From Massalongia carnosa (lineage: Eukaryota), in NCBI GenBank assembly GCA_965645245.1, contig OZ287067.1, forward strand, positions 1,054,001 to 1,118,000: a stretch of DNA of 64,000 nucleotides. The letters run 5' to 3'. How positions within the stretch are numbered: the first letter of the stretch is position 1; every line of letters starts with the position of its first letter. The notes beneath the pieces are model-generated. The model ran no database searches and was not told the origin of the DNA. It saw nothing but the letters and a program-made list of their open reading frames with translations. A program made the translations under genes and the position numbers. Positions 1-64,000 of this stretch are shown piece by piece.

Positions 1-131
1 GATTGTGCTGCTATAGGTTGTCAGCTGAGGGACGGTTTGGGATTTATGGTGGCTATTTTACCTTGGCTTTTCAGCAAAGGTTGCCGCCCATATCTCTTAA
101 CATCCGATTTTGCTCGTGGTGGGGACATCAT
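1..131 (-). CDS. Possible first exon and intron of a gene running off the left edge
   Basis: ATG at 131 opens MMSPPRAKSDVKRYGRQPLLKSQ, followed by an intron-like segment GTAAAA...GCTGAC...TAG (~61-11). No homology recognised. Confidence 0.3.
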
Positions 132-1457
132 GATTGGGAATGAGGGGACAGGAGGCATTCGTCTTTATTGCCGCTTGGTGCACTGTAGGATGGTGTTACG
201 AATAACACCGACGGAAGGTGTGGTGGTTGGCAGGCAACGAAGCCTTGGCGGCGGCATAATTTTGGCTGCTACAGTAGCCTAATTGGTCCATGAGTCATCG
301 GACAATTCGGCCCGTCCGCCTGAAACATATCGTTCTATGCAGCTGAACACAGCGCTCACAGATCCAATGCAACCATTCACAGCCACTGCGAGAGCCGCTA
401 ATGGCGGGCCGGTGTTTCCGCTGCGCTATCAGATACCATTTTATGCACGATTTACTAATTTCGGCATGGTAGCCTACGCTGTTAGCTATAGTGAGCTAAC
501 AGGTCCAATGTAGAAGGCTAGCACGGAATAATTGTTGCTCTAGCAATTCATGTATAAGAACACTGCTAAATACCTGCTTCATCACCGTATTTTCATTGCC
601 TTACCCAACGCATTCTGATCTCAGTCTTAGGCTTCCCTCCACAATACCCACCTGCTGCAAGAAATCCCATTTTGCAAACCCACTTGTGGTGCTTTTCCCG
701 GAAAAAGTATGGCTAGTAACCGAATTCTTGATAAAGTGGTTCTAGCCACGATTCAAAAGGCTTCTCAGCGGTTTGTACTTGAGGCAGCGACAGAGACACA
801 AACATTTCAACGAACCGAGGAGCATGTCAATGCCGCCAAAGCCAGAATAATCGGTATTGTCCAGGGCAGTGATAAGATGTTGCCTGCAAATACGGCGAAA
901 GCGGTTGTGCGGTGAGTGCTCAGCCAAGATGCCGGATATAGACATAGCTCTGAACTTCGACGAAGCGAATTTGAACATGGAGCCGATAATCATATCGACG
1001 TGGTCTGCCTTGATAAGGATGGCAAATACATTAAGACCGAGCATATTATACCAAAGAAATGAGACTCGACGGGTTGACTGTTACAGGCGGGCATGAATCG
1101 TAGGTATTTTGGGGCTGCCTTGATCTTGATTTGTAAATTGGGTTAGACGGAGAGCAAGCCTTGACTCTAGAGCTAGATGGGAAGCATTTAGATACAATCA
1201 GAAAAGTGTTGGACATCGACATAGGTGGGGGAGTATGGTACTATATTATGTTCCGTGCAAAGTCAGGCCACATGTTGTAGAGACAGTGCTAGTAATGATC
1301 CACGTAAGCTGCTGCGTCAGTCCTTCACGATGAAAGAAGCTGATTAGCGTTGAACGGCTGCTGAGCACCATTTTAAGCTGCAATTCTAGCATTACAAGAC
1401 CAGGCATATTCTTGATTTCCATAGAAAAAGAACCTGAGATGAAAGTAATGCGAGATG

Positions 1458-2583
1458 CTAATCCGCAACGCCCGAAAGCCATCGGTCCTGCAGAAGGTCT
1501 TGGGCTGATGGTCGATCTCTCGGGTCAAGCTTCATTAATCTATCAAGGAAAGCCATGGTCTCCTTACAGAAATGAATAGCAAGTGTATTTCTGTATTTCC
1601 TTCTCCCTCCTTTTTGAGTAACAAGCCCCTCAATACCGTGGAGGTATTCTGCCGTGACGGTGTCTGAAAGTTCCACGTATTTGTCTGGAAAAGGTCCAAA
1701 ATAAGCACATTGAAGCGTAAGGACCATAACCGGATATATCTCATCTTTCTCATCCACTCCAAGCGGACTAAACAATCTGGCTCCGGTTAGAGCCCACGTT
1801 ATCTACGCTTAAAATTAATATGCTTGTCTTGCTTTCACTGGTAATCATGGTTGCCACATACCAGCGTGCCAAGAGCCCATAGATCCACTTTTGTTGTCCA
1901 GGGCAGTCCAAACAACCCTTCGGGTGCGCGATACGTCGGATGAGTAAAGATATGGTGTGTAGCCGGCTCTATTCTGATGGAATCACCCAGGTCGATCAGT
2001 TTAATCCTGCTGAGTGTACCATGCTGATCGAAATCAACGACTATGTTGTCGGATTTGATGTCTGAAATCCAGCTTCAGTAAAGCCACGGTAGGCTGAGAA
2101 CTCACGAAGGGGTTTCGTTTTAAAACATACCTGTGTGTGCAATACCCTTCTCATGCATTGTTACCAGTCCCTTGAGGACAACCCTGGTCAACCTTTTAAT
2201 CTCCTCTTCCTCGAGCTTCTGCTGGGGCCGCGTGTACAATACGTTGTGGAGGTTGTCGGCAAGATATTCATACACCATAATCTTCTGATCCGGGATCAGA
2301 TTAACTAATTGTCGAAAGGAGCCGTGACCACGAAGGTATCCATCAAGGGCTTTGGCCTCGGCGTTGTAAGATTGGCTATCGCGAGCTTCTTTGAGAATTA
2401 CGTGCTGTTGATCGTTGCTGCCACACATTAGCAAAGATGCCAAAACATTGGGTTGACCTAACGAGCTCCCTACCTTTGTCCCAGCCAGACATTCGGACAA
2501 TCATTTCTAATTAGTCGCAAGACTCTATACGTCGCTTTTCGCCAGTTGCCGCGAAGAACGAGATTTGGCCGCAGTAAAGACAT
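1458..2583 (-). CDS. Ser/Thr protein kinase (compact single domain, about 4 exons)
   Basis: Spliced reading gives VILK (VAIK-like), IAHTDIKSDN catalytic loop, LIDLG, YRAPE, VDLWALG, and LDPRDRPSAQDLLQDRW. GT-AG introns lie at about 2473-2420, 2131-2063 and from 1861. ATG at 2583. Confidence 0.85.
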
Positions 2584-3077
2584 GGAAGCTGCGCTACAGA
2601 AAATTAGGAGAGCTGAAATGACAGTTGACCTAACTCCGGATAGCGCAGTTCCAGGCCACTAGCCACCGCCAATTAGTGGCTTGGCTTCTGCCTTAAAAAC
2701 ATAACTAAGGTGGGGAACTCTTCCCCCATTTTTCCATTCCTGAAAAATATACACCATTAAAACATCGATTTACGGTCACGTGGTATTCAAAAGGCACAAA
2801 ATTCATAGAAAGACTGTGATTCGATAGCAGAGGAAAGTTGCCCTTCAGGGAAATTCGACTCAAGAAGTTCGGTTTTGTGTAGACTTGGCAAGGATGCCAT
2901 GAAGCAAGGTGGTGGTTAAGAGTTGTCTGAGAAACTATGGAGGAAGCGGGTTAAATACACTATGCTTGGCAGCACCTTCCCTGACCTTCCCCAGCTACCT
3001 AACTGGAAGCTACCACCTTTCTATCCCGTAACACTCTGAAAGCAAACTTTAGTACATGACTCCTGTTAGCCATAAAT

Positions 3078-3953
3078 ATGGCCTTCTTTCCCAAGACCTA
3101 TTTCCTATGTCCACCATCCGATTTCATCTTCCCACCTCCAGCTGGTCCATTGACTCTTGGCACCATCATCCGATCGACCTCGACGCCGCAGGTTCCCCTC
3201 AACAGAGCGAGTGTCGTTCCCGTGGCGAACGAGAATCCCCCCGTGGTCGAGACGGATTGGAAAAAGACGGTCACGCATGAAACGAAATTTGGCTTTGGTA
3301 TCTACGCGCAGTTCTTGCAGATGGCCGTGGGCGGCGGTCTGGGACCGGAAGTCGATGTCGGGCACTCGCGCCAGAGAGTGAATACTTTTTATTTTGATGC
3401 CATGACTACGCTCGTGTTCGAGCCGACGACCGAGTATATTCACGAAGCTGTACGAGCGCCCTCGGTGCAGACTTATTTGAAGGACCATAAGCAGCGTTTC
3501 GCCCCTAGTGTCTCGCTCTTCCTCGTTACCGGCATGAAGATTGTCAAGGGCGCGAATATCAAGTACTCAACCTCGGCAACGAGTGGAGTTGCGGCAAATG
3601 TGGGCATCGCCTCAAGTGCACTTGGTGGTATGAGTGTGGGACCAAAGGGCCATTGGACAAGTACGACCGAAGACGAGAACGAATTCAAGCGGGATGCTGA
3701 ATTTGTTTTTGCTTTTCGCGTCAAAAGGCTCAGGTTTAAGAAGAAGGTAGAGGTGGAAGACTACAACAAGGGTGCGTTCTTATCGATCAATGATGGCAAA
3801 GACAACCACGAAATACAACATGTTTTGATAGATGACCAAGATGGTTCTGACATTGAAACCGCAAATCTTGTGTCGGATGTGACCGAAGACGGTCCTGTGT
3901 ATTGTGTTGCTGCTTCGTTACCCAATGTCCAAACAAGATCGGGTAATACATAA
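3078..3953 (+). CDS. Fungal gasdermin-like pore-forming protein (HET-Q1/RCD-1 family), 291 aa
   Basis: Intronless ORF with motifs typical of fungal gasdermins: YFLCPPSDF..PPPAGPLTLGTII, SLFLVTGMKIVKGA, FVFAFRVKRL and YNKGAFL, followed by a short acidic tail. It sits next to an S8 protease. Confidence 0.82.
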   Translation: MAFFPKTYFLCPPSDFIFPPPAGPLTLGTIIRSTSTPQVPLNRASVVPVANENPPVVETDWKKTVTHETKFGFGIYAQFLQMAVGGGLGPEVDVGHSRQRVNTFYFDAMTTLVFEPTTEYIHEAVRAPSVQTYLKDHKQRFAPSVSLFLVTGMKIVKGANIKYSTSATSGVAANVGIASSALGGMSVGPKGHWTSTTEDENEFKRDAEFVFAFRVKRLRFKKKVEVEDYNKGAFLSINDGKDNHEIQHVLIDDQDGSDIETANLVSDVTEDGPVYCVAASLPNVQTRSGNT

Positions 3954-4010
3954 ATGAATTTCAAGCATCCACAAAGGAATGAACTTGGGTATCCTAATCA
4001 TACATATGTT

Positions 4011-7000
4011 CTAATCATACATATGTTTTTTGATATCCTTGATCTTGTTATATACCTCTTTCCTTGACGAGTCTGTATCAAATAATATATGAGGCGTGAT
4101 ATAGTCATAACCTACTCCTCTTCTCTGTCTGACCATGTGCTTTAGAATTGCATCCATTGCATGGACATCATTGATCCATGACCCTAATAAATCGCTGCCA
4201 GCAGGCAAGTCCCGTTCCTGCTGCCGGACAAAGGATATAATCGAGGCAGCAAGTCCTGCAGCAATTGGCGTTGCTACTGAGGTTCCTGACATAATGTTCA
4301 CAAAGTCATTATGTCCTTTTTTCCCTGCTGGCCAATGTGAACTGACATTTTCCCCGAGCAGACTGAAATTGACGTCTTTCTCGTCAGCTGTAGGGTTGAA
4401 GGTAGACGGGTTACCGTTTCCATCAGTCGCGTGTATGCAAAACACACCAGGGTATTTAGCTGGGAACGATCGACCGAGATTTGCTCCGTCATTCGATGCT
4501 GCAGCGAACATGAGTATATTATTGTGTAATGCAGTCGATATGGCTATTTTGATACGCTCATGATATTCGCGGATTCCGAATGACATCGTGATGACATCAA
4601 CTTTCCATTCCGTGACTGCGTGATCAATCGCCTATTCGATGATTAGTACATGTCATATTCAATTTTACAAAGAGCAAGACTTGCCTCTGCAATTGTGTCA
4701 TAGCTATCGCGGCTCAGGGTATCCTGACTTGCGATTTTGGCGATGTATATCTCAGCGCATGTAGCAAATCTGAGAAGGAGACCAAGAGCATGAGTCCCGT
4801 GCCCAATCTCGTCCTGGATGTCAAAAGGCCCAGCTCCAGATACGAAATTTTGTACTCCCTTAATTCTTGAATCAAATTGTCCATCATTGATCAGTAATGG
4901 ATTGCTAGGATCAAGTCCGGAATCCAACATTGCTATTCGTACCTGCCGCAGGTTCTGGGGAGAACTCGCGATCGATCCCGCAGGTAGCTGTGTAGTAGTA
5001 TCAAAGGGATCGACATGATGATAGATTGACGATGAAAGGCTGTCCATCCATTTTTCCGATAGTGTAGTGCTAGTTTTTACTTAGTAGTGAAGAGAGGTCG
5101 CCAGAAAGCAGTGAGATACTTACTCAGGCGAAGTAGCTACGAAGTGGCTTGCGTCAAAGAAGCATAGGCTTTTGGTAGAGGAGTCTGCACGGCGTCAGCG
5201 GCTTTGAAGGCCCCGTAGACTCATCATACCTTTGGCGTGGAGCTGTTGAACCGGGACATGCATATCCGCAGCTTTATTGTTCGTAACGATGTTAAAGGAA
5301 GTCGAATTGAGGGCTGGAGGCGAAAGTACTGCCAAATATTCGTTGCTTCTAGCACCGGATAGAGGTTTGCTTGTTTGTTGGCGGATGAGATCTCCGCCGA
5401 TCGTGCCCCAGCAACGTTTGTTTTCCCGAGAGTCGAGGTCATTCAGTTCCTCTGGTCGAAGTTGCCACGTCTTAAATACCTCGGATTCAAGGCGCTTGAT
5501 AACATTCTGGTAGAAAAGTCTTTGAACGCTGGTAGACTCAAAATTCGTGAGCTCTCCGGTAGGAAAATATTCCCACTTCAAGCATGCTTTGGCAGCGAGA
5601 TAATAATCTATACCGACATTGACTTCCAGATCTTCAAGAATATCGAGGGCGGTATAATAGTCAGCATTAATGTTTCGGACCGTCTCGGCGTCGGTTTGCC
5701 ATGACCCGACAGGTCTGCAGTATTGAAGCTCGCACAAGAGGATACCCAGAGCCAGTACGCTTGCATTAGGATGTACCATGTGCTTCTGGGATTCACTTTG
5801 GTTCTCTCCAGTACTAGTCTTCCTGGCTGAGATAATTGGAGCTTGCTCCACGGTTAGGAAGGGTTTCGTGATATCGGGTAGCTCTCCGTGCTGTATCGGC
5901 TGAATGAAGTGAATGTTCGAGTGGTTAAATGAGGGTTGCACCCATGGCGTCTCCAAGAACGGAAGTAATGCTGTGGCGAGTGTGACTGCTAGGATACGTT
6001 TTCCCTTATATGGTAAGACAAACGAACCACCGTGCAGCTCCTGTTGGCGCTGGAAAATATCCGCGAGGGATAACATACCCGGCTTTTCAGCATCGTCAAA
6101 TGTTTTGGGTTGGGGGCGCAGCCTCTTAAATGATCTGTCCTCGTAAAGAAGATGCAAGCAATTGCGATGGTCTAGTGACTCAGTGATTGACTGACAGATG
6201 TGCGTAGATTCAGCGAGCTTATTCGATGCAAGTCTGGGAGAGCTTGTGGTCTTTTCGTCGTGTTTGTCTCTGTTCTTACTCAGTACATCCGGAGTCGAAG
6301 AGAACGGCTAGACTTACTTCACCGTGATCTTGCCCTCTTGCTGTGTGATTGCAAGAAGAGATCGGATGCCAAAGGACACTTCGAAACATGTCTCTGATTG
6401 AGAGGACTTCTCCCGTCGGGGCAACGAAAGTCTAACACTCAAACCTGCGCACTTCTGACAAACGCAAGTCCATTGTGTTCGTAATCCCTGATGCAGCGAC
6501 ATTGAATGTCTTCTCGTAAGAATAGCCAAGTCTGCTTCGGGGGCGCCAATTTCGTCGTCCACCTCAGCCTCCTCGCGGTGCAGAACCCGTCTCTTTCTTG
6601 CTTGCATGTCCATGCGTGACAGCTCCTCAAGAATGGCGTCTTTCTCGCGCTTACGCTTGCGCCTGCTGGTGGGAATGTTGGATGGTGGATCAGTATGCGT
6701 GCCATGATCAGGTTGCTGAATCATGCGACGGACAGCCTGCAGCTTTGGGTACGGTACAGGGCTGTTCAAGTCCTGCTGCTATCGTCCGTTGGTCAACAGT
6801 TGTGGCAAGATGTAGATTGAAGTAGTGAGATTTGCTCGAAGGGAAGATACTAACTGTATCTGAGTCCAGATCAGAGTCATAGTGAACAAGATTTTCGAAT
6901 GTTGTCAACGTTCTTTTGACTTGGGCCGGCTCAAAATCGTCAAAATCGTTGGTCTCGTGCTGGAGATACGATTCGGTCCTCACCCAGGCATCGAGTGCTT

Positions 7001-7097
7001 GTGATTGCAGCGATGCGGGCGCTGACCTCTCTGGCTGTTTTCGAGCGAAGAATCCGAGTATGCTTTTAAGCAGTCCTCGTGCGTCTTCATTATCCAT
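4011..7097 (-). CDS. Subtilisin-like S8 serine protease with long N-terminal region (HET-Q2-like), multi-exon
   Basis: Catalytic motifs RIAMLDSG (Asp), GHGTH (His), AAASNDG (oxyanion Asn) and SGTSVATP (Ser) lie in the 3' exons. Upstream ORFs 6708-7097, 6314-6769 and 5195-6157 join through GT-AG introns. No signal peptide is evident. Confidence 0.88.
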
Positions 7098-7421
7098 GTT
7101 ATCGGATCTCCATTACTCGGATGCGGAGGGGTTTGAAGAGATTCTAGGTCTGGGAGGCTTTTGGATGAATCATACATATTCTTTGATTTGGTTACGATGA
7201 TACAAATGGTCAGCCTCGAGGTCACCACTCTAGGGTAGCGCCCGCGGCTCGAGTTTCAGCTCCAGTGCTACGGTACGGCATATTGAAAGTTCCTGCAATA
7301 GGTACCTAGACCAACCATTTTCTAAGCGTATTACGCGTAACTTGATACAAGCCGCACTTCACACTACAATCTAAGATCTTTTTACTTTCTAGTGGACTCT
7401 GTTCAGATCTATGTTGACATC

Positions 7422-8473
7422 TCAAGGCGAACAAACCGGATTCTGATACCTCCAGTCGTAGACTTTGAGCATAACGTAATGATGAATAGCAACAGCAAAT
7501 ACAACGGAAAAATGGAAAATCTGATGTGATGATCCGCAAAGATCAAATCTCTTCGGATTCGACCTCTCTGGAAAATCGGCCTACCATGCAATTAGTCTAC
7601 CTGATATTGTCTTCACAGGCTGAATCTATACTTACTGCATAGAAGAGCATGCCAGTAGTGAGCGATGCAAGCTCAGCCACATAGTAGAGCCAGCCAGTCT
7701 GTAGAGTTGCTTGGCTATATGGAACGATACGAGGGAAGTAGAGAAGAGGTATAAATACGGGGATGGCAGTCGCAAGAAAGGCAGCGAGTCGAAGCAACCT
7801 CCACTCAACGCCCTGCAATCGAGGGTGTAATACAACAATGATCGATAGCAGCCCAGGAATGCCAATCTGTGAGCCGGCCATGATTAGTGCTCGTACATTT
7901 TCAGTTGACATTTCGACTCAAGCTTACCAGAGGTAAATAAAAATGTCGCAGACCTGGCTCACAGTAAAAGCCGAAGTGCGTTCCCGACATGCCAGATCCG
8001 GCGAGTTGGAGAATGATAGCGACATAATCCAAACGGCCCCAGAAATTCGCATAGAATTCTGAGTGGGAGAGGGATATATGGTAGGCAGTTGAGACTGTGA
8101 AGCAAAAGGTCGAGACGCCTAGGTGAAGATAGAATGCTAGCTGGTCTATCCAGAGTGCATTTGGGTAATGCGCGCGGAAGTACAGGTGAATGAAGGCAGC
8201 CCTAGTGAAGGTGATAGCTGCTGGCACCATATGGGAGTATATGTTGACGGTCTCATTGTGAACATATCCCAAGCTCTCGACGCATTGCTGAAGCGAGTCA
8301 GAGATAGGGCGGAAGCCAGTAAGAAGAAAGGGATTGTGTGAGCACCACGACGGCACCTCATGCCGCCCCAGAAGTTTGCGCTTCGTCCTAGGCCGCTTGG
8401 CAATTGGGTACTTCGGAGACTTCTTCTGCACATCATTGCTGTCACCGGGAGACGAACGTTGATATAGAGGCAT
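7422..8473 (-). CDS. PAQR / hemolysin-III family membrane receptor (Izh/AdipoR-like), 3 exons
   Basis: Motifs HNETVNIYSH, STAYH, RLDYVAI and last-exon FPER..PKRFDLCGSSHQIFH, with multiple hydrophobic helices. Stop TGA at 7424-7422. Confidence 0.88.
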
Positions 8474-8634
8474 GGGAAGCGGTGCTTGAATTTAATACTT
8501 AGTTCACTTAGGCATCGACTTTTCGAACACTTGGTTTTGAGAGATGGAGACTGGAGCGTTGGTATGTAATGAAGAAAGACAAGGCTGTGCGTGGGTAGAA
8601 AGATATACCCCCACGTGTACACAAAGCTGTTGTA

Positions 8635-9994
8635 CTATCCCCCCCCCTGAATAATTGTAAAAACATGGGTTTTTTGCATGGGGGGGTGCAGGGGAGCATA
8701 CAGGGGTAAGTTGACCAATCAAATCAGTGGAATCTTCTCGAATCGAGGCTAATTTTCAATATATGTGAGTTTTGTAGATGCTTTCGTCGCATCAATTTTC
8801 TTGTCGCAATGAAATCATCTTCTCGAAAAGAATACAATAATTCAACTTCTCGTGATCAACGATTAGCTATTCAAACAACTCTTTTATTCAAAGTCCCCTA
8901 TATCGAAATTCAAAGTAAACTGAATGTTACGCGTCGTCAAATTTCATACGTACGCAATCAGTCCACGACTTCACAAAAGCACAAGTGTGAAAGAAAGCCT
9001 TTGCTGCGTACGCCTCAGCGAAATTCTTTGAATAAATGAATTCAACTATCGCTCTCTCATAAGCGAATATCATGAAGACATATTTCAGATCAAGTCTTCG
9101 AGTTGAATTTAATAGAAACGAAAGAAAAAGTCATGCAAACAGTCTTTCGTCAGCTTGAATATTGTCGTCGTGCGAGCAAAAGAAAGGACTTTTCGAACGA
9201 TTCACGAGTCAAAAATCTTCGCCTTCAATTCGTTCACGAAGAAGTCATCTGATCGCGCGAACGAGTATATAATCAGATATTTTCTGACGAGGTTTGAGCA
9301 AATGAGAAAGCACATATCACATCGTACGTCACGATCAAAGAAGATGACTCTGATAAATACGCAGAATCGAACGTTCAACATAAATACAGCAAATGTTCTG
9401 CATGAATGTTTCATGAAACGATATATCAGAAAAGAAAGAGCTCAGCTGTCTTTTGAGAAAAAGAATGAGAAAGTATTGATTCAGTCAAATATGATCAGTT
9501 CATTTTACTTGACATTCAGGCTTTGATGAAAGCACATCCTGAACTGACGTATATGCAAGATAACGCTTCATCTCATCGATTCAAATTGACAGAGACAAAT
9601 TTGCAAAGAAGAGAAATTCGTACGATCAAATGATCTTCTTATTCTTCTGATTTGAATCTCATTGAGCATGTATGAAGCTGAATGAAAAACTGAATACAGA
9701 AACGATATTGAGAGTTCAGATGAAACGTGATCAACATGCCTTTGAATCGATTGAGAATTGTCATTTGAAAAGCATGAGAGGCCGTGCCTGATGATTTCAT
9801 TGAATGTCTTGTAAATAGCTGATGAAGTCGATGTAGGACCGTCATTGAAGCTCAAGGCGGTTCTATCAAATATTGAAATTAGCCTCGATCGCAAAATTCC
9901 ACTGATTTGATTGGTCAACTTACCCCTGTATGCTCCCCTGCACCCCCCCATGCAAAAAACCCATGTTTTTACAATTATTCAGGGGGGGGGATAG
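8635..9994 (+). mobile_element. Tc1/mariner DNA transposon, family 1, decayed (1360 bp)
   Basis: TA at 8633-34 and 9995-96. Terminal inverted repeats (TIRs) of about 100 bp, extending imperfectly to about 125 bp. Transposase relic from ATG 8809 with YMQDNASSH and *SSYSSDLNLIEHV* (WPPYSPDLNPIE-like); Trp codons converted to TGA. Confidence 0.92.
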
Positions 9995-10807
9995 TAGGTG
10001 TTGAGAAAAATTAGAGGGGCTGGACTGCGCAATTTAGGAAGCTGTCATGTCCAGCGCACGGTTGTAGCCTTATTTTGCTGCCCCCACCACCCCCAAAGAT
10101 CCTTGAAAAATTGGTCCGAAAGGGAGACGGCCTGAAACCGATACAGTCCCTGGAAAAAAGTTTCCGCGATTAAGCGAGATTTCGTGATTTTCGTGTCGCG
10201 ACCCCATCAACCCATCATTTGTAAATAATTCTATCATAATGAAACGAACTCCTTTAGCTATCATATCTTCAAATCGTGTTTTCAAGACTGAGCTGACTCC
10301 TTATCAAAGAGGAATTTTGATAGAAGCAGCTAGTTTGAAAGCTACATCAGTTGAAATTCAGAAGATCTCTGAAATTCGAGAATCAACGGTCAGATATTGA
10401 AGAGGGGTAGTCGTGGGTGGTGCATACGTGATGACCTCAAGGAGAGAAGACCGGCAGAAAGCAAACAAGGAACACACGTGAAAACAACAAACAGAACGTT
10501 GGCGGTGACGACTCGGCCACTCTGACACTGTCACTCGGACACGAATACTGACTCTGAAGGAAAGAAAAATATTGATTGCCTGTCTGTCTAGAGGGTGAAA
10601 CTTCCCCTATCTATAGAAAAATGGGCGCCTTAGCCCCGGAAAAACCTCCCCTCCGCTCCGTCCACACCAATCTCCCCCCCTCTCCTCAGCACCTGCCCTT
10701 GTCCCTATTCACCCTATCACACACCCACAGACCCCCATTGATGCCGTCCCCTGGCATCAATGTCTGCCTGTACTATCCGCCCACCCAGTCGGCGGCGCTC
10801 CCAAGTC

Positions 10808-11408
10808 TCACCACGTGTCCGTCTCGGGCATGGACCGCAAGCGGTCCACCCCTCTCTTCCTTTCTGCCCACAACCTTGTTAACCGCCTCACCTGTTCCTT
10901 AGGTTCGATAGGAGTTTTTAGTCCGAATAGGGCAGCAAGCATATTCACGTGACGAACACACAAACCTATGGATCCATACTGATAGAAGGAGAGGAGCTCG
11001 ATACTCCGGGTGGAGCTCGATTCCCCCTCCCCCTCCAGGTCTGCTACCCACTCTTCTGGTGCCGTGCATGCGCATCTCTCGTCCTCTTCTTCCCCCAGTA
11101 TCTTTCCCCCCGTGTCCGGCGCACAACTCCCCGGCCTCCGTCTTCACATATCCGAATCTCTCCCTCAGGCCACTCCGCCCCGTAACCAGTTCATTCATGG
11201 TTCCATCGGACTCTAAGTAGTCCCAGAATTTTGCTACAGTGTCCTCAAAATGTGCGCCCATTTCTTCTAGCGACCCGGCCACTAACTCCTGTGCCTGAAG
11301 GCGTACTGGTGGTGGTAATGTGCCCATGTAGGCAATCGCACTATCTAGGGTGGGGAACTCTCTATCCCCGGCCCGTATCTTGACCACCTGGAACTCAGAG
11401 AAGGTCAT
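10808..11408 (-). pseudogene. Extra ORF3 in element A between pol and the 3' LTR, apparently frameshifted
   Basis: ORF 11408-10899 is protein-like for about 90 aa. The +1 frame is open from about 11143 to 10808 and reads EEEDERCACTAPEEW...GLCVRHVNMLAALFGLKT...W*. Confidence 0.5.
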
Positions 11409-11688
11409 GAGGGGAACACACGATCAGGTTATGGAAAGGCAGATGTAAATATGAGAAGAGAGGAGTTGTACTAGGTGTAAAAGTTTTGCTGATGATTGAT
11501 GAAAAGATGAAAGCTGAGGAAGGAGAGAACACAAGACGTGAGGAGTTCTTATGGCTACGTCTTTAGGTGAGGGAGGAAATTGGTCAATACGTGAAGTTCA
11601 AATCCAAGGAAACTCTCACTTCTTCACTTATACAAAGGAAAATCATCATGAAAGAGCGACTACAGTCAGAAACACACACACACTCGGT

Positions 11689-14600
11689 CTATGCTATGCC
11701 GGAGATCGGAGGAACAACTACCGCTAACGGCCAACCTTCGGGAATTGCATGCTGTCTGGGATCAATGTTGACTTCTTCTGTGTCATGCTCCGGAGTCGTA
11801 ATACGAGTAAGGTCTTGTCTGGGGTGGAATTCTTTCAACCGATTGCCCGCAAAGGTGTTAGCCAAGACCGTCCCGTCCAATTCTGCTAGAAGGTATGTCC
11901 CCTTCTCGGGTTTAGCTTCATGTATCCTGTATGGTCCCAACCATCGATAGGCCAGTTTGACGGAGGTAGACATCACCGCATCTCTCTTGGTGTCATGGAG
12001 CAGTACTAAGTCTCCTTTCTTTAGCTCTTTGGCTCTAATTAGGTGCGCATCATCAAACTCCTCTTTTCCTTCCATCCTCATGCGCTGTAAATGATGCACA
12101 GCTTCCTCAAGATCCTCCTCCCGCCTCTGAAGCTGACGAGCTCTCATAGCTAATAACTCGGCAGTTGTATGAACCTCACTCCAAGGAAGAATACGCCAGG
12201 TAGGTACCTCCAACTCAATCGGTAGAACAGGTTCACTGCCACAGGTCACATAATATGGGGATAAGCCGGTGGTACTCTTGACAGTGGAACGGTCAGCCCA
12301 TAATACAGCGGGTAGGTTCTCGACCCAATTTCCCAACCCTCCATCGGTCATCTTGGACAGTGCATCAACAATGGGTCTATGGCCCCTCTCGATCATACCA
12401 TTGGCCTGTGGGTGATAAGAAGACACCTGGACCCTCTTAATTCCGTATCGCGCTGTGAGTTCTTCAACTAAATCCTTGTTTTCCGGCCCTCCATCTACAA
12501 TCAAGCGGCCAAAACAACCATGACGGCAGATGACATCTTCCCAAAGGAACCTAGCGACCGACAACGAATTGGCATTTCCTATTGCCCGAGCTTCTACCCA
12601 GCCTGAAAGATCATCTCTAGCAGCCACCAGGAACTTCTTGCCCTCCCTTGAAGGCATGTACACAACATCCAGACCTACTTTGGCCCAACTAAGACTTATC
12701 CAGGTAGGATGTAGAGCTTCTTCCTGCCGTGTAGGGTCCCGCATTTGATATCTCTCGCAACTTCGTACGTAGGCCTTGACATGAGCATGAAGGTCCTCCC
12801 ACCAGTAGCGGTCAGCAATCCTACGGTAGGTCCCTTCTCTCCCTTTGTGACCACTCTCATCATGTAGTTTTTCCATAATCTCCTGTCTCTCCTTGTCGTC
12901 ATCTACAACTCTTCGTATGGGGACATTTTTGTTGTTTCGTCGAAACAGCTTTCTCCCCTGCACACAGTATCTCATCGCTTCTTTCTTGAACTTGTAAAAC
13001 TCTTTCCTTCCCATGCCGGCCGGTCTCTGTAAACTCGTAAGATAGGCAGCGATTTGTTGAGATTTTTCTGAATAACTCTCCTCTAAGGGCAGTTCGTCTG
13101 TAACGGAAATAGGGGCAACTCTTAGAGAGCCTAATTCTGCATCAATAAAATCTTCTATGTCTTCTTCCATCTCTCTCTCCCGTATATCGTCTTCGGTAGG
13201 GGGTTTACGAGACAGTCCATCTGCTGCTGTATGCTTTTTACCCGCAACGTGCTTCACGTCAAAGTCGAAGAGCTGAATCCAAGCTATCCATCTGGTAACA
13301 AGCGCACCTGGCAAATCCGTCCCTCCACGATTTAATTGAGCCACAAGCACCGAAGCATCTGTCTCCAACAAGAAATGTACTCCATAAAGATAGTTGCGGA
13401 CCTTCTTGAGAGCCTTCAAGACCCCTCTACACTCTCTCTTCGTCGCATCATAGGACTTTTCGGTGTCGGACCAAATACCACTTTCATATCGCGAAGGGTG
13501 TCGCTTGCCCTCCCACTCCTGCATCAAGACGGCACCCCATCCCTTACCACTCGAATCCACTCCCAAAATGATGAGCCCAGCTCCTATCGAATAATCCAGC
13601 GACCGCAGTGCCGGAGAGGTAGTCAACGCAAGTTTCAGCTTATCCATGGCTTCCTGTTGCTCTACTCCCCAAACAAAAAGGATCTTCTTTTTGAACAGAC
13701 GGTAGATAGGCTCAGCGACGATGGCAAACTCAAAGATCCATATACGATAGTACACGCAAACACCGATGAAAGCTCGTGCACCGGTAACATCCTGACAAGG
13801 AGGCCAATCAACAATTTTTATGACCTTGGCAGTATCCGGATGTCGACCGTCATAGTCACAAATATAACCAACAATACGGATCCCAGGCATGGCAAATTGT
13901 GATTTTGCCCCCGAGATAGTCACACCAGCTCTCTCATAATCGGCTAGAACCTCGTCCAGCGCCTGAAGATGTTCCTTTATAAATCGGCGGATGCCAGGGG
14001 CGACCATTTCATTGTCATACTTTGTCTTGGGCCCTTTGACTCCCACATCATCCACGAAAGGTTCCGCATTATGAGGTATCTGAGCCTGCAGGATTTGATT
14101 ATTTATCCTAACAAATTGTCCCACGGAATTGGTGGCTCCTTGAGGAAGTCGAGTCATCCTCATGAGTCCTAGTGCCGTCTGAAAAGCTGTATAGTCTCTG
14201 CTCTTGAGGTCTAGCGAAATTTGATCATAACCGGAAAACCAGTCCACCAACGACGCTACCGAACATCCCGCGAAGTTCTCAGCAAAATCGTCCGCCATAG
14301 GAGGTAAAGTGGCGTCCCGCAAGGTAACTCTGTTCATTTCCGTGCAAGCATTGATGAGCCTATATTTTCCCTTCTCCTTTTTCCCTATGACATACCAAGG
14401 ATTGCGATAATGACCATGGCAAGGTTCTATTGCTCCGATCGCAAGGCGCTCTTTTACCATTTCGATGGTCTTCTCCTGTAATGATTTTGGAATAGCGAAA
14501 CCAGGATGCTGCCAAGGCTTATGCTCGATCGTACGGATCTCCTGCGGAGGCGCCACTTCTGGTCGGACCAGTCCCATCTCTGAAAAGTCCCAAGCGAGTG

Positions 14601-15216
14601 CAGCTTCCCTACCGTGTAGGACTTCGGCCAAAAGGTCTCTCTCTTCCATGGACAACCCATCCCCTACTCGAATCTTTTGCAATCTTTCTGGAGTCAATCG
14701 TGCTCCTCGCGCCATACGTGAGAATTTCGGTATCAACCACCCTGGATATTTTTCGTTGGGCAACCTAGGCATCGCTCTTTCCCTCTCCAAAGCTCTTTCT
14801 CTCCAATCAGGCATCCCCCCAGGCATTGAACCGTCAGAAATCCATCTTTCCGCCGGGCGCACTTTATCACCCTTTCTCTTGTATGCTCCATCAACCCGAA
14901 CAAACTCCCTATCTCTATATCTTGCTTGCGAAACCGAAAATAAATCAAACTTGCGTGATAACCGAAACTCCTGCCCAATATCAAAACTGGGTACAAACTC
15001 CCAATGCGGACTAGTGGATGTTCCAACCCTAAGCCTGCCGCTAAGGATGCAAGCTGCAGCTACTTTGGATTTAGCGTCAGAACGGTGCACTAGGCCTAAT
15101 CGGTTACTTAATCCAAGATTAAATGACGCATTGGGACTAGCGCGCTTTTCTTTCTTCCTCGGGCTATTCGAACTCCACGCCGCAGACAAACCCCCGACAG
15201 CTCGCCTGCATTCTAG
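11689..15216 (-). CDS. pol: Pol of element A (RT-RNaseH-integrase, no chromodomain), reached by -1 frameshift
   Basis: RT motifs DWFSGYDQI, LPQGATNS and FVDD; RNase H GVDSSGKGWG; integrase GLDVV, IVDGG and YHPQANGMIER. The frame is open up to the slippery site at 15216-15222. Confidence 0.93.
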   Translation of the reverse strand, partial: LECRRAVGGLSAAWSSNSPRKKEKRASPNASFNLGLSNRLGLVHRSDAKSKVAAACILSGRLRVGTSTSPHWEFVPSFDIGQEFRLSRKFDLFSVSQARYRDREFVRVDGAYKRKGDKVRPAERWISDGSMPGGMPDWRERALERERAMPRLPNEKYPGWLIPKFSRMARGARLTPERLQKIRVGDGLSMEERDLLAEVLHGREAALAWDFSEMGLVRPEVAPPQEIRTIEHKPWQHPGFAIPKSLQEKTIEMVKERLAIGAIEPCHGHYRNPWYVIGKKEKGKYRLINACTEMNRVTLRDATLPPMADDFAENFAGCSVASLVDWFSGYDQISLDLKSRDYTAFQTALGLMRMTRLPQGATNSVGQFVRINNQILQAQIPHNAEPFVDDVGVKGPKTKYDNEMVAPGIRRFIKEHLQALDEVLADYERAGVTISGAKSQFAMPGIRIVGYICDYDGRHPDTAKVIKIVDWPPCQDVTGARAFIGVCVYYRIWIFEFAIVAEPIYRLFKKKILFVWGVEQQEAMDKLKLALTTSPALRSLDYSIGAGLIILGVDSSGKGWGAVLMQEWEGKRHPSRYESGIWSDTEKSYDATKRECRGVLKALKKVRNYLYGVHFLLETDASVLVAQLNRGGTDLPGALVTRWIAWIQLFDFDVKHVAGKKHTAADGLSRKPPTEDDIREREMEEDIEDFIDAELGSLRVAPISVTDELPLEESYSEKSQQIAAYLTSLQRPAGMGRKEFYKFKKEAMRYCVQGRKLFRRNNKNVPIRRVVDDDKERQEIMEKLHDESGHKGREGTYRRIADRYWWEDLHAHVKAYVRSCERYQMRDPTRQEEALHPTWISLSWAKVGLDVVYMPSREGKKFLVAARDDLSGWVEARAIGNANSLSVARFLWEDVICRHGCFGRLIVDGGPENKDLVEELTARYGIKRVQVSSYHPQANGMIERGHRPIVDALSKMTDGGLGNWVENLPAVLWADRSTVKSTTGLSPYYVTCGSEPVLPIELEVPTWRILPWSEVHTTAELLAMRARQLQRREEDLEEAVHHLQRMRMEGKEEFDDAHLIRAKELKKGDLVLLHDTKRDAVMSTSVKLAYRWLGPYRIHEAKPEKGTYLLAELDGTVLANTFAGNRLKEFHPRQDLTRITTPEHDTEEVNIDPRQHAIPEGWPLAVVVPPISGIA

Positions 15217-18089
15217 TTTAAAGGAAAAATGTCCTCCTCCTGCCGGTTGCCTTCGTCTTGATAATCAATAGCTCGGAACACGACGGACTTATGACCAGTA
15301 CAGTTCTTGATGACCGCAAAAGCTCCCTGAGGACGGTACTCATATTGCAGCTCCACCATAAACAAGAAAGGCGCACCCAGGACCAGTTGATGATCCGCGG
15401 AGTCCACTACAAACACCTGTTGAAAACTCTTTAGACCCCCAATGTTTATCTCAACATTCTCGCATACTCCATCGAAGTGTTTTCGGTGCCCGGTGTGAGA
15501 AACCAAACCCAAGTGAGGAGCCGGTCTCCAGGATAGTCCAGCTTGATGCATAAGCTTAGAGGTCATCACATTGACTTCCGCGCCAGAATCTAGAAGAGCT
15601 ACACTTTTGAGAAAGCCTTCTAATCGAACAGGAGCCTTAGGAGTGGATAAGGAATACAAAAGCTTCGGAATCTGTCCGCTACCCATCATCGCTTCATCGC
15701 TAACGCCCAGTGAACTAACATGCGCGGTCGGAGGTTTAGGATGCTTTATAGGCTTGGAAAAGAGCTCTCGCACCCGAGGGGATATGGACCATAACTCGAT
15801 CAAGGGCATGGTTATCGGTATTTGAGTCACCTTTTTCATCAGTGTTTCATCATCCATGTCGATTTTTGTCAGCTCTGGCAAACGGAGAGCGCGAGGAGAC
15901 TTCTCCTTGGCCTCATCAAGTTCCACTACTTTAGGCTCAGACGAAGTCTCCTTCTTATCGGCTATAGCTTTCTTCTTATTGTCCGCAAAAGTCACGTTTT
16001 TCTTCGTAGAAGAAACCTCCGGTGTTCCATTTGGATAAGTCACAAACTGCTCAACTTCTTCCATGTCAGTATCTTCTGTCGCATCTTCCACAATCACTTG
16101 CTGCCAACTACCAAATCTCGTATTCTTTGGAGTAGGAAGCTTTTCCTCTTTCTCAACTTTTCGTTTCAATATCCGGCGAACTGGCTCATGAAAATTGGCG
16201 GTACTCTTCGGCTTCTCATTGACTCGGGCGGCGTTTACTATTGCCTCCTTGGTACTATCCGTGCGATGTTCCACAATGCAAAGGCCAAAATCTTTGTCGT
16301 CCCAACTCTCATCTTCACTAGACAACTCATCAGGTTCGAGCTCTCCAACACGCACCGTATTAGCTTCAACCGTGGCCGCAGGGGCAGAATAGCGAAGCCG
16401 TTCGGATTCTGCCACACACTGTCTTTGAGAACGGTCCAGCCTCATCTGTACGGGACGTGCGCCTGGGTTCGGAGGTCCTACACATATCCGACCCTCGAAG
16501 TTTAAATGTATACGATTGCTGGAGAGGTCAGCCCTATAATCAGAGCACTGCCAGCGGCCTCTATGATCAGTAGACCAACAATAGTTGCAACGTTGAGGGT
16601 TCGAAGATGAGTAATTGCCACCAGCAGAGTTCGTTTGTGCCTGGGGAGGGATCAGAGAAGAAGATGGCTGTGCATTTCTAGGCTGCGACGTCGTTTGTTC
16701 TGGCACTACAGTAGGGGCAGATTGGAAGTTTTGCTGAAGTGGAGGAGGCTGATACGGTCGGTAAGGTCGTGAGCCCGGTAGGGGCGCTTGCATCACATTG
16801 CTCTGTATGTTAGAGGTCACCGCAGTCACAGTGGACAACATCATATCTTTAACACCGTGGGTAATTTCCTCGATAGCGCTATTCATAATAGCCCTGGTAT
16901 CTATCACCGGAGGGGCTATAGGCGCTTGTGTAAGAGAAGAACTAGGAGGAGAGGCTTTTTGCTTGCTCGCTGCCCGTCCATAATCATCCACCAAGGCACT
17001 AATCTTATCTTGTTCCTTATCTCCTCGTACTAGATCTCTCAGGCGCTGACTTGAGGTAGCCAGAGTTATAGTGTACTGGACCAAAGTATCGAGCATCAGG
17101 GGTTCGTCGCCTTCTAGGTCAATATCATATCGCATGAATAGCTCCGAACATAATTTCTCCGGTAAACCTTGAACAAACCATGAACATTGAGTGAAATTGT
17201 CAAGCCTTTGGCCACCAGGAAGCTGCCTGCAAATAGCCACAAAACGACGACAATATAGCGGTATGTCATCCTCCTCCATGCGAGGCTTATTCTTTAGTGC
17301 TTCCAGAAAAGCTCGAGAGTTGACTTGTTGCGAGGTGTCATTATGACGGTATTCCTTGCGCATTGCCTTGGCTAGGCTGTCCCAATCACCAGAGGTAAAC
17401 TCGATCATAGACTTGACGTTCTGGCCTATCAGGTTCTCACAGTACCAGGGCAAACGTGGAATAATTTGATCTTCGGCGAGTCGGTAGTCGCGACACATAA
17501 GAAGATAGCGATCCAGGAAATCGGTGACATTTCCTCCCGTGAAAAAGGGCGTTCCAGGGGAACCAGGGTGAGGTAAGGCCATATAAAAACGCGGGTCCAT
17601 CGGGAACGGTCCTATAGCAGGAGGTGGTGGCAATTCCGCCGTCGGTTGGTACACAGGCTCACCGGCAGGAGCTTTTTCTGAACGTATGGAGGCGTCAGGA
17701 GTAGAGTCTTCGGATTTTTGTTCGAGTATCTCCGGTCGCAGGCTAAAAGGGTCACTATTGGACATGATCAGCTCACTGTAAGACTTGTCGTATACTGTAC
17801 CAAATTGCTCCAAGGAATGAGGCACTAAACTGGGGGGGTAAGAAACACAAGGAAAATTTCGGGATCTCGATTTTCTAATAACAGAACGATGAACTTTTTT
17901 CGAATTTTCTTTTCTGCTCACTCTCTGATTTTTCCCTGTCTTTTTGTCGCGTCTCTTCTTTACGCGGCCGAAAGGCTCAGTCTTATAGTACTCTCGGAAC
18001 AATGGCTCCATGTCTCGGACCTCTTGGAGATATTTTTTGCCGAGCCATAACAGCATGGAATCGGGAACTTGTAGCGAAATAGTAACCAT
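15213..18089 (-). CDS. gag: Gag-protease ORF of element A (true start may be ATG near 17765)
   Basis: Gag-like PFFTGGNVTDFL, zinc knuckle CNYCWSTDHRGRWQC, and aspartic protease LLDSGAEVN. Confidence 0.88.
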   Translation of the reverse strand: MVTISLQVPDSMLLWLGKKYLQEVRDMEPLFREYYKTEPFGRVKKRRDKKTGKNQRVSRKENSKKVHRSVIRKSRSRNFPCVSYPPSLVPHSLEQFGTVYDKSYSELIMSNSDPFSLRPEILEQKSEDSTPDASIRSEKAPAGEPVYQPTAELPPPPAIGPFPMDPRFYMALPHPGSPGTPFFTGGNVTDFLDRYLLMCRDYRLAEDQIIPRLPWYCENLIGQNVKSMIEFTSGDWDSLAKAMRKEYRHNDTSQQVNSRAFLEALKNKPRMEEDDIPLYCRRFVAICRQLPGGQRLDNFTQCSWFVQGLPEKLCSELFMRYDIDLEGDEPLMLDTLVQYTITLATSSQRLRDLVRGDKEQDKISALVDDYGRAASKQKASPPSSSLTQAPIAPPVIDTRAIMNSAIEEITHGVKDMMLSTVTAVTSNIQSNVMQAPLPGSRPYRPYQPPPLQQNFQSAPTVVPEQTTSQPRNAQPSSSLIPPQAQTNSAGGNYSSSNPQRCNYCWSTDHRGRWQCSDYRADLSSNRIHLNFEGRICVGPPNPGARPVQMRLDRSQRQCVAESERLRYSAPAATVEANTVRVGELEPDELSSEDESWDDKDFGLCIVEHRTDSTKEAIVNAARVNEKPKSTANFHEPVRRILKRKVEKEEKLPTPKNTRFGSWQQVIVEDATEDTDMEEVEQFVTYPNGTPEVSSTKKNVTFADNKKKAIADKKETSSEPKVVELDEAKEKSPRALRLPELTKIDMDDETLMKKVTQIPITMPLIELWSISPRVRELFSKPIKHPKPPTAHVSSLGVSDEAMMGSGQIPKLLYSLSTPKAPVRLEGFLKSVALLDSGAEVNVMTSKLMHQAGLSWRPAPHLGLVSHTGHRKHFDGVCENVEINIGGLKSFQQVFVVDSADHQLVLGAPFLFMVELQYEYRPQGAFAVIKNCTGHKSVVFRAIDYQDEGNRQEEDIFPLN

Positions 18090-19737
18090 TTTTCGTTAGT
18101 CGAGACGCGCCGTCGCATAGGCCGCTGCCACCAGTATTGAGGTTTTTGTGGATTGCTTCTTAGACTTCCAATTGGTCACCGCCTTCGGTCTAGAACATCA
18201 AGGTCGAACTCGATCCCACTATCAAACAAAGAAATAAGAAACACTCTAAAGGTTAGTTCACGATCCGTGCCCCGCCCCTTTTGAACTCTTGGCTTTTTCA
18301 GGGTCAAACGCGTTCCCACTCTCTTTTCGTTCGAATCTGCACTCGTTGATCTCTCTAGACTCTTGCTTCTACCGAATAGCCTCAAAAGGTCATCGCACCG
18401 TGGTCGCCAATGAAGAGGGGTAGTCGTGGGTGGTGCATACGTGATGACCTCAAGGAGAGAAGACCGGCAGAAAGCAAACAAGGAACACACGTGAAAACAA
18501 CAAACAGAACGTTGGCGGTGACGACTCGGCCACTCTGACACTGTCACTCGGACACGAATACTGACTCTGAAGGAAAGAAAAATGTTGATTGCCTGTCTGT
18601 CTAGAGGGTGAAACTTCCCCTATCTATAGAAAAATGGGCGCCTTAGCCCCGGAAAAACCTCCCCTCCGCTCCGTCCACACCAATCTCCCCCCCTCTCCTC
18701 AGCACCTGCCCTTGTCCCTATTCACCCTATCACAATATGTCATGAAGTGACTGGGCACCTGCCAGTTAGTTCATCGGACCATCCATCTAGTTCATTGAAT
18801 TATTCAGGGTAACCTTAACTGCTTGAGCGAAGCACTGACCGGCTAGCCGGTCCGAAAGCGACTAAGCTTAATCCGGACCAGTTAGGGCAACGGTAGGTGT
18901 TCCGGCCGTCAATAGTGTCATGGCGATAGTGTCATGCCAGGGACTCGAGGGAAATTGGATCAACAGCTGGATTGAGACTAGTTCGGTTCGCCAGAGTCTT
19001 ATACTCGCCCACGTTTGATTTCTGATTCTTTTCTTCTTGTCGAACGTCTTGTTCATCTAGCTAGACAATCAAGTATCACGTTTGCACCACCTGAATTTCT
19101 ACCTGACCTCGCACCGTGACACTACGTTCGACCAGTCTATTCACCTGATGCATCATCGTCATGTTCATCAACTTTGTCATGAAATGCCTCCGACCTCACC
19201 ACGTGCCTCTATCACGTGCCTTGATCTGATGACTACTCACGGACGTCGTGCCATGCCTTCGGGACCCTCATATCATTCTTCGAATTCGCCGATTACTGAT
19301 CATTAATCAGCCTCGCATTGATGATTTATTCCCGTCTTTCGACTATTATCATGTCTAATAGCTTCGCATTGATGTTTGACATCTCCCGTCTCCTCGCTGA
19401 CCCCATCGTGCTTATTGCCGCTATAATGCCCCTCATTCATCATCGCACTGACTAGACATCATTCGCCGCCACCCTAGAAAGATGAATATGGGAGGACAAA
19501 GATATAAGAAAGAAGTCGAATCATGGAAGTTCTGATTCTTTGTCGAACGTCTTGAATAGCCAACCTAGCCTAGCCTAGATTCATAGCTATAGACTCAATC
19601 AATAAGCTTGACCATCAACCCACCTTGCCTTTGCCCTTGCCCTCGACCTGATTTCGTGACATTACGTTCGACCAACATTCAAAAGTGCCTTCCATAGCAT
19701 TTTCCCTCATCTCCCTTTATCTCATTCCCCCTCAATC

Positions 19738-20880
19738 ATGTCTTCAGCAGAAGAGAACCTCTCCGAGCTGGATAAGCGTATTCGATTCATTCAGGAACGT
19801 CTTCAGGCAGACCCTCAGCAATTCCTGAGTCAAATGGACAACCTAGAAGCCGAAGTAAACCAACTTCGCAACAATGCCAATACCCCTTCTATTTCCGAGC
19901 CCATACCTATCTCAAATCCACCCCCCCCTACCTTGGATCCGCAAATCATGGCCATGATGCAGCTGCTCCTGGCGTCAAAAAACTCCCTCATCCGCTCCGA
20001 AAAGCTCCCGGACATCACGGAGTATGAGGGCGAAGAAGTCAAGCTGGATGCGTGGGAGCAGTCCCTGATTCAAAGAATGCATGTCAACAATGATCGATAC
20101 CCGTTCGATCAAGCCAAAATTGCCTACGCCGAAAGCCGACTCACCATAGGCAAAAAGGCTCATAACCTAATGAATGCGTACAGGGTCGATGGCCTTTGCA
20201 TACTCACCTCATTTGCTGAATGGCGATCAGCCCTCCGCCGCGCATGCGGAAATCCCTACGAGCAGGAGGATGCTCGCAAATACCTTCGCGATATCCTCAA
20301 ACAGGGAAGTAGTAGCTTCGAGGAGTACTACAACCTTTTTGCGCAGAAAAAAGACCGGTCCAAGATGGAAGATGCCAGCCTGATCGATGCCATGAAGGCA
20401 AATGTGAATTATTCAACCCAGACCGCAGCCCTAATGTATAGGGTCCCCGGAACCCAAAGGCAACCAACCACCTTCGACGAGCACGTCACCATGTGGTTGG
20501 AGACAGATCGTGGCCTTCGGCAGATCCGCCACATTGCCCCAAAGGCGAACACCACCACTATCACCCCGACACCGAAAAAGCCAAACCCGTTATCAGCACT
20601 TCCCCCGACAGTCGCTCCCGCTGCCAAAGCACCTGTCGCTTCTCCCGCCTCCCCTGCGCTGCTCATTGGCGACCCCATGGACCTAAGCTCTGCCATGGCA
20701 GCGGTGAAAGGCCAATCGCTCAAAACCGAGGGGGTCCGCAAAATCTGCGAAGACTGGAAGTTGTGTTTCTACTGCAAATTGCAGCATCCAGGGAAGTCAG
20801 CAACTGACTGTCCCAACAAGCGAACCAACCTTCGGAGCATGGAGCTCGAAGCCCCTGATATTGATCAGGGAAAAGCCTAG
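19738..20880 (+). CDS. gag: Gag of element B
   Basis: RSEKLPD motif, PMDLS, and zinc knuckle CFYCKLQHPGKSATDC. Confidence 0.92.
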   Translation: MSSAEENLSELDKRIRFIQERLQADPQQFLSQMDNLEAEVNQLRNNANTPSISEPIPISNPPPPTLDPQIMAMMQLLLASKNSLIRSEKLPDITEYEGEEVKLDAWEQSLIQRMHVNNDRYPFDQAKIAYAESRLTIGKKAHNLMNAYRVDGLCILTSFAEWRSALRRACGNPYEQEDARKYLRDILKQGSSSFEEYYNLFAQKKDRSKMEDASLIDAMKANVNYSTQTAALMYRVPGTQRQPTTFDEHVTMWLETDRGLRQIRHIAPKANTTTITPTPKKPNPLSALPPTVAPAAKAPVASPASPALLIGDPMDLSSAMAAVKGQSLKTEGVRKICEDWKLCFYCKLQHPGKSATDCPNKRTNLRSMELEAPDIDQGKA

Positions 20881-23800
20881 TCTCTGCAAATCGTCGCGTG
20901 CAGGGACTCCCCCCCCTTCTCATTTCCTCATGTTTGATGGCCAGTTTTTCCCCCTCTTTGAGATCCAATACGCGATTTTCCGCAGCCTCCGCTTTGGAGC
21001 TGTTTGAATCAGATAAGACGTTCAGAGACAGTCACATGGTGATGACAGGTATCTTGCGATTATCTAGATCTAGGATTAGAACGTATAATCTAATTGATTG
21101 TGGTGCATCTGGCTTTTCATTCATCGATGAGAAATTTGCGCATACTAACCAAATTCCCCTTCATCTTCTCAAATATCCCCGCCGGCTCGAAGGATTCGAC
21201 GGCCAAAGGGCTCTATCCGGCAATATCACTCATGTGGCCGAAATCACCATGGATCTAGAAGGTCATGTAGAAAAACTCTTTCTATATGTCACCGGGTTAA
21301 AAAATTATCCCATTATCCTGGGCCATCCATGGCTCCGCCGGCATAACGCCATAGCCGATTTTGGGCATAATACGCTCACCTTTGCCTCCCCCTACTGCCT
21401 CACTCACTGTTGCCCCCACCCCGTCAAGCTTCAAGCCGTTGAGGAAGAATTCCTCACCCCAGCCGAGAGTCGAAAAATCTGGGATGAAGAGATCCTCGAA
21501 GACGCCCTAGGAAAAGTTATCAATCAAGACACGTCTATCAGAACGTCGATAACTTCTCTAGAAGAGGGGGAAGAAATTCCCACAATCAAAAATTCCATTC
21601 CTGACAATCCCGTCAAAATCGAGGAATCCATCCCTTTGTTCAAAACCGCGCCGCGCGATTTCACCTTAATCAAACCCGAAATCAATGAACCCGAACCCCA
21701 GCCTCAAAACCCCACCGATGAACCCAGTCGCATTGAAAATGCAATCCAGCAAGGGCTTCCCCCCCCGAAAATCCGATACCGAAGCCCGTCCAAATTGCGG
21801 ACATCCACCCAAAGACGTGCTCATCAAGCAGCACGCAAAACCACCCCGCAGATGAATGTCTGCGAAATCGGAGCTATCTCCTTCAATCGACTGACTCGGA
21901 AGAAAAACCACGATAGTTTCGCCCTGTCCATGAAAGAAATTGACCTCTTTCTAGGAAAAACCAACCCCGAACCTCTAGTAATGAAAGCCTCACCTAGTTC
22001 AGCCCCCGATTTGATCGAAAAAGCCAAAAAACCCAGCCCAGCCTACCAACCATTGCCATCTCGAGCAAGCCCGCACGAGAAAGAAATCCACCTAGCCTTA
22101 TTTAAGATGAATAAGGCCCTAACCCTAGCCACCGCCGTGACTCGTGAAGAGTTAGACGCTTACCGAGAAAGTAAGAACGTCGACCCAGCCCCCCTTCTGC
22201 CCAAGCAATACCACGAATTCCTAGATGTCTTCTCGAAGAAGAAATCCGAAGACTTGCCCCCCCGCCGTCCCTACGATCATGCCATAAACCTGAAAGAAGG
22301 TACGCAGGCCCCTAGTCAGGCCCTGTATGGTATGAGTCGTACCGAAATCGAGGAGCTCCGCCGCTACCTCGACGAAAATCTAGCCAAGGGATTTATTCGG
22401 GCTAGTCGCTCCCACGCCGCCTCCCCGGTGATGTTCGTGAAAAAGCCAGGTGGGGGACTTCGATTTTGCGTGGATTATCGTGCTCTGAATGCCATCACGA
22501 TTAAGGATCGCTATCCGCTGCCCTTGATCGCCGAGACCCTGCACCAATTAATCAAAGCCAAGATATTCACCAAGATAGACATCATCGCCGCCTTCAATAT
22601 GCTCCGCATACGAGAAGGAGACGAAGAACTCACCGCTTTTCGCACTCGTTTCGGCCTTTTCGAGTCCTTGGTCCTACCCTTCGGCCTATGCAACGGGCCC
22701 GCCTCATTTCAGCACTTCATCAACGATACGCTTCACGAGTATCTTGCTGACTTTTGCACTGCGTACCTAGATGATATCCTCATCTACAGTGACAATGAGC
22801 TGGAGCACGAGGTCCACGTCAAAAAAATCCTGTCTCGACTCCGAGATGCAGGCCTGCAAGCCGACATCACCAAGTGCAAGTTCCATGTCACCGAAATTGC
22901 ATACCTAGGGATGATCGTGACCACCGAAGGGATAAAAATGGACCCGGCCAAGGTGGAAACCGTCGTCAATTGGCCAAACCTCGTCAATGTGAAAGATGTG
23001 CAAAGCTTTCTGGGTTTTGCTAACTTTTATAGACGATTCGTGTATGGGTTTAGCGACATAGCTGGCCCCCTAACCAACCTGACCAAGAAGGAGACGGAAT
23101 TCCTGTGGACTGACAAATGCCAATTGGCATTCGAAATGCTGAAAAAAGCTTTCACCTCCGATGTCATTCTCAGGCATTTCGACCCCGATCGTCCCATCAT
23201 CGTCGAAACCGATGCCTCCGACTATGTTTCGGGGGGCATTCTTTCTCAATACGACGATGATGGGATACTTCACCCCGTCGCCTACTTCTCAAAGAAGCAC
23301 AATCCCGCCGAGTGCAACTACGAGATCTATGACAAAGAACTGATGGCAATCGTTCGATGTTTTGAAGAATGGCGACCCGAACTAGAAGGATCTGCCTTCC
23401 CCATCAGCGTCATATCCGACCACAAAAACCTGGAGTATTTTGCCTCCACCAAGCAGCTCAGCCGTCGCCAAGCTAGATGGAGCGAATTTCTCTCTCGATT
23501 TGACTTCAAGATAGTCTATCGACCAGGAAAAGCCGGAGGAAAACCGGACGCTCTAACTCGTCGATCGGGAGATCTTCCTAAAGAAGGGGATGATACGGAC
23601 GAGCGAAGGAAATTTCAACACCAAACCATTTTGAAAACCGAAAACCTGGATGAGGAAGTCGCAAAAAGTTATTTGCGATCCATTCTTCTGGCACCAGCTT
23701 TCCTAGATGATGCAGATATCGAAGAAGCAGAACCTCAGCTAGATGAGGACCTCATCGATCCCGATGAGGATATCTCCACGGAGCTCCTCTGGGAACAAGC

Positions 23801-25325
23801 CCTGACACGAGACCAATTCGCCCCCGAAGTCCTGGAAGCCCTTCGTAATAACGAGAGGCATCACAATCGAATCCAATTAGCCGAATGCGAAGATAGGGAC
23901 GGTATCTTGTATTTTCGAAACAAGAAATACGTACCTCGATCCGATCGTCTGAGGCTTCGTATCATTCAACTCGCTCACGATAGCGTCGCCGGCGGACATC
24001 CGGGCCGTTCCAAATGCCATGAGTTGGTAAATCGATCCTACTGGTGGCCCAGCATGCATCAGTCCATCAAGCGATTTATCCGAAACTGCCACACTTGCAG
24101 AAGATCAAAACCATCCCGCCAGCGCTATCAGGGCTGGCTACGCCCACTCCCCCCCCCCGAGCGCAGATGGCGGGATATTTCCATGGATTATGTAGGCCCC
24201 CTGACCCCCAGCACCTTCATGGGAATCACTTATCGCTACATCTTGGTGGTTATAGATCGCCTGTCCAAGATGCGACATTTCATTCCTATCACGTCCATGG
24301 AAGTTGAAGACGCCGCCGATGCGTTCTATCAGAATGTCTGGAAACTACATGGGCTTCCCGAAGCCATGGTTTCTGATCGTGGCCCCCAATTCGTCTCCGA
24401 TTTCTGGCAGCTCATGTGCAAGAGGCTGAAAATCGACGCCAATCTATCCACCGGATACCACCCGGAGACCGACGGGCAGACCGAGCGAGCCAACGCCACC
24501 ATGGAGCACTACCTAAGGGCTTATGTCAACTACATGCAGGATGACTGGGCACAATGGCTTCCTGGCGCCGAATTCGCCAGCAATAACACCGATTCATCTA
24601 GTATCCTAGCCTCCCCCTTCCTAGCCAACTTCGGGCAACATCCCCGCATGGGATTTGAACCGGAGGAACCCCTGCCGCAAGACCTAACCGCTCAGGGCAG
24701 AGCAAACCTAGTTGCAGCCAATCAGTTCGTGAATAAGATGCAGGATATCGACACTCATCTTCGAGACGAAATGCTGATGGCCCAAGCTTCGTACGAAGCA
24801 ACTGCAAATGCTAACCGACGTCCCTGCCCCCGCTATTTCGTTGGCGATATGGTGTGGCTAAGCACCAGAAATATCCAAACCGCTCGCCCCACAGTCAAGC
24901 TGGATGACCGAAATATCGGCCCCTACCGCGTCAGCAAGGTGTTTTCCAACCCCTTGATCGTACAGCTGGAGCTTCCCGATACCGTCAAAATCCATCCCGT
25001 CTTTCACGTCAATCTGTTGCAGCATGATGCCAATGACCCCCTCCCCGGGCAGAGACCGGAGCCTAGAGACCCCGTCATCGCCGAAGATGGCCAACGAGAA
25101 TGGTATGTCAATAGGGTATTGAATTCCAAGCTCGACCGACGTTTTCAACCCCCGCTTCTGAAATACCTAGTGGATTGGGAAGGGCATCCTTCCACCTGGG
25201 AGCCTTTCAACTATCTCATCAATTGTCAGCAAGTCATAGACGAATACCACCAAGCCTATCCCAATGCGGCCGGCCCTCATCTAAACCCCTGTCAAATTCC
25301 CCGTTGCCAATGCCACGAGGCATAG
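20868..25325 (+). CDS. pol: Pol of element B (PR-RT-RH-IN-chromodomain), -1 frame relative to gag
   Basis: LIDCGASG, LRFCVDY, YLDD, ETDASD, HHCC, GYHPETDGQTER, and chromodomain EWYVNRVLNS..KYLVDWEG. Confidence 0.95.
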   Translation, partial: GKSLVSANRRVQGLPPLLISSCLMASFSPSLRSNTRFSAASALELFESDKTFRDSHMVMTGILRLSRSRIRTYNLIDCGASGFSFIDEKFAHTNQIPLHLLKYPRRLEGFDGQRALSGNITHVAEITMDLEGHVEKLFLYVTGLKNYPIILGHPWLRRHNAIADFGHNTLTFASPYCLTHCCPHPVKLQAVEEEFLTPAESRKIWDEEILEDALGKVINQDTSIRTSITSLEEGEEIPTIKNSIPDNPVKIEESIPLFKTAPRDFTLIKPEINEPEPQPQNPTDEPSRIENAIQQGLPPPKIRYRSPSKLRTSTQRRAHQAARKTTPQMNVCEIGAISFNRLTRKKNHDSFALSMKEIDLFLGKTNPEPLVMKASPSSAPDLIEKAKKPSPAYQPLPSRASPHEKEIHLALFKMNKALTLATAVTREELDAYRESKNVDPAPLLPKQYHEFLDVFSKKKSEDLPPRRPYDHAINLKEGTQAPSQALYGMSRTEIEELRRYLDENLAKGFIRASRSHAASPVMFVKKPGGGLRFCVDYRALNAITIKDRYPLPLIAETLHQLIKAKIFTKIDIIAAFNMLRIREGDEELTAFRTRFGLFESLVLPFGLCNGPASFQHFINDTLHEYLADFCTAYLDDILIYSDNELEHEVHVKKILSRLRDAGLQADITKCKFHVTEIAYLGMIVTTEGIKMDPAKVETVVNWPNLVNVKDVQSFLGFANFYRRFVYGFSDIAGPLTNLTKKETEFLWTDKCQLAFEMLKKAFTSDVILRHFDPDRPIIVETDASDYVSGGILSQYDDDGILHPVAYFSKKHNPAECNYEIYDKELMAIVRCFEEWRPELEGSAFPISVISDHKNLEYFASTKQLSRRQARWSEFLSRFDFKIVYRPGKAGGKPDALTRRSGDLPKEGDDTDERRKFQHQTILKTENLDEEVAKSYLRSILLAPAFLDDADIEEAEPQLDEDLIDPDEDISTELLWEQALTRDQFAPEVLEALRNNERHHNRIQLAECEDRDGILYFRNKKYVPRSDRLRLRIIQLAHDSVAGGHPGRSKCHELVNRSYWWPSMHQSIKRFIRNCHTCRRSKPSRQRYQGWLRPLPPPERRWRDISMDYVGPLTPSTFMGITYRYILVVIDRLSKMRHFIPITSMEVEDAADAFYQNVWKLHGLPEAMVSDRGPQFVSDFWQLMCKRLKIDANLSTGYHPETDGQTERANATMEHYLRAYVNYMQDDWAQWLPGAEFASNNTDSSSILASPFLANFGQHPRMGFEPEEPLPQDLTAQGRANLVAANQFVNKMQDIDTHLRDEMLMAQASYEATANANRRPCPRYFVGDMVWLSTRNIQTARPTVKLDDRNIGPYRVSKVFSNPLIVQLELPDTVKIHPVFHVNLLQHDANDPLPGQRPEPRDPVIAEDGQREWYVNRVLNSKLDRRFQPPLLKYLVDWEGHPSTWEPFNYLINCQQVIDEYHQAYPNAAGPHLNPCQIPRCQCHEA

Positions 25326-27997
25326 ATAAGATGGCATCGCAGGAGCTCTGCCTTGAAGGGGGAGCTACTGTCATGAAATGCCTCCGACCTCACCACGTGC
25401 CTCTATCACGTGCCTTGATCTGATGACTACTCACGGACGTCGTGCCATGCCTTCGGGACCCTCATATCATTCTTCGAATTCGCCGATTACTGATCATTAA
25501 TCAGCCTCGCATTGATGATTTATTCCCGTCTTTCGACTATTATCATGTCTAATAGCTTCGCATTGATGTTTGACATCTCCCGTCTCCTCGCTGACCCCAT
25601 CGTGCTTATTGCCGCTATAATGCCCCTCATTCATCATCGCACTGACTAGACATCATTCGCCGCCACCCTAGAAAGATGAATATGGGAGGACAAAGATATA
25701 AGAAAGAAGTCGAATCATGGAAGTTCTGATTCTTTGTCGAACGTCTTGAATAGCCAACCTAGCCTAGCCTAGATTCATAGCTATAGACTCAATCAATAAG
25801 CTTGACCATCAACCCACCTTGCCTTTGCCCTTGCCCTCGACCTGATTTCGTGACAAACTTCGATCCTTTCATCTCCGTTTTCAACGTCGACGAGCTTAGC
25901 ACTGTCGTGCAGCAACAGTCACAGGCATGACTCGACTTCCTTCTTCGTGTCATCAACTTCTCGATCAATGCTCAGGAAGTCATCATCAATTTAAAGATTG
26001 ACAAAGCATTCGCATTATCTTTTCTTGAGCAGGCTAACGTCACTCTGTTCGAGAACGCAATCATTATGATCGCTGAACAAGCAGTCATGAACGAACTCCG
26101 CATCAATTTGATCGATGCCTCGCAATCTAAATCGCATCGTTTTATCAAGCATTCGAACTCATCTTTCTTTGATGACGATAAGACAGAACTGAGAGAATGA
26201 ATGACACAACTTCGAATTAAACTGAATATCAACAAGAATCACTATTCTATCGAACAAAGCAAGCTCGCTTATGCATTAAGTTGCTTGAAGAAGAGAGCAT
26301 TGAAACAACTGCAGTCGTATCTGAAAAAAGATGAAAACATCGCTCTTGCTGATATGAAAGCGTTCTATATCAAATTGCAGTTGATCTTCGATGATCTCGA
26401 TAGAAAAACAATCGCACAAAGAAAACTGCGACAGCTTCGACAAAAGAACAAAGAATTCTACTTATATCTTTTCGATTATCAACGCCTTGTTCTCGACATC
26501 GACTTCGACGATGAAGTCAAACGTTTTATTCTTCTGAACGATCTCAGCGATGAGTTAAAATTCGCTCTAATCACAGTGAATCTATTCATCTCGTTGAACG
26601 ACATCATTCAAATTCTTCAGAAAATCGACAATCGATTTCGCTTCGTTCAGGCCTTCATTCGCAAATCATTCTCATATGATTCATCTCGCTCTTTCTTCGT
26701 TTCGTTCACTTCGATCATTAAAATTTCTTTCATTTTCAGCACTTCTGTTCCTCGCCTCGCTTTCATCTCATCTGCAAACACGAATGTCATGAATCTGTCG
26801 ATTTTCAGGCGTCGCGATTTCATCATCTCGACGAAAAGATCACGTCGCATGAACGAAGAATTATGCATGTACTGCGAAGAATCAGAACATTTCGTCAATT
26901 TCTGTTCAATCTTCAAGAAAAAATCTAAAGTGAGAACATATGAATTGAATACGATGACTTCGAAAAAAAAGAAAAAAGTTCAATCTTCGATTTAAGTCGC
27001 GATCTGTAAGAGTCAGACCTGGCGATTATCAGACACCAGGCCTAGGGATATGTGACAATGTGAAGACACTAATGATTTGCTATACTAATATACTAAAAGA
27101 AGTATGTAGGTAAAGCGGAAGACTAATCGTTGAAGATTGCATCTCCCTCGAGCAGCCTCCTTATATACCCGGACCGAAGCCCTTGACCCTCTGGGCCCTT
27201 GATACTGTAACTATCTTGACCGCCCATTACTCCTACCGGATAAGCCGGCTAAACACTCTGCTGACTGCATCGTGGACACTGTGCTGACTGTATCGTAGAC
27301 ACTGTGCTGACTGTATCGTGGACACTATGCTGACTGTATCGTACCATCCGCTCACTAATCGTACGAGAATCCTCGTATATCTCGATCGCTCGTACTATAC
27401 TCTCGGCAGTAGATACCAGCCGCGTAACGCAGACCAACTGCTTTTCCATATGACTAAGCCTAGCCGTAGAACTAAGCCCCGCTTAGTTAGCTTAGCCCTT
27501 ATTCCTTCTATGCCCTGACAATTGCCTCCTCTCCTATAGTGCTGGTCCTCCAGCACGTACAGTACTCGAACGCGGAAGGGAGTGTGTAGGGACGTGATAG
27601 AAGATGTCGTGTAGATAGCAAGTTTGTTGTGTAGAAAGCGCGAATACCTGGCGCTTGACGTAGGTAGATGTAAATATCACTAGCTTCTCGGTAATGCTGG
27701 GTCGCCGATGCCGCTCCAAGCGCTAGAAGTAGCGGAGAAGGGGACGATGGCGATTATCAGCAGAGATCCGAGCTCGGTAACGCTAGCGTTGGTGGTTTGT
27801 TGATTTAGGTGAAGACGGTGAGGAGTACGAGACTGTTGTCTCCGAAAGCTCCTCCAGCGAGAGTCTCAAGGAAGAAAAGGGTGATGAGGAGTCGGACGAG
27901 GAAGTAGAAGATACTGATGGTGATGATGAGGTGCCGGACGAGAAAGCAGAAGGTTCCGATGGTGATGAGATGGCGAATAAGAAGTGTTTCGCTGGAT

Positions 27998-30900
27998 TCA
28001 GCGAGTAACCTGTAGTTTCTTGATTCGCCTGCGCTTTGCTTTCGGCTTTGCATCGAAATCCTGCTTCAGTTCTAAGGCTCCATCCAGATCTTTCTCTGGT
28101 ACCCACTCATCATATTCTTCAGGGTATCCTACCCATTTTACCTTATAGAATATTTCCCCTTTCTCAGACCTTCTACCTATAATTTCTTCCACTTCCCATT
28201 CCTGTTCATCGTTAATAATTTCAGGTGGGGGTAGAAACGGTATATGCTCTTGACCATCTCTTCGCTTGTAAGGTTCTAGGTAAGAGACATGAAAGACCGG
28301 GTGAATTCTATAAGTCGTAGGAAGAGCAAGACGATATGCCTGCTTGCCGACTGCTTCTAGAATGCGAAAAGGACCTAAAAACTTATGTGAAAGTTTTTTA
28401 CTAGGCCTTTTTTGTTTTAGATTCTTGGCAGATAACATTACCAAGTCCCCTTCATTGAAATCTTTCTCAAGATGTTTCTTGTTGTAGTACTTGGTCTGCG
28501 CTTCGGATACGCTTTTCCAGCGTGCCTCTAAAGAATATCTGAACTCGTGTAATTGCTTTACTCGTTCTTTCGCAGCGGGCACCCTCTCCACAGCGATGTC
28601 GTCCCCGACTTCGTAGCGAATCTCCGGGTTATAGCCGTACATACAATAAAAGGGGCTGCACCCAAGCGTACTTTGATAACTGACTTGGTAGACAAATTGT
28701 GCTAGGGGCAATAGTGCCACCCAGTTGGATTGATTGTCAGTGCAGTAAACTCTCAAATAGTGTTCAAGGGTCTGGTTTTGTCGTTCGGTTTGGCCATCAG
28801 TTTGAGGGTGAAAGGCCGTGCTAAGCCGGCGTTTCGTCTTTAAATGAAAACAAATTTCTGACCAGTACTCACTGGTAAAGACCGACCCTCTATCCGATAC
28901 TATGCCCTCAGGAGCGCCGAACTGTAATACTACCGATTCAAACAGAATTTCTGCAAGGTCCACTGCATTGATTTTTTTCGTAACCGGGATGTATAGCGCC
29001 ATTTTGGTATATCTATCCACAATTACTAGGCACGAGTCATAAACCCGGCCGAAACGCTTGCTAGGTGGAAACCCAGTTATGAAATCCATAGTGATTTCTT
29101 TCCAAGGACCGGAAGGACGTGGAAGCGATTGCATAACCCCGTAAGGTCGGTGCCTAGGCGCCTTCGTCCTTTGACAAATGTCGCAGGATTCCGTGTACTT
29201 CTTCACAGTCTTGTTAAGTCCTTTCCAATAGTATTTGCGGGTAAGCAACTCAGCTGTTTTCTCCGCACCAAAATGACCCGCGAGCTCGTCGTCATGATGA
29301 CGCCGCAACAGCTCCGCACGAATAGATTCTTCATCGGGCACGTAAATTCTGCCACGATGATTGAGAAGATCATTGCTATCTATAGTCCAAATTGCTTCGG
29401 GGGAGCGACCACCCTTGCGCTTCAAAGACTTAGCAACGGTCTCTCGCCTGCTAGACACGAATGCGTCTTTCCCCTGTAGCGCCTTGATGAGTTCAAGCAC
29501 TGACTTGGAAACACTTTCCAAAGGCTTTTCTTCATCTGATAAGGCAACAGCTACAGCCCGGGGAATACATTGCGTCAAGCCGACTTCAAAAGTATCACTC
29601 TCTTCGTCAAGAGAAGTAATTGATTTAGAGGTTTCACCCTCTAAATTCTCCAGGGGTTCAATCCCGGACGAAGCTATCTTTGAGCGAAGATCATACCTAA
29701 GTGCGGCAAGCACCGTACGAATCCCCGGCGTATAACCTACGCATAAGGAATCTATTTTGCTCAGCTTCTTTTGAAGAGTAGGCAACAATCTCGTCACCTC
29801 GGTGTTGATGCTCTGATAATCAGGGCGCCTAGACGGTGCATCGGCAGGATTGGTCTTTCCCGAGCGATGCATGATTACGAAATCATAAGCGGCTAATTTC
29901 ATAGCCCATCGCGCTTGCCGACCACTCAACACCTTAATATTCATAAAACCCCTCAAATTGTTGTGGTCTGTCAGGACCTCAACGGGGTGCAGGCTACCCT
30001 CCAGGTAATGCCTCCAGTGTTTAAAACACATCACAATGGCCAGCAACTCTTGATCATGGGTTTCATAGTTGCGCTCGGCCGGTATCATCTTCCGCGAGTA
30101 GAAAGCGACGGGATGCCATTGCCCATCCTTCTGCAACTGGGAGATAATGCCAGAGATTCCGAAATCCGATGCATCGGTCTCTAGGCGAATGAGCAGTTCT
30201 GGATCGAAGTGAACCAAGATGGGCGCGCCCTGAAAGGCTTCTTTCAGCTTGCTAAACGCTTCCGCTCCTTCGGCCGTAAGATAAAAAGTACCCCTTTTTA
30301 TCCCAGCCTGCATGCCTTTCAGCATGTCAGTCAATGGCCTAGTGATTTGAGAATAATGACGTATGAAACGTCGATAGAAATTGGCGAATCCTAGAAAGAC
30401 CTGAATGTCTCGAAAGGACTGAAGTGCAGGCCAATCCCGCACGGTTTCAACCCGGCGTGGATCCATGGAGATACCATCGCTGCTAATGATAAACCCTAGA
30501 TATTCCACGGCCGCAGCAAAGAACTCGCACTTTTTAAGATTTACATAGAGATCGTGTTTCCTTAGACGACGTAACACCTCTTTAACATGCTCCACATGGC
30601 TGGTTCTATCTTTGGAAAATACCAATATATCGTCCAGATAGACTACGCAGAAAACATCCACGATCCCAGATAAAGCTTTATTGATGTAAGCTTGAAAAGT
30701 TGCAGGGGCGTTGGCTAATCCAAAAGGCATAACCATATACTCGTAGTGTCCGTAACGGGATCGAAATGCCGTCTTCCACTCGTCGCCCTTGCGGATTCGG
30801 AGACGATGATAAGCATCTCGCAAATCCATTTTGGTAAAATAGGAACACCCGTTTAACTGATCCAGTATCTGCGTGATAAGAGGGAGCGGATGACGGTTCT

Positions 30901-31804
30901 TTTTGGTCACCTTATTCAATCCTCGATAGTCAACGCAGAGGCGCAGAGTACCGTCCTTCTTAGGCACAAATAGTATTGGTGCACCTGCAGAACTGGTGGA
31001 GTGCCGGATCCAACCCTTCGCCAGGGCGTCGTCAAGATATTCCCGAAGAGTCTTAAGCTCCGTATTCGATAAGTTGTATAAAGGACCATAAGGTGGATCA
31101 CCGCCTTCTAAATCGATAGCGTGGTCACAGTCCTTGTGCGTAGCTAATTGATTGGCTCTGTCCTTAGAAAAAACATCCTGGAATTCAGCAAATTCCACAG
31201 GTATCCCCTGCGTTTCGTTGGTGTTCCGGCTGTTGTTCTCATCAACAGCGCCAACATTAACAGGTTGTCTTTCGGAAGAAGGTGCAATGGGTTGAGCCAC
31301 TATAGCATAGAGTGGTGCCCCGGAATCCAGGGTCTTCGCAAACTGTTTAGGCTTGCACAACTCGAACATATCAGACTGAAAGCCATAACGCCAGCGCTTC
31401 GCTCCATAATCGATTACGATACCCAGCTGTTTGAGACCAGGGAGACCCAACACCAAGTCAGGGCCCTGTTTGTCAATTGCGTAAAACACGCTGGTAAAGG
31501 TGCGCTGTCGTTCCCAAGTATCCTCGAGAGCCATTACTACCTCATAAGCTTCATAGCAGTAAACCTCTTTACCATCCATGAATTGAGGAGCAGGTAGTTC
31601 GCTTTCAATAGGTCTAAGATCTGAAGCGACGGCGAATCCCTGATTAATCACATTAATCTCGGCTGCTCCATCAAGCAACACTGTCGCCGGGTATTTTTGG
31701 CCTCCGCTCGTTATAGTCCCCTTAGGAATTAGGCTTGGCTCGCTTTCTACTGATCTTTTCCCTCCATCGGCTGGCGAGCTTTTCGTGGAGGTTTGGCTTT
31801 TCCC
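27998..31804 (-). CDS. pol: Pol of element D1 (PR-RT-RH-IN-chromodomain)
   Basis: LRLCVDY, YLDD, ETDASD, AFHPQTDGQTER, and chromodomain EWEVEEI..YKVKWVGY. The -1 frame is open from G GGA AAA at 31804-31798. Confidence 0.95.
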   Translation of the reverse strand, partial: GKSQTSTKSSPADGGKRSVESEPSLIPKGTITSGGQKYPATVLLDGAAEINVINQGFAVASDLRPIESELPAPQFMDGKEVYCYEAYEVVMALEDTWERQRTFTSVFYAIDKQGPDLVLGLPGLKQLGIVIDYGAKRWRYGFQSDMFELCKPKQFAKTLDSGAPLYAIVAQPIAPSSERQPVNVGAVDENNSRNTNETQGIPVEFAEFQDVFSKDRANQLATHKDCDHAIDLEGGDPPYGPLYNLSNTELKTLREYLDDALAKGWIRHSTSSAGAPILFVPKKDGTLRLCVDYRGLNKVTKKNRHPLPLITQILDQLNGCSYFTKMDLRDAYHRLRIRKGDEWKTAFRSRYGHYEYMVMPFGLANAPATFQAYINKALSGIVDVFCVVYLDDILVFSKDRTSHVEHVKEVLRRLRKHDLYVNLKKCEFFAAAVEYLGFIISSDGISMDPRRVETVRDWPALQSFRDIQVFLGFANFYRRFIRHYSQITRPLTDMLKGMQAGIKRGTFYLTAEGAEAFSKLKEAFQGAPILVHFDPELLIRLETDASDFGISGIISQLQKDGQWHPVAFYSRKMIPAERNYETHDQELLAIVMCFKHWRHYLEGSLHPVEVLTDHNNLRGFMNIKVLSGRQARWAMKLAAYDFVIMHRSGKTNPADAPSRRPDYQSINTEVTRLLPTLQKKLSKIDSLCVGYTPGIRTVLAALRYDLRSKIASSGIEPLENLEGETSKSITSLDEESDTFEVGLTQCIPRAVAVALSDEEKPLESVSKSVLELIKALQGKDAFVSSRRETVAKSLKRKGGRSPEAIWTIDSNDLLNHRGRIYVPDEESIRAELLRRHHDDELAGHFGAEKTAELLTRKYYWKGLNKTVKKYTESCDICQRTKAPRHRPYGVMQSLPRPSGPWKEITMDFITGFPPSKRFGRVYDSCLVIVDRYTKMALYIPVTKKINAVDLAEILFESVVLQFGAPEGIVSDRGSVFTSEYWSEICFHLKTKRRLSTAFHPQTDGQTERQNQTLEHYLRVYCTDNQSNWVALLPLAQFVYQVSYQSTLGCSPFYCMYGYNPEIRYEVGDDIAVERVPAAKERVKQLHEFRYSLEARWKSVSEAQTKYYNKKHLEKDFNEGDLVMLSAKNLKQKRPSKKLSHKFLGPFRILEAVGKQAYRLALPTTYRIHPVFHVSYLEPYKRRDGQEHIPFLPPPEIINDEQEWEVEEIIGRRSEKGEIFYKVKWVGYPEEYDEWVPEKDLDGALELKQDFDAKPKAKRRRIKKLQVTR

Positions 31805-32988
31805 GACTTTGCGACGGCGTTCACACCGTGCTTCGGCTCCTTGTCGTCTTTAGGAGGGTTGGGACACTTGTTGGCGTAGTGACCCTGTTCTCCGCAGCGA
31901 TAACATGTCACCTCGTCGGTACTTTCCTTTGTCTCAGCATGCTTTCTTTTCTGACCCCTTTTACCGTCTTTCGTAGGTTTTGGTTTGTCAGTGTCCTTTA
32001 TCTCCTCGTTCCTCTTATCTCTATGTGATTTAGTGCGAGGGGGGTGAGAACCATTTGGACGCTCATGCTTCGACGTCGTTAAGACATCGTTTTCTCTTTT
32101 CTGATTGTTTTCCAGCCTACTGGCCAGAGTCACCAGAGCTTCTCTAGTCCTTGGAATATTCTGATAGTTGCCTATAGCTGCTCTAATAGACGGCCGCAAC
32201 TTAGTAAACAGATGAGTCGCTCTTTGTTCTTCGGTATAGGAGGGCAACTGGTCCTCGAGGCTACTCAAGTGCGCCTCGAAAGCTCTTACCGTTTGCTTCT
32301 CTCCTTGCTTGGCTTCGGCAAATAATTGGGCCATATGCAGACCTCGATTAACTGGGTCCTCGACAATATTTAACAAGAATTTCAAGTACTCTTCGAAGGT
32401 ATAATTGTGCATTTCACCGTCTGCCTCATATCGATGCCAAGCTTCCTTAGGCTCCCCTTCCAGCGATTGCATTGCGAAAGCGATCTTGGATTCATCATCT
32501 GGGAAGTCCTCTTTTGCCACGCGAAACGCCACTCTGCAGTTCCGCTCATAATCCAGATGTTCCTTGACCGTTTTTCCATGATAGGGACTGACTTTCTCGG
32601 GTCTAGCAGCGCGTCTCCTGTAAACAACAACAGGTACTGACTGGCTACTCGTCATCTCTACATCGTCGTCAGAACGAGGGTTAATGGCTCCTCTCATTAC
32701 CGGTTCCTTGGATGATCCGGTAGGGTTTGGAGGTTTCGAAGGCTTTTGAGTTTGTTCTTGCAGTTGCTCAATACTGGCTTTCAAATTCCTCAGACGTACT
32801 TCCTTCTTAAGTTCGCTACGCCTGCGCTCAGCTTGCGCTATCTGTTCGTCCAACGTCAGGGGTTGAATGGGTTCGACTACTTTTTCCATTGGGGTCAGGG
32901 CTCCTCTTCCAGGGCCCTCAGAATCCGAAAGTTCTTCGATCCGCTCCTCCGGCATCATGGTATCAGAGGCAACTTCTTGCGCGGACAT
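31747..32988 (-). CDS. gag: Gag of element D1
   Basis: CCHC knuckle CYRCGEQGHYANKC. Confidence 0.92.
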   Translation of the reverse strand: MSAQEVASDTMMPEERIEELSDSEGPGRGALTPMEKVVEPIQPLTLDEQIAQAERRRSELKKEVRLRNLKASIEQLQEQTQKPSKPPNPTGSSKEPVMRGAINPRSDDDVEMTSSQSVPVVVYRRRAARPEKVSPYHGKTVKEHLDYERNCRVAFRVAKEDFPDDESKIAFAMQSLEGEPKEAWHRYEADGEMHNYTFEEYLKFLLNIVEDPVNRGLHMAQLFAEAKQGEKQTVRAFEAHLSSLEDQLPSYTEEQRATHLFTKLRPSIRAAIGNYQNIPRTREALVTLASRLENNQKRENDVLTTSKHERPNGSHPPRTKSHRDKRNEEIKDTDKPKPTKDGKRGQKRKHAETKESTDEVTCYRCGEQGHYANKCPNPPKDDKEPKHGVNAVAKSGKAKPPRKARQPMEGKDQ

Positions 32989-35900
32989 GGCGGGACGATA
33001 GTGTATAGAAGGTGTATAAATGTGTCAACGGATCGTCACTCCTTGAAGGATTGAACGATTAGAATTGTAAGAGTCAGACCTGGCGATTATCAGACACCAG
33101 GCCTAGGGATATGTGACAATGTGAAGACACTAATGATTTGCTATACTAATATACTAAAAGAAGTATGTAGGTAAAGCGGAAGACTAATCGTTGAAGATTG
33201 CATCTCCCTCGAGCAGCCTCCTTATATACCCGGACCGAAGCCCTTGACCCTCTGGGCCCTTGATACTGTAACTATCTTGACCGCCCATTACTCCTACCGG
33301 ATAAGCCGGCTAAACACTCTGCTGACTGCATCGTGGACACTGTGCTGACTGTATCGTAGACACTGTGCTGACTGTATCGTGGACACTATGCTGACTGTAT
33401 CGTACCATCCGCTCACTAATCGTACGAGAATCCTCGTATATCTCGATCGCTCGTACTATACTCTCGGCAGTAGATACCAGCCGCGTAACGCAGACCAACT
33501 GCTTTTCCATATGACTAAGCCTAGCCGTAGAACTAAGCCCCGCTTAGTTAGCTTAGCCCTTATTCCTTCTATGCCCTGACACGATCGAAGACAAAAAGAA
33601 ATTATTTCGATTTCGACATTTTTCTTGTTCAAAGAATCTCTGTTCGAAGAAAATCTGAATGAAAAACATTTGATTGTGTCTTTTGTTGTTTTCATAAAAA
33701 CAATCAAAATCAAGACTTATGCATTGATTGATTGTGAAGCATCTGAATTTGTCTTTGTTGATTTCTCGTTCGCGCATCATCATCGCATACTTCTCGTTCT
33801 CATGAAGAAATCTCGTATTCTTGAATTCGCAAACGATCGTTTCGTGTCGTCTGAAAAGTTTACTCATCTCGCACGTTTGAATCTTGACATCGTTTCGCAT
33901 TTCGAATTCGCTAATCTTCTCGTTATCAGTCTCGATCATTATCTCATCGTTCTCGACATTAAATGACTGCAAATTCACGACGTCAGCATACGATGAATCA
34001 CGAATTCTCTCACTTTCAATTCATCTTACTGTCGTCAACACTGTTTTGACAACTTCGAGTCAAACACGATCATCGACATAATCAATGTTTCAGAATTTCG
34101 CGTTGAAAAATCCCTCGTCGTTGAAAGTAACGTTAATCTCGACTCGACAGCGACAATCATCGAAGACTTTAGTTTCGAAGGGATTAGATTTGACAGACTC
34201 GATCGATTAAATCGACGCGTCAATTCAGCGATCGTCATTCTCTCGTCTATCTTGCTCGCGATCTTGCTCGTTTCGTTCTCGTTCGTCTCGTTCTCGCTCA
34301 TTTCGACGTAGATCAATAAGAATTCATCATTGAGCATATGTATGATAAAAGCAGTTCTCTTTACTCGTTTAGCGAAGAAGAAGAAGTGTGAACTCTTTAT
34401 CGTGAACATGCGAAATATTGAACATGTCTTGAATCTCAAGTCGTAAATTGATCCTGCTATCGTGTTGTCGTCGAAATATCATGAATTTCTTGATGTATTT
34501 TTCAAGAAAGAAGTTGATAAACTTTCAAAGCGACGTAGTCATGATCATAAAATTTCGTTGATGAAAGAAAAGAAATTCACGTATGACTCGTTGTATGACA
34601 TGAATCGAGATGAACTGTTAATTCTACAGAAGTATCTGACGAAAAACCTGAAAAAGAATTTTATTCGATTCAATTCTTCTTCTGCTGCGTTCTCGATATT
34701 GTTCGTTAAAAAATCAGACGAAAATCTGCGTTTTTGTGTTGATTACAAAGCATTAAATGCGATAACGATCAAGAACAAATATTCTTTATTTTTGATCAGA
34801 GAAACCTTGAATCGCTTGAATAAAGCAGTTATCTTTATTAAGCTGAATATTGTCGCGATCTTCAATCGTTTTCGTGTAGCTCATGAAAAGAAATGAAAAA
34901 TTGTTTTTCGAACACGTTATGAATTATATGAATATCTTGTCATGTCGTTTGAACTCTGCGAAGCCTCATTCTCGTTTCAAAAGTACATTAATGATGTGCT
35001 TCGTGAATATTTAAACATTTTTTGCATCGCGTACATCGACGACATATTGATTTACAGCAACTTTTTAAAAGAACACAAGAATCATGTGAAAAAAATACTG
35101 ATGATTCTAGAAAAAGTCGAATTACAACTTGACATCTCGAAATGTGAATTTCATGTCACGAAGATCATTTATTTAAAAATGATAATATTCAAAGACGACA
35201 TAAGAATGAATTTCAAGAAAATTGAGATTATTCAGAATTGAAACACTTCAAAGAACTTAAAAGACGTGCAAATCTTCATAAAATTCGCGAATTTTTATCG
35301 TCGATTTGTCAAGAGATTCTTTCGCATAACTGAATCATTGACAATTATGTCAAAAAAGAAGACATCATTCGTATGAATCAATGACTGCGTCAATGCTTTC
35401 GAGAATCTGAAGTCTATGTTTATTAGTAACATTGTTCTGCTGCATTTTGACCTCGATAAGAAAAGCGTGATTGAAACTGACTCTTCTGATTATGTCAATG
35501 TCGAAGTTCTCTCGCAATATGATGACGATGAAGTCTTTCGCCTCGTAGTCTTTTTCTCGCGACGTTTGTTCTCGACGAAGTGCAATTACGAGATTTATGA
35601 TAAAGAGCTATTAGTCATAATACGTGTCTTCGAGAAATGAAGATCAGAACTTCAAGAAGCTGCATACTCGATTAAAGTAATCACTGATCATAAAAATCTG
35701 AAGTATTTCATCATCATCAAGCAGTTAAGTAAACGACAGACTCGTTGAGCAGAATATCTCTCATGTTTCGACTTCAAAATCACGTATCGACTCGACAAAT
35801 TAAGCGAAAAACCTAACGCTTTGACTAGAAGATCAGGAGATCTTTCTAAAGAGAAAAACGTGAGACTGAAACATCAGAATCAGATGATATTAAAATCGCA

Positions 35901-38552
35901 TAATTTTGAACTTCATGCTAACAACGTGCCTCGTGTGACTGACGTGTTCGATTCTGAATCTGACATCGCGATTGAATCATCGAATCTCGTCTCTGTCCTC
36001 GACTCGAAAGAGAAATCTATAGACGAACTCATTGATCTAAGATATGAACATGACCTCACGTCTAACAAAATCCTGATTCTTCTTCGAAACGATGCTCGAC
36101 ACAGCAAGAACATCACTTTAATCGAATGTGAAAACAGAAATGAAAGACTATACTACAAGAAAAGGTTATACGTTCCTGATTGACATGAACTAAAAATGAG
36201 ACTATGCAAAGAATATCACGACAGTTCAGTCGTCGATCATTCAGACAGATCTAAAACATTTAATCTAATGACGCGAGATTACTACTGATCTCGATATCAT
36301 CAATTCATTGCTCGCTATGTTCAACACTGTCATACATGCTCTCGCAGTAAAGCTTTTCATCATGTTAAATACGAAGTGTTGAAATCTTTGCTCGTTATTC
36401 AACAACGATGAAAGAACATATTCATGAATTTCGTTATCGATTTACTCGAAAGTAGCGATAAGAACGCTGTGCTAAGCGTTGTTTGTCGATTAATCAAAAT
36501 GAAACATTTCATTTCGTGCAGAAAGATCATCGACGCTAAAACCTTAGCAAGACTATACGTTGAACATATCTGAAAACTTCATGATCTATCTGACTTCATT
36601 GTGTCGAATCGAGAAGATCAGTTCATCGCTGATTTCTGAAAAGCATTATGTGAACGACTGAAAATCAACAGTCGATTATTCACGTCGTTTCACTCGAAGA
36701 TCGACGATCAAACGAAACGATATAACGCGATCATGAAACAATATCTCAGAAGCTACGTATTCTATCAACAAGATGACTGAATCGATTGACTGTCAATGAC
36801 TGAATTCGTTAGCAATAACTTCGACTTCGAAACAACGTTCGTTAACCCGTTTCTTGCTAATTATGATTTTCATTCTCGTCTTGATTTTGAACCTGTTCAT
36901 CGCGACTTTCTCAATGCGCAAGTTATTAGCGTCGACGAATTCGTCTTCAAAATGCAAAGTATCAGTGAACATCTCGATGACGAAATGCGTTTAACTCAAG
37001 CGCGTTATGAAGCGTCTGCTAACGCAAACAGAATCTCGACTTTCACGTTTCATGTCGACGACGAGATTTGACTGAACGCTAGACATATAAAGATCAAACG
37101 ATCATCACGAAAGCTGAATTGAAAAAAGCTTGAAAGATTCACTATAAAGAAAATTGTTAACAAGTACGCATACGAGTTGAATTTTCTCGTCTTCATGAAC
37201 GTTCATTCTGTGTTTCATGTTTCTTTTTTAGAACCTGTCTTTCAACATTTTCACGTCGATCTCGTATTCGCTTCTTCTTTTTCTGTCGATGTTGAAGGTG
37301 AAACAGAATGAAAGATCGAGGAAATTTTGAACTCTCGTTTCTTTCGAAAACGTTTACAGTATTTAATCAAGTGAACTGATTGAAACGCATTCGACTGAAT
37401 CGAAGTTAAGAACGTCATTCACTGCTTCGATTTACTGAAAGACTTTCATCGACTGAGATTTAACAAGTCTGATAATTCTCGCGAAGCTCGAACCTAAAAG
37501 AAGAGCTGCTGTCATGAAGTGACTGAGCATCTGTCAGTTAGTTCATCGAATCATTCATCTAGTTCATTGAATCATTCAGAATAATCTTAACTGCTTGAGC
37601 GAAGCACTGATCGACTAGTCGATTCGAAAGCGATTAAGCTTAATCCGAATCAGTTAGAGCAACGATAGGTGTTCCGATCGTCAATAGTGTCATGACGATA
37701 GTGTCATGTCAGGGACTCGAGGAAAATTGGATCAACAGCTAGATTGGGACTAGTTCGGTTCGCCAGAGTCTTATACTCGCCCACGTTTGATTTCTGATTC
37801 TTTTCTCCTTGTCGAACGTCTTGTCCACCTAGCTAGACAATCAAGTATCACGTTTGCATCACCTGAATTCCTACCTGACCTCGCACCGTGACAAGATACA
37901 CTCTTGCTCAAGCCTCATCACGTAACAACGATGTCAATAAATCTCGATTCGATCGTCTCAAATCAATCAGTGATCGCGATGAACGTCACATCATAAGAAC
38001 TGCACGTCTCGAGCTCAAAATAATCTACAAAAAGCTGATGAAAAAGATCGAGATCAAATTTCATCGCAAAATCATCTATCGAGTTTTCAAAGAATATGAC
38101 ATCATTAATTGATTGATCAAAAAGCGATCTTTATTCATTCTCGAAATGACTGCGAAAAGATATGCATGATGCTGAAAGCGACGAGACTGAACTTATGACG
38201 AATGAAAACTTTATATTTGAAGCGACGAATGTTCGATAATGTGACGAGGCGGCAACGGGGGCCTATTCAGGTGGTGAAGGTGGTGGCATTGCTAGCTATG
38301 ACTATACTAGATAGACAAGACGAACACAAGGAAGAAAGCATCAATTGCTGCAGAGATTTTCCATGTAACTCCCGGAACCCATTTCCTTACCTGAATGCGG
38401 TTAGCTCCCCACTAAGGCTAACGCGATACCTAAAACATTTAGCGTGTCGGGAGGTATCGCTTAGCAGAGCATCTCGCGCTCACACCATGACAGTAGCTCC
38501 CCCTTCAAGGCCTGCTTCCACGCAGGCTTTATACCTTCAGGACGGTGTGAGC

Positions 38553-41500
38553 TTATCGTGGCTTGGCTAGGTATCGTTGATGAAATTCTGCTACCCTTTC
38601 CTTGGCGTTAGTAACATACTCAGCATACTCCCAGGTGGGGTCGTTCCAGCCCGTCCATTGCACCAGGTACTTTAGGCGGTTTCGAAATTTCTTGGAGTCG
38701 AGAATTTCTTCAACCTCGTATTCTTCTTCGCCTTCGACTTCAACAGGTGGTGCGGGAGGGGGGATGTGATCGGGATGAGGGTGTTGCGGCACGGGCGAGA
38801 GAAGGGATACGTGGAACACAGGATGAATTTTCATGCCGGGGGGCAGCTCGAGTTGATACGCGTATTTGCTTACCACCTTAGATATCTTGAATGGACCCAG
38901 GTTTTTCCAGTCGAGCTTTCGAGCAGGTCTTTGAGTACGGATGTTCTTAGTACTCAACCATACTTCGTCTCCTGCTTGGTAACTTGGTGCTGGTACACGA
39001 TGTTCATTGGCTCCAGTCTCGTACCTGGCTTGCGCGAACTTCATCTCTTCCTGTAGCACGGACGAGATATCTTCCATCTTCTTGGCGAACTCCACTGCGT
39101 TTAGACTGGCTGGGGATCGAGAGGGCTCAACCGATTCGAATCCCATTCTCGGATGAAATCCCATCTCGGCCAGGAATGGGCTGCACCCAGTCGTCTCGGA
39201 CACTACATTGTTCCCTGTGAATTCTGCCATGGGTAACCAACTTGCCCAATCGTCTTGAAGATAGTCCGTGTAGCTTCGAAGGTATTGTTCCATGGAGGCG
39301 TTTACTCGCTCGGTTTGACCGTCCGTTTCTGGATGGAAGGCCGTTGATAACAGGCTCTTGATACCCAGTAGTTGACAGAGCTTTTTCCAAAATTCCGATA
39401 CAAAGAGCACTCCACGATCCGATACTACGGTGCTCGGCAACCCGTGTAGTTTCCAAATATCTCGAAGAAAGAGTTCAGCAAGTTCCTGAGCATTGATCGT
39501 GGTGAGGCATGGAGAGAAGTGCCGTCGTTTCGATAGACGATCGACCACCACTAATATGGCGTCGAACCCACTACTTTCTGGAAGCCCAGTCACGAAGTCC
39601 ATCGAAATATCTTGCCAGCGGCGCTCCGGGACGGGTAACGGTTTCAAGACTCCCATTTTTCCTTGACGAGAGGGCTTGCTTCTTGCACAAACTTGACAAT
39701 GTTGCACGTACCTTGCTACGAACTGATAGAATCGTGGCCAGTAATAGTGACGTTGCAGAAGATCAAAGGTCTTGGCTCGACCGGGATGACCGGCTACAGG
39801 GCTATCGTGAACGGACTTGCAAAGTCTCATCTTCAGGGCGTGTGAGTCCGGAACGTACATCTTTCCTCGATAGTGCAGTCGGCCATCCATCTCTGTGCAC
39901 TCTGCCAGCGAGATTTCCTTGGAGTGTCTAGCACCTGATCGTAATAATTCCAGAATTCTCATCGGAAAGAGGTCCTTTTCCAATGCTTCTTGCCATAATT
40001 CTTCCAAGGTCTTGATTTCATCCTGATCTGAGGCGATTTCCAGAGGTTCACTTTGTTCCGAGGCTTCAACATTTTCTTCGAGAGGTTCATCTGCTAATCC
40101 GTTCGCTAGAAGTTCAAGATTTCGAGGTTTCAAGACCACTTGATGTTGAATTTTTATCCGTGGATCATCCTCCCCCTTCGGTAGGTCTTGAGACCTTCTA
40201 GTCAGGGCGTCGGGTTTTCCACCGCTTTTCCCTGGGCGGTACATGATCTGGAAATCGAAGCGGGAGAGATACTCGGACCAGCGTGCTTGACGACGACTGA
40301 GCTGTTTCGTTGTCATGAAGTATTCGAGATTCTTATGATCAGAAATGACTTGAATGGGAAAGGCGGCTCCTTCGAGCTCGGATCTCCATTCCTCGAAAGC
40401 TCGAATGATGGCCATGAGTTCCTTGTCATAGATCTCGTAATTGATTTCCGCGGGGGCGTGTTTTTTCGAGAAGAAGGCTACAGGGCGTAGAACTCCCTCG
40501 TCATCGTACTGTGAGAGTACACCCCCCACTACCCAGTCGGAAGCGTCAACTTCTACCACGATTTTCTTTTCAGGATCGAAATGCATCAGAATGAGATCGC
40601 TAACAAAAGCGTTTTTTAGCCTTTGAAACGCGGCCTCACACTCGGAGTTCCAAGAGAACACGGTCCCCTTTTTCGTCAGTTTGATCAGGGGCGAGGCAAT
40701 GGCTGAGAAACCCTTGACGAAGCGTCTATAGAAATTTGCGAAGCCCACGAAAGCTTGAATATCCTTAATGTTCTTGGGTGTTATCCAGTCCTTGATCGTC
40801 TGAACTTTTCGTGGGTCCATCTTGATTCCTTTGTCCGAAATGATAAGTCCCAGGTAAGTGGTTTCCGTGACGAAGAACTCACACTTTTCTATGTCCAGTT
40901 GCAGACCTGCGGACCTCAGAGCTTCAAGAACTTTTCTTACGTGAATCTTGTGTTCCTTCTTTGATTTACTGTATACAAGAATGTCGTCGATATAGGCGGT
41001 GCAAAAGGCATATAAATATTCTCGAAGGACGTCGTTGATATAGTGCTGAAAGGAGCCGGGCCCCCCTGAAAGTCCGAAAGGCAATACTTCATATTCGAAG
41101 AGACCGTACCTGGTCTTGAAAGCGGTCATCCATTCTTGCCCGCTCTGCATTCGTAGCTTGTTGAAAGCCGCGATGATGTCAAACTTAGAGAAAATCATGG
41201 CCTTGGCAAGACGATCTAGTGTTTCTTGAATCAGTGGTATTGGATAGCGATTCTTGATCGTGATCGCGTTCAGAGCTCGATAGTCTACACAGAAACGCAG
41301 TCCTCCCGACGGTTTTCGGGCGAATAACACGGGCGAGGAGCAGGGCGAGGAGCTGGCACGAATAAATCCTTTGGCTAGGTTTTCTTTCAAGTATTTCTGC
41401 AAGACTAGTAGTTCAGGAGCTGACATCTTGTACAGCGGGCCTGACGAGGGTATGGCTCCTTCCTTGAGAACGATTTTATGATCGTAGGAGCGGTGCGGGG

Positions 41501-42554
41501 GTAGTTTATCGGCTTCTTGCTTGGAGAAGACGTCTAGAAGATCGTGAAATTCCACGGGCACTATACTGGCGGGATCGATGATTTTCTTGGGCTTCAAGGA
41601 CTTGGCGATATCTTCGAGGGACGAGGCGGAGAGATTGAATTTCTCTCTCGGATTTCTGAGTTGTTCAAGGGCTTTGTCAATTTCATACATGGAAGCGGTG
41701 AAGATTTCGTTCTTCCGGTCCTTCATCAGGGTCGAGAATGGAGCGGCTCCAACCATGTAAATGCTCATAGGTGAGGGATCGGGAGATTCCGTGCAGACCG
41801 TCATTGGTCGTGCGTTCGAGATCGGTGGCTCAAGAAGTGTTCGGGATTCAGGACTTGAAGGAGCGTTTAATACACGGACTTCGAGAGTTCTAGGAGTCGA
41901 GCGAGAGACCTTGTTCTCACTGACTTTCAGGGTTTCAGGAGTTTTCATACAAGAGACCTCGTTCTTGCGTGATTCGACGGTTTTCAAGGACAGGGACGAA
42001 GCGGACTCAGGAGTCCCTTCAGATGGATCAGGAAGGCCAAGAATGACAAGAGGGACGTGTTTATTCTCTAAACACTCCTGGAAACAGTACGTGGACGAGA
42101 AGGTCAGGGTATTTTCAGTCCAGCTGACGGAGGGGTCATGAATTTGAAGCCACTTGACTCCCAGGACGACAGGATAATGACCCAGTTGGGTAACTAAGAA
42201 CGAGCCTTGCTCGGAATGACGGTTTATTCGCATCCTTGACTTGATCAGATGAGTAAGTTTTCCGGCCGCCGCGGGGCGACCATCGACTACTTCGAGGATA
42301 CGAGGACGGACAAGAGGGGTGAAAGGCAGGGAATTTTTTCGCGCGAAGGATGAATCAATGAATGCGTAGCCCGAGGCACCGCAATCAATCAAAGCATGGG
42401 TGTGTATAACTCGATTTTCCACAGAGAGTGCTATAGATATGACACAATGTCTACCGTCTAACGAATCTTCTGAGAGAGAAAAGGCTGAAATCGACACAGG
42501 GACCCCTTCTGAACGTCTTCGGGGGCGACTTAGCCCGAAGACGACGCGTTTTCC
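38553..42554 (-). CDS. pol: Pol of element E (PR-RT-RH-IN-chromodomain)
   Basis: LIDCGASG, LRFCVDY, YIDD, EVDASD, AFHPETDGQTER, and chromodomain EYEVEEILDS..KYLVQWTG. -1 frame relative to gag. Confidence 0.95.
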   Translation of the reverse strand, partial: GKRVVFGLSRPRRRSEGVPVSISAFSLSEDSLDGRHCVISIALSVENRVIHTHALIDCGASGYAFIDSSFARKNSLPFTPLVRPRILEVVDGRPAAAGKLTHLIKSRMRINRHSEQGSFLVTQLGHYPVVLGVKWLQIHDPSVSWTENTLTFSSTYCFQECLENKHVPLVILGLPDPSEGTPESASSLSLKTVESRKNEVSCMKTPETLKVSENKVSRSTPRTLEVRVLNAPSSPESRTLLEPPISNARPMTVCTESPDPSPMSIYMVGAAPFSTLMKDRKNEIFTASMYEIDKALEQLRNPREKFNLSASSLEDIAKSLKPKKIIDPASIVPVEFHDLLDVFSKQEADKLPPHRSYDHKIVLKEGAIPSSGPLYKMSAPELLVLQKYLKENLAKGFIRASSSPCSSPVLFARKPSGGLRFCVDYRALNAITIKNRYPIPLIQETLDRLAKAMIFSKFDIIAAFNKLRMQSGQEWMTAFKTRYGLFEYEVLPFGLSGGPGSFQHYINDVLREYLYAFCTAYIDDILVYSKSKKEHKIHVRKVLEALRSAGLQLDIEKCEFFVTETTYLGLIISDKGIKMDPRKVQTIKDWITPKNIKDIQAFVGFANFYRRFVKGFSAIASPLIKLTKKGTVFSWNSECEAAFQRLKNAFVSDLILMHFDPEKKIVVEVDASDWVVGGVLSQYDDEGVLRPVAFFSKKHAPAEINYEIYDKELMAIIRAFEEWRSELEGAAFPIQVISDHKNLEYFMTTKQLSRRQARWSEYLSRFDFQIMYRPGKSGGKPDALTRRSQDLPKGEDDPRIKIQHQVVLKPRNLELLANGLADEPLEENVEASEQSEPLEIASDQDEIKTLEELWQEALEKDLFPMRILELLRSGARHSKEISLAECTEMDGRLHYRGKMYVPDSHALKMRLCKSVHDSPVAGHPGRAKTFDLLQRHYYWPRFYQFVARYVQHCQVCARSKPSRQGKMGVLKPLPVPERRWQDISMDFVTGLPESSGFDAILVVVDRLSKRRHFSPCLTTINAQELAELFLRDIWKLHGLPSTVVSDRGVLFVSEFWKKLCQLLGIKSLLSTAFHPETDGQTERVNASMEQYLRSYTDYLQDDWASWLPMAEFTGNNVVSETTGCSPFLAEMGFHPRMGFESVEPSRSPASLNAVEFAKKMEDISSVLQEEMKFAQARYETGANEHRVPAPSYQAGDEVWLSTKNIRTQRPARKLDWKNLGPFKISKVVSKYAYQLELPPGMKIHPVFHVSLLSPVPQHPHPDHIPPPAPPVEVEGEEEYEVEEILDSKKFRNRLKYLVQWTGWNDPTWEYAEYVTNAKERVAEFHQRYLAKPR

Positions 42555-43774
42555 GAGACCTCAGCTAGAGAGGACTCGTTCAGCCGAGAGGTTCGCGGCT
42601 TGGTTTCTCCCTTTCGAGGGCAGACGGCCGCAAAATGTCCTGACCCCCCACAGTAGCGGCACAACCCTTCGTTCATCCGACGGGTGACTTCTGCTTGAGG
42701 TAACTTACCTCTGTGTGTGGCGGAGAGGTCCATTGGCTCGGCGGCCGGAAGGGGAGACGGGGAGGCGGCGGAAGAAGAGACGGATCGGGGGAGGGCGACT
42801 CCTCCCGACCGGGGGTTATGAGGGGGGGTCCCCACACCAGAAGAAGGTGGGGTAGACCGGGGGGAGTATGGCTTCCGGAGGGAAGCATTGACATTCCGTT
42901 GGCGGGTGTCTAGCCGTTGGAGGAGGGTCACCAGTTCGTCGAGGTCCTCGGGAGTGATTTGGGTAACCATGAGCTGCTTCAGCTCGTCACTGATGCCTTC
43001 CAGCAGAGCTGAGCGCATTGCCTCCTCGTCAAAATTGGTATCCGGGGCAATACGCTGGAAGTCCGAGAGGTAGACATGGAATTCCTTGTTGGCCTGGCGC
43101 AGGGACCGCAGTTCCCGCTGTGCCGTGGCCTTTTTGTCCGGGTCCCCAAAGGCCCTCTCCAACATAGCCAATAACCCTGCCACATCGGGGATACTCACTT
43201 CGTTGTGAGACTTGACGTAGGGTTGCACTTGCGCCATGGCACGACCCTCTAAGCGGCTGATGGCGTACAGAAGGCCGGCTTTGGGATTCGTGAAACGGTC
43301 TTGATTCACAAAGAGCTTCAGGTTAAGCTGGGTGACCCACTCGCGCAACTCGTCCTTCTTGCCCGAGAACTTCGGGATGTCCGGCAATTTCTCTGAGCGC
43401 GCCTCGCGCTGGGCGGCGGGATGATGATGATGGTCACTGATCTGCTGACGGAGGCTGGCGATGGTGGCTCGAGAGGCGATGTTCTCGTTATTGGAGGTCT
43501 GCAACTGGCTACGGATATTATTATGCTCAGCTTCCAGAAAGTCATACTGATTTGATTTTTCCGTTAGAAAGCCCTGAAGGGTCGCTGATCGGTTGGCGGA
43601 CTGAATGGCTTGATGATACCATTCATGAGGGAATTTTTGGACCGATTGACTCCAGGCCTCAATAGATGCAACATGAGGGGCGAGAGAATCCTCCTCATCG
43701 AAGCTTGGGGGGGAAAGGCCAGGACTTGATTCGGAACGGGGCGTGGCTATCTTGGACGAGGAACTGGAAGCCAT
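42530..43774 (-). CDS. gag: Gag of element E
   Basis: RSEKLPD, PMDLS and CRYCGGSGHFAAVC. Likely ATG near 43774. Confidence 0.9.
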   Translation of the reverse strand: MASSSSSKIATPRSESSPGLSPPSFDEEDSLAPHVASIEAWSQSVQKFPHEWYHQAIQSANRSATLQGFLTEKSNQYDFLEAEHNNIRSQLQTSNNENIASRATIASLRQQISDHHHHPAAQREARSEKLPDIPKFSGKKDELREWVTQLNLKLFVNQDRFTNPKAGLLYAISRLEGRAMAQVQPYVKSHNEVSIPDVAGLLAMLERAFGDPDKKATAQRELRSLRQANKEFHVYLSDFQRIAPDTNFDEEAMRSALLEGISDELKQLMVTQITPEDLDELVTLLQRLDTRQRNVNASLRKPYSPRSTPPSSGVGTPPHNPRSGGVALPRSVSSSAASPSPLPAAEPMDLSATHRGKLPQAEVTRRMNEGLCRYCGGSGHFAAVCPRKGETKPRTSRLNESSLAEVSENASSSG

Positions 43775-44953
43775 ACAAAAGAGGTGAATGAGAAACGAGG
43801 AACGGAGCACCACCTGAACACGGGTGAGGTGTTCGTAATGTGACGAGGCGGCAACGGGGGCCTATTCAGGTGGTGAAGGTGGTGGCATTGCTAGCTATGA
43901 CTATACTAGATAGACAAGACGAACACAAGGAAGAAAGCATCAATTGCTGCAGAGATTTTCCATGTAACTCCCGGAACCCATTTCCTTACCTGAATGCGGT
44001 TAGCTCCCCACTAAGGCTAACGCGATACCTAAAACATTTAGCGTGTCGGGAGGTATCGCTTAGCAGAGCATCTCGCGCTCACACCATGACAGATAAAACG
44101 AGACACAGAAAAACGTCGCGATTGAATCTTTCGCATGCTCAATGAAAAGTGAAATAAAAATATGATTCAGTCATACAAGAAAGAAAAGAACGTCAGCGTC
44201 ATGATATGCGTTACTTTTTGAAGAAATGATCGTTTCGATTTGATGAAAATGATTCATGATTCAATCACTCAGCGAGAAGACTATTTCGTTAACTTTTATC
44301 TGCATATTTTGAACGAAAATTTTCGAGAAATTTGAGAATCGAGTTTCACGTTCATGCAGAACAATGCATTCATTCATATCGTCAAAAAGATAAAGAAATG
44401 ATTTGAAGACAATGAAATAATGATCATCGATTGATCTTCTTATTCTTCTGATTTGAATTCAATCGAGCATCTCTGATTCAGGCTCAAAGAACTCGTGTAT
44501 CAGGTTCATTCTGACATAGAAGACGTCGAAGATGATGATGAAAACGTTCGAATCGTTTTATTTGATGCTTTACAGCAAGCGTGACACATGATTAATACGA
44601 AACATATGAATGATTTGATAAGAAGTATGAATAATCGAGTGCAGATCGTTATAGCTGCGAAAAAATGATACACTCGATTTTAATCGATCAAATTGAGTTG
44701 AAATCTGATGTATATATTCTATGTAATCACTGCAGAAAGGTACTTGTCATTTCAAAAATTATGAGAGTGTTTTTGAATAGATGATCGAAAGAGTGATGAT
44801 GATGAGATAGATGAGGTCGCGGAAACTTTTGTTCAGGGACTGTACAGCGGCTGGCTAAAATATGAGATAACAAATTTATATTTTATTGGCCGTCAAGGTA
44901 ATCGAGTGTGCACACACCTCGGCAGCCGGCCAGCAAGCAATACAACTCGATTC

Positions 44954-45277
44954 GAGGCTGTGGTGCATAAAGCTCAGCTGAGCTTTTTGACCCACTGCCC
45001 CCTAATGCAACTCACCCCCGAATGCATCTCATCCCCGAATGCAACGTACCCCCTAATGCAACCGGTATTTGAAAATAGATCTACGATCGCGCATTTGACT
45101 ATTTAAAGTAGACTTTGTATATTCAAGGTATGCAGAATTACTATATCTATTACTTTTATATACATCAATTTTTGTTTTAACTAACTTGAATATTTGGTGG
45201 TCGGTGGGTGGTGCATGAAGTTGCATTAGGGAGCAGTGGGTAAGAAAGCTCAGCTGAGCTTTATGCACCACAGCCTC
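44954..45277. repeat. MITE-like inverted-repeat element upstream of the NLR gene
   Basis: About 59-bp imperfect inverted repeats at 44954-45012 and 45219-45277, each containing the palindrome AAAGCTCAGCTGAGCTTT. AT-rich interior. No TSD seen. Confidence 0.65.
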
Positions 45278-45430
45278 ATGTCGTGTCGTGTTTCTTCGGT
45301 CTTCCTACGATTAAATCGTGGGATTCAAGCCTTGCACGTGCACCCACGCTTACGGAGGGCTAGCTGCCCCAAAATATGACTTGATCGCATTCACTCGTGT
45401 TTCCTTTCTCCTAATCCTAAGTCTTTAGCA

Positions 45431-48400
45431 ATGGCGTCTCGGAATGATTACACTGTGGGATGGATTTGCGCTCTTTACTTGGAGTTAGCGGCTGCCAAGG
45501 CGACGTTGGACCAGATCCATCCCAACCTACCCGCAGATCCAGCAGCAAACGACACAGATGCCTACGTCCTCGGAAGCATCAGCGGTCACAATGTCGTGGT
45601 CGCTTGTTTATCCTCCGGCGAGACTGGACCCGTGTCAGCGTCTATTATGGCCGCTCAGATGCGGGTGGACTTTAGCGCTATCCGATGGATGCTGACGGTT
45701 GGGATTGCAGGAGGGGTGCCGAGCTCGAAAGCAGATATTCGTCTTGGCGACATTGTGGTGCATAGACCGACAGCGGATAGTCCCAGTAGTCTCACACACA
45801 ATGCTAAGAAGGGACCCACGAACGACCAGCAGCTCACAATAACGACTTTGAATAAACCATCAAACCTACTCCTCACAGCAACTGGACGCGTTGAGACGAC
45901 TGCCATCCTGGGCAAAAGTCAAATTCCGCGTCATATCTCAGACATTGTACAGAAGGACTCTAGCTTTGCGCGTCCAGATTCAACACAAGACATTCTTTTC
46001 CAACCGGACTACGATTATGTTAAGGGCGAGGATGACTGCGATCATTGCGATCTCGGTAGGGTTGTTGTCCGCCAGCCGCGAGACACGCAAAATCCCAAAG
46101 TATATTATGGCTTGATCGCGTCCAGTAACCAGGACGTACGTGATGGCTCGATTCGCGATAATTTGGCGGCCAAGCACGGGATCCTTGCTTTCGGAGCAGA
46201 GGCAGCGGAGTTCGAAGATGCGGACACCGTCGTGGTGATTCGAGGAATCTGCGACTATGCAGATTCACACAAGAGCAAGATTTGGCAGGGTTGTGCGGCC
46301 GCCGCTGCTGCCGCATACGCCAAGGAGATGCTATCGTTGATTTCCGCAGCCTCGCGGAAGATCTCTCCAGCGACTGCCATAGACTCGAGTGTTGCCGTTA
46401 TTCTTGACGCTTTGCTCTTGACCAGACCTGATGTCGATCGAAGCTCCCTTATCGCGCTGAAAGGGCGGAGGGTAGAGGGGACCTGCGACTGGATCGTTCG
46501 ACACCCTCGCTATCGGCAGTGGTTAGAGGGGGACGAAGCACCGCTTCTACGAATTTTGGGGGGACCTGGGAAAGGAAAGACGATGCTGGCCATTTTTCTC
46601 ACGGAGGAGCTGCAGCCAATTGTTGACTCAACAAATGATATTCTCCTTTACTACTTCTGTGCTAAACGAGATATGAGGCGAAAGTCGGCAATCACAATTC
46701 TGAGAGGTGTGCTATACCAATGGCTCAGTTTGCAGCCCAACTTGGCTGACCACATTCATCATTATTTCGATGGATCTGAGAAAACCAAGTATACTGTTTC
46801 CAGCTTTGAATCCTTATGGGAGCTCCTCCTGATTTTTCTGAACCAAATGGGTCCTTGTAATATAGTATGCGTTCTGGATGGCCTCGATGAGTGTGAAGAA
46901 GAGTCTCTCAAGCAGCTTCTAGATGCTCTTGACAATCATTTCCTCGAGTCAGACAAGGGACCAAAAGCACTTCTAAAAGTAATACTTGTCTCCCGTCCGC
47001 AGCCAGAGTTCATCGAGACTAAGCTTCACCGATTTCCACGGATCGCGCTCGAAGACTCGAACGTAGAGGTGGGACAAGACGTCGAGAAATACATCTTCGC
47101 CAAAGTTGCCGAGCTGGCATCCGAGCAAAGTCTATCAGAGGATAAGCTATTGCAAATTCGGCAGACCATGATGGCGAATGCCGAGGGAACCTTTCTATGG
47201 GTAGGGTTTGTGGCAGATGAGCTCAAGGGAAGGAGTTGGCGGAAGATAAGTGATATTCTTCATGGTGTGCCAAAAGGCCTTGGGGGAATATATCGACGAC
47301 TCCTCCACCAGATCCAAGACAAAGACAAGCTGCTTCCCATTCTTCAATGGGTTGTTCTCGCGAGTCGACCATTGACAGTACACGAGCTGGCAATGGCAGT
47401 AGAACTTCAGGATTCCGATATCCCGATGTCCGCAGAAGTTGTGAAAGATCGACTTGCAGCGTGCGGTTTAATGGTGAAAATTGACGATGATGTGGTCAAT
47501 CTCGTTCATGAATCGGCACGAGACTTCTTTCAGAGCGACCAGGTCAAAAGTGAAGATATCGATGTCTTCTACATGGATTTCAATACCCATCGGACTCTCT
47601 TGAGGACGTGTCTGAATATCATCGAAAAGAATTACAAAGGTTCAGGCAGTATCAGTGACGCAACCCGCCACAATAAACTCTTGACATACGCGAGCCTCCA
47701 CTGGCCAGATCATTTCCGCTACATATTCAATTCGCCCGAGGCTCGATCTGAGCTCTCGCGTCAGTTCTTTCGACGGGAAACTCAAGTTCGTGAGGATTGG
47801 TGGAGATTCTATTGGGAGCGGGAGCAATACGGCGGAGCTCCGCCCAAATTCACGCTGCTGCACCTAGCAGCCTTTCTCGGGAATCTTGAATGGGCGAAGA
47901 TTTTACTCAAGCGTCATTCTGACGATGATATGTCTTTTCACCGTCCCGTCTCTCAGGTTGATAGTGATGGCCGAACGCCACTCTTCTGGGCCGCCGCCCG
48001 AGGCCATCGAGAAGTTGCAGAGCTGTTACTCGACCACGGTGCCAGGATCAATGCTAGAGATCGAAACCAATTGAGCGCACTTCATATCGCAATTACTGGA
48101 GTGCACAAGGAAGTAGTGTCTCTACTGCTGGATAGATCAGCACGCGTGGAAGGAAAGGATAATAACGGCGATACTCCACTGAATCGAGCTGTCCAAGTTG
48201 GCGCCAAGGATATCGTCAAGCTGCTCCTGGAGCATGGAGCCAGGATAGACAGACTACCCGGGACCATCACTTTGAGTGAATCCCAAACTTCAGTGGAAGA
48301 GCGTACGAGAGAGCTACTACAGCTTCAAGATCAGCTTCTTGCTGCGCGATTTAAAGATCAATCAAAGCTGGTCACCCTCATGCTCAAAATATGGACGGCT

Positions 48401-49423
48401 TCCCTGCATGTATCGCCGGTCTTCCATCTGGTTTCGTCATACTTCAGACACTGGACGAACAAACGCCGCTGGTTCGTGCTCCAAGATCTGGTCAAGAACA
48501 ACGAAACGACCAAATTGCGGAAATGGACGCAGACGTTCATGGTTTTGGGCAATCAGCTGGCAGGAGATCGAAATGCCAAAAACGTGGAAACTGTGTTAGG
48601 CCTCACGGTTCGAGTATTCAACGAGGTTTCCATCCCAAGTCTATCAGCTCTTCTAATTATGGGAATCTTAGTGGGCTCGACCTTTCTCTTATCAACGGTT
48701 CAACACGGAAGATGGAGAGAGGGAATGGACATAATCAGTCGGATATATGCGGAATGGTGTGTTATAGCCTTTCGAAAAAACACCACCGAGGCGTTGGATA
48801 GTGGACTTCGTCAGTATTTAGCCGATCTCGACACTTGTATGCGAGGTAAAAAAGAGGAGGAGACGGTGGATCGATTAGAAGTCTGGTTCAACTCGTTATA
48901 CGGCATTCTTTGCACCCGGCAGCAGCCAATTATCGAATACATATTCGCCCTGACCACCGAATATTTCGAGGGCCACATTGGCGGAGTTTGGGAAGAAGTA
49001 ACCTTCCGAGACGCCAGTCAAGCCTTTGCCTACGAACTCGATTTCATCAACGAGCGCCAAGATTCCTCCCGACTATCGTCCTATCTCTCCATGTTTTTCA
49101 AAATGGCCAACAAGAGCGCGAGCAAAGAGAACCGCGACTGGCTCTTCGATCTGCCTCCCGCGTCGTGTCTGATTCTCTGTCAAAACAACAACAACCCCAG
49201 CACCTACCGCTGGTTGATCTGCGAGGGATTGCCGGAGACATGGAGTAATTTGATTTTCCAAGAACAAGGGCCGGCTCAAAGGCCGGCTTTCAAGGCTTTT
49301 GCGGGATGTCTGATCGTTGGGAAGCAGTATGGATTGTCGTTGACTGCGGCGTCGAGGAAAATGGTGAAGAGCAATCTGGATTCGATTGAAGGGTTGGATG
49401 GAATGCTGGATCAGATTTCCTAA
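45431..49423 (+). CDS. Fungal NLR-like protein: PNP_UDP phosphorylase domain - NACHT - winged helix - 4 ankyrin repeats - unknown C-terminal domain (1330 aa)
   Basis: PNP motifs YTVGWICAL, GIAGG and IRGICDYADSHK. Walker A GGPGKGKT, Walker B CVLDGLDEC, GTFLWV, LVHESARDF. Ankyrin repeats such as DGRTPLFWAAARGH. Confidence 0.92.
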   Translation: MASRNDYTVGWICALYLELAAAKATLDQIHPNLPADPAANDTDAYVLGSISGHNVVVACLSSGETGPVSASIMAAQMRVDFSAIRWMLTVGIAGGVPSSKADIRLGDIVVHRPTADSPSSLTHNAKKGPTNDQQLTITTLNKPSNLLLTATGRVETTAILGKSQIPRHISDIVQKDSSFARPDSTQDILFQPDYDYVKGEDDCDHCDLGRVVVRQPRDTQNPKVYYGLIASSNQDVRDGSIRDNLAAKHGILAFGAEAAEFEDADTVVVIRGICDYADSHKSKIWQGCAAAAAAAYAKEMLSLISAASRKISPATAIDSSVAVILDALLLTRPDVDRSSLIALKGRRVEGTCDWIVRHPRYRQWLEGDEAPLLRILGGPGKGKTMLAIFLTEELQPIVDSTNDILLYYFCAKRDMRRKSAITILRGVLYQWLSLQPNLADHIHHYFDGSEKTKYTVSSFESLWELLLIFLNQMGPCNIVCVLDGLDECEEESLKQLLDALDNHFLESDKGPKALLKVILVSRPQPEFIETKLHRFPRIALEDSNVEVGQDVEKYIFAKVAELASEQSLSEDKLLQIRQTMMANAEGTFLWVGFVADELKGRSWRKISDILHGVPKGLGGIYRRLLHQIQDKDKLLPILQWVVLASRPLTVHELAMAVELQDSDIPMSAEVVKDRLAACGLMVKIDDDVVNLVHESARDFFQSDQVKSEDIDVFYMDFNTHRTLLRTCLNIIEKNYKGSGSISDATRHNKLLTYASLHWPDHFRYIFNSPEARSELSRQFFRRETQVREDWWRFYWEREQYGGAPPKFTLLHLAAFLGNLEWAKILLKRHSDDDMSFHRPVSQVDSDGRTPLFWAAARGHREVAELLLDHGARINARDRNQLSALHIAITGVHKEVVSLLLDRSARVEGKDNNGDTPLNRAVQVGAKDIVKLLLEHGARIDRLPGTITLSESQTSVEERTRELLQLQDQLLAARFKDQSKLVTLMLKIWTASLHVSPVFHLVSSYFRHWTNKRRWFVLQDLVKNNETTKLRKWTQTFMVLGNQLAGDRNAKNVETVLGLTVRVFNEVSIPSLSALLIMGILVGSTFLLSTVQHGRWREGMDIISRIYAEWCVIAFRKNTTEALDSGLRQYLADLDTCMRGKKEEETVDRLEVWFNSLYGILCTRQQPIIEYIFALTTEYFEGHIGGVWEEVTFRDASQAFAYELDFINERQDSSRLSSYLSMFFKMANKSASKENRDWLFDLPPASCLILCQNNNNPSTYRWLICEGLPETWSNLIFQEQGPAQRPAFKAFAGCLIVGKQYGLSLTAASRKMVKSNLDSIEGLDGMLDQIS

Positions 49424-52400
49424 GTGAGCACGCTTTTGGTCTTATCGGTATATTGAGATGGGTTCAATATGTAATTAATATGTTTACTTTTTGATTTCTT
49501 TCTTAATTGTATTATTTTACTTTCAGAATATTATTATATATTATATAGATATTTGTTGGCGATATGCATCTCGATGTGCATCCTTCTGACGACCACTACT
49601 TTCGTCTTATTATGTAAGAGTCAGAGGTGACCTTCGGTTGGTCCTCGGAGAGCGGAGTGTCAAGGACAAAGAGGCAGTATGTAATCAGGTAGATTAAACT
49701 AGCTAGTACGGCGCACTGTTTACAAAAGTGCTTCTATTGATTCAGATCGTAACATGAGTTGAAAACGATGGTTCAGTACAGAATGATGAGCAGTTTTGGG
49801 ATGAGGACAACATCTCGATACGCCTAGGACAAGGCACAATACAGTCAAAGCCACTGCGATGGTAATGAATAGAGCAGCGGCAAATAATGGCTGTTTCCGG
49901 CAGCGAAGACGCCCACGCTTATGGCTTTTGAGACGACGCGTGATAGATAGGGCATGCAAGCTAGAGATGACTTCAAGCGAGATGAGATGAGAGCGTAGAA
50001 GGGGCACACATGATGAGGACTAAGGTTCATTTCTATTTTTTTGACGACCTGACCTTTGCAGTTAAGGCCCGCTTTAAGCGAAGCGAATCTAAGATTTCTG
50101 TGGAGCGAACTGAGGAGGTTTCTTTGAACAAAAGGAACTTTTTCGAAAGTCTCTAATGGTGGATGTCATTGTATTGTCCTCCTTGACGCCTGAACTAGTT
50201 ACATCTGAGGCTGTTGGACCTTGTTCTGATCGACGGGCAAGAGGTGCATCTTCACTAACTCGCATTTGAGGAGCACGAGATACACAACAGAGTCCACTTG
50301 CTCGTAAATGGCACACTGGCAAAATTCTCTAGTAGAGATGATAAGGGCGACCATGAGATACCAGAAGAGCATCCAGCCCCAGGACTATGAAGCCTTGATA
50401 AGCAATCGTTCGTTCTCCCAAAACAAAGAATCGGTATGACTAGCCTACCTGACACCACCATACGACAATCGAGCCGGACTGCGTGGACCAGCATGCGCCG
50501 AGCAAGGTTCCAAGCCAAAAGCATTGCAGTATGATATCGTACCATATCCGGACGTACTTTGTACCACCTCTCATATCTTTTTCTATTTCTTCTACGTCTT
50601 CTTCTCCACTATGGGTCGCGATCATACCGCCATATGCGGAGGTAGAGGTGCTCAGTTCACAGTCGCTAACTTCTGTTGGGACAATGTTTCTTCCCAAAGG
50701 AGAGAAGCATAGACAAAACACCGGCAATGGGCATCAACTTGTAGACAATCCAAAGTTCCTATGTAGGTGATCCGATAAGGCGCCCGCGGTAGGGAGAAGG
50801 ATGAGAGCTCCTGAAGAGTCATTAGTCTCAGCATTTTTTAGAGGCCCCAACAGCGGACATGGCTGTGCTGAGATTTGAAAAGCGTTGAGCTCGGTCTGTT
50901 CTTACACGGATCGAATTAGCGGTATTACTGCGTTTGCGCCAATCGAAAAGGTTTAGGAGAGTCTTAACGTCAGCAACGACTGCTGGGTCAGTCGAGTTGA
51001 GAGTAGAGTTTAGTGATTGTGTGGCAGGCAACGAGGCAGAGGCTTTGGGGAGAAGTGCCGATATCTCGAATGAAGACGAGGTAACGTGTTGAGACAATAT
51101 TTCTGTACGACGGATAGTAGCTCTTGTAATTTGTTTGATCGCTGAAGAAAGCGAAGAGCTTTCAGCAAGTTTTGGGGACTTTGACTTCGAATAAGTCATA
51201 GACGTGCTGTGTAGATATGTTTATACGAAGCTTGCCGAGGCGAACTATACATGTGGCTGCAACACTTGGCAATTAGATCGCCTGGATGGTGGCTGGGTAC
51301 AATGCGTATACTAGCTTGATCGTATAGGGTGGCTCAAAGATGTGTGCAAGACCTTCTTGAGAACGAGAAATGGTAGGCGAGTAATACTTCAGCCTTGAGC
51401 TTGGGGTTATTTTTATCGGATCAATGACCCATCTGAGATGATGCACGAAGACTCTTCATTCTATTGAGTAATCCGGTCCAAAAAAGCCATAGCGGCACGG
51501 TTTTCACAAGAGCTTGCGTGTGGAGGGACCAGGCTTGATGGACCCTCGTGTGCTTGCTATTAACGGCTGAGGAACACCACCCCAACAAGTTGAGGGGGGG
51601 TTGCATGGGGGATCCACACAGGGCAGGTGATTGCCACGGTAGTTGGCCCCGCTGAAACAGAAGTCCTTTGGTGGATCAAAGGATAGTCCAGGTTACGTCG
51701 CAACTACTCACACGACGGCGGAAATTTGCAATTCTCGTTCGATCCATCAGCGAGGAAGAAACGACGGCGAAGTCCTGATTCTGCTCTGCAAGGAATGAAA
51801 ACCCTGTCGAAGCAGCACACCTACAAGTACTATCGGCCATAGGATTGAGGCTCAAGTTACCTAAGATTGTCATTAATGAAGAATGCTCCGAAAATCTATG
51901 CGCATCAATGCCCAATTTGGCAGAAGGCTGTGTGGCTTGGGAGAGCAGGGCGATTGCCGTATGCGAGCGGATTGGCTACTTTATATCCGGGGCCAAATAC
52001 CGCGGTCAGACACAGGGTCCAGAGTTTGCATGCAGGCTGGATGTCTTCGACGTTACAAGATATGCGGCATGGCAGTATGTGAGCCATTAGATACGTCCCA
52101 CAACTGTAAGCTGGATGAGCATTGGTCCCGTAAGTCTTAATAGTAACGTAACCGTTATGAGTCTTATCAATGCTCTTTCTCCGCGATCCGTGCGATACTA
52201 TCGCAATGTCCAGCCAGTTTTGGAAGTTGCAAGTCCTGCTGTAGGCTGCGGGTGGGAATATACATGTTTTCAGTACCCAAAGGCGTGTGTGTAGAATCGT
52301 CGATCCAAAACCAAGTCATAAAAAGCTGCATTAGCGTTGAATGCGAGCATACAGATCTAGAATTCCAAGAGACCAGCCGCTTCGTTGAGTCTTTTTCAAG

Positions 52401-54446
52401 CGTGATCATAAGTTGCTGGGCCGTCTTCTAGCCCCTGGGGACGTAGCCTTATATCCCGGAGTAAGCAGATACTAGATACCTTACCATCCTGTGCTGTAGC
52501 CTTATTGCAGTCCTCGTCCTCTCTAGCTCCTTCTCCAAGCATCTTATTACATTTTGAGGCGTCATCTCTAGATTCAGCAGGCTTCCAGAGACTCGAATCT
52601 GTCTGCGGGGACAATTATTACTGCCTTGCAATTTTCGAAGTTGTATTAATTTTCAGCCTCACTTCGCAAGGGTTCGACGTGTGGCAGCCTGCAGGATGAT
52701 GAGGAGGCGGTGAGACAATGTTGCATGGGCAGCGCACATCGTACCAATAGCACAGTACAGTCCCTGGACAAAAGTTTCCGCGATTAAGCGAGATTTCGTG
52801 ATTTTCGTGTCGCGATCTCATCAACCCATCATTTGTAAATAATTCTATCATAATGAAACGAACTCCTTTAGCTATCATATCTTCAAATCGTGTTTTCAAG
52901 ACTGAGCTGACTTCTTATCAAAGAGGAATTTTGATAGAAGCAGCTAGTTTGAGAGCTACATCAGTTGAAATTCAGAAGATCTCTGGAATTCGAGAATCAA
53001 CGATCAGATACACTCTTGCTCAAGCCTCATCACGTAACAACAATGTCAGTAAACCTCGATTCGATCGTTTCAAATCAATCAGTGATCGCGATAAACGTCA
53101 CATCATAAGAACTGCACGCCTCGAGCTCAAAATAATCTACAGAGAACTGATGAAAAAGATCGAGATCAAATTTCATCGCAAAATCATCTATCGAGTTCTC
53201 AAAGAGTATGACATCATCAATTGATTGATCAAAAAACGATCTCTACTCACTCTCGAGATGACTGCGAAAAGATATGCATGATGCTGAGAGCGACGAGACT
53301 GAACTTATGACGAATGAAAACTTTATATTTGAAGCGACGAATGTTCGATAAAACGAGGCACAGAAAAACGTCGCGATTGAGTCTTTCGCATGCTCAATGA
53401 AAAGTGAAATGAAGATATGATTCAGTCATACTGTAAGAGTCAGACCTGGCGATTAGCAGACACCAGGCCTAGGGATATGTGACAATGTGAAGACACTAAT
53501 GATTTGCTATACTAATATACTAAAAGAAGTATGTAGGTAAAGCGGAAGACTAATCGTTGAAGATTGCATCTCCCTCGAGCAGCCTCCTTATATACCCGGA
53601 CCGAAGCCCTTGACCCTCTGGGCCCTTGATACTGTAACTATCTTGACCGCCCATTACTCCTACCGGATAAGCCGGCTAAACACTCTGCTGACTGCATCGT
53701 GGACACTGTGCTGACTGTATCGTAGACACTGTGCTGACTGTATCGTAGACACTGTGCTGACTGTATCGTGGACACTGTGCTGACTGTATCGTACCATCCG
53801 CTCACTAATCGTACGAGCATCCTCGTATATCTCGATCGCTCGTACTATACTCTCGGCAGTAGATACCAGCCGCGTAACGCAGACCAACTGCTTTCCATAT
53901 GACTAAGCCTAGCCGTAGAACTAAGGCCCGCTTAGTTAGCTTAGCCCTTATTCCTTCTATGCCCTGACAATTGCCTCCTCTCCTATAGTGCTGGTCCTCC
54001 AGCACGTACAGTACTCGAACGCGGAAGGGAGTGTGTAGGGACGTGATAGAAGATGTCGCGTAGATAGCAAGTTTGTTGTGTAGAAAGCGCGAATACCTGG
54101 CGCTTGACGTAGGTAGATGTAAATATCACTAGCTTCTCGGTAATGCTGGGTCGCCGATGCCGCTCCGAGCGCTAGAAGTAGCGGAGAAGGGGACGATGGC
54201 GATTATCAGCAGAGATCCGAGCTCGGTAACGCTAGCGTTGGTGGTTTGTTGATTTAGGTGAAGACGGTGAGGAGTACGAGACTGTTGTCTCCGAAAGCTC
54301 CTCCAGCGAGAGTCTCACGGAAGAAAAGGGTGATGAGGAGTCGGACGAGGAAGTAGAAGATACTGATGGTGATGATGAGGTGCCGGACGAGAAAGCAGAA
54401 GGTTCCGATGGTGATGAGATGGCGAATAAGAAGGGTTTCGCTGGAT

Positions 54447-57400
54447 TCAGCGAGTAACCTGTAGTTTCTTGATTCGCCTGCGCTTTGCTTTCGGCTTTGC
54501 ATCGAAATCCTGCTTCAGTTCTAAGGCTCCATCCAGATCTTTCTCTGGTACCCACTCATCATATTCTTCAGGGTATCCTACCCATTTTACCTTATAGAAT
54601 ATTTCCCCTTTCTCAGACCTTCTACCTATAATTTCTTCCACTTCCCATTCCTGTTCATCGTTAATAATTTCAGGTGGGGGTAGAAACGGTATATGCTCTT
54701 GACCATCTCTTCGCTTGTAAGGTTCTAGGTAAGAGACATGAAAGACCGGGTGAATTCTATAAGTCGTAGGAAGAGCAAGACGATATGCCTGCTTGCCGAC
54801 TGCTTCTAGAATGCGAAAAGGACCTAAAAACTTATGTGAAAGTTTCTTACTAGGCCTTTTTTGTTTTAGATTCTTGGCAGATAACATTACCAAGTCCCCT
54901 TCATTGAAATCTTTCTCAAGATGTTTCCTGTTGTAGTACTTGGCCTGCGCTTCGGATACGCTTTTCCAGCGTGCCTCTAAAGAATACCTGAACTCGTGTA
55001 ATTGCTTTACTCGTTCTTTCGCAGCGGGCACCCTCTCCACAGCGACGTCGTCCCCGACTTCGTAGCGAATCTCCGGGTTATAGCCGTACATACAATAAAA
55101 GGGGCTGCACCCAAGCGTACTTTGATAACTGACTTGGTAGACAAATTGTGCTAGGGGCAATAGTGCCACCCAGTTGGATTGATTGTCAGTGCAGTAAACT
55201 CTCAAATAGTGTTCAAGGGTCTGGTTTTGTCGTTCGGTTTGGCCATCAGTTTGAGGGTGAAAGGCCGTGCTAAGCCGGCGTTTCGTCTTTAAATGAAAAC
55301 AAATTTCTGACCAGTACTCACTGGTAAAGACCGACCCTCTATCCGATACTATGCCCTCAGGAGTGCCGAACTGTAATACTACCGATTCAAACAGAATTTC
55401 TGCAAGGTCCACTGCATTGATTTTTTTCGTAACCGGGATGTATAGCGCCATTTTGGTATATCTATCCACAATTACTAGGCACGAGTCATAAACCCGGCCG
55501 AAACGCTTGCTAGGTGGAAACCCAGTTATGAAATCCATAGTGATTTCTTTCCAAGGACCGGAAGGACGTGGAAGCGATTGCATAACCCCGTAAGGTCGGT
55601 GCCTAGGCGCCTTCGTCCTTTGACAAATGTCGCAGGATTCCGTGTACTTCTTCACAGTCATGTTAAGTCCTTTCCAATAGTATTTGCGGGTAAGCAACTC
55701 AGCTGTTTTCTCCGCACCAAAATGACCCGCGAGCTCGTCGTCATGATGACGCCGCAACAGCTCCGCACGAATAGATTCTTCATCGGGCACGTAAATTCTG
55801 CCACGATGATTGAGAAGATCATTGCTATCTATAGTCCAAATTGCTTCGGGGGAGCGACCACCCTTGCGCTTCAAAGACTTAGCAACGGTCTCTCGCCTGC
55901 TAGACACGAATGCGTCTTTCCCCTGTAGCGCCTTGATGAGTTCAAGCACTGACTTGGAAGCACTTTCCAAAGGCTTTTCTTCATCTGATAAGGCAACAGC
56001 TACAGCCCGGGGAATACATTGCGTCAAGCCGACTTCAAAAGTATCACTCTCTTCGTCAAGAGAAGTAATTGATTTAGAGGTTTCACCCTCTAAATTCTCC
56101 AGGGGTTCAATCCCGGACGAAGCTATCTTTGAGCGAAGATCATACCTAAGTGCGGCAAGCACCGTACGAATTCCCGGCGTATAACCTACGCATAAGGAAT
56201 CTATTTTGCTCAGCTTCTTTTGAAGAGTAGGCAACAATCTCGTCACCTCGGTGTTGATGCTCTGATAATCAGGGCGCCTAGACGGTGCATCGGCAGGATT
56301 GGTCTTTCCCGAGCGATGCATGATTACGAAATCATAAGCGGCTAATTTCATAGCCCATCGCGCTTGCCGACCACTCAACACCTTAATATTCATAAAACCC
56401 CTCAAATTGTTGTGGTCTGTCAGGACCTCAACGGGGTGCAGGCTACCCTCCAGGTAATGCCTCCAGTGTTTAAAACACATCACAATGGCCAGCAACTCTT
56501 GATCATGGGTTTCATAGTTGCGCTCGGCCGGTATCATCTTCCGCGAGTAGAAAGCGACGGGATGCCATTGCCCATCCTTCTGCAACTGGGAGATAATGCC
56601 AGAGATTCCGAAATCCGATGCATCGGTCTCTAGGCGAATGAGCAGTTCTGGATCGAAGTGAACCAAGATGGGCGCGCCCTGAAAGGCTTCTTTCAGCTTG
56701 CTAAACGCTTCCGCTCCTTCGGCCGTAAGATAAAAAGTACCCCTTTTTATCCCAGCCTGCATGCCTTTCAGCATGTCAGTCAATGGCCTAGTGATTTGAG
56801 AATAATGACGTATGAAACGTCGATAGAAATTGGCGAATCCTAGAAAGACCTGAATGTCTCGAAAGGACTGAAGTGCAGGCCAATCCCGCACGGTTTCAAC
56901 CCGGCGTGGATCCATAGAGATACCATCGCTGCTAATGATAAACCCTAGATATTCCACGGCCGTAGCAAAGAACTCGCACTTTTTAAGATTTGCATAGAGA
57001 TCGTGTTTCCTTAGACGACGTAACACCTCTTTAACATGCTCCACATGGCTGGTTCTATCTTTGGAAAATACCAATATATCGTCCAGATAGACTACGCAGA
57101 AAACATCCACGATCCCAGATAAAGCTTTATTGATGTAAGCTTGAAAAGTTGCAGGGGCGTTGGCTAATCCAAAAGGCATAACCATATACTCGTAGTGTCC
57201 GTAACGGGATCGAAATGCTGTCTTCCACTCGTCGCCCTTGCGGATTCGGAGACGATGATAAGCATCTCGCAAATCCATTTTGGTAAAATAGGAACACCCG
57301 TTTAACTGATCCAGTATCTGCGTGCTAAGAGGGAGCGGATGACGATTCTTTTTGGTCACCTTATTCAATCCTCGATAGTCAACGCAGAGGCGCAGAGTAC

Positions 57401-58253
57401 CGTCCTTCTTAGGCACAAATAGTATTGGTGCACCTGCAGAACTGGTGGAGTCCCGGATCCAACCCTTCGCCAGGGCGTCGTCAAGATATTCCCGAAGAGT
57501 CTTAAGCTCCGTATTCGATAAGTTGTATAAAGGACCATAAGGTGGATCACCGCCTTCTAAATCGATAGCGTGGTCACAGTCCTTGTGCGTAGCTAATTGA
57601 TTGGCTCTGTCCTTAGAAAAAACATCCTGGAATTCAGCAAATTCCACAGGTATCCCCTGCGTTTCGTTGGTGTTCCGGCTGTTGTTCTCATCAACAGCGC
57701 CAACATTAACAGGTTGTCTTTCGGAAGAAGGTGCAATGGGTTGAGCCACTATAGCATAGAGTGGTGCCCCGGAATCCAGGGTCTTCGCAAACTGTTTAGG
57801 CTTGCACAACTCGAACATATCAGACTGAAAGCCATAACGCCAGCGCTTCGCTCCATAATCGATTACGATACCCAGCTGTTTGAGACCAGGGAGACCCAAC
57901 ACCAAGTCAGGGCCCTGTTTGTCAATTGCGTAAAACACGCTGGTAAAGGTGCGCTGTCGTTCCCAAGTATCCTCGAGAGCCATTACTACCTCATAAGCTC
58001 CATAGCAGTAAACCTCCTTACCATCCATGAATTGAGGAGCAGGTAGTTCGCTTTCAATAGGTCTAAGATCTGAAGCGACGACGAATCCCTGATTAATCAC
58101 ATTAATCTCGGCTGCTCCATCAAGCAACACTGTCGCCGGGTATTTTTGGCCTCCGCTCGTTATAGTCCCCTCAGGAATTAGGCTTGGCTCGCTTTCTACT
58201 GATCGTTTCCCTCCATCGGCTGGCGAGCTTTCCGTGGAGGTTTGGCTTTTCCC
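54447..58253 (-). CDS. pol: Pol of element D2
   Basis: Same domain order and motifs as D1 pol, with a few amino-acid substitutions. Confidence 0.95.
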   Translation of the reverse strand, partial: GKSQTSTESSPADGGKRSVESEPSLIPEGTITSGGQKYPATVLLDGAAEINVINQGFVVASDLRPIESELPAPQFMDGKEVYCYGAYEVVMALEDTWERQRTFTSVFYAIDKQGPDLVLGLPGLKQLGIVIDYGAKRWRYGFQSDMFELCKPKQFAKTLDSGAPLYAIVAQPIAPSSERQPVNVGAVDENNSRNTNETQGIPVEFAEFQDVFSKDRANQLATHKDCDHAIDLEGGDPPYGPLYNLSNTELKTLREYLDDALAKGWIRDSTSSAGAPILFVPKKDGTLRLCVDYRGLNKVTKKNRHPLPLSTQILDQLNGCSYFTKMDLRDAYHRLRIRKGDEWKTAFRSRYGHYEYMVMPFGLANAPATFQAYINKALSGIVDVFCVVYLDDILVFSKDRTSHVEHVKEVLRRLRKHDLYANLKKCEFFATAVEYLGFIISSDGISMDPRRVETVRDWPALQSFRDIQVFLGFANFYRRFIRHYSQITRPLTDMLKGMQAGIKRGTFYLTAEGAEAFSKLKEAFQGAPILVHFDPELLIRLETDASDFGISGIISQLQKDGQWHPVAFYSRKMIPAERNYETHDQELLAIVMCFKHWRHYLEGSLHPVEVLTDHNNLRGFMNIKVLSGRQARWAMKLAAYDFVIMHRSGKTNPADAPSRRPDYQSINTEVTRLLPTLQKKLSKIDSLCVGYTPGIRTVLAALRYDLRSKIASSGIEPLENLEGETSKSITSLDEESDTFEVGLTQCIPRAVAVALSDEEKPLESASKSVLELIKALQGKDAFVSSRRETVAKSLKRKGGRSPEAIWTIDSNDLLNHRGRIYVPDEESIRAELLRRHHDDELAGHFGAEKTAELLTRKYYWKGLNMTVKKYTESCDICQRTKAPRHRPYGVMQSLPRPSGPWKEITMDFITGFPPSKRFGRVYDSCLVIVDRYTKMALYIPVTKKINAVDLAEILFESVVLQFGTPEGIVSDRGSVFTSEYWSEICFHLKTKRRLSTAFHPQTDGQTERQNQTLEHYLRVYCTDNQSNWVALLPLAQFVYQVSYQSTLGCSPFYCMYGYNPEIRYEVGDDVAVERVPAAKERVKQLHEFRYSLEARWKSVSEAQAKYYNRKHLEKDFNEGDLVMLSAKNLKQKRPSKKLSHKFLGPFRILEAVGKQAYRLALPTTYRIHPVFHVSYLEPYKRRDGQEHIPFLPPPEIINDEQEWEVEEIIGRRSEKGEIFYKVKWVGYPEEYDEWVPEKDLDGALELKQDFDAKPKAKRRRIKKLQVTR

Positions 58254-59437
58254 GACTTTGCGACGGCGTTCACACCGTGCTTCGGCTCCTTGTCGTCTTT
58301 AGGAGGGTTGGGACACTTGTTGGCGTAGTGACCCTGTTCTCCGCAGCGATAACATGTCACCTCGTCGGTACTTTCCTTTGTCTCAGCATGCTTTCTTTTC
58401 TGACCCCTTTTACCGTCTTTCGTAGGTTTTGGTTTGTCAGTGTCCTTTATCTCCTCGTTCCTCTTATCTCTATGTGATTTAGTGCGAGGGGGGTGAGAAC
58501 CATTTGGACGCTCATGCTTCGACGTCGTTAAGACATCGTTTTCTCTTTTCTGATTGTTTTCCAGCCTACTGGCCAGAGTCACCAGAGCTTCTCTAGTCCT
58601 TGGAATATTCTGATAGTTGCCTATAGCTGCTCTAATAGACGGCCGCAACTTAGTAAACAGATGAGTCGCTCTTTGTTCTTCGGTATAGGAGGGCAACTGG
58701 TCCTCGAGGCTACTCAAGTGCGCCTCGAAAGCTCTTACCGTTTGCTTCTCTCCTTGCTTGGCTTCGGCAAATAATTGGGCCATATGCAGACCTCGATTAA
58801 CTGGGTCCTCGACAATATTTAACAAGAATTTCAAGTACTCTTCGAAGGTATAATTGTGCATTTCACCGTCTGCCTCATATCGATGCCAAGCTTCCTTAGG
58901 CTCCCCTTCCAGCGATTGCATTGCGAAAGCGATCTTGGATTCATCATCTGGGAAGTCCTCTTTTGCCACGCGAAACGCCACTCTGCAGTTCCGCTCATAA
59001 TCCAGATGTTCCTTGACCGTTTTTCCATGATAGGGACTGACTTTCTCGGGTCTAGCAGCGCGTCTCCTGTAAACAACTACAGGTACTGACTGGCTACTCG
59101 TCATCTCTACATCGTCGTCAGAACGAGGGTTAATGGCTCCTCTCATTACCGGTTCCTTGGATGATCCGGTAGGGTTTGGAGGTTTCGAAGGCTTTTGAGT
59201 TTGTTCTTGCAGTTGCTCAATACTGGCTTTCAAATTCCTCAGACGTACTTCCTTCTTAAGTTCGCTACGCCTGCGCTCAGCTTGCGCTATCTGTTCGTCC
59301 AACGTCAGGGGTTGAATGGGTTCGACTACTTTTTCCATTGGGGTCAGGGCTCCTCTTCCAGGGCCCTCAGAATCCGAAAGTTCTTCGATCCGCTCCTCCG
59401 GCATCATGGTATCAGAGGCAACTTCTTGCGCGGACAT
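58196..59437 (-). CDS. gag: Gag of element D2
   Basis: 413 aa, nearly identical to D1 gag. Confidence 0.92.
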   Translation of the reverse strand: MSAQEVASDTMMPEERIEELSDSEGPGRGALTPMEKVVEPIQPLTLDEQIAQAERRRSELKKEVRLRNLKASIEQLQEQTQKPSKPPNPTGSSKEPVMRGAINPRSDDDVEMTSSQSVPVVVYRRRAARPEKVSPYHGKTVKEHLDYERNCRVAFRVAKEDFPDDESKIAFAMQSLEGEPKEAWHRYEADGEMHNYTFEEYLKFLLNIVEDPVNRGLHMAQLFAEAKQGEKQTVRAFEAHLSSLEDQLPSYTEEQRATHLFTKLRPSIRAAIGNYQNIPRTREALVTLASRLENNQKRENDVLTTSKHERPNGSHPPRTKSHRDKRNEEIKDTDKPKPTKDGKRGQKRKHAETKESTDEVTCYRCGEQGHYANKCPNPPKDDKEPKHGVNAVAKSGKAKPPRKARQPMEGNDQ

Positions 59438-61153
59438 GGCGGGACGATAGTGTATAGAAGGTGTATAAATGTGTCAACGGATCGTCACTCCTTGAAGGAT
59501 AGAACGATTAGAATTGTAAGAGTCAGACCTGGCGATTAGCAGACACCAGGCCTAGGGATATGTGACAATGTGAAGACACTAATGATTTGCTATACTAATA
59601 TACTAAAAGAAGTATGTAGGTAAAGCGGAAGACTAATCGTTGAAGATTGCATCTCCCTCGAGCAGCCTCCTTATATACCCGGACCGAAGCCCTTGACCCT
59701 CTGGGCCCTTGATACTGTAACTATCTTGACCGCCCATTACTCCTACCGGATAAGCCGGCTAAACACTCTGCTGACTGCATCGTGGACACTGTGCTGACTG
59801 TATCGTAGACACTGTGCTGACTGTATCGTAGACACTGTGCTGACTGTATCGTGGACACTGTGCTGACTGTATCGTACCATCCGCTCACTAATCGTACGAG
59901 CATCCTCGTATATCTCGATCGCTCGTACTATACTCTCGGCAGTAGATACCAGCCGCGTAACGCAGACCAACTGCTTTCCATATGACTAAGCCTAGCCGTA
60001 GAACTAAGGCCCGCTTAGTTAGCTTAGCCCTTATTCCTTCTATGCCCTGACACATACAAGAAAGAAAAGAACGTCAGCGTCATGATATGAGCTGCTTTTT
60101 GAGAAAATGATCGTTTCGATTTGATGAAAATGATTCGTGATTCAATCATTCAGCGAGAAAATTATTTCGCTAATTTTTATCTGCATATTTTGAACGAAAA
60201 TCTTCGAGAAATTTGAAAATCGAGTTTCACGTTCATGCAGAACAATGCATTCATTCATATCGTCAAAAAGATAAAGAAATGATTTGAAAACAATGAAGTA
60301 ATGATCATCGATTGATCTTTTTACTCTTCTGATTTGAACTCAATCGAGCATCTCTGATTCAGATTCAAAGAACTCGTGTATCAGATTCGCTCTGACATAA
60401 AAGACGTCGAAAATGATGATGAAAACGTTCGAATCGTTTTATTTGATGCTTTACAGCAAGCGTGACAAATGATTAATACGAAACATATGAATGATTTGAT
60501 AAGAAGTATGAATAATCGAGTGCAGGTCGTTATAGCTGCGAAGAAATGATACACTCGATTTTAATCGATCAAATTGAGTTGAAATCTGATGTATATATTC
60601 TATGTAATCACTGCAGAAAGGTACTTGTCATTTCAAAAATTATGAAAGTGTTTTTGAGTAGATGATCGGAAGAGTGATGATGGTGAGGTAGGTGAGGTCG
60701 CGGAAACTTTTGTCCAGGGACTGTACCTGCTCGCTACGGACCATGATCAAACAGCGAATGACCTCAAGGGGGGTCCTGTGAAGGCTATGATTAGACCATC
60801 GCGGCTCGTCAGGTGTCTAATTCCCGCGGGCAAAGGCTCAGCTTCCCAACGAGAAATGATGGCCCCTGTCACTTCCCCTGCTAGCCCCCCCACTGATCTT
60901 CCCCCCACTACTCATCACATTTACCAAGTTCAACAAAAAATTGAGTAGAAAGGCTACAAACTCAATCTTAATCTGTGCATCATTCTCTGTCACTTCGATT
61001 TTTCTTTTCATCCTTCCTTTTCTCATCCGTCTGCTAGAAATCACCTGGCTCTTACTGACAACACTCTCATTCCTCAGAATCCACGTATGAGTAGTGGTTG
61101 AGGCCACATCTAAGAAGTGACGCCAACCAAAGCACAATTCACCTCATAGCACC

Positions 61154-62533
61154 ATGACTTCTACTCAGCTTCTTGAATCGTCACGAGGTGCGAAAACTAC
61201 GGAAGAAACATATGGACAGCTCGTGGATACCTACGGCAACACCTTCAAAGTCCCAGATTTCACCATCAAGGAAATTAGGCAAGCGATTCCTCCTCACTGC
61301 TTCGAGCGATCGGCCTTGCGCGGCTACTCCTATATTGCCAGAGATGTCCTTCTACTAGCATCCACCTTCACCATCTGGCACAACTATGTTACACCACAGA
61401 CCGTCCCTTCAACACTACTTCGCTTTGCTCTCTGGTCGGTCTACGGGTTCCTTCAGGGTCTCTTTGCCACCGGCCTTTGGGTGATAGCACATGAATGTGG
61501 GCACCAGTCCTTTTCCACGTCCAAAGTCATCAATGATACAACAGGCTGGGTCTTACATTCTTGTTTGCTTGTGCCGTATTTCTCGTGGAAGATTTCTCAC
61601 GGAAAACATCACAAGAGTACAGGACACATGGAGCGTGATATGGTCTTCCTACCCAAGACTCGCGCAGAGTATGCACGTCGGGTCGTCAAGAGGAAAATTT
61701 GGGAGATCACCGAAATGGCCGAAGAGACACCAATCGTGACGGCCTACATGCTCATCCTTCGTCAACTGATTGGCTGGCCCATCTATCTCCTACAAAACAA
61801 GACGGGACACAACTTTCATGCGCGCCAGGCGGAAGGCCGAGGTGTTGGTAAAAGGAACGGGCCTGGTGGAGGCGTCAACCATTTCTCTCTTGAGAGTCCA
61901 CTCTTCGAAGCCAAAGATGCCAAACTCATCGCCTTGAGCGATCTTGGCTTAGGTCTCGTGGGAATCGCTCTTACCGAGGTTGCCAGGCGCTATGGCCTCG
62001 GTAATCTCTTCACTTGGTACTTTCTTCCATACCTGTGGGTCAATCATTGGCTAGGTAAGAACCCCCAATTCATCAAAGGAAAAGAGAAGAACACACAACT
62101 GATGAAAATACAAATAGTCGCAATTACCTATCTCCAGCACACCGACCCTGCAATCCCACACTACGGTTCCCAAACCTGGTCATTCACCCGCGGCGCCGCC
62201 GCCACTATCGATCGTGACTTTGGCTTCATAGGCCGTTCACTATTCCACGGCATCATCGAAACACACGTCCTGCACCACTACGTCTCCACCATCCCCTTCT
62301 ACCACGCGGGGGAAGCCACCGAAGCCATCAAACCAGTCATGGGCCAACACTACCTCTCCGACACCAAAGAAGGGCCCATCGGATTCATCAAGAATCTCTG
62401 GCGAAGCGTGCGATGGTGTCAGTGGGTGGAAGAAAGCCAGGATGCCAAGGGGGAGGGGAAAGACATACTCTTTTACCGGAATCGCAATAATTTGGGAGTG
62501 CCGCCAATCGTTATGGAGAAAAAGGTGTCATGA
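61154..62533 (+). CDS. FAD2: Delta-12 (omega-6) fatty acid desaturase family, one 63-nt intron at 62055-62117
   Basis: His boxes HECGH, HGKHH and HVLHH, plus TIKEIRQAIPPHCFERS. Splicing GTAAGA..TAG restores WVNHWLVAITYLQHTDP. Delta-12 versus omega-3 specificity cannot be proven from sequence alone. Confidence 0.9.
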   Translation: MTSTQLLESSRGAKTTEETYGQLVDTYGNTFKVPDFTIKEIRQAIPPHCFERSALRGYSYIARDVLLLASTFTIWHNYVTPQTVPSTLLRFALWSVYGFLQGLFATGLWVIAHECGHQSFSTSKVINDTTGWVLHSCLLVPYFSWKISHGKHHKSTGHMERDMVFLPKTRAEYARRVVKRKIWEITEMAEETPIVTAYMLILRQLIGWPIYLLQNKTGHNFHARQAEGRGVGKRNGPGGGVNHFSLESPLFEAKDAKLIALSDLGLGLVGIALTEVARRYGLGNLFTWYFLPYLWVNHWLGKNPQFIKGKEKNTQLMKIQIVAITYLQHTDPAIPHYGSQTWSFTRGAAATIDRDFGFIGRSLFHGIIETHVLHHYVSTIPFYHAGEATEAIKPVMGQHYLSDTKEGPIGFIKNLWRSVRWCQWVEESQDAKGEGKDILFYRNRNNLGVPPIVMEKKVS

Positions 62534-63099
62534 TGGTTCATTCGCTACTTCCCCCCCCCCCCGGGAAAACTCAGACTCGATGTGTCGGTCGGCTCTGAGA
62601 TGAGATGAGAGCCTTATCATTATTATAGGTGGCACTTTCGAATCCCCCCTAAGCTCGGTGGCTAGACCATACCATGGGGTGACCCGCATCTACTTACTAG
62701 GATCATGCTTTGTGCTACATAGTTCTCAGCTTTTTGAGGTAAAAAGACTTTCATCCCGAGCTCGGTATCAGACTAGACAACAGCGTGGCGTTCATTCATT
62801 CATTCATATTTATTTGGGAAACAAAGATTCCACAAGTCTGTATGTATAGATCGCGTCGATTTTTCCACTCTAGATAGATAGATAGGGGACCTTGTCTTCA
62901 ACTCGAACAAGTTCATCCAGATGCATTTATTTGCTCACTAGGTACATTATTATTACATTACAAAGCCATCCCTTGATTCCCATCTTCTCACCCTGTCACC
63001 CTTACTTGCCCAGCCCAGTACAGTACCCTTAGTAAGGGCGCCACGACACGACACAATCGTAACATCCATCTTGACGCAATTATGCAATCATGCAATCAT

Positions 63100-63330
63100 T
63101 TCCTATCTCAATCTCAATATCAATCTCAATCTCAACATCAATATCTAATACTATACTATACTATAATCATGAAAGCTGCAACCTAACCAACCTATCTCGC
63201 CTATCGAGTTTACATACATACATACATACATACATTCTTATTTAAGGATACATACCAGAGATAGTAGATAGTATATCAATTGGTAAGTTAGTGTCCACAC
63301 ACACATATACATACATACATACATACTTTG
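63100..63330. repeat. Short microsatellites (ATCTCA)n, (ACTAT)n, (TACA)n
   Basis: Directly visible simple repeats in the intergenic or 3' UTR region. Confidence 0.6.
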
Positions 63331-63670
63331 ATGAGTAGGTAGGTAATCTACATACTTTCTGCATTCTGCATTCTGATAGAGGGAGCGATCGATCGAAGTG
63401 TTATATCATTGTACGTACGAGGTTCTTTGTATTTGGAATTGTTGAAGGTGCTGTAGGCAGCTAGGATTTATATCTATGATGGTACTGTAGGGGTGCTGTA
63501 CTTCGCACGCCCACTGTGATCTTTTGGTCTAGGTAGTCGAATCCCTAAAAAAGAGCACACCGTAGGCATCTATCTATCTACGTTGTGATACATACATACA
63601 TTCGGCCATCTGCAGTTGGCTCTTCCCAAATCATCCCCCTTCATTCATTCAATCAAGCTACATGCCCACT

Positions 63671-64000
63671 CTATGTATTTTTCCTCCGCAGCCGTTTCCA
63701 CATCTTGGCCACCGTGAAACCAGAGCTCGCCGCCGCCGCCACACTCTCTGGTGGATCGTCCCAGAACGAAGCCTTTTTTTCCTCGTTACTTCGGACTCTA
63801 AGTGATGTGTCACTTCGGGGCGATGCGGTGCTTCTGGGCAAGGCGATTGTTTTGGGGGGACTGAGATTCTGCGCCTTGTGCTCCTCCTCCTCCTCATGTC
63901 CGCTCTTATCCGGTGACGAGGCGGATGCATTCCGCGGCGTTTTTTGAGCAGAGTGGTATCGACCGCCTTGTCTGAGGGCCGATTTCATCTGATAATCGAG
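63671..64000 (-). CDS. Probable 3' end of a gene entering from beyond the right edge
   Basis: The frame is open to the window end and has Ser/Glu-rich protein-like composition ending KMWKRLRRKNT*. It is followed by UTR-like low-complexity sequence. Confidence 0.45.
   Translation of the reverse strand, partial: LDYQMKSALRQGGRYHSAQKTPRNASASSPDKSGHEEEEEHKAQNLSPPKTIALPRSTASPRSDTSLRVRSNEEKKASFWDDPPESVAAAASSGFTVAKMWKRLRRKNT

What the first reader, a model, noticed from the sequence alone, without database searches (positions are those of the whole stretch)
3078..7097. Gasdermin plus cognate subtilisin protease two-gene cell-death module
Seen: a gasdermin-like ORF and an S8 protease with an intact Asp/His/Ser triad lie tail-to-tail, with stops only 57 bp apart. 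The gasdermin has a ~56-aa acidic tail after KGAFL. Established: Podospora HET-Q1 is activated when the subtilisin HET-Q2 removes a small C-terminal fragment, and gasdermin-protease gene pairs are common in ascomycetes. Inference: this protease cleaves near KGAFL (nt ~3768-3782) and must be auto-inhibited, because both genes sit in one haplotype.
Basis: partly seen in the sequence, partly recalled or inferred. Interest (0 to 1): 0.75.

Follow-up and report, generated by a model that had tools for sequence, protein, structure and literature searches.

The report
Fungal gasdermin with pseudokinase-protease partner
This is an intact fungal self-destruct gene pair of a known type (a pore-forming gasdermin and the protease thought to switch it on), but the protease carries a kinase-shaped control domain and the pair travels with two receptor-like genes, which hints at a larger immune circuit that may move between lichen fungi.

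Summary
ORF 3078-3953 (+) is a HET-Q1/RCD-1-type gasdermin (PDB sequence and fold hits). The convergent gene (7097-4011, -) splices over five introns into a ~935-aa S8 protease with an intact triad. A 99.5% identical, fully spliced 935-aa protein exists, and RNA contigs cover both genes. The pair is known: this family is in Clave 2022 Dataset S2, with its N-terminus unannotated.

Three additions:
(1) The N-terminal DUF7580 region folds like a protein kinase but lacks the catalytic motifs, so it is probably a pseudokinase control domain.
(2) A PNP-NACHT-ankyrin NLR (45431-49423) and a zinc-finger/ankyrin gene (from 63.7 kb) stay linked to the pair in distant fungi. They occur in three gene orders with unrelated flanks; here transposons have pushed them apart.
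(3) The block is 94-100% identical in lichens of two orders and lies near a Starship marker gene, which suggests horizontal spread. Mis-binning of metagenome contigs is not excluded.

A clade-specific 45-nt intron with an in-frame stop lies just before the protease domain. Cleavage, auto-inhibition and NLR signalling are all inferred, not shown.

The parts
3078..3953 (+). Gasdermin, HET-Q1/RCD-1 family, 291 aa, intronless; single match in its genome
3768..3782 (+). KGAFL, inferred cleavage region (after F234 or after L235)
   Evidence: GAF in 118 of 120 homologues; analogy to HET-Q1 F238|A239 (PMC8851545, PMC13475620)
3783..3950 (+). 56-aa acidic tail, inferred inhibitory fragment; about 13 aa longer than the family median
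4011..7097 (-). HET-Q2-like protease gene; exons 7097-6855, 6778-6318 (acceptor probably 6772), 6269-5230, 5184-5124, 5069-4685, 4631-4011; 934-936 aa
4011..4942 (-). S8 subtilisin domain with D651, H692, N777, S848
5366..6481 (-). DUF7580 region: protein-kinase fold without catalytic motifs (predicted pseudokinase); limits approximate
5185..5229 (-). 45-nt intron with an in-frame TGA (5197-5195), specific to the lichen clade, homologous in frame to coding sequence of other fungi; spliced in P0497, unspliced in one RNA contig
4632..4684 (-). 53-nt GC-AG intron between catalytic His and Asn/Ser; GC donor also in 6 of 9 other intron-bearing loci
45431..49423 (+). PNP-NACHT-ankyrin NLR, 1330 aa, open frame; conserved neighbour of the pair
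63698..64000 (-). 3' end of a helical/C2H2-zinc-finger/ankyrin gene that continues to about C1:1,121,250, outside the window; conserved neighbour of the pair
7600..8473 (-). PAQR/HlyIII-family gene (3' end not fixed); lies between protease and NLR in the lichen block, absent from distant loci, probably a passenger
8636..44845 (.). Transposon insertions separating the pair from the NLR: a decayed DNA transposon with terminal inverted repeats (8636-9993), then nested LTR elements; 72% repeat-covered

Best explanation
This is an intact, expressed het-Q1/het-Q2-like cell-death cluster in a lichen-associated ascomycete. Shown: both genes are intact, spliced and transcribed. Inferred from HET-Q1: the gasdermin is held inactive by its acidic tail; the cytosolic S8 domain cuts at GAF/L, and the freed ~234-aa N-terminal part oligomerises into a membrane pore that kills the cell compartment. 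Predicted: the protease is kept off by its own N-terminus, a helical region plus a catalytically dead kinase-fold (DUF7580) domain that serves as the switch. Two weak introns before and inside the S8 domain may further limit full-length protease. Inferred from linkage only (about 0.4): the trigger comes from the co-inherited PNP-NACHT-ankyrin NLR and the zinc-finger/ankyrin protein. The cluster moves as a unit between genomic contexts and probably between lichen fungi (about 0.6).
Confidence: 0.72

Rival explanations
1. A plain two-gene module: the pseudokinase-protease is itself the sensor (decoy for an invader's effector or ligand), and the NLR and zinc-finger/ankyrin genes are separate immune genes that hitch-hike on the same mobile island.
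For: Immune genes cluster on Starships, where NLRs are standard auxiliary genes (10.1101/2021.12.13.472469, passages). The pair persists without the NLR in L008 and L013. In the window the NLR is 38 kb away.
Against: The same NLR orthologue (43-56% identity, full length where the flank allows) and the same zinc-finger gene recur in three gene orders while all other flanking genes differ. Even a 30%-identity gasdermin locus (L024) has a kinase-like S8 gene and a zinc-finger gene.
Confidence: 0.35
2. The protease is kept safe mainly by expression and splicing, not by auto-inhibition. Retention of the stop-bearing intron and of the GC-AG intron gives an N-terminal-only or dead product until splicing is induced, and the pair may serve developmental cell death rather than defence.
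For: A stop lies inside the 45-nt segment in 8 of 33 homologues printed, all in the lichen clade. One RNA contig has intron 4 spliced and this intron retained. The GC donor is found in 6 of 9 other loci. A het-q1/het-q2-like pair drives spore-chain development in Coccidioides (10.64898/2026.10.27.762035, passages).
Against: 25 of 33 homologues and 8 of 8 loci lack this intron yet keep the pair. A fully spliced form exists. The retention evidence is one contig at depth about 5 and may be pre-mRNA.
Confidence: 0.12
3. The protease gene is a nonsense-truncated relic in this clade, and the gasdermin is orphaned or activated otherwise.
For: The TGA lies in a stretch that is coding in other fungi. 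One NCBI model ends there (P0369), and two others lack the catalytic Asp/His (P0121, P0504).
Against: The segment has a GTATGA donor, a GCTGAC branch site and a CAG acceptor. P0497 is spliced across it. The S8 exons are open and 92-100% conserved in the clade. The short NCBI models skip exactly up to the acceptor of the GC-donor intron, which points to a gene-calling error.
Confidence: 0.05
4. For the horizontal-transfer claim only: the near-identical copies in Parmeliaceae and Teloschistaceae come from one lichen-associated fungus whose contigs were mis-binned into several metagenome-assembled genomes.
For: All named near-identical records are MAGs. I could not identify the window's host or measure core-gene identity as a control (searches found no named members for core-like genes).
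Against: The copies differ in a graded way, 94-100%. One lies on an 87.6-kb contig. Left-flank genes are private to this organism, with clusters of 1-2 members.
Confidence: 0.25

Closest known systems
[quoted passage not shown] 2022, PMC8851545)
   Same: Gasdermin next to a multidomain S8 protease. This very family is in their Dataset S2: 72 and 52 occurrences of two family motifs, including T. reesei, P. fici and R. collo-cygni rows.
   Different: In all 12 rows displayed the N-terminus is unannotated ('---'); here it is predicted to be a pseudokinase. Only protease neighbours were surveyed in the sections I read, so the NLR and zinc-finger neighbours are not reported there.
[quoted passage not shown]
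   Same: Gasdermin of similar size with a short C-terminal tail, and an S8 protease with Asp/His/Ser triad and no I9 propeptide hit.
   Different: There the genes are idiomorphs in different strains and HET-Q2 is a bare 366-aa protease; here both are in one haplotype and the protease has a ~640-aa N-terminus. I did not align to HET-Q1 itself.
Neurospora RCD-1-1/RCD-1-2 (PDB 8JYX-8JYZ)
   Same: Closest solved relatives by sequence and fold.
   Different: Cleavage-independent heteromeric pore with no protease partner; the match ends at residue 218, before the tail.
PKinase-S8 HET-Q2-like proteins and 'kinase-like' fusions (Dataset S2; review PMC12881547, Fig. 6 legend)
   Same: Kinase-type domain fused in front of a gasdermin-linked S8 protease, so the idea is partly anticipated.
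   Different: Only 8 'kinase' occurrences in Dataset S2; the 2 rows seen are another family with 1139-aa N-termini. By eye those N-termini show motifs like the separate zinc-finger gene here (not aligned).
Starship elements, including Tangerine of lichens (PMC13486527)
   Same: DUF3723 gene 8.5-12 kb upstream, NLR nearby, transposon-rich accessory region, and high identity across lichen lineages.
   Different: No captain heading this segment was found. The nearest DUF3435-like gene is about 130 kb away and points outward, so at most a degraded or Starship-like region.

Membership tests
Fungal gasdermin (HET-Q1/RCD-1) | Sequence homology to RCD-1/HET-Q1 | tested here: met
   E 1.2e-6 single sequence, 5.2e-12 profile against RCD-1
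Fungal gasdermin (HET-Q1/RCD-1) | Gasdermin fold | tested here: met
   Foldseek top 10 all RCD-1, then bacterial gasdermins; model pLDDT only 43.7
Fungal gasdermin (HET-Q1/RCD-1) | Short inhibitory C-terminal tail removed by proteolysis; pore formation | not testable with these tools
   A tail of suitable size and a conserved GAF motif are present; function needs experiment
het-Q1/het-Q2-like cluster | Protease gene within 10 kb of the gasdermin | tested here: met
   57 nt apart; 12 of 12 loci with enough flank
het-Q1/het-Q2-like cluster | S8 domain with intact catalytic residues in a translatable frame | tested here: met
het-Q1/het-Q2-like cluster | Cognate cleavage and a repressed full-length state | not testable with these tools
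   Needs co-expression assays
P. anserina-type het-Q allorecognition locus | Idiomorphic genes in different strains and a bare protease | tested here: not met
   Both genes in one haplotype; ~640-aa N-terminus
Pseudokinase | Bilobed protein-kinase fold | tested here: inconclusive
Pseudokinase | Loss of the catalytic motifs (VAIK, HRD, DFG; motif names recalled) | tested here: met
   No HRD- or DFG-like motif in the window protein or in the consensus of 131 distant relatives; the C-lobe LALGILLLEI helix is kept
Starship element | DUF3435 captain at the 5' end pointing into the element | tested here: inconclusive
   None found heading this segment within 180 kb upstream or 60 kb downstream of the window; the genome search scored only 60 candidates
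Starship element | Auxiliary genes (DUF3723, NLR, FRE, PLP) | tested here: inconclusive
   DUF3723 and NLR present; FRE and PLP not searched
Starship element | Terminal repeats and an empty insertion site | not tested
   No relative's genome available

The most novel reading that the evidence does not exclude
A four-gene, horizontally mobile fungal inflammasome-like pathway. A PNP-NACHT-ankyrin NLR whose PNP domain looks catalytically degenerate, helped by a zinc-finger/ankyrin adaptor, signals to the pseudokinase domain (DUF7580) of a subtilisin, which then cleaves the gasdermin. DUF7580 would be a general pseudokinase switch that controls either S8 or PNP effectors, and the lichen lineage has added a new stop-bearing intron as a safety catch.
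Probability: 0.3. Interest if true: 0.85.

Novelty: new variant of a known kind. Interest (0 to 1): 0.6.

Why it matters
The 2025 review PMC12881547 (section 20) names the activation of gasdermin-linked proteases as a major open question, and only about a third of their long extensions could be annotated in 2022. This locus offers testable candidates: a fold for one widespread unannotated N-terminus (pseudokinase) and two conserved upstream partners. All four genes have open reading frames and could be rebuilt in yeast. If the transfer is real, it also shows a cell-death immune cluster spreading among lichen fungi of different orders.

Tried and rejected
Complex prediction of the pseudokinase region with the NLR PNP domain gave no answer (score 0.00, alignments not used). 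This is neither for nor against binding.

The neighbouring kinase gene (about 2583-1458, -) has catalytic motifs, but no homologue in any of the 20 metagenome loci, and its exact-sequence look-ups failed. It was not counted as part of the system. The PAQR gene and the fatty-acid desaturase likewise have no match in distant loci.

Pfam gave no family for the gasdermin and no kinase family among the 25 shown for 79 DUF7580 members. Rfam found nothing in 1-10,000. The captain search did not place this segment inside a Starship.

Core-gene control for transfer: 6 of 10 look-ups and 4 of 10 were not in the collection, and no core gene returned named members, so the host is unidentified. The gasdermin tree is the quick version only. 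Runs X1 and X4 read through introns and look like DNA, so they were not used as expression evidence. Parts without RNA cover were not interpreted. No earlier scan findings came up.

Literature searches with no relevant paper: 'DUF7580' 0 papers; Starship+gasdermin+cargo 1 irrelevant; het-Q1+gene cluster+zinc finger+ankyrin 0. Searches listed reviews and surveys; the passages read do not describe this cluster. The SI Appendix PDF of Clave 2022 could not be read and may bear on the architecture claims.

Full report
Observation. The + strand ORF 3078-3953 encodes 291 aa, with KGAFL at aa 231-235 (nt 3768-3782) and a 56-aa tail holding 11 acidic and 2 basic residues. Its stop lies 57 nt from the stop of a convergent gene. 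It matches Neurospora RCD-1 by sequence (E 1.2e-6; profile E 5.2e-12). A low-confidence model (pLDDT 43.7) retrieves RCD-1 and then bacterial and mammalian gasdermins. It has 305 homologues at E 0.001 or better; the 120 listed are 59-99% identical and, where named, come from across Pezizomycotina. It gave a single match in its 52-Mb genome.

Protease gene. The - strand gene needs five introns (76, 48, 45, 54 and 53 nt) to give 936 aa with D651, H692, N777 and S848. The model aligns end to end with 100 long homologues, 86 of which carry DUF7580 plus S8. P0497, a 935-aa Logan protein, matches it at 929 of 934 positions across all five junctions, with an acceptor 6 nt later in intron 1; I infer it comes from a spliced transcript contig. 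Two biocrust metatranscriptomes have contigs on both genes at depth 2-5. They join across intron 2 and intron 4 and skip 53 nt at intron 5. The tool placed that last joint 4 nt off my GC-AG site; I read it as the same intron plus one synonymous difference, and both readings give the same protein. These are community libraries, so co-expression in one cell is not shown. Two NCBI models lack residues 645-730, including the catalytic Asp and His, most likely because the GC donor was missed. That donor is GC in 6 of 9 other intron-bearing loci.

A new intron. Intron 3 (5229-5185) holds an in-frame TGA. In 8 of 8 metagenome loci and 25 of 33 homologues printed, this stretch is open coding sequence, homologous in frame. 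In the other 8, all 78-98% identical to the window, the unspliced frame stops inside it at three different positions. This fits gain of an intron from exon sequence at the base of one clade. It is spliced in P0497 but retained in one RNA contig whose intron 4 is spliced. Retention would give a ~595-aa product with no protease domain.

Linked genes. An S8 homologue follows the gasdermin in 12 of 20 metagenome loci, which are all those with at least 700 bp downstream. The window's PNP-NACHT-ankyrin NLR (45431-49423) is the next or next-but-one gene after the protease in three lichen MAGs, by locus tag. Here about 37 kb, 72% repeat-covered, separates them. An orthologue 43-56% identical lies within 10 kb of the gasdermin in 4 of 6 distant loci with at least 6 kb upstream (L007, L009, L011, L012; not L008, L013). 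A helical/zinc-finger/ankyrin gene lies beside the gasdermin in 6 of 7 loci with at least 4.5 kb upstream (L013 without matched ankyrins), and also in L021 and L024. Its single orthologue in this genome ends at window 63.7 kb (58% identity). Three gene orders occur, and the flanks beyond the protease share no ORF among six loci. L007, L009 and L011 are one lineage, so the NLR link rests on three lineages. The NLR's PNP domain lacks the Met of the EME-type motif in all 6 aligned copies, whereas 8 of 8 DUF7580-PNP fusions keep it. That it may be catalytically weak rests on recalled enzymology.

Mobility. The gasdermin is 100%, 99.3%, 98.6% and 94.2% identical to proteins on contigs of Pseudevernia consocians (inferred from the shared contig length, name withheld), Seirophora villosa, Xanthomendoza sp. 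and cf. Caloplaca. The protease is 97.5-99.1% and the NLR 97.3-99.2% identical. The first three span Lecanorales and Teloschistales. Cladonia borealis, also Lecanorales, has 63-64% homologues, while a Dothideomycete lichen, Trypethelium, falls inside the same 20-row clade (SH-aLRT 100, quick tree). A DUF3723 gene lies 8.5-12 kb upstream, and the genome has many DUF3435 matches. The nearest captain-like gene is about 130 kb away and points outward. Horizontal spread on a Starship-like island is likely (about 0.6). The records are MAGs, I lack a core-gene control, and ancient paralogy could explain the Cladonia divergence.

Mechanism. Shown: intact, expressed genes and their linkage. Inferred from HET-Q1 (PMC8851545 sections 5-8, 10, 11; PMC13475620 sections 6, 11): removal of the tail by the S8 domain frees a pore-forming fragment. 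The cut must be exact, since only the 1-238 truncation was strongly toxic there. Here F234|L235 and L235|S236 are both candidates; GAF is present in 118 of 120 homologues, followed mostly by L or M and a small residue. Predicted: the pseudokinase region holds the protease off. Speculative: the NLR and the zinc-finger/ankyrin protein release it.

Comparison and novelty. [quoted passage not shown] Kinase-like protease fusions are mentioned in general in a 2025 review. My searches found no paper on DUF7580, on Starship-borne gasdermins or on this four-gene linkage, but the library lacks most subscription papers and I could not read the SI Appendix.

Papers seen. Named sections and supplement searches: PMC8851545. 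Abstract and two sections: PMC13475620. Passages and section 20: PMC12881547. Passages only: PMC13486527, 10.1101/2021.12.13.472469, PMC11138114, PMC9815663, 10.64898/2026.10.27.762035. The rest as search listings.

Verdict. A real, known type of cell-death pair with a probable pseudokinase regulator and two previously unremarked conserved partners. New variant of a known kind; interest 0.6.

Noticed in passing
window 1458-2583 (-): Intron-containing protein kinase gene with apparently intact catalytic motifs, divergent from the gasdermin about 500 bp away; no homologue in the 20 related loci.
   Followed up: partly
window 709-1062 (+): Small spliced ORF whose first exon has 9 cluster members on contigs other than those bearing the gasdermin; may mark the left edge of the shared block.
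   Followed up: partly
window 3108-3110 and 3903-3905: Gasdermin Cys11 and tail Cys276 are both strongly conserved (motifs in 117 and 116 of 120 homologues); a disulfide tether or lipidation site is conceivable.
   Followed up: no
window 8636-9993: Decayed AT-rich DNA transposon with near-perfect terminal inverted repeats.
   Followed up: partly
window 10142-44845 and 52756-60726: Nested LTR retrotransposons with open gag/pol frames; two near-identical copies at about 28-33 kb and 54-59 kb, with more copies upstream.
   Followed up: no
window 61154-62533 (+): Fatty-acid desaturase gene between the NLR and the zinc-finger/ankyrin gene; not found in distant loci.
   Followed up: partly
L026:1179-9814 (just left of the window): DUF3723, PLAC8, SRF/MADS-box and DUF7924 genes; DUF3723 and DUF7924 clusters have only 1-2 members.
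   Followed up: partly
L038:851-2483 (C1 about 924.8-926.6 kb, -): DUF3435-like captain gene pointing away from the cluster.
   Followed up: partly
L003, L004, L005: Three other DUF7580 matches in this genome (24-25% identity); L004 and L005 give identical scores on opposite strands of one contig, and L003 lies about 11 kb from a captain.
   Followed up: no
P0216 (Paramyrothecium, 1638 aa): Model joining a region homologous to the zinc-finger gene's N-terminus with HET, DUF7580 and S8 domains; a real fusion or a merged annotation.
   Followed up: no
L006:968-2068: Protease homologue with no introns at two conserved positions, probably a transcript contig that also covers the gasdermin.
   Followed up: no

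Follow-up and report, generated by a model that had tools for sequence, protein, structure and literature searches.

A CpC-directed, RIP-like mutation signature concentrated in one Starship-like element of the Massalongia carnosa genome

Structure of the region

The window, i.e., the whole stretch of 64,000 nucleotides that was analysed (1..64000, + strand), is located inside a 203,181-bp Starship-like element (G000:C1:928,462-1,131,642). Its central part contains a Gypsy element on the + strand, hereafter referred to as C: the 5′ LTR (18738..19121) is followed by a leader (19122..19174), the gag region (25856..27004), the pol region (33582..37509) and the 3′ LTR (37510..37893). Two young, unmutated Gypsy elements are nested in C. 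One is D (19175..25855, +), a chromodomain Gypsy with identical LTRs and open gag and pol frames, in whose target duplication the C leader ends; the other is G (27005..33581, −). The preliminary description assigned the signature to the interval 18738..37893 as a whole, but only 5,898 of these 19,156 bp belong to C, while the other 13,258 bp are D and G, which are outside the signature. A third unmutated Gypsy element, B (10398..18734, −), lies at the left junction of C.

Three Tc1/mariner relics, all on the + strand, are outside this interval. They are relic 1 (8633..9996; a relative of it, L061, gives a DDE_3 match), relic 2, into which C was inserted, in three pieces (10142..10396, 37894..38239 and 44092..44857; its relative L088 matches HTH_Tnp_Tc3_2 and DDE_3), and relic 3 in two pieces (52756..53431 and 60053..60736). 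The window also carries two cargo genes of the Starship on the + strand: an open PNP-NACHT-ankyrin NLR gene (45431..49423), 97.3-99.2% identical to its counterparts in four named lichen metagenome-assembled genomes (MAGs), and a fatty-acid desaturase gene (61154..62533), 93.5-99.8% identical to those of the same four MAGs.

The order of several events can be read from the junctions. The 5-bp target duplication of G shows two changes of the CC/GG type in each copy, which places this insertion after the mutagenesis, and B was inserted after C, because its 4-bp target duplication overlaps the first base of C. A further copy of G at 53432-60052 (98.7% identical), D, and three D-like copies (L146, L151 and L154-155) are all within the Starship and all unmutated. 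An ongoing RIP (repeat-induced point mutation) limited to this region is ruled out by these linked, near-identical young repeats.

Context of the mutations

The signature is real, and it is visible without any external reference, both between the two LTRs of C and between the Tc1 relics. An alignment of 384 LTR sites contains 32 differences, all of them transitions and none transversions: 29 changes are at the 5′ C of CC (or the 3′ G of GG), one is at CpT and two are at CpA. Both LTR examples that had been quoted for this bias are present in the alignment. Relics 2 and 3 differ by 61 transitions and 4 transversions, with CpC changed at 17/34, CpT at 37/160, CpA at 4/178 and CpG at 3/139 sites.

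For the interior of C, an unmutated natural copy (L032) served as the reference. The comparison gave 704 C>T changes, 49 T>C changes and 19 transversions. Over 5,065 columns, C>T changes occupied 514/612 CpC (84%), 159/640 CpT (25%), 21/640 CpA (3%) and 10/602 CpG (2%) sites on both strands, and this bias was statistically significant (chi-square p about 1e-292). Five diverged unmutated copies treated in the same way as controls gave rates of 0.036-0.054 in every context; a sixth control copy was 99.8% identical. Thus, the CpC>TpC (GpG>GpA) bias and the sparing of CpG reported from inspection hold for C, and in C and the Tc1 relics it is CpC, rather than CpA or CpG, that ranks first. The picture of CpC as the target was incomplete, however: CpT clearly ranks second among the targets, and CpA escapes as much as CpG does.

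The mutations were distributed over both coding regions: CpC was changed at 135/155 sites in the gag region and at 379/457 sites in the pol region, where CpT was changed at 131/490 sites. In the pol region, both strands were targeted (CpC 227/291 on the + strand and 150/163 on the − strand), and all three codon positions were affected (64/90 CpC at codon position 1 in C), by which selection on codons is ruled out as the cause. Every TGG codon for Trp there (20/20) had become TGA, as had been noticed. Among trinucleotides, the rates were 98% for CCA, 96% for CCG, 80% for CCT, 55% for CCC and 48% for CTA. The target choice is set by the 3′ base (C >> T >> A = G), a purine at +2 helps, and the 5′ base has little effect. 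The second C was mostly unmutated (CCA 5/170; CCG 3/152), and TCA (9/195) and TCG (1/186) were spared. The abundance of TCGA claimed for C and all three relics was found in C (17.6-20.0/kb) and in relics 2 and 3 (11.8-20.2/kb), but relic 1 showed only 8.1/kb, as compared with 4.0-7.9/kb in the unmutated elements.

Only repeats were mutated, and they are of several classes (Gypsy, Copia-type, Tc1 and the captain); single-copy cargo was spared, its frames being open and 97-99% conserved. The ends of the repeats were also spared. The 5′ LTR of C is lightly mutated with its outer end unaffected (0/12, 2/18 and 6/13 sites per 150 bp), the 3′ LTR is mutated in its inner half with its outer end mostly spared, and relic 1 has a CC/GG observed-to-expected ratio (o/e) of 0.26 in its interior, whereas its inverted ends are spared.

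Classical RIP indices are blind to this signature, as had been predicted. None of 74 CC-depleted analysis windows was RIP-positive (mean TpA/ApT 0.45; substrate index 1.40), and the Neurospora-type CpA>TpA preference was not found in C, given its CpA count above. Since the products are TpC/GpA instead of TpA, TpA-based indices shift in the wrong direction. The prevalence of RIP in lichen fungi may consequently be under-counted, because index-based surveys score CpC-mutated DNA as un-RIPped, and genomes called RIP-negative by TpA indices may hide a CpC-type defence.

The Starship and its cargo

The captain of the Starship (L126:6460-8023, +) is located at the 5′ start and points inward; it is CpC-mutated and interrupted. 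Relative to an adjacent paralog with 83% identity, it was changed at 44/202 CpC, 12/219 CpA and 6/194 CpG sites. The paralog carries the DUF3435 assignment (Pfam E 5e-4, below the cut-off; Atlas 0.91, 179/256 features) and matches host captains in tblastn at E 1e-6. By inspection, both termini of the Starship show TA tracts; an inverted motif of 8 bp follows immediately inward, and there are related subterminal repeats. A DUF3723 gene, the NLR and ankyrin proteins were found among its accessory and cargo genes, and genes of these kinds are associated with Starships.

For four cargo genes, proteins with 93.5-99.8% identity occur in lichen fungi belonging to two orders. These genes cluster at ≥90% with MAGs that bear the names Pseudevernia, Xanthomendoza, Seirophora and cf. 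Caloplaca, where the matching genes partly have consecutive locus tags. In the protein collection, 4/6 cargo genes and 0/2 host core genes cluster with named MAGs, although the MAGs could share a contaminant; for two other cargo genes, the collection gave no named relatives, and one more was absent from it. The desaturase shows only 64-70% identity to the six ordinary homologues compared. Private amino-acid changes in the cargo proteins did not indicate a donor.

Distribution of the signature in the genome

The CpC-mutated DNA is concentrated in this one Starship. CC-depleted analysis windows accounted for 74/492 inside it versus 2/1,484 outside, where about 0.6 Mb of 52 Mb was read. A conserved motif served as the genome-wide probe (a hand-picked TCGA-rich 13-mer and a random degenerate-word search were unusable): the CC-mutated integrase motif occurred in 3/15 cases inside versus 2/503 outside, i.e., the mutated motif is enriched about 380-fold in the Starship, which makes up 0.4% of the genome. 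Two further mutated families have their sole match above 77% within the Starship, and their other matches are probably unmutated, judging from identity and one overlap (L030).

No CpC bias was detected in the 29 other copies of the C family (29/30 family copies are without it). One of them, the host copy L121, shows a weak CpA bias (27/491 versus 12/1,389 at other sites). Outside the Starship, a patch at G000:C3:468 kb is truly CpC-mutated (34/54), with a captain match 155 kb upstream, and C22 and C6 hold faint CC-poor relics. A motif match on C19 failed confirmation: its CC o/e was 0.90, and the loci compared included no relative. Older Tc1 relatives outside the Starship have CC o/e values of 0.83-1.14. 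Apart from RIP, the mutated C and the C3 patch diverge from unmutated host copies by only about 2% and 1.5%, respectively, and therefore the writer of the signature and the host shared transposon families. Identity within unmutated LTR pairs is mostly 99-100%, which marks these elements as very young. In other public assemblies, the signature is extensive (116/120 loci), and in the JAABU*/JAABVA assemblies CpG is the second target after CpC.

DNA methyltransferases of the host genome

PF00145 matches were found at four loci, two of which fall among RID-like homologues. The genome encodes DIM-2 (with BAH and methylase domains), two RID-like genes termed RID-A and RID-B, and one further methyltransferase that we take to be DNMT5-like. 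RID-A is 65-66% identical to Parmeliaceae RIDs and 52-54% to Teloschistales RIDs. RID-B is short and divergent, with a long branch in a quick tree (89/204 domains kept); its catalytic motifs are present, and its predicted target-recognition segment differs. No close relative of RID-B was found in the PDB, the best match being M.HhaI (E 7.5e-12), and the protein clusters of its relatives yielded no taxa through which it might be linked to the signature.

A RID/DIM-2-type system of shifted specificity had been proposed from the sequence. The signature indeed behaves as a context-shifted RIP, and the genes to inspect are present, but the genome's own RID/DIM-2 is not established as its writer. 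Studying these enzymes may mean studying the wrong ones, because nearly all of the signature lies on a single Starship, with cargo apparently common to lichen orders and with young linked repeats that are unmutated, and because copies elsewhere in the host show either no context bias or a weak CpA bias.

Origin of the signature

We consider it probable that a RIP variant with a preference for CpC produced the signature in a previous lichen-fungus host, from which the Starship imported it. On the model of RIP as already described, the C in repeats recognised by homology would be marked during sexual cycles by a C5-methyltransferase-like enzyme of the RID family whose target-recognition loop is altered, and deamination would then fix T. 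The mutations would have been made while the 203-kb Starship resided in another lichen fungus with this variant; it may then have entered the present host, where RIP appears slight (any visible trace is weak and of the CpA type). Young retroelements of that host would afterwards have inserted into the Starship without becoming mutated. A more specific version, in which lichen fungi have a family of CpC RIP variants written by the RID-B clade via a changed recognition loop and the signature is an imported foreign stamp, is tentative and seems rather doubtful.

If the imported origin holds, the context of RIP would act like a stamp in a passport, given a rule that differs between lineages: it would order transfer, mutagenesis and later retroelement invasion, and the host history of a Starship could be read in a single genome. 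The clean CpC rule offers a natural specificity variant for RID or loop swaps, which bears on what sets the sequence preference of RIP.

The strongest alternative, which we regard as unlikely, is that RID-A or RID-B of the host lineage wrote the signature recently, after which RIP lapsed (e.g., with rarer sex), transposons expanded and old relics persisted chiefly in dispensable regions, this Starship among them. The two paralogs with catalytic motifs, the long-branched RID-B with its differing recognition segment, the closeness of the mutated copies to host families, the C3 patch with the faint relics on C22 and C6, and the youth of the unmutated LTR pairs agree with it. Against it are the motif enrichment in so small a part of the genome, the older Tc1 relatives with ordinary CC content and the visible host bias, which is of the CpA type in L121. 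Moreover, host copies that diverge from their closest sibling by 1.5-2.5% showed no CpC bias, and neither did the LTR pairs that have transversions (L031 and L038), whereas the C pair has none.

Long-term CpC methylation of repeats (DIM-2 or MIP-like) with slow spontaneous deamination, rather than sexual-stage RIP, is improbable. The host has DIM-2, and methylation-driven C>T change is accepted for CpG bias in fungal repeats (in the part of PMC4352252 drawn on here). Nevertheless, the 84% saturation is accompanied by 0 transversions in 384-bp LTRs and a background divergence of about 2%, CpG, the usual methylation target, is unaffected, and young repeats of the same region lack the signature. 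Still less probable is editing of retroelement cDNA by an APOBEC3G-like deaminase, or UV damage at dipyrimidines in an exposed lichen. CC and CT are dipyrimidines, and APOBEC3G prefers CC; however, APOBEC3G and UV mainly mutate the 3′ C, and APOBEC mutagenesis shows a strand or retro-element bias. Here the 5′ C is changed, TCA and TCG are spared, both strands are mutated, the changes extend to DNA transposons and to the captain gene, and the borders track the repeats, so that context and strand data contradict both agents. A sequencing, assembly or reference-choice artefact has a negligible probability: run X2 may be the source sample of the assembly, but contigs of X2, X3 and X4 (two studies) carry the mutated letters only (longest pieces supporting mutated C: 1,462 bp in X2 and 1,434 bp in X3), and the reference-free comparisons and the flat controls contradict it as well.

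Comparison with known systems

The signature resembles the RIP of Neurospora crassa and other Pezizomycotina in that it is a one-way C:G>T:A change on both strands, confined to repeats, governed by the 3′ neighbour and near saturation, with unique genes untouched and a genome that encodes RID and DIM-2. It differs from Neurospora RIP in that CpC and then CpT are the targets in C and CpA is spared. A kingdom-wide survey of 1,239 genomes arrives at a CpA preference common to RIP-like defences (PMC12543289). Lineage-specific dinucleotide rules, as here, are known from the CpT- or CpG-biased signatures of Magnaporthe, Botrytis and Sclerotinia and of Aspergillus, Tuber, rusts and Microbotryum; the secondary CpT component is a likeness to them, and Botrytis and Sclerotinia likewise have two RID/Masc1 copies. 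In Table 2 of PMC4352252, only CpA, CpT and CpG are predominant or secondary, and its main text does not contain the term CpC. RIPCAL includes CpC among its categories, with no CpC-dominant case reported in the portion of PMC2621366 used here. We found no CpC-dominant RIP in the literature, although older context surveys or supplementary k-mer tables could hold such a case. Clutterbuck's context survey of 2011 reportedly covered 49 genomes.

Among lichen fungi, RIP-affected repeats have been reported in Xanthoria and Cladonia rangiformis, including on a Starship (PMC13486527, PMC12542154); in the parts of these reports used here, the evidence is large-RIP-region calls or GC content, with no dinucleotide context. 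The element itself is like known Starships in its captain at the start, DUF3723 gene, cargo that includes an NLR, termini with short inverted sequences, nested transposons and, if the MAGs do not share a contaminant, near-identical cargo in distant hosts (PMC13004909, in part). The part of PMC13004909 drawn on here makes no use of RIP context as a record of a previous host, which the foreign signature of the passengers would provide. Unlike known Starships, the present one carries passengers whose mutation signature does not match that of the host itself.

Mutation spectrum of element C

The Gypsy element C, at 18738..37893 of the window, had been described as carrying a RIP-like (repeat-induced point mutation) bias, in which the 5′ C of CC becomes T (GG>GA on the other strand) and CpG is spared. 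The bias was borne out, and the interval only partly: C occupies 5,898 bp of these 19,156 bp, and the remainder consists of the elements D and G, whose CC/GG content is normal. The two LTRs of C show 32/384 differences, all of which are transitions, and 29 fall on the first C of a CC or the second G of a GG. L032, a natural unmutated copy, served as the reference; over 5,065 aligned columns the interior of C departs from it by 704 C>T changes, 49 T>C changes and 19 transversions, and the changes per available site are CpC 514/612, CpT 159/640, CpA 21/640 and CpG 10/602. The +2 base also has an effect (CCA 167/170, CCG 146/152, CCT 133/167, CCC 68/123, CTA 57/118); the 5′ base has nearly none, NCC being mutated at 75–90%. 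In five diverged unmutated copies, examined as a control, the rates were 0.036–0.054 across all four contexts.

The mutations of C are found on both strands and at every codon position, the load declines toward the element ends, and, as the preliminary description had it, Trp codons read TGA (20 of 20). The Tc1 relics agree with this: between relics 2 and 3 there are 61 transitions and 4 transversions, whose contexts rank in the same order, and a nearby Copia-type relic compared with locus L030 gives CpC 197/229 and CpT 95/178. None of 74 CC-depleted windows was positive by the classical RIP indices, which thus under-call the signature as anticipated. The mutated sequence of C is matched exactly, in pieces of up to 1,462 bp, by Logan contigs of the public runs X2, X3 and X4, of which X2 may be the assembly's source sample and X4 carries mutated C at a depth of 2–7.

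One-way transitions, restriction to repeats over transposon classes, strand symmetry and a 3′-neighbour context are the hallmarks of RIP. Since the CpC signature displays one-way transitions, repeat restriction, strand symmetry and 3′-neighbour context, we are highly confident that it is real and RIP-like; a RID-family protein would read the base 3′ of the target C. Slow methylation decay is opposed by the saturation of the changes with zero transversions between the C LTRs. APOBEC3G-like editing and UV, by their usual target rules, are ruled out by the 5′ C target, the sparing of TpCpA and TpCpG, and the mutated DNA transposons.

Order of insertions

The window is a transposon nest in which a Tc1/mariner relic was invaded by C, and B, D, G, E (38237–44092) and F (53432–60052) were inserted later. 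The target duplication of G carries two CC/GG-type changes relative to L032 in both copies. None of the elements G, D, B, E and F is itself mutated, though several have near-identical linked copies. From these two features it follows that RIP action on the window DNA had stopped before G, D, B, E and F arrived. A small inverted-repeat element with 78-bp arms (87%) lies at 44935–45296, directly upstream of the NLR gene.

A Starship-like element

The window (contig C1:1,054,001–1,118,000) lies within a larger region with CC-depleted DNA. At either end of this block (C1:928,462 and 1,131,642) is a TA tract, immediately internal to which lies an 8-bp inverted motif, and the block spans 203,181 bp. 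Its first gene is an inward-pointing tyrosine recombinase (captain), accessory genes (DUF3723, NLR and others) lie inside, and cohesin and other core genes begin just outside. Based on these ends, the captain and the gene content on either side, the 203-kb block has, as judged from its sequence, the anatomy of a Starship. The inward captain is CpC-mutated (CpC 44/202 versus CpA 12/219 and CpG 6/194), is interrupted by a CC-depleted element, and stands back to back with a paralog, 83% identical, in one TA microsatellite (L126:2851–8023, corresponding to C1:924.9–930.0 kb). This left-pointing paralog is unmutated and matches DUF3435; its own element may end at C1:888 kb, where there is a related subterminal repeat. 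The 52.2-Mb assembly (25 contigs) contains 513 Gypsy integrase motifs in unmutated form and 69 exon-level DUF3435 matches, which suggests that retroelements multiplied recently and that Starships are numerous.

Distribution in the genome

Along the walked part of contig C1, CC-depleted blocks are limited to roughly 929–1,115 kb. CC/GG o/e below 0.35 was found in 74 of 492 windows inside the element versus 2 of 1,484 in about 0.6 Mb sampled outside, one of the two being an AT-rich tract. Nineteen arbitrarily placed 10-kb stretches plus one motif locus gave 0/386 CC-poor windows; three from the same sampling belong to L126, picked because it was already flagged. Among the best 30 own-genome matches of C pol, CpC mutation is confined to the window copy; of the remaining 29, one also sits in the 203-kb region. 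Two further mutated families have their sole match above 77% inside the element. The conserved integrase motif occurs genome-wide in the CC-mutated form five times (three inside) and in the unmutated form 513 times (12 inside; Fisher p 1.9e-4, post hoc, with a probe modelled on C).

A motif match at 468 kb of contig C3 (467,900–469,300) is a genuine CpC-mutated Gypsy piece (CpC 34/54; other contexts 2–4 per ~60), which is outside the C1 Starship, adjoins an LTR that is shared with that Starship, and lies 155 kb past a DUF3435 (captain) match. A match on C19 was not confirmed as CpC-mutated. A few faint, decayed, CC-poor and TCGA/TCA-rich stretches on C22 (L039:6200–6700, L048:2700–3300) and C6 (L035:4100–4600) could be older relics of the CpC process. 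The C3 patch and these relics disfavour strict confinement to the C1 Starship. A signature that originated in the host lineage, by a process since lapsed, is the main alternative, and we consider it unlikely; CpC bias is absent in host copies at most 2.5% from their nearest sibling. CpA is the canonical RIP context, and L121 (C3:1,297,909–1,302,395), picked from 29 loci, has a weak CpA>TpA bias on both strands (27/491 versus 12/1,389; p 1.5e-8). Milder CpA excesses are seen at L110 (11/559) and L120 (12/563).

Cargo genes and host methyltransferases

The cargo desaturase is 99.8% identical to a protein of the MAG named Pseudevernia consocians, and 98.3%, 97.6% and 93.5% to those of Xanthomendoza sp., cf. 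Caloplaca sp. and Seirophora villosa, versus 64–70% to six ordinary homologues compared. The MAG proteins share its read-through intron-like insert; in the window gene (61154–62533) this comprises 22 codons with intron-like ends and is identical in the Xanthomendoza protein. The cargo NLR is 97.3–99.2% identical to the same four MAGs, and it clusters with them, as do a 291-aa frame and a DUF7580 gene, partly under consecutive locus tags. For two other cargo genes no named relatives were found in the collection, and one more is absent from it. Of four host core genes, two are represented there and fall in clusters that lack any named protein, and the other two are absent. Also among the cargo is a frame at 7901–8473 that matches the Pfam family HlyIII (PAQR-type).

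Four host genes match the PF00145 profile: DIM-2 (C6), the long RID-A (C15), the short RID-B (C17:565.7–567.5 kb, L052/L057) and a gene on C18 that we take to be DNMT5-like. Their homologues come from lichen-forming Lecanoromycetes. A quick tree places RID-A beside proteins of Usnea, Alectoria, Lecanora and Pseudocyphellaria, and RID-B, on a long branch, with a Heterodermia protein in a clade that also includes about 20 unnamed proteins. The two RIDs are 38% identical in the catalytic half, and they diverge in the stretch that precedes motif IX, presumably the target-recognition region of C5 methyltransferases. The suspected RID/DIM-2-type genes are therefore present, and the host enzyme comparison yielded no link between RID-B and CpC.

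RID-A is 65–66% identical to its Alectoria and Usnea counterparts (81% to each other) and 52–54% to Teloschistales RIDs (65–71% among themselves), which places the host in a third lineage. MAGs named from separate genera carry near-identical cargo, and on this gene-level likeness the element would travel between fungal hosts; a contaminating fungus shared by the MAGs could also account for it. Starship-borne transfer of transposons is documented in the available part of PMC13004909. Taken as a whole, the best reading is that the RIP-like CpC mutations would have been written in an earlier host and then imported on the Starship, which we regard as probable.

Signature in other assemblies and comparison with known RIP

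In run X5 (another study, organism label "C"), 1,581 contigs align to element C; the alignment tables list changes in either direction, and the loose ends have the mutated form. On these tables we take the family to be present there in numerous mutated copies. Public metagenome assemblies, scanned with the motif, yielded at least 120 loci, and 116 of 120 among the matches listed have CC/GG o/e below 0.35 in their flanks, motif excluded. Contigs JAABU*/JAABVA (L179–L298), which may represent one study and one species, make up 77 of 80 loci among the matches listed and are often depleted across all 6 kb, with CC o/e near 0. Their rates in the 12 pairs shown, scored against already mutated references, are CpC 0.81–0.95, CpG 0.29–0.45, CpT 0.13–0.27 and CpA 0.06–0.15. 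Since CpG stands above CpT, their second target differs from that of the window.

No case of CpC-dominant RIP was found in the literature covered. The available portions of PMC5602860, PMC12910237, PMC7882544 and two preprints contain nothing on CpC, and those of the lichen RIP reports PMC13486527, PMC12542154 and PMC13535494 give no dinucleotide context. In the accessible text of PMC4352252, PMC2621366, PMC8959702, PMC5555474 and PMC12543289, the contexts given are CpA, CpT or CpG only, the last stating a shared CpA preference. The CpC-dominant signature of the window is unlike these published contexts, as far as the excerpts extend.
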